Positions 1-64,000 of a stretch of DNA of 64,000 nt are shown in pieces. The position numbers and the translations under genes are program-made. The DNA is from Owenia fusiformis (taxonomy: Eukaryota): assembly GCA_903813345.2 (NCBI GenBank), contig CAIIXF020000001.1, positions 26,040,001 through 26,104,000 on the forward strand, written 5' to 3'. The notes beneath the pieces are model-generated. The model was given only the letters and a program-made list of their open reading frames with translations, ran no database searches and was not told the origin of the DNA. Position 1 is the first letter of the stretch. Each line of letters starts with the position of its first letter.

Positions 1-2984
1 TAGTTCAAGGTACCACATAATTGCTGGAATTACACCATGCGTTTTAGAAAGGCGCCTAAGGTTTTAACCCGGATTGAAAAATAGGTGTAATCACGATTGG
101 GGATTAACAAAAGTGCTTTTCCAAAACTCCTAGAACCCTAGTCACTAAAAAACGCCTTAAATCATTAGGCGCTTTTGGAGTGTAGTGTAATGCTGATCAT
201 ATTTTGTAAAACGCCTTACCCGGGTTTTTACCATTTGCCCTAAACGACATAAGACGTATTTCGAATGCTACACATTTGGGCCACTGCAAAAATACAGGAA
301 ATGATGGATGGGACCCAAAAATGCAATAGGTCATCAAATTATACCACAAAAATTCAAAGTAAGTTCACATCACTGGCAAAAGTCTCGGTTACATTTTCTC
401 ATAGATGCTAAAAGAATACATTTATTGTAGATGTACACATCTGCTGAAATTTTTTAGAAATGTTGGTGTAATCAGGAATGGCAATTTTGTAAAATTATAC
501 CACAGATGTGCAGTACATTTGGTGTTCGGAATCAACATACTGACTCTGTCGCTTTCCTTTGCATATTCTTTGCACTTATGCATATGCATAGATTCTTTTT
601 GATGAATCTTTCAATAAAATCTTTAAGATGAGTAAGCTTGGAGTGAACCATGCGTGTACAATATTCCTAACCCCATAAATGTGGGGTTGATTTTTCAAAT
701 CCCCCACAACTACCTGTGTATTGAAAACCAGGGGTTGAAAAAAGCTGGATTAGTGGTTATTTAAATAAAATTCAGCTACCGACTTCTGAGAACATTTTCA
801 ACGCCAAAATTCCAATACACGAGTAGTGAAGGTGATGCAAGGGAAAGATCAATACCCGGTGATTTCAGCGGGAAGTGGCGTTTCGTTCAGTGGATGAGCT
901 GCGCGCGCACGCATAAATGTGATTATCCAATATAATTAGGGGAGGGCTATTTGAAGTAGTTTTTGGTCTCAGGCGCGACCCAGGGCTTTTGTCTTAAGGA
1001 CATTTCGTTGAAAATGAGCCATTCGGCTGATAATTGGTAAGAGTTTGCGATCTTATAATGTATAACTGTTACTCAGACACATATTTTGACACGATTCTGT
1101 TGGAAATAAGCTTTGAACCGAGAGATATTCACGATTGATATGCACATTTTTGATTGTGCCATTGCTTTTCTATTGCACAATCCATGTATTGATAGAAGAA
1201 ACATTAATAATGCAGATTGGTTTACCTTCAATACATGGCAGACACTACATATCGGTCTATTAATACCAGTTTGTGCCTTAAATAGTTTTATATTTCCATC
1301 CACGGCCTGGAGCCTGGGTGTGTTTGTCTCTTATGTGTATGCTTGTGCATGGACTTCTAATAACTAGCAGAATTTAACATGATGCAAACTCGACATTATA
1401 ACTCATGCTGTAACATTTTGACTTCGCTGGAAAACAATAGGAATTATTATTCTTGCCAATCAATCATGAATCACAATCAAAATTTCAGAATGATCAATCA
1501 GGCAATTGTCTAAATCAAGTTATAACATTATATGATATTCAGCAAGAAGTCCGGTAGAAATACAGAATATTTAAACATCAAAGCTGAAAGTTAAAAGCTA
1601 ATCTGTCAATTTTCTGTCTGCAAAAGAGCGTTTACATTTGACACAATAACAGACTGAGGCTTTGAAATCTAGGATTCCCCAGGAAAATATGACGTCATAC
1701 TAATTAGCATAAGGATTTCCCTATTGGTATGGGTCGAGCCTTGTTCGAAAACACAATCCATAAATACATGCTAATTTCTAAGGAGATAGGAAGTGTATAA
1801 CGTGTTTATCGATTTTGTTTAAAGATTTAATCAATTATCAAATTGTTTAAGTGGATAAAGTGGTCACACTTGCTTCAATTCATAGCGAAATCGACGGATA
1901 GAAACTGACCGAATTTCCGATATCCTACCCCGTATTACTGTAGGCTATAAGCACAGTGACCTACAGAGGGCGCTATCACAAACAAGTACTGCACGAACCG
2001 ATAAATTCCCGGGTATTGTAACGCCCTTGGGTGATGTGTGGATTCAATGAACTCAAAATCCATGGTCTTGGCAGGAAAACTTATAAATCTTGTCGTCATT
2101 CACAATTTAGACCGTTATTTGGATACTGCAAACAATCAAAGTATGTATTCACACTTACCTTACTATATGGCTTGCTTGATTCGACAATTAGAGAGCTATT
2201 ATTTAGGATATTTAACGAAATGTGACAGACTTTTAACTTTCAAAACATCAAATTTACTCCTCGACAGATGGCAGCACTTACTAAATCATGAACCGCCAGG
2301 AAAAACAGAGTTGATTTGAAGAGTTGGTAAGATTTTCCGTTTTGCATTTCATTTAAATTTTGCATTTTATTTTGCATCTATTGCTGGCCCAATAGAAGAA
2401 TAATACCCAGACTATAGAAACTCATTATTTCAGGTTTTGCGATCAATAGATGTCAGGTGTTGATACAGGTTCCTGTGTTTTTCTGTCGGTATCTTTTTTT
2501 GTCTTTGATTCTGATCACGAGCATTGGCTTTCTAAGATTTTTGACATCTACTAAAAAGTCACTCGACTTTTTTGCAAAAAACCTTCCAAAAAGTAACAGT
2601 AATGAGTTCACATTGTCGTACCATCAAAATGATCCACCGCCTAACTTATGCACCATTGAACTCGGTAATATTGTACACATACTCGTACGTAACAATTACC
2701 TTATATTCCCAGAGAAAACTGGGCTTGCTTTTCAACATTTCAAGCAAAAATTCTCTACGGAGCTTTTGTTTTTCTGACGTAATTTCTTCTAAGAAATCAG
2801 TGACGTGATAGGTTCAGTTCATCTTATTTCGAAAGCCTCGAAAGGGGTGTCATCTATTTAGAATATTTATTTTCATCTTGTCCAGTCCTATATACAACCT
2901 GCCCTTATCCTTTTCGCTTGTAAAGCGGCGTAGTAATGTTGAAATTATGGAATAGATTCTCTGAGAGTGGCGACATGTCTGCAT

Positions 2985-4035
2985 CAGGGCTGTCAACTTG
3001 GGACCATCTAACATGAGTGACTTCCAAATGTTGAACACCTTCCTTCAAACTTTGGACAGCTTCAGTGAACACTGGCAGATTTTGGACACCTAAAACTTTT
3101 CCTGTTCCAATCCGTCAACTGGGGGTGGGGGGGTAGGTGTAAATATTTTCGAAACAAATGCGTGATATAGGGTTTGTGTAAAAAAACGGGTGACCGGGTA
3201 ACCGGGTAACTGGGTGACCGGGTACTTAACGTTCCTAGGAGGGCTAGGATTTTTTTATTTATAATGTTGGATCTGGACGATACATGTACGTTATTTTCGA
3301 CGTCACGTTTTGAGGTTATTTCACATCGTAAGAACGTTTTGACAACGTTAACTTTTAACATTAAAATAACATCGGTAATGAACCGATTTAGTGAGAACAT
3401 ATTGACATTTTGCTGAATATTAAAATAACGTCAGATCAATACGGTCCATGAACGTCATTATTGACATCACGTTTTGAGGTTATTTCAAATCGAAAAAACG
3501 TTTCGACAACGTTAAATGTTAACGTTAACAATACGTCGGAAATGAAAAAACTTAGTGAGAACACAAAGTTTTTGTCATGTTTTTTTCCACCAAAAAATAT
3601 TTTGATATTAAAAGCCTGTTTTGACAACGTTGAATTTTAACGTTTGAGTTACGAACTTTACGGACACGTTACAGCAACATTCTTTTTATATCATCAATAG
3701 ATGTCTCATGTTTACGTTGCCTCGATCGACCGGGTACTCGGTTACCCGGTCACCCAGTTTTTTACACAAACCCCGTGATATATACACATATTTTGTACCA
3801 AATGCGTGACATAAACGGCAATCGCATGCAAAGACCGAACGGAATGCGTTCGCTTTTTTCGCCGTTCGCTTTTTTACCTTATCAGCATTTCACAAAAAAC
3901 GATTTTTAAAAATATCAGCAAAATGCGTGATTTGCGTGATATTTAATCATACACGCTAAATTGATGCGTGATTCCTATTTTTCCAGCAAATGCGTGACAA
4001 TCACGCCTAATGCGTGAGGGTTGACCGGGCAGCTG
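2985..4035. mobile_element. Degenerate hAT-like non-autonomous element hosting the 3170-3773 MITE
   Basis: Starts cagggctgtcaac, ends ...gcgtgagggttgaccgggcagctg, with many repeated tgcgtga subterminal motifs (3159, 3800-4020). No clean TSD seen. Confidence 0.35.
3170..3773. mobile_element. MITE with 9-bp TSD (Mutator/MULE-like)
   Basis: TIRs gggtttgtgtaaaaaa(a)cgggtgaccgggtaacc / ggttacccggtcacccagttttttacacaaaccc. Flanked by direct repeat cgtgatata at 3161-3169 and 3774-3782. Confidence 0.8.
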
Positions 4036-4519
4036 CATCTCTACCATCTTGCATTTGACACCCCTCATTTTGGGCGAGTCCAAGTAAACGGCACATCCGG
4101 GTGATTAGAAAAGGGACATTTTTTTTTAAAAATCGAGCGGCACCAAAGATACTTCTGGTCAAACTGAGTTTATGACGAAACTTATGAAAGAATCAGTAAA
4201 AGGTAAGTAGTATACATTAGGCGGATGCCAAAAATTAAACGTGGCGCCAATTTAAAACTTCAGAATGCTTTCAAAATCACAAAAAAGTCGAGTGACTTTT
4301 TAGATGTCGAAAATCTTAGCCCATGTCATGAGGAGCAAAGAGGACAAACCATTGGTTCAAATCCCATTCGTCAGATACCTAATCGTCTGAATGTTCCAAA
4401 TCCTATTCATCCAAATCTGTGGTCCAAATCCCATTCCACTCTAACCAATGATCTGAACCATAGGCCCAGGAACATGTATAAAAAAGATTGAGTCGAATAC
4501 AATAAGAGATTAAGCTCTT

Positions 4520-4860
4520 AAAGCAACCAACCAGATGATTAAGGAAGCAACCAACAGACCAATCAAACCAAACCAATCAAGCCACCAACCAGCCAAAAAA
4601 GCAACCAACCAAACATTGGTTGGCTTGGCTAGTTGTTCTTGTTTGCTTTGATGCTTGGTTGTTTGGATGGCGGGCTGTTTTTTTGTTGCTTGGTTGGTTG
4701 CTTTTGGCTTGTCGCTAGGCTGCCTTGTTGGTTGGTTCTTTGGCAGATAAGATGGTTGCTTGCTTGATTGGTTGGATGCATGAAATAGTGGTATGTTAAG
4801 TTTGATGTCAGTTAGGAGGGTGGTTGATTGCTTGAATTGTTGGTTGGTTAGGTGATTGGC
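4520..4860. repeat. Degenerate (AACC)n followed by (TTGG)n low-complexity tract
   Basis: caaccaacc runs at 4524-4615 switch to ttggttgg runs at 4616-4860. Confidence 0.7.
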
Positions 4861-5373
4861 ATCTATAAGAGTGCTAAGTAATGTATTCTGGCACCACGCC
4901 ACTGAGGCAAGAATCTGACAGATTAAAAATGACAGGCCATTTTTTGTAGGCCAAGTAGTTTTGGAAATATTCATCACAAGCTAGTGTTTATGAATTTTAA
5001 GCCCTGGAAAGATGAAACGCAAAATGTAGATGCATCTTGGGCATACAAATTCAAATTTTTAACCCTGCTAGGAATGTTAGGTATCTGATCACCTGGCTAC
5101 CAAGTTACCTGGCTACCCAGTTTTTTACCTAAACACATTGTGAGAGGGGTGTGGATTTTTGTGTGTGCATCCAAATTCTTCTGATCTCACCGTAATGGTC
5201 AAAATGGAACCCTGCTTCAAAAAATAATTAATAACTAGCATTGCTTTTCTATTTTCAGGCAGTTCTTGAGTGTTAAAAGGAATGAAGATTGGACAACAGA
5301 AATAGCTTATTTACATTATAATAATAGACCATATTGTGGCATTGCTATAGAAAACCAAATCTTGATTAGAACA

Positions 5374-5628
5374 ATGAGTGATGTTAAGTCAGAACTAAGC
5401 ATACCTTTTCCGACAGAGGAACAAGCTACAATTGCTTACAACTCTCTACGTGTTGACAAAGAACCCAAACGTGGTGGAAATACCAGGGAGCTCAGAGTTG
5501 ATGGGAATGTGCTACATGTCAGTTTCAAGGCAAAGGAGCTTAAACAGTTGAGAGTCGGTGTAAACTCATTCATGGATCATGTGATCCTGGTTGTCCAGAC
5601 TCTGGATCAGTTTGGGGGAGCACTGTAG
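5374..5628 (+). CDS. LAGE3: EKC/KEOPS complex subunit LAGE3/Pcc1 (84 aa, single coding exon)
   Basis: MSDVKSELSIPFPTEEQATIAYNSLRVDKEPKRGG...LRVGVNSFMDHVILVVQTLDQFG matches the Pcc1/LAGE3 family pattern. Upstream acceptor ttttcag at 5258 and candidate 5'UTR exon donor AG|gtaagt at 4202. Confidence 0.9.
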   Translation: MSDVKSELSIPFPTEEQATIAYNSLRVDKEPKRGGNTRELRVDGNVLHVSFKAKELKQLRVGVNSFMDHVILVVQTLDQFGGAL

Positions 5629-7182
5629 AACTGTAGATACTGGATGAGCTTTCAGCTTTCATCAGTTCATAAGGTATTACCTTTGTTTGCTGTACACGTT
5701 TCCAATGTTCAGTTTAAAATCATATATCAGTTGTTCACAGTTTGGTCATCTATTTATATACAGCATCCCTTCATATTATTGTTATCATCAATATTTATGA
5801 TAATAAGAGCAAGTCAGCAGAATGCAATACATGTTCTAGTATATAATTATGTATTTATATCAGGTGAAATATTACAAAGCGAGATTATTTTGGAATATAT
5901 TGTATCATTATATACCTCATATGTATTCTAAATGCTCATTGGCTTATTCATGGTCACATGATATAAAATAGATGAACTAATTCCCTGGAAATTCCTAAAT
6001 CCCTGGTATCAGGGAAGATAAAATGTACTTATCACCAGTAAGGTCATGTGACCAGTCATTAGTACGTTTTACCTTCCCTGAGAGTTGAAATTATAGGAGT
6101 TGAAAGGCAAAATGCCTTTGAATCCCAATAAGAACCTGTAAACAATAAATGTTGAAATGAAAACTTCTCATTTTGTTTTTGTTTACAGAGTACAAGTACA
6201 CATTTTCGGGAAATAGTGTAAAAATTTTCCCCTCTGGAATATCCTGTCCACTGACATGTTCCCTCGTGTCAGTGGACAAGATATTCCCTCGGGAAAAATA
6301 TTTTGCACTATTTCCCTCAATGGCAGTCGCTATTTGTATAACTGCATCATACAGTATTTACACATTTATTGTCAAATCAGTTAAAAAAAATTAGATACAT
6401 TTAAATGATATTTATTTTTCAGGTAAGAGAGCACCACTTTCCAGAGAGAGAGGGAGGTTTGTTTGAGCTACAACTACAGTTGTTCCCAAAGAGGGAGATC
6501 AAAGACAAATACAACACTCTTAAGATAGGATTCCTTAATACTGTTAAAATGGGAACTCATTGTGATATGGCATATTGATGACTTGAATGAGACTCAAAAT
6601 GATTGCAATGATGCATTTAAGATTTTGATCTTGTAGTTCTGGAATCGGATTATTCATGTGAAAATAATTTTTTATTTTGAACAATGATCATGTGAAAATC
6701 CACATTGAAAAAAAACAAAATATAATAACTTTTATGAAATAAACATTTAATTTTTGTTCATCTTAAGTCCTACATTTATTTAGGTCAAAGACTGAGTAAT
6801 CTTGTATTATAACAAATTGTAGCACTCTTGGTAAAATGTAAAAAACACCATAAAACCAACCCAGCATGCTCACAAAGCTAATATGAATATGATTTACCCA
6901 TCATGCCCAAAAACTATTCAAGCCTAGAATTTCATACCAACTCGCAACCTTGAATTTTTCAAATCAATCCGTTTCAGTGTTTCGCTTGGAAATGCAAACA
7001 AGATACTCTGGTGGAAAATCCAAATTGGACTTAACTGTTCTGCAGTTTCAAATAAGTTCATCAATCAGTTTGCATGGAAACGTGCAGACAATAACATTAG
7101 TTGCCATCCACCTGTCAAGCAGATATCATGCCTTTTTGAGGTACTGAAAAGTTGCTTATCTTGCTTATGCATGATTTAATGA

Positions 7183-7331
7183 TTTAAGCCCTGGACTCAG
7201 TGCATTGTTTGCTGAATCATACCATGAAGGTGTTGTTTCCAAACCTTTGCATGACTGTGCAGCGGGAATGCAAAGTTTAGGAAACAACGCCTGAGTGGAA
7301 TGAAGCAGCTACAATACAGTCTTGGGCTTAA
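7183..7331. repeat. Imperfect hairpin element
   Basis: tttaagccc...gttgtttccaaacctttgcat / atgcaaagtttaggaaacaac...gggcttaaa. Confidence 0.55.
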
Positions 7332-9139
7332 ATTCTTTTCACACAATTGCAATTTTTTCTACAAAATCATCCAAAAGGAACGAAATCACTAAAAGAACAC
7401 ATTTTCAATGAAATTTTTTGCAAGGGTCAAGTTGGCAAGTTATCAAATCCAATGTGAAAAGTCCATTCATCACCATGACAACTGTTTAACTAGTGACCTT
7501 GCATGTGTTATTGATATTTCACACACTGTTCATTATGTGAATACTCTGTTCTGACTGGTTGGAATCAGACACACCTTGCCAAGCTATGTGTGAATGTGAA
7601 ACTATTCCATAGTTATTAGACAAATGTTTCATTTGGGAAGAATAAGCCCAAAAACAAGGTCAATACTTTCAATGAGATTTTGTCTATGTGTCCGTCTATC
7701 TGTTTGTTTACAAAGTTTTTGGACAAATTATGTGGTTCCATAATTTACACAATAAGGTCCCGGGTCTTTAAAAATGAGAAAATGCTATGGTTTGACGAGA
7801 ACATACTGGTAATTTACACCATGATCCTGGGTTCCTACCATATTTTGGTGAAATCTGAGTAAATCAAGTAAAAATCAAGAATTATTAAAATTTGAAACTT
7901 TTTAACATCAAAATATCACATTTTTTTACATTTGTCTTGTATCATTTATAGTGTTTCCAAACATGTTGCAATCAATGTTGAGCCGTGTATCAGTAACAAC
8001 TTCCCAGGTTGAACTTTTTTTCATACAATGATTTCATGATGAGCTTCTATTATCATATTCAATTATCCTTTTGTATTTTGTATGTTATTATTGGGTATGC
8101 TAATCCACAAAAAGTTTTTAAATTGACTTATTTTTGTAATTTAACAATTAGCATATTAGCATAAGGAATTGTCATGTGAGCCAACTGAATAGTTCCATTT
8201 TTATGTCACCACAATGAGTGGTGACATATTGTTCTAGTCTCCAACTTTTTGTGGATCGTGTTAAGCAGTCACTGTCTGTAACAAATGGCAGGTGACAACA
8301 TTTTGCATGTTAATGCCTTGTTACATACATGTACTGAAAATATGAAAACTGAATATTAAATATTATCATATATTTAATATTAGAATGTGTGATCAAAACC
8401 TTGATGTTTAAAGACACAACACAGATCAGTTTAGTTAAACTTTTTATATTTATGTTCTATAACACGTATTCTAAAATGTAAAGATTTGGTTGGAAATACA
8501 TAAATAAATAGATACTATAGAAACTGTTGCCATGTAGACTAAGATGTCATATAATGGAGAATGAAGTGTTCGGCGAATATGTACATTTGAAGCTCAATAC
8601 ATAATATAAGTGTTTGCAATATAATTCGGCGCCGTCCTCGGCATCGAAAAAATTTGGGGCTGTTCCGGCACCGTTTCGACACCGTTCCGGCACCGAAACC
8701 TTTTGCCACCAAAATTTGCCACCGGACTAGTCAGTCCATTTGGTGCCGAAATGGCACCGAAATTTGGCACCGAAACGGCGTCGAAAATCAGATTGCATTT
8801 TGGGGGTGTATAGAAGCATTCTTTATAACTAATCTCATGGCATTCTTTTCTGATTCCTCTATTTTTCTGAGTGTAGTTGTATTTTTATGGGGATGTAGAT
8901 ACAAAAGCAAGATATACGAAGCTATTAAAACAATGAAGTAAGTAACTGTTGGGAAAAACAAGCCATTATCAGTTACTTTCATCTGGACATGTACCAATTT
9001 TATGGCCTTGCCGAGAAATAAATCTGGAATGTGATTTGAGCATATCACTATCATACAATGCAAAAACATTTCATTTATGAAACATTTCTATGGTGACTTT
9101 CTATTAAAGTCTTACATGTAAATACAAATTGCAAACAAG

Positions 9140-10483
9140 AACACAAATGTGTACAAAATGTCCCCACCTATTGGTGATCCCGTCAAATGGTTATCCTAAA
9201 AATGAGTAGACAAGATTTTACCGACACAATTTGAGGACGGAAAATCCAAATGGCCACCTTAAAATTTACCCAGAATGCCAAAGAATTGGTCAGTTCTACA
9301 TTTTCATACTAAGAACCACCCCTGAAAATTTGAAATTGATCCGTCACACAGTTAACCAGAAAACATGTAAACAAGACTTTACAGACAAGATTTTAGGACA
9401 GAAAATCCAAAATGGCTGCCTTGACATTTACCCAGAATGCCAAAAAACTAATCAGAACTAGATTTTCATACTAAAAATCATCCCTGAAAATTTGAAATTG
9501 ATCAACCAAACGGTTCACCTAAAAACATGTAGACAAGTCTTTACGGGCACGATTTTAAGACGGAAAATCCAAAATGGCTGCCTTGACATTTATTCAGAAT
9601 GCCAAAAAACTAATCAGATCTAGATTTTCATACTAAGAATCATCCCTGAAAATTTCAAATTGATCTACCAAACGGTTCACCTGGAAATGCGTAGACAAGA
9701 CTTTACAGACAAGATTTTACGACGGAAAATCCAAAATGGCTGCCTTGACATTTACCCAGAATGCCTAAAAACTAATCAGATCTAGATTTTCATACTAAGA
9801 ATCATCCCTGAAAATTTGAAATTGATTTACCAAACGGTTCACCTGAAAACGCGTAGACAAGACTTTACAGACAAGATTTTAGGACGGAAAAATCAAAAAT
9901 GGCCGACAATAAAAAAGTGATTATGGATTTTTGCTGATTTCTTTTTGCAAAATTATCACATATAACTACTGTTAACAATAAAATAGGCTTTTACAACAAA
10001 GTACACATGAAATTATTTATAAAGCTACTAAATAGTTTAAGTATGAAAACTGAAAAACACCATTCAATATGATACAAAGTATTATCGTGCGCTAACTTTT
10101 CTTTAAACATTCAAAATGGCTGACTTGACTGAGCTAACAGGTCCAAAACCTAATCAGATCTAGAATGAAGTGATCTGAACAAGATGTTAAAGTTTGAAAA
10201 GCAACTGTGAGGCCGTTTTTCTTAAAGTTTGCAGACAAGGATTTTAGCATTTGACTTCAAAATGGCCGACAGGAAGTAGGTATCGAGTTAATTTTTTTTC
10301 ATCCACATCTTTATGCACTCATAAGTTATCCCTGAAAATTTGAAGGTGATATCTGTAACGGTTTTGGAGAAAACTGCCGGACGTACGGACGGACAGACAG
10401 ACGGACGGACAGACGGACAGACAGATGGACGGACGCGCCTAGGCCGACAATATGGCCCCACACTATGTGGTGGGGACATAAAA
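9140..10483 (+). mobile_element. Helentron-type non-autonomous element (HINE/pearl-like) with ~162-bp internal tandem repeats
   Basis: Sub-terminal IR atgtccccac (~9157) / gtggggacat (~10470), about 4 copies of a ~162-bp unit (anchor aaaatccaaaatggc near 9240, 9402, 9564, 9726, 9888), (GACG/GACA)n microsatellite at 10385-10435 and a 3' palindrome ccccacactatgtggtgggg. Confidence 0.75.
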
Positions 10484-10892
10484 AGGTTTATACTTTGTAT
10501 TGCGAAAGCGTGTAAAATTGTTCAATATCTTTCCCCTATGTATTTAGGGTACACTGTCAGGATGTTTGACATACTGGCAGAACTGAATTATGGAACAGTA
10601 ATTTATTTCCCCTAACTTAAATCACACCCTGTATATGATCTAAGCATCCTTTGAAACAGTACATTATTATCTGTTTTGAGTATTTTAGTCAAATATACAT
10701 GGTTTTAGTGTTTGGGCTTTCATTGTCAAGTGCTCATAAGTGATCTCCAACTGTTTGCATCAGTTGCACACATGTAGAGTGGATCATATGTATAACCAAT
10801 GTATAACAGGTCCTCTAATTATGTGTTCAGTATTCCAGCCATGTTTACTGTATTGTATATGAATCTCAAGTCTCTATGTGTCATTCATTATG

Positions 10893-13800
10893 TTAGAAAA
10901 GGAAATATCTCTGTGTAAGAGCCAGTCTGTTAGCTGGTGGGCATGTCAAATGTTCATCTTCCTTATCACCATCATGCTTAATGTTCACACGGTATGACTG
11001 TGGATCAACTGCAAATAAAGTAACATGAAAAGTACATGTTCAATTCAATAATGAAACAATAGAACCTCTAATACTTTCAGTTATATGGGAGACATGAATA
11101 TCATCTCATAGAATAGAGGAATCAAGGGAGCATTTACATAACAGATTTCTCCTTTAGGAGACAATGTAAATATTTAAAATATAGCAGCTAAATGAAGCAT
11201 CACATGTGTAGATCAAACAACACTAAAATGCGACAGATCTAGAATTTTTGCGGGAAGTACAAGTTCACTCAACAAACTATTGAAAACTTTTGTGATTTCA
11301 TTTAATTTTTATTTACATAAATAATTAGCCTACCTGAAAGTGTGGGGAGATAATCATTCATGATCATATCTTTCTTCGTTAGTTGGCGGCAGTTTCGTAC
11401 AGCCTCAATTCTTTTGGATATTCCATAAGAGGCAACAGTGTTTGATTCTTTACCAAGTTTTGATGTAAAGATAACAGAGTGTCCTCCAATGGACTTTCCA
11501 TAGGCTCCAAACATCTTCCGCTGTTTCACAGGTTGTGGGGTTGGAATCGAGGCATTCGGCATTCCTGCAATTTGAATGACATGAGGAAAGTGGTAGATGT
11601 AGCAGCAAATATAAAGGGCTTAATTAGGATCAGTCTCATAAGGAATACAGATCTACTAGACATAATTCACCTAGGGATATAGGGACCAGTCATATATTTT
11701 TTGTAAAACCTCTATTAAACATAATAATATACAGTGTTTCTTGTATCTTACCCATCTGTGCCCAAGCTATGTATCCCCCCTTCACTATGATCTCTGGCTT
11801 GGCACCAAAGAAAGCAGGATTCCATAAGACGAGGTCTGCAAGCTTGCCTACCTGCAATAAATCATTATCCTCTATTATAACTCATGGTACATTTACATAT
11901 ACCATATAATATATATACATGTATTGGTACAATGTAATCATTGACCAAATTATTCTTAGATACAAATCTTGGAAATAGTTATTGATTATAATTATTCTGA
12001 AATTGAAGTCCAATGATAGCAATTTATCTCATTTGGCTTAAATTTACCTCGCGTAGCTCTATCCTAGCTACACCCCTGGATATTTTGACAAAATATTCTT
12101 ACTAGATTGCTTCTAATAGACATGATCTACAGTGTACAAAACTCCCCCTTATCTTCTGCTTGCATTGGATCTTTAGCAAGTTCAAGTCAAAGCGACCGTA
12201 TGTGTCGCTATGTATATAGGGTTTGAAGACAAGAATCATTATATCTGAAGTAATAACGGTTATAATGTAGCACTTACCTCCACGGAACCAATGAGATGTC
12301 CCATTCCATTACTTATTGCAGGGTTGATCGTATACTTGGCCACATATCTGCGAACTCTGATGTTATCATTTTCACCCTAAATAAAGAAATATAGTAAGTT
12401 GCATGATCTATTGTTGCACCAGTCAGAGGGTGTCTCAGAAATTAAGTTACGATTTCTGATATTTTACGGAACAAGTGACTGATAATTCACATCACAAGAA
12501 GAGTTGACCCTCAGCAATATGATCAGATTGTATTGTGTAACAGCCTCAGGTTTTATATTGTAACTATATGAAGATGAAGCTCTAAAGTATGTTTAATTGG
12601 TTGGTGTTCAATAGAGAGAGAGGGTAATTTATACAGAAGTCAGTAGAGTATGTGCAGAGGAAGGGTATCCTCTAGAGACAGGTGTTCACTAGAGAGAGGT
12701 TTTCACTTATACATGTTTTACCGAAATTAAACTATTGAAAAGGGAAAATATTGACTAGCTATTATACATTTTAGTATTTACAAATGTGATTTTTGATATT
12801 ATTTGAACCATTATAATATGTTAAGAGCAAAGAATTTGGGATTTCTGAACCCCCTTTGATACCTCCATCTGTCTCACTCACCTTTTCCTCTGCTAGTCTG
12901 CCCCTAAAGTTCTTCATTTTATCTGCAGTCTGCCACGTTCTTGTTATAACTTCACCTATACGACCCATGGCCTTAAGTAAGAACATATTACATTAATCAA
13001 ATGCCTAGTATCATGAAATAAAAGTCATTTTAAATAAACAATTTAATGGGCATAAAATGGCTCTAAAAACACTGGTTCCTCTTTGACCCTGACATGGTAT
13101 CTTTATTATCGTAACTTCCGGTGTATTGAAGAAAACCATTGAGAAATATGAGAACATCATTCATAATGACACACTTTGTAAAATTTGGGGAAAATTTTTA
13201 CCTGGGAGTCAGATGCGATGATACTGATTGCTCCCATGTCGTGTAAAATATCCTCAGCAGCAATTGTCTCAGAACGAATCCTAGACTCAGCAAATGCTAC
13301 ATCTTCTTTCAAGTTCCTTAAAAAAACAACAAAAATGTAGATGAAATAAGATATGCAGTAATGGCGGCTTTCACATGGCTGGCATCACTATTAAATTAAT
13401 AGCAATTTAGCACAACATTCCAGAATTGCATAAACATGACACGTATATTACAAGGCATGCAAAATGTCACCAGCTGCCATTTGTTACAACTGCCAAACAC
13501 AAAACACCGAACACCATGCACAAAAAAGTTGAAACTATAACAATATGTCACCAGTTTTGTGATGGTGACACAAAGACCAAATCTTAGAAGTTATCTACTC
13601 TCTGTAGTGATAGCATTTAATACTAATATCCTAAAAATATCCTGTATAGCCCAGTTTCACATTGGATTCAATAAAATATTTACTGGAAAATAGAGAAAAT
13701 ACTTACTTGTCCAAGTGGTGGCAGACCATTAACATATCAAGATGTTCATCTATGGTGTTTTTTGTATATGGTCTAGTTGGATTGGTTGAAGATGGCAGAA

Positions 13801-16800
13801 CATTATTCACCCCACACACCTTGATAATATCTGGGGCATGGCCCCCGCCTGCTCCCTCAGAATGATATGTGTGGATGGTGCGGCCCTTGAATGCCTCGAC
13901 TGTTTGTTCCACACAGGAGGATTCATTGAGGGTGTCAGTGTGGATCATAACCTATATGTTCACATACAAAACAGATACATCTTCAATGAGTAACAACACA
14001 GAAATCATGTTTTCAATTCTTTCTGTTGGTTCATGTATGCATGTACATTGACCAATGGTTCCCTGTAGTAGGCCTGGGGAGTTAACTGTTCCTAAACCTT
14101 GACAGGGAATCCTCGGCGCATGTTGGGTACCAGTTTTGACATTTGCTATGGCAATAGACCCAACTTCTAGGATCTGGTATGAGAATGCCCCCAAAATTTT
14201 GGTTGGTATGGGAACATACTGATATCTGAGGGTTCAGCCAAGGACCCCAACCGAATTTTGTATACAGTGAATCCCCGGAGTAGTAGGCATGTATCTCAAA
14301 CTCTGTTGGTATGCACTTTTGTATAAAGATAAAAGTTTTTAAAAAATCATTTTGAAAATAAATTCCTGGCTATTCCTCTTCACACAATTATTTAGACCTC
14401 TATGTTAAATCTCAGGATTACATAGTCATAAGTCATAATATTCATACAATCTCATATAATCATAAACACTATATACCCTAAAGAAAATTAAAGATGGATA
14501 TACCTGTACATCAAGTTTATCAGCTACATTGAGACACGTGTCTACAGCTGCAGGAGTAGACCCCCAGTCTTCATGCAGTTTTAATCTGAAAAAATATTCA
14601 GATAAGTTAGCGTGAACTTTTTTTTTCACATTTATGCTTAATATAAATAACCTCTCAAAGACAATACAATGTCACCATGAAGAAGTAGTGTTACATAAGA
14701 GAAAATGCAGCATCGAAATAAATAACTCTAGTGTCAACATGGAGATACACATGTAGTGTCACCAAACAAAAAGGTGTCACAATAGTGATACAGTTAAGTG
14801 CAAAACCCACATGAGTTATTGTCAATAACCATAACTTCTGTTGTAGAAATACTTACCCTATAGCACCAGCTTTAATCTGCTCTTCCAGTTCATCACACTT
14901 GCCAGAACTATTTGAAGTGTTCCCTTTACCAGTGAAACCAAAGTTCAGTGGGAATGCATCTGTACTTTGGATCATAGCCCTGACAATGAAAATATTCTAT
15001 CAAAACTAGGTATAATTCTGCATACATAAATTATTAGGCTCAATAGATGTTTTTTAAAAACCAAAGTTAAGTGGGAATGCATCTGTACTTTGGATCATAG
15101 CCCTGACAATGAAAATATTATATTAAAACTAGGTATAATTCTGCATACATAAATTATTGGGCTCAACAGATGTTTTTTAAAGTTTAACATTATGTATTAT
15201 CCAGAACATTTTGAATGGTCATTAAGGTTAGAGTTTTATATATTTGCATGGTTTTTCCCCAATATGTTACATATAAAGAAGGCCTAGATTGTAATGTATC
15301 ATGGGCCCCTAGTGTACATTGACAGCGGAGTTAAAGATTTGCGAGACAATTATATTGTTTTACAGATATGTCCTGTTGAATTAATATAAATCATTCATAC
15401 TTGATATGATTAGGACCAGGAGTACATGTAGTTGCATTTGACCCTGTAGCAGGACCCGTGCCCCCTCCAAATATTGTAGTGATCCCTGCAGCTATAGCCT
15501 CTTTAGCCAACTGGGGGCATATAAAGTGGACATGGGCATCTAGGGCACCGGCAGTTACAATCAAACCCTCACCAGCTATCACTTCAGTTCCCACACCAAC
15601 CACCAGTTTCTGAAGTATGGATAGTTGCAAGTGGTTAGTTGACATCTGGTTGAGTTTCTAGAAGGCTCATGTTCAATGTCATGTCTGCTGGTTGAGTCTA
15701 TGTCATGTCTAGTTGAATCTATGTCATGACTAGTTTACATATGATTGAGAATGACTGAGTCCAAGTCATGTCTAGTTTAGTTTAATTTAGTTGTCAGGTT
15801 GAGTCAATGTCATGTCTTGATGAAGCTATGTCATGTCCGTGTCACATCTGATCATGCCAGTTCTCAAGCTGGAAGTTTGGTTACACATTGGTTCATCTAC
15901 TAATTTTCTATTAAATGGCTTATAAAATACTGGAGGAACAAATAAACATAAAAAATATATATACCTCACTGACATTGTCCATTACATCAGGATTTCCTGC
16001 TTTCCCTATATCAACTATCATACCATCCTGAAACAAACATTGCATCAATCTTCAACATAATGTAATCTTGCTTCAAAGCCTTTGGTCATGCTGATATCGT
16101 AGAATAACAGATCATATCAAATAATTTACAAACACTTTATGAATCCTTAAAGACTTATTGTAACAAATACAGCATTCAGTGAAACCTGTATATATATCCG
16201 AACAACCCTCTAATCCGAATACTTCTCAATGTGAACACTTTTTCTCTGACCCAAGTGTGTTCTCTTCCATTGACCTACATGTTAGAAAAACCTTGAAATG
16301 TGAACACCTGTTAATTCAAACAGTTTTAACTGGTTCCATAGGTATTTGGATCAGACAGGTACTCAATTCTCACCTTAATTCCAATGTCAGCTTTTACAAT
16401 ACCAGTAGCAGCATCAACTATGAGAGCGTTTGTTATAACAGTGTCTAAAGCTACATTGCTGCACACTCCTGCAGCCTGGCCCATGCCCTCTCTTAACACC
16501 TAAAACAGATTCAATGATAGAGAACATTAAATTACAGACTCATCCACAATGTGCGTGCATGTATAGATGCTCAAAATGTCAACAACTTGAGATGACTTGA
16601 AAATTCATTGAGGTTAATGTGAATGCTATCTGACCTAACTGGGAAAAAATGTAACATTTATTTGAATTTTTATTTTAAATATTTATTTCATTTCAATTTT
16701 TCATAATAATTTTACATAAAAGAGAAAATCTTTTCACAGGAAAAATCACTGCTTGAATGCCCATGGTGACAGGTCTAAAATGAAAGTCTGGTCACGAGAA

Positions 16801-19800
16801 ACAAAATTTTTTTTGGTCTAACCTTTCCACCTCCAAACTTGCACTCATCGCCATATACTGTGAAATCTTTCTCCACTTCAATAAATAGAGTTGTATCTCC
16901 GAGTCGCAACTGAAACGAACAAAAAATTATTCTAATGTTAAGCTAATGAAGAAAAGGAAATATTTGAATTTTTCATCTGATCTCAAAGTAACATAGCCTG
17001 AAATGGTCAAATTACATATTTATCATTATTTGTACTTCTACAAATCACCGAGATTTTGATACAAATAACATTTCTGTATTAATGCACATTACATAGTTTG
17101 AGTGATAGTACGAGCTCAGCAAAAAGATGGCAGTAAGTATCCATATTTTCTCTATCCATCTTGTCGCTATGGTTTGTGTGTTCATGTTTGTAATAAGACA
17201 AAAAATTTTGTTTCTGTCATGTGTCCCCTTTTTCTGTTCTGGTTCCCTCAGGATTATTAGGAATAAAAGATCTAGGGAAATCAGCACAACGTGGGGGACC
17301 AGAGAGATGTCATGCATTGGTATTTACTAGTATATAAGCTTAGGTTGATAGACTGTTCATAATAAGATGGCGGTGTAGCCAACTGGTTTATATACATGTA
17401 CTGTACTCTCTTTAAGAGTATTATTAACATATGAACTTTATCATTGCCATCATTATATCAGCCTAAAACCTAGAAACGTTACCAACTGATTCTTACCAAT
17501 CTGCAAAGGGTGTATTCACTAATTAATATGAACATATATTTAGTAGCATAACCACATACCTTATCTCCAACAGTGGGACCATATGTGTGGGAGTAATTGA
17601 ACCTAGAAATGGTGCAACAGTCGGCTTCAGGTGCAACTACCTTACTCTGTTGAGCCTACAAACACAATTAGGAATTGGAACGAAGCATGGAAAATATGCT
17701 GAGGTCACCAGCTTGTATATTAAAGCTAGCTCTGACTGAAAGTCCAATCCTTTTACAGTTTGGTGTTTTCATCAGTAATATGGCTGCCTGTTGGTATCGG
17801 GGAAACTGTCCACAAATAATATGCCGTGCTTTGACATATTTACCCGAAAAATATTAATAAAATTGCCCCATCATATTCTGAGTTGGAGTTAAAAATTCAA
17901 CTTGAAAATCCCTCTATTATGATTACAATGATTACATTTTCATGGAAGCATTTCAAAAGATCGTTGTCGGAAAATTTACAGTATTTGAATAGTTATGGGG
18001 AAGGGGATCATTAGCCTTAAAAGCTTTCCGATATCGTTCCTGGGAATTTTACTTGTACCATGTTGGATATAAACTTAGGATTCTTCAGTAATATAAAATA
18101 CAAAAGATTTTATGCAGATACTGTACAAAGATACAGATTGGAATAATTATAAAAAAATTGACTGTTTTACGATATTATGTTAGATATAGTGTGACTTAAT
18201 GCAATGATGCATATCAACATTCCTCAAACACAGTTATGGGTGGGGGGGGGGGGTCATAGATAAACTGTTCAAATACAGATAGTAATCCTACATTGAACTT
18301 TGAGATGCTACCTAATGTATGTACAGTATGTATGTATTCTTTATTTGCGTCTATTTATTTAGACAGTTACATGGTATACAATGATATAAGGTAAAAAAGG
18401 GAAATATAAAAGTTACATGTACAAAAAATTAAAATGCCTTAACATCCTCGCCCTGACCCTGGTTGCTCATCTTTATCTTTCTATTGAATGTCCTTGTATT
18501 AAAGATGAAAAGTACTTTGGTAATTTAAATACAGATAGTATAAATGTTTGCTTCGTGAATTATGTTTGTTTTAATGCCCCTTTAATGGCATCTCATGGTT
18601 GGGAGCTACTTGAAAATATATCAAGACAACATAAGCCTCAGCCAACAACAGTAACACCCACTTAAAGATATAACTACATGTAAGCCCAAATGTTTGGGTT
18701 AACTAGTTCTTTATCACCCTATACAAAGAAATCGGACCGTTCCCAACAGACTAGAAAGGGTGACAAAATTGACAATGTGGGACCAGCGGTGAGAAAATGG
18801 TCCTTAACAGAAGTTGGCCATCATTTTTGAAAAGCTGTAATTATTTATTGATTGAGTAAAAAATATTTAGTAGGTAGTAGTAGTAAGGAATGCTTTGAAG
18901 TTCATTCGTGAAAAGTTCATGAAAAATTAATCAGGATTAAAAGGGCTGGAAAAAAAAGGAAAGACTTATTCTGTCCCAGCTACTATGTTATATTGATTTT
19001 AATAAAAGAAAAAAATACACCTGTCTGAAAAAAGTTCTGTTAATGTTCTTGGTAAATAACTTCATAGTCTGGTCATCATTGTCACAGACTGAAAGTTTTT
19101 TTCCTATAGAGGCCTATCGATGTTTAGGAGACCTCGCAATCAATAAATCTTAAATGAGTCAGTTGGGACAATATAATGATGTCATCATCTTATTACTATG
19201 ACAATACTCTGACATAATCACACAAATGGTCCTAGAAATTATTTCTCTCAAAGTTCTTGATTTACTTGATGTACTGTATAGAATCATTCCCCTACAATTA
19301 GTATAACATACATTACTTATAAGAGTTCATTCTGCTCTCGTCCTAAAACAGCTAGACAGTTACTTGCTTGACATATCAGGCTGCCATGACACGGGTTATA
19401 AGATCTAATAGGACTCATATACAAGATTCATTGTGTTGATGTCAAATACAATACAATAAATATAAATCCAATGACAATCTGCTTTTTATTCGTAAATATA
19501 GTGCACCATTCAAAGGTTAAGTGAGACCCAGACAACGTGCAAGGGATTTTGAGAAAATAAAAATTGGCTACCTTAGGAAACTGATGTAAAAATGAAAAAT
19601 GTGACTGATGTAATTTAATTTTTAAGACTTTCTCAACATCATGGACAAGTAACTATGAGGCAGGCAAATCAACTACTTTCCGAAAATATGTGTATAATTT
19701 GGTTCCATTATTTAATCCAATCAGCTCCCATGCTACTACCACCAATAAAAAATACCCAAACTATGCTTGTAAAAATATGTAATGTATTTCAATTCATCTT

Positions 19801-22800
19801 CATTACAGAAAAGCCTTTTAAACCACATTGTTCAATGTTACTTCAACTTGTTTTTGATATTTCATATAATATTGATTTATTTATTCTCACTTTTTAAATC
19901 AGTCGGGCAAAATGACATATTTAAAAATACAATTGTTGGGATTAAAAAGCATTTTTCTGTACAATACATAGAAATATACAAAAACTTTTTGATTAGTCGA
20001 TCAGTCAATTACTTTCTCTATTGAGAACACATCAATGTCTAGTTCAAAGTGAATTTGATAAAATGTACCAGGCAAAAGTGACATTGTTATCCTTGTGTGT
20101 CTACTTCAATGACCTTGTAAACCATGAATGAAGGCTTTGAACATCATGTAAGGTTGTTGACATCAAGCAATTTCTCAAAATTTTGTGACTGTTTCACACC
20201 ATGAAGAAACGATGTATTCATATGCTGAGAATGTTTGGAGGTGTGTCAAATATAATGAAATATGATTAGCTGAAAATATATTCGAAATAAGGACAACTCT
20301 CTATATGGTCATTTTCTCTGACATAATCATATAATTATTGTGCACGACTTTAGCACTTGTTCCTTCCAGCTCGCTGATTGGTTGAGAATAGGCCAGCGCG
20401 GTAGGTGTGAAATGATTTATGACCCGAGCTGTCACAAGCATCGGTCGTGGGGGCGGGGCTGCTAAACTGTAATATAGTCTATATAATAGGCAGAGGGTAG
20501 TTTATAACTAGACTCTGAGCACAGGGTACTCTGAAATAGATTATGTGACAAAGTAATGTTATGTATAAATGCTACTCACAGTGCTATCATTTTCCTCATT
20601 ACCAAATCCTTGTTCCTTTACTTTCATCATGATCTTCTCAAGCTGATCAGGGTCCACAGCACCATCACATAATCCATTGCCACCACGTATAACCTTCTTA
20701 CCCCCTATGGCCACCAATTCAACAATTTTACTTTCACCTGGCTCAAACCGTAAAGCTGTACCAGCAGCAATGTTCTGAAAATACATACAGACAATGCTAT
20801 TCTCGTTTTATATGAACATGTATACTGAAATTTCACTTTTGAAATCAAATCCAATTATAGTGTAGGATATTGTAGAATTATTTTTATCGCATTTGAATAT
20901 CTTCATCATAAATATGAGGATACTCACAAGCTGGTGAAAATTGTATTTCTAATGAATCATAGTATGAGATGTGAAGAAAAATTGCTGAACCTTTAAAAAT
21001 TAAATATTTGTATATATGTGCTGACCAAGGTTATTTGAAAAATTGAATCTTTGTGTGTTGACCAAGGTTATTTGAAAAATTAAATGTTTGTTGCTAAAGA
21101 CACATTTTAAAACCAAGGACAAGAACTTCTATTCCAATTCCTTACCAGTCGCATTCCATAGGAGGCTGCCCTATCAAACCTTAGATATTTGTTTGTTTCT
21201 ATAAAATTGTAATGGCTTCCTATCTGAAATAAAAGGATATATTTTATAAGAACCATGAAATAGTAAGACAGTTTCTGATATGCTTGGATAAATATGGTAA
21301 TTTAAACTTTTTCCAATGGATAAGATCTACGGTTTTATTCATGTTATGTAAACTTCAATAGCACCAAGGGTACTGGTCTCATTTGATGCAATATTTTCAG
21401 GTGAAATGACAGCTATACCTTAAACCATTTGTCACATTTCTTACATGTATACTCATATAGCAAGTTTAGCATTGTTAAACCTTTCAAAAAATGTTGTAGT
21501 CTATTGTTGTTACATCAAAAATCAATGACAATGATACAATGTATATCCATATAATGGATAATCACTTGAGAGAACATATTTGTAAAATGAAAATCTTTGA
21601 CAATTTTAGTAATTTTTTTGGACAAAAGTAGCGGCCATTTTGGGTTTTCAAGAACTGTTGTCTGAACTTCAAAACCTTTTTGAGAGGCTCAAGTGTGTAA
21701 TTGGCTCACCTGTATCGGTCTATCACACATTGATGTCACAACAAGTTGAACTCTTTCTCTGTCTTTGTTTATCTCAATGGGCCCTGCATTAGCTGGCACT
21801 AGCTCTCCTGGTGTTACATCCAAAGATGTGTCCACTTTTGTTAGTTTTTCCTCTTTCTGCAAGTACATACATGTATATGCAAGGACCTAATATAGTCTAT
21901 TCACTACCTTCTTATATTTCATTAACTTTATCATTCATCTCACATTCCAGACCATATTTGGGTTCTCTCTCAGACCAAGACCAATGCAATGGGCTTCATT
22001 TGCCTATAGTTGGGACATTGGGATAAGGGTCAGGTCAACTAGACAGTTACCCTAAGATATTTACATTTTTCAATCGTTATTAATTCTTATGAAAATCATA
22101 ACTAAGAGTATCATTGCGTACCTTATTAGCAAATATAGTTACATTTGGAACTGGAAGAAAGCTTCCATATAAGGCCAGCTCCAAGTTACCATCTTCCCGG
22201 CAGATAGGTTTATGTACAGTCACCTGTGGGGGGAAATAATCAAACAGCATATATCATGAAGAATAATGATAAGAATGGGATGACAATTACATTTACTTAA
22301 AATCTAAACATGAACTACTGTGTTGTTTTTGTTCTTTTGTTATATATTTAAATACACATACATCTCGGAGTGTCAAGAACATTACAGGAAGAAAATACAG
22401 AAGAACTTTTGCAGAGTTGCATAATTAGCAGGATGTAAAAAAACTCAACAAATTATCCTCAAAGACAGCTTATAAAAGGGTGCCCCGCCTACCCAAAGCA
22501 ATGGCTACCATAGTAAACGCCATTACAATGGCATTGTCGCTAACCCATTGTATTTGATCTTATTTAATAGGTTAATATTTTCTACATCATCTGTGAAATT
22601 TTCAATGTGATTGAATAAAGTATGAAGAATATGAGAGCAGTCGGTTACTTACTTTCTGATTGGGCCTCGTACCATGTAAAAAAGATTTTCCCCCAAAAAT
22701 ATTTAGCTGTGTATTGATATTTGATGAAGTGATAATAAATGATGTACATTTGGGTTAGGTTTACAAACTCTTAAATAAATTAATCTTAAAACCAAATATA

Positions 22801-25074
22801 TGTTCCCTAAGATATCGCAAATGACAAAACTGACTTTACACAGGGAACAACAGATAAAAATTATGAAAGATTTTGGAATACTCCACCCAGCTGCCTGGTA
22901 AACTGATCTTTTACTTTTTTTTATTGGGACAGGATAAGTATATTGATCAATCTCAGTCATAATATATATAATATTTCTTATACTAATGTATTTACCAACT
23001 TTGTACCATCATGGAATGTTGCCTCTATTTGAACATCTGGAATCATGTCTGCAACACCAGGTAGAACTTGTCTCTGGCCTATAATAATAAGCCATGTCTA
23101 AAATATGAGGTAGAACTTGTCTGTGGCCTAAAATAACAAGCCATGTCTAAAATATGAGGTAGAACTCGTATGTGGCCTAAAATAATAAGTCATGTCTGAT
23201 ATATGAGGTGCAACTTGTCTATGATTAAAAAAATTAAATCCTGTCTTTCTTCAATAGAACTTGTCTATGGCCTACAATAATGAGTCGTATCTGTCTTCAA
23301 TAGAACTTGTCTATGGCCTACAATAATGAGTCGTATATGTCTGAAATGGAACTTGTCTATGGTCTACAATAATGAGTCGTATCTGTCTTCAATAGAACTT
23401 GTCTATGGCCTACAATAATGAGTCGTATATGTCTGAAATAGAACTTGTCTATGGCCGACAATAATGAGTCGTATCTGTCTTCAATAGAACTTGTCTATGG
23501 CCTACAATAATGAGTCGTATATGTCTTCAATAGAACTTGTCTATGGCCGACAATAATGAGTCGTATCTGTCTTCAATAGAACTTGTCTATGGCCTACAAT
23601 AATGAGTCGTATCTGTCTTCAATAGAACTTGTCTATGGCCTACAATAATGAGTCGTATCTGTCTTCAATAGAACTTGTCTATGGCCTACAATAATGAGTC
23701 GTATATGTCTTCAATAGAACTTGTCTATGGCCTACAATAATGAGTCGTATCTGTCTTCAATAGAACTTGTCTATGGCCGACAATAATGAGTCGTATCTGT
23801 CTTCAATAGAACTTGTCTATGGCCTACAATAATGAGTCGTATATGTCTTCAATAGAACTTGTCTATGGCCTACAATAATGAGTCGTATCTGTCTTCAATA
23901 GAACTTGTCTATGGCCTAAATAATGAGTCGTATCTGTCTTCAATAGAACTTGTCTATGGCCTACAATAATGAGTCGTATCTGTCTTCAATAGAACTTGTC
24001 TATGGCCTACAATAATGAGTCGTATCTGTCTGAAATGGAACTTGTCTATGGCCTATATTAACAAAGTGATGTATAGGACTTTCTCCTGTACATGTTTTTG
24101 TCAAAAAATGTTCAGTGTTGGTAGGTGTTCACTACAAAGGGTGATTCATACAGAAGTCAGTAGAGTATGTGCTGAGGAAGGGTGTTTACTAGAGACAGGT
24201 GTTCACTATAGAGATGTGTTCACTAAGACAGGTTTTACTCTAGTCGGAAATTCTGGGAAGATTTTTTTTTTAGTCTAAAATAATCCAAAGACACTAACTT
24301 AGACTGGCAAGGATTGAAATATATAAGACAGATCAAACACAAAGAAAAACTTTGAAATAATTCTTGGGTTTCCTCTTAAAGCCCATTGAATGTACATTAC
24401 CTAATAATTCACGTCCTTTCTGCATGAGGTCAGCAACAGTATTGGTACCATCCCGGACAAACTCCAGTAACTAAATAGAAAAGGTGATCATAGAATTTAC
24501 AAACTAATGTACAGAGCTTCAGATTCAACTACGGATTTTATATTAAAACAGTCATACATTAACAAGACATCGGACATTGGCTGTACAATTCAGTCAGTGT
24601 AGATCAAAAAGAAATAGCTGTTGCATAGCCAGAATGATACTTTGAGAAATAGTCCTCTATCAATGAAGTTGTAAATTAACTGTATACCTTATATTGATTG
24701 TGCAATCTGAATGATGGAAATGTTTCTCTGTTCCATGATTGAATCACATAGCCTAAAGTAGCCATGATGAGATGGACAAGGCACTTGCCTTGTCACTTTT
24801 TACAGGTTTGGAAATATTTTTGGCCTTGTCTTCCTGGTCACGCCACTGAATAGATTCATAAAATTAATGTAATAATAATATCGTGTTTTGGCATTTTAAG
24901 TTGAACATTGTATACTTACTGATCTCGCCTGTATACATTTGTATTTACCTGACTTGAGATGAGAGCCACTGCCTCAGGATGGTTCAATTTTATGCCTCTG
25001 GCCAACCTTTTCTGTGCAAGGCATCCTGTCTGATGTATCAACAGGCCTTCAATCTCCCTAGGACTTAGCTTCAT
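10893..25074 (-). CDS. URE: Urease, single-chain eukaryotic gamma-beta-alpha fusion, ~860 aa, 21 coding exons
   Basis: Exons (minus strand): 25074-24949, 24470-24401, 23078-22996, 22223-22122, 21856-21710, 21223-21146, 20774-20580, 17655-17560, 16909-16823, 16499-16374, 16027-15965, 15609-15401, 14979-14857, 14585-14504, 13951-13707, 13316-13202, 12971-12882, 12376-12278, 11851-11752, 11564-11334, 11008-10893. All are GT-AG and phase-consistent, 2583 nt in total. Starts [11 protein letters not shown], contains [46 protein letters not shown] and ASDSQAMGR, and ends QRYFLF*. Confidence 0.97.
12600..12722 (-). mobile_element. Partial copy of the 48990-49167 MITE family
   Basis: Shares atacagaagtcagtagagtatgtgcagaggaaggg...tagagacaggtgttcacta with the copy at 24085. 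Confidence 0.6.
14937..15181. repeat. 123-bp tandem duplication containing the urease exon 13 acceptor
   Basis: gtgggaatgcatctgtactttggatcatagccctgacaatgaaaatatt occurs twice, 123 bp apart. Confidence 0.95.
23060..24056. repeat. 46-bp minisatellite (~21 copies) containing the urease exon 3 acceptor
   Basis: Unit tagaacttgtctatggcctacaataatgagtcgtatctgtcttcaa. The first copy overlaps the real exon edge at 23078. Confidence 0.95.
24085..24241 (-). mobile_element. Copy of the 48990-49167 MITE family in urease intron 2
   Basis: Reverse-complement similarity along its length, ending gacaggttttactc. Confidence 0.65.
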
Positions 25075-26624
25075 CTTGAGAATTCAGGCCTAAATCGAAA
25101 AGTCAGCATATATTATTCACGATCAACAATCAAACCTAGTTTGACACTGCAGTGTTTAGATTATGTGCAGTTATTGATGAAAAAATGTTTGCATGTTCGG
25201 TTCGATTGACAGCAGTTCAGGCAGTTCAAAATACTAAAGATAAAAATTTGATAAGGGCATTAAAAGTGAAATATTTGTTTAATGATTGAATTTTTGTGTT
25301 ATAGGCCATTAAGGTAGTTGTTCACTGGCAAAGGTGGCTCCATGCTATAGCATAAGATCAGTAATTTAACAATTTGGATAAAAGTTTAGCAGGTAATGGC
25401 ATTTTTAATTCATATGTTGCACTTAGGTACGAAGCTTTTTCTAGCTTTAAGTAAAAAACAAAGTCAGTGACACTAACTTTTTGATTTTGAAACATAATCA
25501 TGTCATAAACATTTCATAAAGTTATACATAGGGCCTTCAGGGTTACAGCCACCTTAAATATAGTGAAATCTTAATGGGCTTAATTTTAGTGGCTGATCAG
25601 AGTACTTTATCAGGGAGGTACTGTCATATGTTTTTAAAAGAATTATTTGCCTGCTTCATCCCAGGCTATGACAATGAAGAGCCAGGTATTCATGTATTCG
25701 TTTTTCAGATGCAACGTACACGTCTAACAGAAATTCTTTGATTCATTGCAGACTTATTTTTGTTTTTGATATTTTCAATCAAATGGTAGTTTATAATATT
25801 ATACTTTTTGATGGTGGGACAATCAGTTTTTACAATTTCTATTTTGAGAACATTCAATAAAGGCCCAGGTGGCCAAGCATTTGAGAAAAGGATTCCAGTG
25901 CTCTGAAACTACTGTTATTTCTATAACAAAATGTTAGATGCCACTACCAAATTTGTTCATATTCATCAGACATTTTTGTTCAATCGTAAAAACGTTATCT
26001 CAAATTATGTATTTTGATGTAACAGTTTTAAGTATACAATCACGATGGAAAACAACAGTAGCCAATCATGTAAAAATGTTACTTTTCTGTTTCATATAAT
26101 GCATTATTATAGCATGAGCATTAGGCATTAATTGGGCATTAGGGAAAATATACCAAAGTGCAAATAATTTGCCAATATATACATATATTTTCAGAAAACA
26201 CAGCCCCTTTAATATCTCAACCGTTGAATATTGTTTCTTCAACAGATACAAGTAGACGAGTTCAAATTTTATTGTTTGAAGATCACACTCAGGGTGAATG
26301 AAGTACTTCATAATAACTAGACATCTAACTTTTATGTTGTACTTGTAAATATGTTTTGAATAAAAACATCACTGTAATACAATTCCTTATTTGCCTTGGT
26401 CCCTTCAATCAAATGATGTCGTGCAGGCTTTATTGTTCAGTAAGGGTAAATACAACTATAGAAAGAAAATGCAACATTAAATCACGTCACAAGACACGTT
26501 TCAAAAAATAAGTCAAATAAGAAAGTAACGAGAGATTTAATGTGAATGAATGGTGGATAAAGTATTACAACTTTAAAACAGTCATCATTACTGGAAGATA
26601 AAATTTCAAGAGGAGTAATATGAG

Positions 26625-27137
26625 GTTGTATAATGGTTCATTCTGTATATCGTGTTTATACTCGAGTGAGTATATAATATATTCACAAGTGAGCGTAGCG
26701 AACGAGTGAATATATTATATTCTCACGAGAGTATAAAATGCACGATATACAGAATGAACCATTATATGCCACTCTAAGCTCAATTACAGTTGATTCAAAC
26801 ACAACCATTATAACAATTATAAAAACCATAAAAATATCCCATAGCCAACTCAGTAATGCCGATGTTGATATCGATCCATCTATGACGTCACTTGATTCTA
26901 GCAAATCATATGGGAACCATTTATGACGTCACTTGATTCTAGGAAATCATGTGTAACAAAACATACACCTCGTTCTTCGGTCAATATTCATTAGTTCCCA
27001 GAATGCACTTCTACAGTGGTATACGCTGGAGTGTGTACGGAGGAGTTGTATACGATGACGATATACCACTCTCCACTGTATACCGTTGTTATAGACCCAT
27101 GTTATACAACTGTAATCGGACTTAGAGTGGTATAATC
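26625..27137. repeat. Hairpin-plus-inverted-repeat interspersed element
   Basis: ~60-bp stem at 26629-26767 around a gagcgtagcgaacga loop. A second IR pairs 26761-26795 with 27101-27136. Confidence 0.6.
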
Positions 27138-29921
27138 TAAATTATTTTGATTTCACCATTTTCATTTTCGTACACTGACAAAATAATGTTATATTGAACA
27201 TTTTCTGAAAGAATTGTATATGTGGTATCATTGGTATTTTAGGCAAGAGCCGACTGCCCTACTTATTGCAAGGCCATCTCTTAAAGAACTAGTATAACAT
27301 GAACAGTGGTTTAAAAAAAACAGGTTAATTGGCCTCCATGTCTCTAAGGACATTCATAGATATTTTCTCGATTTGTCTATTGGTATGGATTATTTAAACA
27401 GCTCATAGAATATTGAAATCATTTATTGTCCAGATCCACTCATATTTGATTTTAACACAGATTCAAAATGATATAAAAAACCTACTGGGAGCTGTCATTT
27501 TGAATTAAAGATTCCAAAATGGCATTGTCAGTGTAGAAGAAAACATAAAATCAATCTTAGTTTCTGAATTGTTACAATTTGTGGAATCTACTAAAGTCAT
27601 TACACGTCATTAACGTCCATATGTTTCTCTAAATACACATGTTCTTTAGAGTATAATATCTGGCAATTTCTCCTATGTCTGTAATGCTATAAAGCTGTTT
27701 TAAAGTCATTTTGAATCAAAAATAGGTCAATAACAAGGTGCTGACCGCTATTTCTGGTGGTGACATAATTACTATATAACTGTCTTTTCAAGGTTCTTAA
27801 TTTCATCAGTTAAAATGCAAAATATCACACTTCTGTCCCAGTCCCACTTACCAACATCTACATTGACCTTCCTTCATATCCTATATCCTTACAACTTTAC
27901 TCCCACTGTGTATAACTAATTCACCACCTTAATTACCAACAAGTATGCCCAAATTCAAAAAACAATGTAAAAAACAATGCCAACAAGTATGCCCAAATTC
28001 AAAACACAATGCCAATACCTAATCAAGTAAAAAAAACACTAAACTCCATAAAATACATATCATGAAATCATAGACCAAGTAATGTATATAGCAAGGTATT
28101 GCAAAATAAAAATATTTGGGCATGGCTTTCCTTTAAGTGATCATTAATGGGATTTGTGAACAACTGTGATCTCAAATGGTTAAGGACATTCATTGATGTA
28201 CATGTATACATGGTATGGTAGGATTAACTTTGATAAGCAATTGTAGATCAAATAATGGACGTGTTTAAGGACAACTATCAGGTAAACTGAGAGTTCACCT
28301 ACTTAAAAACAATTTCCCATTTACAAACATTACTTCATATGTCACAATGACAATTGTCAAATAGAAGCTGTATTCAGTTGATTATTATACAAATTATCAC
28401 AATTGAGAGTAATAATTTTTTTCATTTCCACTTGTTAAGTTTGAGAGAACCTCTAGAACTAAAATTACACACCAAATTAAGATCTCCAAATTTAATGTGA
28501 CAATTCATAAGTTCCAGACAAATTCACATTATCTGATAGATTCAATAAAAAAAATTATTGGGAGCAAAATCTAGAAATGGAATTGTAATGAACTTTATTT
28601 TTTAGAAAACAAATATGACTAGAAATAATATGAGCAAAAACTACTCTAAAGTAGAAAGAATTATTTGAAAAGGTAGTTTGAGATCTGATTCTACCTGATT
28701 CAAAACAAACCACGAATAGCAAAATTAAATTCATAAAACCTTTGCCTTCCTTGAGGACATTTATCTTGTTTACTTGATGTTATACTCCTTCTATGTTAAT
28801 TTTTATACTGCACAAACACTCTTTACTTGTAAATAGTGATTATATTTTGGATTATCTGACTTGAGTCAACAGATAGATGGAAATATCAATGATATTTTAA
28901 GTAAAGGTTTCTTTTTAACTACCATTTCTTCCTCACACTACACAGGACCTGTGATTACACAAATTACTACACAGAAAAACAGAAGTAAGTAGAATGTTTT
29001 AAAATAATAATAACAGAATGATGTCTCAGTGTCAACGAACAAATGAACACATGTGTGCAGAATACACTTTTAAGAATTCTACTACAGTCTTAAATCAAAT
29101 TCACTAAATATAGAGTGTGGTTATGAAAGGTTAAGACTTAACTCAAGACTATGTTTGTGTTCATTCTGTTTTTTATAACTATGTTTTAAATCTAAGAAAT
29201 AAAAAAATAAACTTACTTCACTAAGTTCCTGGATTATAATATAGAGTTTGACCTTTTATTGTCTTCTTATGTTATCCTTAATTGGTACATGTATATTCTA
29301 AAATCCTGTAATAGTTTCTGTTGTTGATACCATTTCAATACAATAACTTCCTCTATTTTATAAATAATGTGTTTGTTTGCGCTTATTTTATAACCTTACA
29401 GTTCTGCAAGTTAATTTATTGATAATAAAATAAGAACAGTTCAAGGCCAAATCAAAAGATTGTCTCTAACTCAAAATATGTAGGTACAGTAAACACACAA
29501 CCATACATTGTTATGTGCAGCTTTATGGTAAGTAATTCTAAAATAAAAGAATAAAACACATTGAGAACAATATTGCACCTTTTAATCCTTGCACCTTTTA
29601 GACTTTCAGGAGGGTATATATAATATATATATATATACTGAATTATAGCAATAGTATGATAAGTGTGAAATTTGTAGAAGAGTTAAATCAGTTCTAAAAT
29701 TCATACCACAGTTGGAAATGTGTATAATAGGTTTTAAAAAATCCAAAATGGTCTTTTTAAAATTTACCCAGCATGCAAAAAACTAATCAGTTTTTAGAAT
29801 TTCATAACAAGAAACACTTCTGAAATTTAGAATCAATCCCTTCAATGGTTTGCTTGGATTGCATAGACAAAGATTCTGGCTGGGATAGTGATACAACTGG
29901 CCAGCAAACTGATCACAATAT

Positions 29922-30457
29922 CACTGGTGATCCACTCGATTACGCTGGTTACCGAAACGGTTCCTTTTGGTAACAAAATGTTGGAACGTCGAAGGTACGA
30001 TTTTTCTCTTTTCTTTATTTCACACGTTGTAGGCAGAATTCCCACGACATTTTTTACCACAAACGTGTATGAGTATCATATGTTTAAGAAAATATGCATA
30101 TGTGCGAACAAATAGTTCAGAAGACAACAGAATTGTCGATTTAATTCTTCACTTAAGTTACATAAACGGTTTTTCGAAAAACAGTTAAGATCTGCACTTT
30201 TAACCCAAACCGTTTATATAACTTAAGTGAGGAATTAAATCGACGATTATGTTATCTTTTGAGCTATTTTTTCGCAAACATGAACATATTCTATAACATA
30301 TGATGCTAATACACGATTGTGAGAAAAAAACGTCGTGGAGATTCTTCCACAACGCGTGAAATAAGGAAAAAAGAAAAATCGTACTTTCGACGTTCCGACA
30401 TTTTGTTACCAAAATGAACCGTTTCGGTAACCCGCGTAATCGAGCGGATCACCAGTG
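29922..30457. mobile_element. Fully palindromic (foldback) MITE with CAC...GTG ends and 5-bp TSD (Transib-like)
   Basis: Arms of ~250 bp: cactggtgatccactcgattacgctggttaccgaaacggtt... / ...aaccgtttcggtaacccgcgtaatcgagcggatcaccagtg. Flanked by aatat at 29917-29921 and 30458-30462. Confidence 0.8.
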
Positions 30458-32547
30458 AATATAGCACACAAGATAGATTGTATTATATTGGCAGGTATAC
30501 AATGACATTCTGCAACTCATACTCATGCAATGTTTGAGTTCAAAGTTCAAGGTGTTTTTGACAGTGGCAGCTTGTTGGTAAGTAAAGCCAAAAGTCAACT
30601 ACAGGGAAGCAAATCCGACTGTAAAAACATATCTTCTGTTACAGATAAACTTTAGTGCTGGGTTTTAGGATAAATAATGGCCGAAGGCCTTGCTCCGAGA
30701 CTATTAGTTCTCCTAAGACCCAGTACAAATGGTTTGTCTAACTTAAACCCCACACTTACTCTTATGAAAGGTATTGGCACATGACCCAATTTTAGGAAAA
30801 TTTGATTTCTTTTGTATTGACTATGAGGTAAGTGTGTTGAGAAGTGAGTGGGTGTAATTAGTTCAGCTTCAGTGCGCTGTATGTAGCAGGCCAGGTGCAG
30901 TTCAAAATTTGATTTCTTTTGTGTTTACTATTCAACTATTGAATGAGTGAATAGGTTGTAATAAGTTCAGCTTTAGTGCACTACATGTCACGGTCAATCA
31001 TCTTTAGTGTCACACTGCTTTTGGATAGCTTGCCAAGTTTCAATTCTTTAAAAACAATAGAAAATGAATGAAACAATCTTTGAAATGTGATATCATTTAT
31101 AGAAAAAGAAAAAAATGAAAAAAACTGAATTGAAAAGTGATCTATTTTCCTTTTTATGACCGCCATTTTTGTTTCAGACAATTTTCTAAAATTTCAATGA
31201 TTGTATCATTTAAAACAATTTATTAGGTACATTTTCTGAAAAATTCAAAAGATTCTGTTCAGTGACCTTTACTAAGCGCCTACTTTTAGCTATTTTTCAG
31301 TCACGTGTTTAGAGGGCTGAAAAAGTTATTTCATCATGTTAAGGATAATTCTGACCATGTCCATTGTGATCCTGGTCATGTTAATGACATGTGGAGCTAA
31401 TTAAAATGACTGAGGTCAAAACAGAGCTCTGTTATCTTGGTTCAAAAAATGTTTGAAATCCAGCATGGTTTTGACACTTCCTGTTAAGTACCACGGCACC
31501 TTAAACCCCACTTCCATCAGAAGGTTTACTTACCTCTATCAAACTATATTTGTCAGGATAGCTAAATTGTGTGATAAGCTATAAACACATTCCATTCAGA
31601 AATAAGTGCATAACTGTATAATTATTCAGCAATGTAAACCATAGTCTGGGCTTATTTATTATCTGACATTTTCATGGTTGACATATTTTCAATGATTTTT
31701 TTAAATCAAAACCTGAGAAAATTCAGACAAATAAATTAGCTAGATATTGGGTTAAGGTCAATGTAGACTTACTGCCATTTTGATGCAATATCATCATGGA
31801 GCCAAATGTTACAATTTTCAAATATGGACTTCTTCTTTCCAACATCTTTCAGTTTTGCACAAAGAGTGCGTTAATGTACATGTACCTAGAAAAGGAGTGT
31901 GGAGAATATTTTGTTAGTGTACTCTTTGTGTAAATGTGAAAGATGTAGACCATATATGAAATGAGTTATTAATTCCTGAAAATAACATGTGACTCCAATG
32001 AGGACTGCATAAAAATTCCAAAAGTACAATTAAAGGACAACTGGAATAGCTTTTCTCAACTTGCAGCTACAAAAATGCAGTTTTCTCCATTGTAAGCCCA
32101 ACGTAGAGTTCTTGCGATAGCCATTATAAAATAAATGTTAGATAACTGCTAACGGTCATAGATAACGAATAAAACTAACTGATCAATCAAATTAGCCCCA
32201 ACGTGATTAGTAACGTCATATACAAAATATAGTTTTGGTTTATTCACGGTACCTTAGTGATCACAACGTCACAGCAACCATCGGATTGTTGTGTAAGCAA
32301 ATAACAAAACATTTTGGCATTATGACGTCATGATCTAATGGACCAAAACGGTCCACGTGGGGACCAGTGAGAGATCACGTGGGGGCCAATAACGTCACAA
32401 CCAATTCGAATATTGCTTAAGCAGCTATAACGATCGTTAGAGTGAAATAATTTTCACACTACTGATGAGAAAACATGTCCAAATACATTTATCAAAAAAT
32501 TATATTGATTCCTTTAGGTTAAAAATACCATTTCATATCTGCTTTAA

Positions 32548-32803
32548 GGTTCAGCTGGAAAGTAACATTTTGGTAAAAAATTGCTATACCTGCACATGTT
32601 ATTTTCTGGTACAAAATTAAGTATGAAGGTTTTGTATATTTCCTTGCTTTTTTCAGGAAAGTATCATCACATTGTCTACTTTTTGTAAACCTGGAAACAG
32701 GTCAATGGTAGCTCCTGTGAAATATCAGAATTTCCTGGAGTTCCCATTGACCTAATGTGCAGGTATAGCATTTTTTACCAAAATGTTATTTTCCAGCTGT
32801 ACC
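32548..32803. mobile_element. MITE with ~50-bp TIRs, TTAA-flanked on the left (Kolobok-like)
   Basis: ttaa-ggttcagctggaaagtaacattttggtaaaaaattgctatacctgcacat / atgtgcaggtatagcattttttaccaaaatgttattttccagctgtacc-ttca. Confidence 0.6.
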
Positions 32804-33418
32804 TTCACTTGTTGAAATAAACTGTATAAAAGACTGCACTTAATTGTACACTAAATGCATATAGGAGCTTACATATATATGTAAGTACTTTACATGTATA
32901 ATACAGCATGTACTAAAGATTACAATTTTATGATTAAAAATAACTGTGGGTTAGCTTGACATCTAAAATGGCATAATTGCACGTGAATATCACTCAATGC
33001 GCATGGTCTGCCACTTGGACACCATTCTCATATCATGATCTAACATTGTCTAAACATTGAACTGGACATATGAACTGCTAGCAGCATTTTATGTGTAAAA
33101 TTAAGAAAACTCATTGACCTTCATTACTGATAAAGAAAATATTTGGGTTCACACTACTCCTTGACTCTAAAATCATTTTAGACCAATGACATATGAGGAC
33201 ACCGATACAGCCCTATGAAAGCTGAACAGTGAATTGATCAATGGATCAAACTGCCTCTGACTCTGTGAGCAGGCCCCTCTTCCCAGGCCCCCTATTGCTC
33301 ATATACTGTACTTGTACATAACTATTGATCCAAACTAAATACTGCCAAGTTCACAAGCATATTAAACATTCTATAAAAACCTGCAGGTACAGCAAAAGCA
33401 TCCGGAATTCTGACCAGA

Positions 33419-36400
33419 ATGAGCACCTCCACTGAAGACCACTGTAACTTCTTAAAAGGTAATCAAGACTACATACTACAGTACATGTATTTACTTTTAT
33501 ATATCCTTAATACAGCTGATCAAATGGCTAGTTTAACTTATATACGGCATGCAACTTTCGGCTATTGGCTACAGAATTACCTACTATTTTATGGGCAACT
33601 CATTCAAGTAATGGTATGAACCTGCCACTATTCCATTCATATTTTAATGAGTTGGTCGCAGAAAAATAAGTTAATCCTTTTGCCGACAGCCGAAAGTTGC
33701 TTTCGTGAAATACAAGTTTAGTTTTCATAAATTAACTAACTGACTACTAAGTATTAACAATAGATTAAATTAACACATGGCATATAGTTTAAAAGCTTTC
33801 ACATTGATGCGGGAAGTCAGTTTTAGTTGCTAATTATTTCCAGCCCCTATGTTGATTAAATGGGATGTTGCAGTAACTGATAAACATGTTGCTCATTCTG
33901 CTAGTCTGAAAAAAAAATAGAAAAAAGATAAATCTGAAAAATGATTTTGGTCTGAAGAATATGTGTATAAAACACATGAAATTAGCGCTTTCAGATATCA
34001 TCAGAAAATATTGCTGTTATCACTAATAGCAATAATATAGATATCAAATATATTGCTATTAGCAATAATGTTGATATGATCAGCTGCAGACTCCATACAA
34101 TTATGAGACACATGCAGGCCTGTAGCCAGGGGGGCCAAAAATTCTTTCAAAATCATGCAGTTTTTCACCATTTTGAGCACTTCTCTTAGCCATATTTTGG
34201 CCAAAATTGTCAAAAGTGAACCCCCCCTGGAAATTTTGGAAAACTGAACCCCCCCCCCCCCCCCCCCCCCCCCTTGGCAAATCCTGGGCCTGACATGTAT
34301 CAGTCAATAGAGTAAAGCAAACCAATTCAAGTAAAAATATATGCATCATATAAGTATGTTTTTAGCTGGTAGAGTTTCAACATCCCAAGACCAGCATAGT
34401 CACGGTGGAGGACAAGGACACAGCCACGGTGGAGAACATGGTCACACACATGAAGCAATGGAGAGTCCTGGCACGTACATTGAGCGTGATCAACCTAAGT
34501 ACAGATCTGATTTCAAACAAGTAAGTAAAATACATAATATCAAGTATTTAAGAGATATAATTTGTTGCAAAATACATGAAATAACAAAACATGAAACAAG
34601 TAGGTTAGATTAAAGTTGCAGATCATTTCTGAACAAGTTCCAGATGCCAGAATATAGTCTATTATATGAAATTGTAATAAACCACCATGAAAATAAAAAA
34701 ATTAATACTGATAGAATATAGACCACCCTGAATATATTTGCCAAAAGATGTCACAATATAATCTTAAAACTACAGTACACATTTTAACATGTTTTTATTT
34801 GAAACATCAAACTCAATGAAATGAAATCAATGTGAAATAATGTCAAGGTCACATTCGCTCTGATTTTCAACAACGGCGCACAGCCAATGAGTATCTTTTC
34901 AAAACTAAATGCAATTTTGTGTTGGTACTGAAAGTTTCAGCAAATGTGACCATAGCACCAGGGAAACAGTTCATTGTTCAGTAATTATAATTTCGAGCCT
35001 ACATGCACAAGTTTTACTGTACTACTGTAAGTCAAATCAATACAGAAGTTGAATAAATGAGTACAAATTAAATTAAAACTTAATGAGATAGTAGTAGACA
35101 TTTGCAACTACTATCCATGATCTTTGCACTCCTAATCTGGTCTATTAATATATAACGTAGATGTCTGTGTTATGTTTGTACGTACAACTAATACTGATAA
35201 AAGAAAGTTGTAACACGTTTGTTTAATTTCTGACTCCTTTTTCTATTTTATATTGTACTATAAAAGTTATTAGTCTAGAATGGGTAACAACTTATGGACC
35301 GAAAATGAAGGTGGCCAAAGATAACATCAACCTTTCTTATTTAATTATCTTAATTATAAATGCAGAAAAGTAGATATTTCTCCAGAAGAGTGCATATTTT
35401 ATAAAGAATAATTAAAAAATATTAGAAATTGTACAATGAGGTTGGGATACTGAAAGTATGATATTTGTGAACTTTTGGTTCAGGCTTATGAACAGTCGTC
35501 AGCAAACTGAGTCCTAAGCCAGATATCTAAAACTAGATGTGTAAAAACAATTTAGTTCACCCATGGGCTTTCAACTAGTTGAAAACCCATGGTTCACCAA
35601 ATCATCACTCAATGGTATACATAGTCTATAATGATTACTAATATGACAAAAAATGACAGCCTTTATTTATGAATACATATTGAACACCCTGTATAGCATC
35701 ACATGTGCTTTCATATAGTATGAAAAATTCAACTTCTGTATTTTATTACACTGTTGTATTTCTATTGTTATAGAGGGCATTTACTGTAGGGATAGGTGGT
35801 CCTGTAGGTTCTGGGAAGACAGCTCTGGTCCTGGCCCTCTGCAATCTGCTCAGAGACACACATGGAATATGTGTGGTAACCAATGACATCTTCACAAGGT
35901 AAATTACCATCTGCTCCTGTATGGCTCTACATTTGCTGTCTTTTTCCCCAATTGTATTGGCACTAATTAACAAGACCAATTCCAGCTCAATGGAGTTGTT
36001 GCATATGAGGTCATATGAATAATTATTTAATTGTAAAATGTTACTTTACTCAAAATTTGAATTAAGGAAATTATTACAGGCATGGCCACTAAAAAGGTTT
36101 AAAAGAATAATATCAATATAATAATGTCTTGTGTGTTACTGTAGGGAGGACTGGGAGTTTCTCACCAGACACAAAGCTCTACCAGATGGTAGAATGAGGG
36201 CTGTGGAGACTGGTGGATGCCCTCATGCTGCTATTAGAGAGGTAGGAATATAGGAAACGCCCTCATGCTGCTATTAGAGAGGTAAGAATATAGGAAATGC
36301 CCTCATGCTGCTATAAGAGAGGTAATCATGTGGGACATACCCTCATGCTGTTATAAGGGAGCTAAAAATGTAAGTGATGCCCTCAAGCTACAATAAGAGA

Positions 36401-38544
36401 GGTAAGAATGTGGAAAATGCCCATCCATTGCCATAAGAGAGGTAAAAATGTGGGAGATGCACTCTTGCTGCTATAAGACAGGTAAATATTTGTAAGATAC
36501 CTTCCTGCCACAATGCAGGAGGTGAGATTGTGAAAGATGCCCTCATGTTGCCTCAAGAAAGGTAAACATTTGGGAGATGCCCTAATTCTGTTATAAGAGA
36601 GATAAAGATATGTGAAATCCCCTCAGGCTGCTATTAGAGAATGTGGGAGATACCCTCATGTTGCTATAAGAGAGGTAAGAATGTGGGAGATGCCCTCATG
36701 CTGCTATGAGAGAGGTAAGAATGTAGGAGATGCCCTCATGCTGCTATTAGAGGTAAGAATGTGGGAGATGCCCTCATGCTGCTATTAGAGGTAAGAATGT
36801 GGGAGATGCCCTAATACTGCTACAAGAGAGATAAAGTTATGTAGGATTCCCTCATGCTGCTATAAGAAAGGTAAGAAAGTGGGATATGCCCTCATACTGT
36901 TATAAGAAAGATGAGAAAGTGGGATATGCCCTCATACTACCACATACCACTATAGATTGAAACAACTACCACATACCACTCTAGATTGAAACATCTACCA
37001 TCTTTTCTTTACATTTCTTTACAACTCCAGCTAAAACATTTAAAATATTATTGCAAACATTTTTAGGATTACTCACTTAACATGGAGGAAGTGAAAGAGT
37101 TAACAAGACAACACCATCCTGAGATGGTTTTTATAGAATCTGGAGGGGACAACTTAGCTGCTAATTTCAGTCGAGAGTTAGCTGACTACATCATATATGT
37201 CATAGATGTCGCAGGTATGTGTCATTTTAAATCATTATGAATAACAAAGCTCAAAGGACAATTTTATGAACTCAGAAAGAATACTGTAATGCATGTTGCA
37301 ATTATATTAAATGAGCCAGGCCACAGGAAAAGGGGTCTTATCCTATGGCCAGGCTCAAATATATACATTTAACAACAACAATGATAAAATACAAAGGCAA
37401 CAATGGACAAACAAAACAACATAATCCAAATAGAAGTTTCTATTATTTCTTGCATGAATCAGATTTAAAACTAAAAGAAATACATCATTGTAACTTTATT
37501 CATGCCATCTATGTGTATTTTGATTAGGAGGTGACAAGATTCCAAGGAAAGGAGGGCCAGGAATTACACAGAGTGACCTCCTAATAGTCAATAAGACTGA
37601 CCTGGCTGAGGCAGTTGGAGCAGACCTTCAGGTAATCTATTACCTGACCCATATCTGTAATCTATTACCTGACCCATATTGGTAATCTATTACCTGACCC
37701 ATACTGGTAATCTATTACCTGAGCCATACTGGTAATCTATTACCTGACCCATACTGGTAATCTATTACCTGACCCATACTGGTAATCTATTACCTGACCC
37801 ATACTGGTAATCTATTACCTGACCCATACTGGTAATCTATTACCTGACCCATACTGGTAATCTATTACCTGAGCCATACTGGTAATCTATTACCTGACCC
37901 ATACTGGTAATCTATTACCTGACCCATACTGGTAATCTATTACCTGACCCATACTGGTAACCTATTACCTAACCCATACAGGTAATCTATTACCTGACCC
38001 ATATTGGTAATCGATTACCTGACCCATACTGGTAATCTATTACCTAACCTATACAGGTAATCTATTACCTGTCCCATATTGGTAATCTATTACCTGACCC
38101 ATACTGGTAATCTATTACCTAACCCATACAGGTAATCTATTACCTGACCCATACTGGTAATCTATTACATGATCCATACTGGTAATCTATTACATGATCC
38201 ATACTGGTAATATATTACCCGATCCATATGGGAAATCTTTATCTGACCCATACAGTATACCAATCCCAAAGCAAAAAAATGAAGTATTATATACAGAGTG
38301 TGATACAAAAAATGTACACAATTTGTCACTCCCAAGTTGCGACTTAAATACTCTTTTAGAATGCATAATCTAAACTTTTTTCAGGTCTTGATTATTTTGT
38401 ATGTTAATTTTGCAGGTTATGAGACGAGATGCTGATATGATGCGACAGAGTGGACCTACCCTGTTCACCCAGGCAAGACACAATGTGGGCATACAGGATG
38501 TGGCAGACCATATCCTCAAGTCATATAAACAAGCACTTAGTTAA
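33419..38544 (+). CDS. ureG: Urease accessory GTPase UreG with His-rich N-terminus, ~265 aa, 7 coding exons
   Basis: Exons: 33419-33458, 34366-34520, 35774-35898, 36145-36241, 37067-37214, 37528-37631, 38416-38544 (798 nt, phase-consistent). Motifs: [20 protein letters not shown]-loop [47 protein letters not shown]. The first coding exon is the least certain. Confidence 0.95.
33535..33718. mobile_element. Palindromic MITE related to 53494-53676, in ureG intron
   Basis: gcaactttcggct / agccgaaagttgc arms and the same internal core as 53494-53676. Confidence 0.6.
34116..34291. mobile_element. Short CAGGCC...GGCCTG element with poly-C tract; partial copy at ~63260-63330
   Basis: caggcctgtagccagg / cctgggcctg ends, flanked by acatg on both sides. 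Shares ggccaaaaa...ctttcaaaatcatg...tttttcaccatt with 63280-63320. Confidence 0.5.
36216..36938. repeat. 40-bp minisatellite (~18 copies) containing the ureG exon 4 donor
   Basis: Unit gccctcatgctgctataagagaggtaagaatgtgggagat. The first copy is the real exon end at 36241. Confidence 0.95.
37631..38252. repeat. 25-bp minisatellite (~25 copies) starting at the ureG exon 6 donor
   Basis: Unit ggtaatctattacctgacccatact. The first copy begins at the exon's last base (37631). Confidence 0.95.
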
Positions 38545-38695
38545 CTTTAGAACTCAATGCTGTAGTTATAAAGTGATCCAGTGAGATGAAGTGACTAAAT
38601 GATATTGAATAGCAGACAAAGGCATTGATGACTGTGAAAGAATGGGAAAATCTATGGTGTCATTCTAGAAACTGTACTTGTCTTGACATAGTGAT

Positions 38696-38701
38696 AATAA
38701 A
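38696..38701 (+). terminator. Candidate ureG polyadenylation signal
   Basis: AATAAA about 150 nt after the ureG stop codon. Confidence 0.4.
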
Positions 38702-40376
38702 TACAGTGGAAATGAGATTACAATACTTTGTGAAAAGAAAAGACAGGTGTTTTACATTTTTCATGACCATTTATGGTTGATCTGAACTTTGTTATCAGCA
38801 GCAAAAGGAGTAAAAGCTCTCTTTCCATTGTCTTTTACATGGTCTGTGTTTGCCAAACTAGCTCATTTCCTTAAAAAAGTCAGTTGACATTCTGGATGCA
38901 TTGGAATAGAAAAGGGTTGGCTGAATTTCCTTATAGCATAGACCCTGAATGGTTCCATGCCAGTATCTTATTTGCACTTTAGTTCTCCATGTATGTACTG
39001 ACACACTGTTAAAACATTGCAGTCAATCGGGATCAATCCTATTTCCCTGTTCTCATTTTTATTTTTATATATGTAATGCAAAACATCTAAATGATCAAAA
39101 TAAAATGAACAAAGCAACAGTCAAGATTGTCTTGCCTTCTGATTTATTTTCAGATTTATCTTTTTCACTTAGCAACAGTAACAAGGCATTAGCATGCAAA
39201 TTGTCACCACCTGACATTTGTTACAGACACCTAATGCCAAACTCCAAATATTGACCACCTGATGGCTTCATAAAAAAAGTTGGAGACCAAATAATAATAA
39301 AAGAAAAATATCACGTGCAAATGAAAATTTGGAGATGACCAATTTAATACATGTCGCAAGATGTCAAAGCAATTAGCAGAGTTTAGTGATGGATAAACAC
39401 GGCCAAAGGATTGCACCATTCACTAACTATAAATACAAATACTTGATTTATAATTACTCTAGCTGCAAAAACAGCATTTTGCAGAAAAGATAAGAAAAAG
39501 CACAAAATAAGATGAAACAGTATAAAACCAATACAAAATAACAACTAGGAATTAATAATATTTGTAACAGAGAGACATTTAAGTTTAAAAAAATAGTACA
39601 AAACATAAAGTGCAAATTCATCAAATCTTTTAAAGGAAACACAAGGCAATTGTCCAATATAATGCCTAAGACAAGAAATTAGAAAAACGTAAGTAAAGTC
39701 ATGCCAGACATCACTGCTGTAGTTCCTAGTCATTAAAAAATCATAAATCATCAAAATATAAAATCATTAAACAGAAGTCACCTCATTTTGTCTGTTACTC
39801 TTGAAATTATGGTTTAAGTTATTAGTTATTAATGCTGATGGAATAATTTTAAGCCATTTTAAACAGGAATTTTTCTAAGAAAACTGCTGTGGCATCTATT
39901 AAAATCTATGGTTGCTTAACCGCATTAAAGAGTTTAAAGGCTATTTTTGACAGAAACTCCATTTATATGTGCGGCTTATTGTTTGAATGAGAGTCTTGTT
40001 ACAAGGATCTAATACTGGAACATTTGGAAATTATAAGATATTTATATCAAAATTACATGTATAAAAAATGACAACATCAAACAAATATGAACCCATATTG
40101 CCAAACTCAACAGAATGTTATGATATTGAGGAAAGTTAAAATTGTACAAGATATTATCCACAAAATAAGCCAAAAAGCCCACCAATCCACACAAACAAAA
40201 CAAGCCATAAAAGGTTTCCCCGCATCAGTCAACAAATATTTGGGTTGTGTTAAAAGTTAGCAAATTCTTTATTTTAGGCCACAATGAGTGTACATGTAAC
40301 ATGGATTAAACCAAATCAGTCCATTGTAATGAAAATCCACACAAAATAGTGAGTCTGAAGTCTGAAGTATTTTAAG

Positions 40377-43300
40377 TTATTTAACCACAAATTTTGCAAG
40401 GGACTTCTCAAAGAACTCCCTGTCTGTCATGTCTGGTTTGAAGCAGTCTTTCCCTGAAGCTTCATCAATTTCACCAGACTTTTTAACCTTGAAATGTTGG
40501 CCATCATTGAGAGATACCATGCCATTCTTATCAGTGGAAGGAACTGAATAGAGACCATGATGTTGTCCCGAGCTCACTGTCTCATTAAATTTTCCAGAGC
40601 ACATGTAGGCTGAAATGAAAGATCCTTATTGTACTATTTGTATTGTAAATTCACAATTTTTCTGTTGTTTTTGTTCTGCAGTTGAGCATATTTCCACCCC
40701 AATTTTTTTCTTTTTTTAATGTGAGAATTTAATATTTTAACCTTTATTGTATTGCATTTTTATATTCCTTGAGGTATAATGTCAACAAGTCATGATTTGA
40801 GTTTGAAGGTCAATGGCATCAGCATGGTGTATGGGTGAAATAAAAACTTCACTCTGACTTCTTTGAGTCCCTTTTTATATAATCCTTGTGAGCTCTATTC
40901 AAGGAAAAGCAGAGACTGGATCCAGCATTGAGATGTCTTTATCAATGTGAAATACAACTCACATGAGAATTGAACTCAAGTTAATGTAAAAGGTTGTAAC
41001 ACTGTCAAGGGAACAATATAAAATTACTGAACTTAACCAGTCCAAAGGCTGACTGTATACAATCAGTGCCCTATTATGACTTCAACATGAAAAACTTTTG
41101 AAAGACTCATTTCTTACTTTCTTACACTATTCATCACATTTACTTATAAGTTCTGCTATCACAGACACCAAACTAATATATGAATATATATTTATCTTAC
41201 ATAGAAATCCAGATGTTTGGCGACCTCCAATATCTGATATTTTCACATCAAGATGGTGTTTCTTTGTTTTCTTGATGAAGACCGTTAGGATCTTCCCAAC
41301 CTTAACTTCAGCTACTCCATAGCCATTAATCCTCACTCTAACCAATGGTTCTGTATCCAGATAAAACCTTTTGATAGAAGAAACAATAAACTCATTCATC
41401 AGTTCTATTCTTAGCACTGTTATTTTACCTTAGTTAGAGATCGTAAATTCCAATTTGATTTCTTGAGGTTTTTTTGTAAAGAAGATTAGAAGTTGAAGAA
41501 CTGAAAAGGTATTATCAACTGGTATATTTTGGTTGTATACTATATAGAGTCTACACTAACCTAAGATTGTCCTCCAAATTTTCAGGCCATTCCAATGGGT
41601 GACCATGTATAACTACATGATTAAGATTTGCCACCAATTCTTTAAAGTTGTCTTTTCCCCTGTGACTTACAGTGACTTGATCTAGGAATTTCACCAATTC
41701 CTCACCATTTACACCTGCATTTTGGGCATTTTTGAAAGCTCATTATTTTTCACTATACAAGTGTCTAATCCATCTATTTTTAAAATTGTTAGCGACTATA
41801 ATCATTAAGTTGTCTACTGACTTTGAAGTTCAGAAAAAGTGTTGTTGCAAATTTTTAAAAGCAAACCTTTAGTCTCTTTGTCTAACTTCATCGCCTCATC
41901 CTTAGTCATAAATTTGGCAGTTACAACAGTGCCTATTGTAAGGGTAAAGCAAAAAATAGTTTTTATATTAAATGTTTTCAGAGTTTGCTACTCTAATAAT
42001 TCATGAAACCGCCTGCCATGTATGTACATGTAGTTCAGTGTAATTTGGTTTATTCCCATTTCGCCCCTTCCCATTTCGCCCCTCATTTATTCCCATTTCG
42101 CCCCTTCCCAATTGGCCCCTTTCCCAATTGGCCCCTTTCCCATTTGGCCCCTTTCCCATTTTGCCCCTTTGCCATTTCACCCCTTTCTCGTGTTGCCCCC
42201 TTCCCATATTGCCCCTTCCCATGTCGCCCCTTCCCATTTCACCCCTTTCCCATTTCGCCCCTTCCCATCTCACCCCTTCCCATTTCACCCCTCATTTATT
42301 CCCATTTCGCCCCTTCCCAATTGGCCCCTTCCCATTTCGCCCCTCATCTATTCCCATTTCGCCCCTTCCTAATTGGCCCTTTCCCATTTCGCCCCTGTTC
42401 CATTTTGGTAGGGGCGAAATGGGAAGGGGCAAAATGGGAAGTGGCGAAATGGGAATGAATGAGGGGCAAAATAGGAAAGGGGCCAATTGTGAAGGGGCGA
42501 AATGGGAATAAATGAGGGGCGCAATGAGAAGGAGCGAAATGGGAAGGGGCCAATTGGGAAGGGGCGAAATGGGAAGGGGCGAAGGGGGAATGAGGGGCGA
42601 AATGGGAAGGGGGCATAATGGGACGGGGGCGAAATGGAAGAGGGGCGAAATGGGAAAGGGGCAATTTGGGAAAGGGGCAAAATGGGAAGGGGTGAAATGG
42701 GTAGGGACGAAATGGGAAGGGGCCAAATGGGAATAAATGAGGGGCCAAATGGGAAGGGGCAAAGTGGGAAGGGGCGAAATGGGAAGACACCGTGTAATTT
42801 AGGTCATGTGACAAAAATGCAAATGGCTTCTTGGGGCTGACAAAATAACTTACTTAAATCATTACAAATATAATTAGAACACACAATGTTCCTTTTTTCA
42901 TATACATGTATGTCCTAATCTTATAATAAAAGAAACAGTACCAGTGTCATTGTCAGTGAAGAATTCATAGGTTTTTCCAGGAGTCCCAAATGCCTCGATA
43001 CAGAGCAATGAATCAGTGCCTTCCATTCCACATCTGACATGGGGGTCCCCGACAACTAAACATATTTAATTTGATAAGTGCCACCTCATTGGTTGATTAA
43101 AGAGTGTATAATATTACACTTCTTGTAAAGGGTAGTGAATGGTCTTTTAAGACATACTACGTTTAAGCCATACATTGCCGATTTAGGCAATTTATGGCTT
43201 ATTCTAAATTTAGCAATAACCTCGATGTGGCAATTCAGGATTTTTAGAATTTGCATGCAAAATCAAAAGCAAAATGTTTTTAATTTCAACTTAACAATTT

Positions 43301-46300
43301 TACAAAAGGTTGGTTCATCTGACAAAAAGTTATTTCTGCATTGACTAAACAATAACAGCTAAAATTGGATAATACATACATGTATTGTATGTGCAAATGA
43401 AACATAATAGTAATTGTAAGTTTGCCACGTACCACACATGCTTGATCTGCATGTCTCTGGAATACCAGTTATCGCGTTTGTTGTACAGTCAGTATTCGCT
43501 ACACAGCCTGAAAATCAAATCATACAAAACTTAATCAAACTAAATCAAACCTACAAAATGTACAAAAATGTCAAAAGTGTTTCTATGTTTTTCTGGTCTA
43601 CCAGTAGTTGGGAATATAAATTCTGCTGTGTGTTTTGTTCAATGTGGAGGGGCTTCAAAAAAGTTCTGATTATATTAGTTCATTCAATAAGATTAGATCA
43701 GATCATTTGACAAGATTAGTTAATTTGTCTATCCTTGGAAGTTTTCCTCAACTGTCAAGTGTTGTTCTCTGTTCTTCACATTCCTGACCTAAATTGGCCA
43801 AAATATGTCAATTTTTATGATATCCTCATTTTCAAGTGGGTGCAAATGGATTTTCAGGAAGGTGTAAGCCTATTTTCAAGATCTCAAAAGGGGCAGCACC
43901 CACAGGATATCACGAATATAACATGTGTTTATTTTATGAAATATAAAGAAAACTCTATTTACCACAAACTAAGTCACTGTTACAAACTCTGCCATCTCCA
44001 GTATTGCCATCATTGCAGAAAAAACTATCTGGTAACTGATTAAAGAGGTTTATGAAGCATCCTTTAAAATTCAGAAATAGACAATATAAGTAATGAAGAA
44101 TTGAAGAATTCCCCAGCTTTTGAAGAACTTGAAGCTTGGAAGATGATGCAATCTTTGCAATGATATACTCCAAAATACTTTCCATGAGCCTTACTGCAGA
44201 GGGATCTACAAGTATTAGGTTGGATATGCAAAGGGCTGGGAGTTGTATGTAGAATGAATTGGGGGAGTTTTTTCATGCATTTTGGTAATGTTTTTCATCT
44301 AAAAAACATCAATATACTTTAAAACATTTTATTGACTATAAGATAGCACCATATAATCCAAAAAATATTTCTAATTTTCGAGGATTATCTGTGGATTAAC
44401 ACCCAGGTATTTTGATTTTTCAAACTTCAGAGGGCTACATATCATCATTGATAATTAATGCTTTTGAATAATAAAAATGCTGTTTTAAATAGGTTTCACA
44501 AATGCCAATAAAGTGAAGACGTTCCTTAATCCCTAGAATATTCTGTTGGAGGAAATTCCCATAGAAATCCAATGGTACAGTTCCAAGCAGATTTTGAGAT
44601 AACAGGAAAGTAAATCTGTAATACACACCTCATTGGGTTGGGATATAAATCAACAAAAAAATGTGCACATAAGATGTACAATACAATGTGGTATTCTTAT
44701 ATTTTTTCAAGGACAATCTCTTAACTTTGTTAAAATTATATTTAAACACATAGAGTAGCAAGCCCCGTAAATATATTCCAAATATATCAACAATGGAGCA
44801 TGTTATGTAGAAATCTGCCCACTACTATTTGAGTTATATGCTGGATGGACAGACAGATGGACGGGAGATTCACTATATCACTAACAAAACATTAATATCA
44901 ACCATTATCATTATTGAATTTTGATGGTCCCTTACCACATTTATCAATGGCACAGAAAGATCCCCTGGCTGCAGAATTAGAACCACTTGAGCAATCACCT
45001 GATGTAGTACAACCTAAAAGTATTGAATATTATGAGATAGTATTGCTATATCAGACACCAAATATCTAAACATAGTGCTGTTTATATAATGTGTAACATT
45101 ATAAGTATAATATTGTAAGTGTAATATGGCACCTATGCCACAAAATTTTGTTCACTGGCTTGTCTTAAATAATATTCTAACAGAATGAACTGATTGTTGT
45201 AAATAGAAAGTAATACTGTGACATATTGTACAAAGTATCAATTATTATTCGAGGCAAAGCGTTTTATTGCTGAATAAATCAGATTATAGATGACCGCTGT
45301 AATCATAAATGTTGTGAAAATGTACATTTTATAACTTAAAGACCCACTTTGCATATTTTCAACATTTTTGATTTAAAACATGCACTTTGTCAAAAATGTG
45401 CATGCACTACTAATGATCTCTGAACTTCAAATGGTGTTTTCTATGTGAGTCATTTTTTTCTTGGTTCAATATTAAAGCAAATCAAGCTTTGTGTCATATT
45501 TGAGTGAGTGTGGGAGTAACATGTTTCAATGATTTTTTTTTTTTTCTTCTTAATACGTATAGTGGGCCTTTAAGCAATATTCTGTTCATACATTTAATCC
45601 CTCACTTTTGCTACATCCATGTAAGTCCATTTCAAAGAATTACATTGGTAATTCTCTGGGTTCTTAAAAAAACAAATTCCAAACTGAATTAAACATTAAA
45701 CAAGACTATATTCTCTAACTTTGAGCCAAACTATAATCTGCAACTTAACTTTCCCACCAAACTTAAAATTACAGGCAGGTCCTGACTTTATGTGAAAGTA
45801 ACTAATTGGGGAACAGTGATTTAAAACTTGTCAAAGTTAAGATACCCTCGTTAGGGAAAATACTTGAAAAGCCCTGAGCACTTAACTGTGTCAATCCGAA
45901 CATGTAGAATGAGAAAAAATTGAAAAATTAAAATGCATGATGAACATACCACATACTGAGTTGACACATTTGAAACCATATCTCTCAATGTCACAGTCAC
46001 TGTCAGTTGTACAGCCTACAATAAGAGAAACATGGAATACATCAATGCCTGGATGTCACAGTCACTGTCAGTTGTACAGCCTACAATAAGAGAAACATGA
46101 AATACATCAATGCCTGGATGTCACAGTCACTGTCAGTTGTACAGCCTACAATAAGAGAAACATGGAATACATCAATGCCTGGATGTCACAGTCACTGTCA
46201 GTTGTACAGCCTACAATAAGAGAAACATAGAATACATCAATGCCTGGATGTCACAGTCCCTGTCGGTTGTACAGCCTACAATAAGAGACACATGGAATAC

Positions 46301-49300
46301 ATCAATGCCTGGATGTCACAGTCACTGTCAGTTGTACAGCCTACAATCAGAGAAACATGGAATACATCAATGCCTGGATGTCACAGTCACTGTCATGTGT
46401 ACAGCCTACAATAAGAGAAACATGGAATACATCAATGCCTGGATGTCACAGTCCCTGTCGGTTGTACAGCCTACAATAAGAGAAACATGGAATACATCAA
46501 TGCCTGGATGTCACAGTCCCTGTCGGTTGTACAGCCTACAATAAGAGAAACATGGAATACATCAATGCCTGGATGTCACAGTCCCTGTCGGTTGTACAGC
46601 CTACAATAAGAGACACATGGAATACATCAATACCTGGATGTCACGGTCACTGTCAGTTGTACAGCCTACAATCAGAGAAACATGGAATACATCAATGCCT
46701 GGATGTCACAGTCACTGTCATGTGTACAGCCTACAATAAGAGAAACATGGAATACATCAATGCCTGGATGTCACGGTCACTGTCAGTTGTACAGCCTACA
46801 ATCAGAGAAACATGGAATACATCAATGCCTGGATGTCACAGTCACTGTCAGTTGTACAGCCTACAATAAGAGAAACATGGAATACATCAATAAGAGAAAC
46901 ATGGAATACATTAATGCCTGGATGCCACAGTCACTGTCAGTTGTACAGCCTACAATAAGAGAAACATGGAATACATCAATGCCTGGATGTCACAGTCACT
47001 GTCAGTTGTACAGCCTACAATAAGAGAAACATGGAATACATCAATGCTTGGATGTCACAGTCACTGTCAGTTATACAGCCTACAATAAGAGAAACATGGA
47101 ATACATCAATGCCTGGATGTCACAGTCACTGTCAGTTGTACAGCCTACAATAAGAGAAACAAGGAATACATCAATGCTTGGATGTCACAGTCACTGTCAG
47201 TTGTACAGCCTACAATAAGAAACATGGAATACATCAGTGCCTGGATGTCACAGTCACTGTCAGTTGTACAGCCTACAATAAGAGAAACATGGAATACACC
47301 AATGCCTGGATGTCATAGTCACTGTCAGTTGTACAGCCTACAACAAGAGAAACATGGAATACATCAATGCCTGGATGTCACAGTCACTGTCAGTTGTACA
47401 GCCTATAATAAGAGAAACATAGAATACATCAATGCCTGGATGTCACAGTCACTGTCAGTTGTACAGCCTACAATAAGAGAAACATAGAATACATCAATGC
47501 CTGGATGTCACAGTCACTGTCAGTTGTACAGCCTACAATAAGAAACATGGAATACATCAGTGCCTGGATGTCACAGTCACTGTCAGTTGTACAGCCTACA
47601 ATAAGAAACATGGAATACATCAGTGCCTGGATGTCACAGTCACTGTCAGTTGTACAGCCTACAATAAGAGAAACATGGAATACACCAATGCCTGGATGTC
47701 ACAGTCACTGTCAGTTGTACAGCCTACAATAAGAAACATGGAATACATCAGTGCCTGGATGTCACAGTCACTGTCAGTTGTACAGCCTACAATAAGAGAA
47801 ACATGGAATACACCAATGCCTGGATGTCACAGTCACTGTCAGTTGTACAGCCTACTATAAGAGAAACATGGAATACATCAATGCCTGGATGTCACAGTCA
47901 CTGTCAGTAGTACAGCCTACAACAAGAGAAACATGGAATACATCAATGCCTGGATGTCACAGTCACTGTCAGTAGTACAGCCTACAATAAGAGAAACATG
48001 GAATACACCAATGCCTGGATGTCACAGTCCCTGTCAGTTGTACAGCCTACAATAAGAGAAACATGAAATACACAAATGCCTGGATGTCACAGTCACTGTC
48101 AGTTGTACAGCCTACAATAAGAGAAACATGGAATACATCAATGCCTGGATGTCACAGTCACTGTCAGTTGTACAGCCTACAATAAGAGAAACATAGAATA
48201 CATCAATGCCTGGATGTCACAGTCACTGTCAGTTGTACAGCCTACAATAAGAGAAACATAGAATACATCAATGCCTGAATATCTTACTTTTTGGAATTTC
48301 AATGTAAAATAAAAATACCTTTAGAGACTTCAATGAATGGAGTTTCCTACAAATAATTGAGGCTTTAAGCAATGCACATAAGATCGAACGGGAAACCTGT
48401 AAGTATAAATCGCCCTATACAAATGCATGTAGTTTTCTCACAAAAACAATCGTTCGGTTTACTTCGTCCGTTACTTGACTACACATCATCGTGTACTTTG
48501 CTGATAGTAAAACAGATGGTTTTCAATGATACATATTTAAACATGCTCGTTTCTTAAGATATTTGAAGCTAAAACATGTATGACATACATCACTTTCATC
48601 AGAGCATTATACTATGCATCGAAATCCAAATTGCCAGCATAGTATTCAAAAGACATGAGTATAATGATTCCAGTTGCCACCAACGTGAAATTGCAAATCT
48701 CCCGTTCTAAACACAGATCTGAAACTGATAGGGTATCTGAAGTAGACTAAGTAGTGCTTGTTTTGTCTACGAGCTATATACATTACTGTATAAATTCATT
48801 GGTTTTGCGTTCACGGTTAAGTTGTGAAAAATATAGCTAGCTTAAACTCTCAACTTTACAAATATTTCTTACCACATGCACCTCCACTGCATACAGCACC
48901 TCTGTAATTGGGAAACTGATTTGTATTACTGCAGTCACTATTGGTGTTGCATACTGTAAAAGCGAAGCATTCAATTCATTTGCTAAGTACAGTAAAACCT
49001 GTCTTAATGAACATCTCTCTCTCTAGTGAATACATGTCTCTACTGGACGCCCTTCCTCTGCACATACTCTAATGACTTCTGTATACATTTCCCTCTTTGT
49101 AATGAACACCTACCAACATTGAACGTTTTTCTATTGCAAAAATGTTCAATATACACAGGTTTTACTGTAGTTAATATTCATAACAACTAAAAATAAATAG
49201 TACCGTGGGTACTGGGCTCACATGGTGTTGCTCAAAAGTGAATAATGCCTAAAATAGCAGAAAAAAAAAAAAAAAAAAAGGATATAATTTTTTTGCCGAT

Positions 49301-52300
49301 TTTTTGTAACAAAATTATTTCATACAACCACTCTTTACATTGACATGGCTTTTTACAATGCAGGATGCCTGAAATTATTTGTAAAGCTAGAAAATGGGCT
49401 TTTAAAACAAATGGTCCAAAATTGGATTTCACGAAACAAAATTGGTGGCCATTTTGAAAATAGGCGAGCTTTGAACCAGGAGTCATAGGGGGCTTTTCTA
49501 TATTGATGTTGAACAAAAATAACTTAAAACAAGAATCCTTTCGACAGAGGTTTTAAAACAGGCCAATTCTTGACAGACAGATGGATGGACAGGTGGACAA
49601 ACAGACGGACAAGTGAGTGATTGCAATAGCTCACCATGTGAGCTAATAATGACACAATATTAGGGCCTAATAAGAAACTTTTAACTTGCACAATGAAGCT
49701 AAGGTCATAGTATTATAAGACCCTTTTAAAGTGTGCAATGGAACTAAGGTCATCCCTTATAACTTGGACAACATAGGCAAGGTCATATGTGACCCTCTTA
49801 ACTAGCTGTGCAATGAATCTAAGGTCATATAGGACACTTGTAATTTCCAAAATATAGCTAAGGTCATATGCGACCCTTATAACAGTGCAATGAAGCTAAG
49901 GTATATAAGATCCATAGAATATGAAACAAGGCATTAACATGAAAAATGTCAAACCCCGAACACAGTCCACAAAAAATCAGAGATTACAACAATATGTCAC
50001 CACTTGTGGTAGTGACATAAAAAACTATGTATAACAGGCCGATTAACAATACTTGAAAGTCAAGCTAAAAACCTGTAAATGTATGTTTAGTATCTTCATT
50101 ACTTCTGTGACATTCTGTATAGAAAAATCATACAGCCTCACTTACCACATTTCCCAGCAGTACATACTGGTCCATTTGAGCCGCGACCCTTTGCTCCCTC
50201 ACAATCAGCATTTGTAGAACATCCACAAGTAAATGTAGTTGTGCTGCAAACTGGTCCATTCGCATTCTGACGACATGTATGATCGTTTAAACATTCCACT
50301 AGAAAAACATTAAGACTATTACTATGTGATGTCATAACATGATGTCATAATTAAATATATACAATAGCTCATCTGTGAGATAATAAGGTGAATTTTAGCT
50401 GGTGACCTTGCCTTGGCACTCCATTCCTTTTTGCATCCTTTGGTAAGTGCCTGGGGCTTCTTTTAACCCTATTATCAACCCTAAATGTATTTGTTTATTC
50501 AATTTTATATTATGTCCATGGATATCCATTTTCCATATATCCTCCACTGTCTCTGCTATGCATTAATAAACTTCACACGATTCTTGACCATTAATCTTTC
50601 ATCATTTCTACGAATGATTGATTGATAGCATCATATTCAGTTATTTTGCAGAAGTTGATGTGATTAAATCCTGACCTAAACAATGAACTTAACATTTATT
50701 AATTGCATCATATTACAACAGTATTGTTGCAGTTGAACAGTTGACTGAAATTGAAATTCTCTATATCCCCCAAACTTAACTATTAACTGAATAAAATGTG
50801 CTGATTGTGGCTGTAAAGTTATGACATATACTTTACACCCAAATTTTCTCCTAGCACATTGTAATATGCTATACCTATGCAAATAATGGTAAAAGAAAGA
50901 TGTTTAAACAAGTCTGCTTTCATAGAAATGTGTAACAATTTTTCATAAAAAATATCAAAATTAAATACTATAGCTACCAAATTCAACTCAGCACAATCAA
51001 TGAACATGACACAATATGCTCTATTGTATTTTTTCGAAGAGTCTTATATTACATGTACAGTATACAATCGTATGTTCTCTTACCACATTCCCCTAGATGA
51101 CAATATGGCAGAGGATCAGTTATATCCTCACAGTGCTTATTCCTCTCACAACCTACAAAAGCCAAATCAAATTTTAACAGGGCCAATAATGCTGAATTCA
51201 GCCTCGGCCCTGTCATTTGTAGCTCATATTGTATAGTAAAATAAAGGAACCATAAAAACTAAAGAAATTTAATCACTCAATTTGGTTGCTAAGATTCTAC
51301 GATCAAAGTAACTAAAATAAATTAAACCTTGATTTAACCTGGACCTCAATTCTGTTGTTTTTCTTTTGAGATATTATCTGAACAGACTAGACTGCAAAAC
51401 TCACCGCATCGACTATTCATACATTTGTAACCTCCCTTGACAAGATTACATTCAGCACGATTTTTGTCTCTGTTACAACCTATCGAAGGAAAATTATAAA
51501 TCTCCATTATGAACTGAGTGAATTCCAGCAGTTGCTCATATAGACAGTGCATAAATATGTTACTATTTCACTCATAATCAAATATCTAGAAATTATATAT
51601 CTTCACAGAACATCTATGGTCATTGCTTAGTTTGGTAGCATTTGTGGCTAAAAATTTCTTATATTGCAACTGATTATACTGTACAGTAGTATCTTTATTA
51701 TGTAATAGGCTACAATAAACACCGAGCAGAATTATAACATAAGGACAAGTTTTCCCTGGTCATTTTGTCAATCCATATGCCGAATTATTCCTTTTAATTA
51801 TTGACTTAAGCACCACCTTGTATAGGCTAATAAGAACTTCAAAGGAATGTGCCTTTTTGTTTTGCCACATTTTATTCCTGTATATTCATCTTTGAGTGTT
51901 AGAAAAGTCCTACCACATTTGTTATTGACACAAGTGAGGCCATTGAAGGATACACCACAATCTGCGTCAACATTGCAACCTGAAAGAACAAGTAGGCACT
52001 TCATTACTACATTATTTAAAGAATAAATAATGATAGGCCATTCAATATTGTGAAATTCAGCATGAGTTGGATGGAATGTCGTACAAAACACGAACCAAAG
52101 GTGAGTGCATTTGTACTGACATTCTGTCCTACAAGTGTAGAATTTCACCATATTGAATGGCCTATCATTATTTATTCTGATTCAAACATAAAAATGGAGA
52201 CATTGTTCAGAGAATTGCCAAGTTAATTGGTTTTAGTAGCTGTTTTTTCCACTTCTACTACCTACCACACGCTCCACTTATACAGGTGGCCCCATTGTCA

Positions 52301-55300
52301 TTATTGGTGCAATCTGCATTAGTCGCACAACCTGGCAATATATGAGTCATTGTATTAGATAAAAAAATCCCTTGAAAATGACTGAAGTTTGCACTAGACT
52401 GCACTAGGATTGAATGGACAGATGTGCAATAGTTTAGTTGTGTGGGGGCAGATTTACGTTATTGTAAAATAATTTGACCGAAATATAGAGGATACCCAGG
52501 GAGGACTTGGAGGATATAATATAAAAAAACTATGTATCATTTCTATCATATAAAAAACTATGTATTATTTTTATCAAAGTGCTTTATACGAACACCTCAG
52601 TGACTGATCATGGTATAAATGAAAAGAGGGGGATCGAATTTTAAACAATACTGAGTTAAAAAGGGTTATTCACAGGGGCTTGTCTCGAGGGTCGTGCAAG
52701 CCGTCCGATGAGTGTGTATGTACTGCTTATTAAGAGTATCTTAAATTCTTTATAACAGTACAGAATTATTGGAGGGCTCACCCGACCCTCCAGACAAGCC
52801 CCTTTGGGGTTATTGCATAGTAATTCAATATCATACCACATTTGCCAGACAAGCACTGTGCACCCAGGCTATCTGGGTAGTCACATTGAGAGTTCAGTGT
52901 ACATCCGCATTTGCTCGAAATACACACTGGCCCCTTCTCATCTATCAATATGACATTGCCACCAGTGGTACAACCATCATCATTCACACAGATCTCTGCA
53001 AGTAAAGAGAATATCTGATTCATGGTCCACTTACAATTCAACATTAGAAATATAAAGTTTTATGAAAAGTTACCTATAATATAAGGATGTATGGTTCATT
53101 TGGTGCTACAAAAGCTTTAAATTTTAAGGGCAATGTGCCTTGATACTGATTTACTGATCCTCCAAAATGATATTTACGCAAGCCTAAAGCTCCTTAGGAC
53201 CAGTTTAGCATAGATGTCAAATCTATATCAAGCTAACAAGATGACTCACAGATGAAAAATTAAGGCCAGCTTGCAACTGGTTGAACTAATTTCTTACCAC
53301 AAATTCCATTCTTGCAGTCCTCCCCTCCTGCGCAATTTGCTGACGAGTCACAACCTACAGACAGATCAGGGGAGCCAATCATATGAAAGTGACACGTATC
53401 ATTAACCAATAAGAAGCACTTATTCACATGATCATTACAACTGTCATGGCCAAGACTGAACTTGATTGACAAGTAGCCCCAAACCCCAATATTAGCTTGC
53501 ATTCGCAAATGCAACTAGCACCTGTTGGCTACTGATTAACCTGCTATTTTATGGGCAACTCATTTAAATATGAATACTATCTGCCCCTATTCCATTCATA
53601 TTTAAATGAGATGGTCATGAAATAGTAGGTTAATCCGGTAGCAGACAGGCATTAGATGCATTCGCGAATACAAGCTTAGATCTATATCACTTTAAGAACG
53701 TTGTCATGTGAGCAGGTATTGATACAACATGTACTAGGATACATGTCATTTTGGTACATATATCATTGCACTTCATGCACAATGTTTGCACCTTTCACAA
53801 AGATATATCAGTTGAAACACCAAGGAACATAGTGGAATGATTAAGAAAATGAGAGAAAAAGATTGATCTTTAAAAATTAAAAAATCAAGTGAGCAATAAG
53901 AGTCTTTTTCCTTACCCAAATCAGCTTCAGTGGCTTTTGCACATTGCCAATATTTGCTCTGTAAGATACCCCCTGCAGAGTTATATGAAGCAATATGTAA
54001 ATGATTTCCTTGGCTAAATGAGTTTAGACTTACCGCATTTTCCATCTTTGCATGTATCCCCAAAAGGATGTGCAGTACAGTCTGCGTTAGACAGGCATTC
54101 TATAGAAAATATGGCAGAATTAATATTGTTTCAGGTCTTTTTACGGAAGCCCAAAAAACAGAAGTTATTTGTTTTACTATAGGTTTGCGTACTGACTTGA
54201 CCAGATTTTGGTCTACCAAGAAGCTGATATGTTCTTTTATTGCTTTAACTCTATGAATACCACTGTTGCTATTTGTAGTTATGTAATAATTTGGAAAATA
54301 CTTACTACACTGGGAATTGTCACACACAGGACCATTTTTGCCAGTACAGTCTGCACCAGTATTACAACCTTCAATCAAAGATATTAAATAGTCAACAATT
54401 AGTAAAATACTATTGGTAGCTTATAAGTAGGTGTATGAAACTTGCTCAAATATATTCAATTTAACACTGATTTGTTATGATATCAGAACTTTTGAAAAAA
54501 AAACATCAAAAACATCATTTATATTTCTTCAAAATCCAGAATCTTGCGGATACAAAAACGTCAAAATCCGAACATCTCCTAATGTAATCCTAATTACCTC
54601 CTAACCTGTCAAAATGGCATTCTGACTAGACAGTCTATACCTTATTAAGAATAATCAAATTTCAAATGTCCCAAGCTTCAAAATATTTCCATAAATCCAG
54701 CCCATCAACTTTGAAAATATCAAGTCAATCGGTCAAACAAGTTTGCTCAAACATGTATCATATAAATAAATCAAGTCAGTAAGCTTAATGAGGAGCATCA
54801 TATGTAAAAACTTACCACATTCATTGGTGCCACCTAAACAGACAACACCAAATCCACTGTTAATGCATTCGAGAATAGTGTTACAACCTTAAAAAAAAAC
54901 AGTATAAATAAGTAAAAGACCCAGCATGATAACTAAATCGCAGAAAACATACATATTAAATGAACCTGTCTAAGTATCTCCAAACTCTATGTAACACTTT
55001 TTAAATGTATTACTTTATTTTATGTTAACTTACCACACCTTTCCTGGGGTTCCAAACATACATCACCCCTGTTATTAGTCAAACATGTGCCACACTCTAA
55101 AAAATTAAAAAATAAGACTTTTTATGATAACATCACCCCTGTTATTAGGCAAACAAGTCCCACACTCTAAAAAATAAGACTTTTTAAGATAATGGACCTA
55201 TTGAGGAAAATCAATAATTCAAAAATATTAATCAATAGTTTTTGAAGTGTTGTATGTGATATTTTACTGTTATATGTAATAATATTGAGAATATATTCAT

Positions 55301-56207
55301 TTTTAAACACTCAATGGTTATACAGCTATGTATCATATGATGACACTTTGTAAAAAAAAAAACAGATGCAGCATTTTTCATAAAACAGCAGTTATTAAGA
55401 AGAAAAATGTGTGAAGATGTGAAAACATGAAAACCCTACAAAATAAAATGTAGTCACGGAGTACAAGAACCTTGTAACTTAAAACAAAAATAACTTACTG
55501 CAAGCATTGATATTGCATGTATTTCCAGCTGAGTTATCTGTACATTGGCTGTTTGTTGCAGGGTTACATCCTTAAAGAAACAAGCAAAAAATTACACTTA
55601 TATCTACATGTATTGATACTAGAGAATGAACAAGTGACAAATATCTATGAGAGGATGTGGATCTCAATATATATTTGCATTTGTAAATTAATTTTTCACC
55701 ATGTTGTCCACCTCTCTCTCTCTCTAAAAATGTTATTGAAAATATCAATTTTTTATTTTAAAAATTGCTTCCTTTTTCAAAATCGATGGATGCTGAGGAA
55801 TACAATGGATCTATACAATAATACAATGAATAATAGTCTTTGGATTGCTTCAGTGCTTGGAAGATCACTCTGAGAATGTATAATTACCACATGTTCCCGT
55901 TGGTCCTGGATTAGTACATTGGGTCCCTTCTTGTGCAAAGAGACAATCAGCATCACTAGTACACTGGCCATTAACACTGTTAACTGTAACATTCAATTTT
56001 AAACTGACAATCAAGCATATTGTGGACAAAACTAATATGAATTCATTGCTATTGTAATCCATAAGTCATTTGAAATGTTACAAATGTTAATCCTAAAATT
56101 CTACTGACTTTGCTTTGAAGAGATTGAAAAAATATAAAATACAGCATTTTAATCTTACCTAGTATTGCAGCTAAGAAAACAGAAAATACAACTAAATGCA
56201 TTTCCAT
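40377..56207 (-). CDS. Secreted protein: signal peptide + ~20 four-Cys repeats + GDPH motif + ITIH C-terminal-like domain (~750 aa, at least 24 exons)
   Basis: Exons (minus strand): 56207-56159 (MEMHLVVFSVFLAAIL), 55983-55888, 55570-55499, 55096-55034, 54887-54816, 54368-54306, 54099-54034, 53354-53298, 52995-52837, 52331-52266, 51979-51914, 51479-51405, 51152-51084, 50298-50146, 48953-48873, 46015-45950, 45013-44936, 44061-43963, 43507-43433, 43055-42942 (VVGDPHVRCG...LLCIEAFGTPGK), 41932-41867, 41714-41561, 41367-41201, 40609-40377. Repeat exons are phase 1-1, e.g. GCATNADCTNNDNGATCISGAC. The ITIH-C assignment was made by eye. Confidence 0.8.
42047..42791. mobile_element. Foldback element built of inverted 15-bp tandem units, 9-bp TSD
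   Basis: (ttcgccccttcccat)n switches to (atgggaaggggcgaa)n at ~42408. Ends ggtttattcccattt / aaatgggaagacacc. TSD gtgtaattt at 42038-42046 and 42792-42800. Confidence 0.85.
45989..48277. repeat. 65-bp minisatellite (~35 copies) containing an acceptor of the Cys-rich gene
   Basis: Unit tgtcacagtcactgtcagttgtacagcctacaataagagaaacatggaatacatcaatgcctgga. The first copy overlaps the real exon edge at 46015. Confidence 0.97.
48990..49167 (+). mobile_element. Tc1/pogo-type MITE (TA TSD)
   Basis: TIR cagtaaaacctgt / acaggttttactg flanked by TA. Related inverted copies at ~24085-24241 and ~12600-12722 share tacagaagtcagtagagtatgtgc. Confidence 0.8.
49200..49650 (+). mobile_element. Helentron-type non-autonomous element
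   Basis: gctcacatggtg near the 5' end and caccatgtgagc at the 3' end, with a GACA/GATG microsatellite at 49572-49610. Confidence 0.6.
49685..49905. repeat. Degenerate ~40-bp tandem repeat, mid-intron
   Basis: About 5-6 recurrences of gtgcaatgaa-ctaaggtcat. Confidence 0.7.
52020..52178. repeat. Long hairpin element
   Basis: agaataaataatgataggccattcaatattgtgaaattc / gaatttcaccatattgaatggcctatcattatttattct. Confidence 0.75.
53494..53676. mobile_element. Palindromic MITE
   Basis: agcttgcattcgcaaatgcaacta / tagatgcattcgcgaatacaagct. Its core ctattttatgggcaactcatt...ctattccattcatattt is shared with 33535-33718. Confidence 0.65.
55060..55191. repeat. ~70-bp tandem duplication containing an acceptor of the Cys-rich gene
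   Basis: acatcacccctgttattag(t/g)caaaca...cacactctaaaaaa...ataagacttttta occurs twice. Confidence 0.9.
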
Positions 56208-56788
56208 GATTTTCGTGTGAGAATGCCAAATTGTATTGTACAGGATTCCTAATTGAAAATTAAACAATGAACATGACAGTCAACTGGCAAATATCAGTGT
56301 CAATCAGTAAATCAACATGTGATATTGATAGCTGAATCTCAGAAAAAAGTTAATAGCTGTTGATTTTATAATTGGATATGTAATTTAGGATGACAATTGT
56401 GAATTAGAAACGAAACTGACTGAATATATACAGGTAAATTCCGAAAGTTTGTAAAAATGTCCGAAATGGATTAACGTGAAACAAAGTTGACATTGGGAAA
56501 ACATTTGAGGGAGAAAACATCACAGTAGATTTCAATATTAGATTGCAACAGATTTACTGGACATTAACATGCCAGACTGCATTGATAAAACAGATCATAT
56601 ATGTTGATAAACTTTTAAAATTGCAAAATAGTTGCCACATTTTAATATACAATGGGACAATTTGTCAAAACTAGAAAGAAAACAGTCCATGTTGGAAAAT
56701 TTTGTTTATCACTTAAAACTGTTGTCAGTGCAGGCAGTTTCAATAACAGGACAGTAACCCCATTGTTATATGATAATAATATGTAATA

Positions 56789-56949
56789 CAGTAAAACCTG
56801 TCAAAGTGGAAAACAGTTGGTACCACTAAAAAGTGTTCCATTTGGGAGGTATTCCACTGTTATAGAGGTTCATTTAACATTAAGTCAATTGGTCTTGGGA
56901 CTCTGAAGTGTTCCACTAACAGAGATGTTCCACTTTACAGGGTTCACTG
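56789..56949. mobile_element. Tc1/pogo-type MITE, second family
   Basis: ta-cagtaaaacctgtcaaagtggaa ... ttccactttacagggttcactg imperfect TIRs. Confidence 0.55.
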
Positions 56950-57914
56950 AATGTAGGAAATAAATATAGATATCCTATATGAGGTTCAGGATATTGGTAT
57001 TATCCTGAGGCCAACAAAATGCAATTTTAATTACAATCAAACAAAAATTGTTCAAGAATGACATATGAATACTTTGATGTAAATATTTATTTACCTCTGA
57101 TTAAAGAGATATGTTACACATAAACATTATCATTACAGTATATTATTGTAAAACTAGAAAATTTTGAAAATAATTCAGAATCACAAGATCTTCTAGTTTT
57201 ACTAAAAAACTGAGCATTATAAAAATAAATATAAAAAGGAATATATCCTTGCTGCCACCTGCATCTTATCTGGATCCAATTAACAACAATAATTTACAGC
57301 TAAAGAGTCCATTTTCCCATAAATGGTTCATTTCTGCAGTTTTGGAGTTCTCTTAGCAATTAAATATCTATTTATAAAGGCTAAGAACAATATATTTATA
57401 AAAGCTATGAACACTGTAAAGCATCTTATGTAGGCAATAACGCTTGCATAAACTAACCTTTTCAGTGAGGTGCCAAATGATGGGTGTACAGATTTTTATT
57501 TTGGAAGCAGTGTGTGTGTTTTTTTTGAGAGTGGGCTGGCCATGGCGTGTTCATCTAGAAATTTTGTTCATTTTGTTTTTTTATCGATATCGATTAAAAT
57601 CTATCCATAAATTGTGTATAGCATATGTGCACCATGGTTAAATTAATGAATGAGTCTTGCAGTGTTTTACATGTTCTATTAAGGTTCAATCGTAGTCGCC
57701 TTAAATGTTCTTTACATGTCCTCTATGTACGCTAATGTTCCTTTCATGGAATATTCTCTAAAAATTATATTCTATTTTCTATAGGTTCTATAATAGACTA
57801 ATATCATATTATTTTCAATTCCAATCGAACATCTTGCCAGTCCTGCTAGGGTATTTTTAGGAATAACATCATTAACTTGCATAGTGTCATTTGGTTATAA
57901 TGCAAGTAAAACTT

Positions 57915-62373
<4,459 letters not shown>

Positions 62374-62579
62374 CTAATCACAAGACACTGGCTACATCTA
62401 TACTATAAACTGACCCACTAAGAGACATCATTCAGGTTGTAAATGAAATGCATACTGTTTCTGAGAAGACTACGGATAATGAAAACAGTCGCTAATATTA
62501 TTCCCTGGGGGGTCCACTGTATATAAATTATGGCAGGGTCCTAGGCTGAATCCTCAGTTATCAATATGTCCCTATACCA

Positions 62580-63010
62580 ATCTGTCAAATTTCAACGTGT
62601 TCCCATACCAACCAAAATAATGCCCAAAAGCCATACTAAATATCCAAATATAGGACTAATGCCATACCAAATTTCCAGATATAAGACCAAGCCATACCAA
62701 ATGTCTTAATTAATATAGGACCAATACCATACCAAATGTCCAAATTAGAAAAAAGCTAATATTCAAACTGAAGAATGCCTTGAGAAGAAGGCAAATCTAT
62801 GCAGAAAAGGATCAAAAACAACCTCAAATTAAGAATATGTGTAACTATTAGACCAATACCATACCACAATTGTGAGGTAACATATTTTCCAAGAGAATTC
62901 TCATACCAGAAAGTGGAAAATCTGGCCATTGCCATACCTCAAGTCAAAATTTGGAGGGCATTCTATAACCAGATCCTAAAATTTGGGTTGACTGCCATAC
63001 CAAATGTCCA
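62580..63010. repeat. Degenerate short tandem repeat (ccataccaaat core)
   Basis: Recurring ccatacca(a/c) roughly every 30 bp. Confidence 0.55.
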
Positions 63011-64000
63011 AAAAGGTACCCCATGTGCGCCGAAGATCCCCGTCAAGGTTTATATATAGTGAACCCCCTGGGTAGCCAGTCTTTAATCTGTGTTGTCTTG
63101 TTGGCCAGACAGGCTTAATTTCCATGCAGATCTTGGTAATGGTTATTTTCTTAGGAAGAAGAGTAACCTCATTGCCCTGTATCATTTTTAGTCAATTCAG
63201 GAGTAGCGTCTCCTCATGTGGGTAAGATGTACAATGCCCTATCCATGATTATCAGGCCCATAGGCGTAGCCAACCCCCTGGCCAAAAAATCTTTCAAAAT
63301 CATGGAATTTTTCACCATTCTGAGAACTTTTCAAGTGATTCTGGCTTATCCCGTGTCAGGACTATAGTCCTGGAATGAGCCCAATCTTTTGCCTGTACGA
63401 TTACAACTTGGGAGAATTATCTACGCCCCTTACACTTTAGATACCTACTTCAATAGATTCCTTGGTATTTTAGCATTCTTTTCGTGTAGTTGAATCCAAA
63501 ATTGTCTGGGTTTATCGGCAGAACGAACGAATTTTTGTTACAGGTGTGAACCCCTCTTGGATTTTCAGGCCCATTTTTAAAAGTGAATCCTGTTTTAAAC
63601 GCTGGCTTTCAAGGGAGGTGTAGTGTAACAAGCCAGATACTAAGTTTACACAAAGCTATCTCCTGAGAGATCTATCTAAAGATGGCTATGTGCAAATATA
63701 GTAAATACTGGTCATGAAAGGGTGTGTTAAGTGTAAAAGTGATCTAAATGTAAAGAACATTCGATTTCGGAAACTCAGCAATTTTTGAGATCAAGTCAAG
63801 ATTCATGCAAACTCTGAAAAAATAATCATATAACATTGATTGACGTTTCCTGGACAATCGAATGATATGAATCAGGAAACTTGTATTTTCTAGAAGCCTA
63901 AAAATTTTATCTTACCCTTCGACGTACTTTAAGACGAACAATCAAGAGTAACGTCCCTTTTACGATCGATTAAAATAAAATCTGAAAATTTCTGAACTTT

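What the first reader, a model, noticed from the sequence alone, without database searches (positions are those of the whole stretch)
14937..55191. Recurrent splice-junction-anchored tandem arrays: six independent runs of duplicated splice sites in three genes
Seen in sequence: the four large homogeneous minisatellites (46, 40, 25 and 65 bp units) and two simple duplications (123 and ~70 bp) are unrelated in sequence. Yet each has a terminal copy at a true exon-intron boundary, five of the six also copy 17-43 nt of exon, and the array grows only into the intron. Four involve acceptors (23078, 14979, 46015, 55096) and two involve donors (36241, 37631). The result is up to ~35 near-identical decoy splice sites next to the real one. 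Where traced (46, 123, 40 and 70 bp units) the decoys give premature stops, and the 25 and 65 bp units shift the frame. Inference: either a mutational process nucleates repeat expansion at exon edges in this lineage, or the arrays tune expression through unproductive splicing and NMD. They are also the raw material expected under the tandem-duplication model of intron gain.
Basis: partly seen in the sequence, partly recalled or inferred. Interest (0 to 1): 0.82.

Follow-up and report, generated by a model that had tools for sequence, protein, structure and literature searches.

The report
Exon-edge minisatellites ("mirages") in an invertebrate
Six tandem repeats in three genes of this invertebrate copy an exon-intron boundary up to 34 times; this is a known kind of repeat (lancelet "mirages", chicken "exon stuttering") that is likely spliced out harmlessly, but here it touches about 2% of sampled splice sites, roughly twice the chance rate.

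Summary
All six arrays are real and end on true splice sites of urease, UreG and a cysteine-rich modular gene. All 84 traced decoys with intact AG/GT would truncate the protein. The class is known: amphioxus "mirages", chicken dot-chromosome "exon stuttering", human F7 and ABCA7 VNTRs. The scan also noted it at eight other places in this genome. "Growth only into the intron" follows from geometry. New here is a test in 88 other 10-kb loci. Locus-unique arrays end on a predicted splice site at 21 of 143 ends against 8.9 expected (2.4x, p=1.5e-4). Dispersed repeat-family arrays show no excess (4 of 79 against 4.3). A TRF-free test gives 1.7x (25 of 1165 sites against 14.3), or 2.1x on kinase-HMM exons. 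The excess is strongest in young arrays and those copying more than 25 nt of exon, and GC content does not explain it. Best reading: frequent local tandem duplication, modestly biased to exon edges, tolerated because the exon-adjacent copy is likely used. One DNA run from another sample lacks the 123-bp duplication. RNA depth was too low to measure decoy use. No support for NMD tuning or exact intron gain.

The parts
14857..14979 (-). urease exon 13; authentic acceptor at 14979
   Evidence: open spliced frame and homology
14935..15181 (-). 123-bp two-copy duplication; one decoy acceptor 123 nt upstream (15102), 45 nt of exon copied, stop in the insert; 3-nt junction microhomology
   Evidence: a contig of DNA run X2 skips these 123 bp
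22996..23078 (-). urease exon 3 (Urease_gamma); authentic acceptor at 23078
23059..24061 (-). compound acceptor array: three diverged 46-49-bp units beside the exon, then 18 homogeneous 45-46-bp units; 20 decoy positions traced, 17 with AG, all truncating; spans 974 of 1322 nt of the intron
   Evidence: unit found only here
36145..36241 (+). UreG exon (third of six found); authentic donor after 36241
36211..36938 (+). degenerate 40-bp donor array, about 18 copies, 23 nt of exon copied; 13 donor-like GT sites scoring above 5 bits; 8 traced, all truncating
   Evidence: unit found only here
37528..37631 (+). UreG exon (fifth of six found); authentic donor after 37631
37631..38253 (+). 25-bp donor array that starts at the junction (ABCA7-like layout); 24 decoy positions, 23 with GT, all truncating
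   Evidence: unit found only here
45950..46015 (-). 66-nt phase-1 module exon of the cysteine-rich gene; authentic acceptor at 46015
45988..48283 (-). 65-bp acceptor array; 34 decoys with AG, 21 scoring at least as high as the real site, all truncating; 28 nt of exon copied; spans 2226 of 2857 nt of the intron
   Evidence: unit found only here
55034..55096 (-). 63-nt phase-1 module exon of the cysteine-rich gene; authentic acceptor at 55096
55060..55191 (-). 70-bp two-copy duplication; decoy acceptor at 55166, 37 nt of exon copied, truncating
   Evidence: sequence

Best explanation
These six arrays are locally born tandem duplications that span a splice site and are likely near-neutral by-products of a high duplication rate with a modest bias to exon edges, tolerated because splicing likely uses the exon-adjacent copy. 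Shown: (1) each large unit comes from its own locus, not from a mobile element; (2) junctions are mostly blunt or have 0-4 nt of microhomology, the same as in purely intronic arrays; (3) the genome is rich in such arrays, and those in unique DNA end on splice sites about twice as often as chance; (4) every traced decoy would truncate the protein. Inferred: (5) two copies are amplified and homogenised by unequal exchange or gene conversion; (6) exon definition picks the site nearest the exon body and NMD clears any leak; (7) duplications wholly inside exons are purged, so boundary-spanning ones are what remains of a breakpoint or amplification bias towards exons. The cause of that bias is untested. 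My preferred guess is recombination or repair that starts in exons, the best-matched stretches between alleles in a very polymorphic genome, and slips where homology ends.
For: Locus-unique units. Enrichment with a locus-matched null: 21 of 143 ends against 8.9; 16 of 51 loci against 8.2 (p=0.003); 15 against 7.1 at a stricter exon threshold; 8 of 112 against 3.3 on kinase-HMM exons; dispersed families 4 of 79 against 4.3. TRF-free test: 25 of 1165 against 14.3 (p=0.007); HMM exons 9 of 338 against 4.25. The excess is 3.3-3.5x where 26-100 nt of exon is copied, 1.25x (not significant) for arrays ending within 100 nt on the intron side and 0.9x farther out. It is 3.5x in arrays at least 94% identical and 1.7x in older ones. 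GC alone predicts 1.05x. Junction overlaps are alike in both classes. Copies differ from each other: 11 distinct of 21, 22 of 34 and 10 of 23 units. DNA run X2 has a contig that skips the 123 bp at depth 53, like neighbouring single-copy contigs, and its eight listed pieces differ from the window at about 0.3-4% of letters, with several indels. RNA depth in the bin that holds the 123-bp decoy (0.93, 0.57, 0.57) fits the 30 exonic nt alone at exon depth 6-10. Published relatives splice normally (PMC3087553, PMC3902484, PMC1557585).
Against: The 28 systematically placed loci alone show no significant excess (3 of 31 ends against 1.5, p=0.19; 5 of 267 against 3.5), so the signal comes from the 60 kinase-centred loci. 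In the TRF-free test, one of three window settings at each stricter threshold was not significant (p=0.11 and 0.058). Exons are predicted, and several hits look false on inspection. Young against old (p=0.08) and many-copy against two-copy (p=0.31) are not significant contrasts. No splice junction was displayed. RNA depth in the bin that holds urease exon 3 and the 49-bp decoys is 1.3-4 times what exon 4 implies, so some decoy use is not excluded. The RNA donors may lack the arrays. In ABCA7 a 25-bp donor VNTR does leak to the second unit (PMC5954066).
Confidence: 0.6

Rival explanations
1. No edge bias: the arrays are ordinary minisatellites of a repeat-rich genome that landed on splice sites by chance, and this window is a selected high tail.
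For: About 1.2% of unique non-coding 30-mers are already terminal copies of a tandem duplication (14.3 expected of 1165). The systematic loci alone are not significant. Under equal filters the window's rate (4 of 102 sites) does not differ from the kinase loci (18 of 958; p=0.15).
Against: Two methods, several thresholds, a locus-matched null and HMM-validated exons all give 1.4-2.4x, most of them significant. Dispersed arrays give 0.9x. The excess rises with the amount of exon copied.
Confidence: 0.18
2. Persistence bias: duplications arise evenly, but those anchored on an exon stay recognisable longer because the terminal copy cannot be deleted or diverge.
For: Predicts more excess with more exon copied, as seen. 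In the 46-bp array the exon-side units differ from the homogenised core (63-78% identity).
Against: Predicts the excess in old arrays, but it is larger in young ones (11 against 3.1 versus 10 against 5.8; contrast p=0.08). By my reasoning it gives at most about 2x, against 3.3-3.5x seen for 26-100 nt of exon.
Confidence: 0.1
3. The arrays are kept to tune expression: decoy use sends transcripts to NMD, and copy number sets the dose.
For: All 84 traced intact decoys truncate the protein, and 33 of them score at least as high as the real site. The ABCA7 VNTR has such an effect (PMC5954066 passages). The exon-3 bin shows some excess RNA depth.
Against: Stops are the default in 33%-GC intron. The arrays are young and unrelated, one appears absent in another sample, and they occur in unrelated genes. 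No depth excess is seen at the 123-bp decoy. No aberrant mRNA was reported for amphioxus mirages or F7 pseudo-sites.
Confidence: 0.07
4. The arrays are intermediates of intron gain.
For: PMC3087553 proposes that a mirage exon piece can become a new exon if an acceptor exists or arises inside the old exon.
Against: None of the six copied exon parts holds an internal AGGT, and AG|GT decoys in the 40-bp array score -7.9 to 1.3 bits as acceptors against a median of 7.2 for real ones. The duplications span an existing junction rather than lying inside an exon (PMC3443670 passages).
Confidence: 0.03
5. Assembly artefacts.
For: No long reads were examined, and one DNA run lacks the 123-bp copy.
Against: Copies carry distinct variants and length classes (63, 65 and 89 nt; 45, 46 and 49 nt) and graded divergence towards the exon. 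The same layout recurs on many contigs.
Confidence: 0.02

Closest known systems
Amphioxus 'mirage' minisatellites (Adh3, troponin C, globins BflGb6/BflGb9, PGBD5; PMC3087553 section 16 read, PMC3902484 passages read; Canestro et al. 2002 not seen, known only through these papers and recall)
   Same: The unit spans an exon-intron boundary at either end; units of 10-160 bp; many keep AG/GT; copy number differs between haplotypes; edge units escape homogenisation.
   Different: Here in a non-chordate (urease only 72% identical to Branchiostoma), with a measured rate (about 2% of sites) and a measured excess over intronic background. Normal splicing is only weakly supported here.
Exon stuttering on chicken dot chromosomes (PMC12954441; abstract, section 7 part 2, section 9 and passages read)
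   Same: Local expansions that copy an exon edge and its splice site into the intron; exon part 20-187 bp (median 36); 1-44 copies; 190 of 5572 dot-chromosome introns (3.4%); length-variable in the population.
   Different: There it is tied to GC-rich, G4-prone dot chromosomes. Here it occurs in AT-rich DNA (units about 35% GC) on many large contigs, at a similar per-intron rate (about 2% per site, so about 4% per intron; inference). The passages I read used shuffled introns as control, not intronic duplications.
Human F7 intron 7 37-bp VNTR (PMC1557585; abstract and discussion read)
   Same: The first unit holds the true donor; identical downstream pseudo-sites are functional but unused because position decides.
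   Different: Donor side only. Four of the six here are acceptor arrays, where the last copy, not the first AG, must be chosen.
Human ABCA7 intron 18 25-bp VNTR (PMC5954066; passages read)
   Same: A 25-bp unit that begins at the donor GT, like the UreG array at 37631; use of the next unit shifts the frame.
   Different: Leak and a length effect are shown for ABCA7; neither is tested for UreG.
Intron gain by tandem genomic duplication (Rogers model; PMC3443670 passages read)
   Same: Tandem duplication of splice-like sequence.
   Different: Needs an exon-internal AGGT segment; these arrays copy an existing junction and hold no internal AGGT.

Membership tests
Mirage minisatellite / exon stuttering | Head-to-tail repeat whose unit spans an authentic exon-intron boundary | tested here: met
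   6 of 6; the 25-bp array copies only 1-3 exonic nt
Mirage minisatellite / exon stuttering | Copies keep potential splice signals | tested here: met
   84 of 89 traced decoy positions keep AG or GT
Mirage minisatellite / exon stuttering | Local origin from unique sequence; coding region intact | tested here: met
   The four large units match only at their locus; open frames. The two simple duplications were not searched.
Mirage minisatellite / exon stuttering | Length variation between alleles or individuals | tested here: inconclusive
Mirage minisatellite / exon stuttering | Normal splicing with no aberrant mRNA | tested here: inconclusive
   Binned RNA depth fits the real acceptor at 14979; ambiguous at 23078; no junction rows were shown
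Chicken dot-chromosome stuttering (strict sense) | GC-rich sequence on dot microchromosomes | tested here: not met
   Window GC 0.29-0.42; contig of 62 Mb; units about 35% GC
Regulated unproductive splicing (AS-NMD) | Alternative site gives a premature stop | tested here: met
   84 of 84 intact decoys truncate
Regulated unproductive splicing (AS-NMD) | The decoy is used, regulated, NMD-sensitive and conserved | not testable with these tools
   No NMD-blocked RNA and no related genomes were available
Intron gain by tandem genomic duplication | Exon-internal duplicated segment that holds AGGT | tested here: not met
   0 of 6 copied exon parts
Transposon-borne tandem repeat | Unit dispersed at many loci | tested here: not met
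   contrast the 162-bp family at 9184-9903, seen at many loci

The most novel reading that the evidence does not exclude
In very polymorphic animal genomes, tandem duplication or its amplification is actively directed at exon edges (3-4x for young arrays that copy more than 25 nt of exon), because recombination or repair starts in allele-matched exons and slips where homology ends. This would put thousands of decoy splice sites into this genome and would join amphioxus mirages and bird exon stuttering under one GC-independent mechanism.
Probability: 0.25. Interest if true: 0.7.

Novelty: new member of a known kind. Interest (0 to 1): 0.42.

Why it matters
The structure is known, but the amphioxus and chicken papers I read call its mechanism unclear or speculative. 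This genome shows it in AT-rich DNA at a per-intron rate like that of chicken dot chromosomes, so high GC and G-quadruplexes are not required. The measured excess over intronic background suggests that exon edges are weak hotspots of tandem duplication or amplification. The acceptor arrays are natural experiments on how the last of up to 35 near-identical 3' splice sites is chosen. In practice such arrays can mislead gene annotation and inflate intron size: the four large arrays span 74-78% of their introns.

Tried and rejected
GC-driven birth of arrays: rejected (44 non-coding units 32.9% GC against 32.3% background, p=0.57; predicted fold 1.05). Link to CpG depletion: none (loci with hits o/e 0.39 against 0.41, p=0.56). 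A special junction signature: none. Acceptor bias: 14 acceptors against 8 donors with about equal expectation; not formally tested and not claimed. Recursive-splicing reading of the 40-bp array: acceptor scores too low. Persistence-only model: disfavoured by the age pattern. wrongly classed some arrays longer than 1.5 kb as dispersed; this was corrected, whose numbers are the ones reported. No RNA holder was listed for 15900-24400, which is no evidence on expression. The RNA lay showed no splice-junction rows (15 shown, 46 hidden). The urease tree is a quick, unfinished tree and does not place the organism. Pfam found no family for the four cysteine-rich-gene exons tested, for urease exon 13 or for the UreG exon at 36146. 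The original mirage paper was not held under the DOI I recalled. Nine literature searches listed no title or abstract start that tests enrichment against intronic duplications or reports mirages in an annelid; most hits were seen only as listings, subscription papers are largely missing and no supplements were read.
Full report
Observation. TRF reports five of the six arrays at the stated places. The sixth, a 70-bp duplication at 55060-55191, is seen in the sequence and traced. I annotated 102 splice sites in four genes by hand. These are urease (minus strand, 21 exons, 860 aa, no internal stop), UreG (plus strand, six exons found, first exon not located), a cysteine-rich gene of phase-1 module exons with a signal-peptide-like start (minus strand; first 20 exons join without a stop; no Pfam family for the four exons tested) and an LZIC-like gene (name recalled). 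All six arrays have their terminal copy on one of these sites. The organism is an invertebrate: urease is 66-74% identical to full-length proteins of several phyla and 81% to a C-terminal fragment from the annelid Lamellibrachia, and the quick tree is unresolved. Earlier notes of the scan call it an annelid (not verified here).

Anatomy. Exon copied per decoy is about 18-21 nt (46/49-bp), 45 nt (123-bp), 28 nt (65-bp), 37 nt (70-bp), 23 nt (40-bp) and 1-3 nt (25-bp). Of 89 traced decoy positions 84 keep AG or GT. All 84 give a premature stop, and 33 score at least as high as the real site under a matrix trained on the other 48 acceptors and 48 donors. The context match traced 9 positions in the degenerate 40-bp array; a wider scan finds 13 donor-like sites. 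Copies are not identical (11 distinct of 21, 22 of 34, 10 of 23), and the three units next to urease exon 3 are only 63-69% like the core, with the next at 78%. This is ordinary array turnover and is unlike an assembly duplication. The four large units match only at their own locus. That the arrays 'grow only into the intron' is not separate evidence: if a unit spans a junction and the gene keeps a complete exon, every extra copy lies in the intron.

Is it more than chance? In the window 4 of 8 filtered unique arrays hit a site against 0.88 expected, but the window was chosen for this. I therefore fetched 88 other 10-kb loci blind to repeats: 60 centred on short Pkinase matches, and 28 of 40 planned round-number positions. 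Exons were predicted with splice matrices and a coding model trained on the window and on long kinase frames from L001-L030, which were not tested. At the threshold used the predictor recovered 158 of 187 kinase-HMM segments, with 296 same-strand against 22 opposite-strand calls near them. Of 1194 TRF clusters, 126 passed fixed filters (period at least 20, at least 1.9 copies, at least 78% matches, score at least 100), 117 of them outside the window; ends within 200 bp of a locus edge were dropped. With a null drawn from unique, non-array DNA of the same locus, 21 of 143 ends of 76 unique arrays sat on a predicted site against 8.9 expected (2.4x, p=1.5e-4). Per locus it was 16 of 51 against 8.2; on HMM exons 8 of 112 against 3.3; all 117 arrays 25 of 222 against 13.2; 41 dispersed-family arrays 4 of 79 against 4.3. 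A TRF-free test (does a 30-mer across the junction have a copy 20-300 nt into the intron?) gave 25 of 1165 against 14.3 (1.7x, p=0.007) and 9-10 of 338 against 4.25 on HMM exons. At stricter thresholds it gave 1.4-1.8x, with two of six settings not significant. The systematic loci alone were not significant in either test. Inspection shows many hits at unmistakable kinase exons and a few false ones; false calls also enter the null. Subgroup p-values are uncorrected. So about 2% of splice sites carry such a duplication, about half of them expected by chance, and this window (4-6 of 102) is a high tail.

What drives the excess? It is 3.3-3.5x where 26-100 nt of exon is copied, 1.4x for 0-25 nt, 1.25x within 100 nt on the intron side and 0.9x beyond. 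It is 3.5x in arrays at least 94% identical and 1.7x in older ones, and 2.95x with three or more copies against 1.3x with fewer (these contrasts are not themselves significant). GC and CpG depletion do not explain it. Junction overlaps are similar in both classes, mostly blunt or 0-4 nt. This pattern fits a bias in birth or amplification better than slower decay or adaptive retention. The homology-boundary idea is my inference. It rests on the high divergence of another sample (about 0.3-4% of letters in eight listed pieces, plus several intronic indels) and on recalled high polymorphism in amphioxus.

Reads. One lay covered 10800-23240, so only the 123-bp duplication and the 49-bp copies were examined; the long arrays were not. 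Three stranded RNA runs show urease transcribed from the minus strand at depth about 5-25. The bin with the 123-bp decoy has mean depth 0.93, 0.57 and 0.57, close to what its 30 exonic nt give at exon depth 6-10 and far below the roughly 2-4 expected if the decoy were the main site. The bin with exon 3 is 1.3-4 times higher than exon 4 implies, which is ambiguous. No splice-junction rows were displayed. A contig of DNA run X2 joins 15036 to 15160 at depth 53.2, like its neighbours, which suggests an allele without the duplication, though collapse is possible.

Known systems. PMC3087553 (section 16 read) and PMC3902484 (passages) describe amphioxus mirages: boundary-spanning tandem repeats, unstable in length, with no aberrant mRNA and an unclear mechanism. 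PMC12954441 (abstract, part of section 7, discussion, passages) describes exon stuttering in 3.4% of chicken dot-chromosome introns and links it to high GC. PMC1557585 (abstract, discussion) shows that F7 pseudo-donors are functional but unused because the most upstream one wins. PMC5954066 (passages) shows leak to the second unit of the ABCA7 25-bp VNTR. PMC3443670 (passages) gives the AGGT requirement for intron gain. PMC10078293 and PMC12783039 (passages) added nothing on boundary-spanning arrays. No supplements were read; they could hold further cases.

Verdict. Real, and a new member of a known kind. The regulatory and intron-gain readings lack support. The added value is quantitative: a modest exon-edge excess in AT-rich DNA at a rate like that of bird dot chromosomes. 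Interest 0.42.

Noticed in passing
window 10893-25074 (-) and 34366-38544 (+): Urease and its accessory GTPase UreG lie head to head about 9 kb apart, a linked pair in an animal genome; the first UreG exon was not located.
   Followed up: partly
window 37628-37647: The real donor of the 25-bp array lies in an 8-bp hairpin (-8.3 kcal/mol); the first decoy does not fold. Most later units keep a shorter inverted repeat.
   Followed up: partly
window 42049-42786: Fold-back array in an intron: about 24 copies of a 15-bp pyrimidine-rich unit followed by about 26 copies of its reverse complement; possibly a fold-back element.
   Followed up: no
window 9184-9903; L046, L063, L072, L103, L112: A 162-bp tandem family dispersed across the genome, probably carried by a mobile element; part of the negative control.
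   Followed up: partly
window 40381-56207 (-): Cysteine-rich protein with a signal-peptide-like start, built from about 18 phase-1 module exons and a C-terminal region; no Pfam hit for four exons tested. Possible extra exons near 53916-53972 and 41880-41930.
   Followed up: partly
L116:4680-10000 and L070:7280-10000: Very long homogeneous arrays (102 bp x more than 51; 69 bp x more than 39) that run off the locus end. The first unit holds both an acceptor-like and a donor-like site around 29 nt; the second holds a donor-like site. Their far ends could not be scored.
   Followed up: no
L032, L035, L067, L088: Several kinase genes carry two or three independent boundary arrays within 10 kb (PKA-, PAK-, AKT- and CASK-like; names recalled from motifs), suggesting regional hotspots.
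   Followed up: partly
L078 (G000:C10:2256896-2257205): Two Pkinase matches to the same profile segment 178 bp apart, a possible duplicated exon, in a locus that also has a 94-bp x7 acceptor array.
   Followed up: no
window 14609-14711, 15728-15874, 17843-17910: Further intronic insertion, deletion or replacement differences in DNA run X2.
   Followed up: no
window 5374-5628 (+) and 57914-62327 (-): A Pcc1-family gene and an LZIC-like gene (name recalled); neither has a boundary array among the annotated sites.
   Followed up: partly
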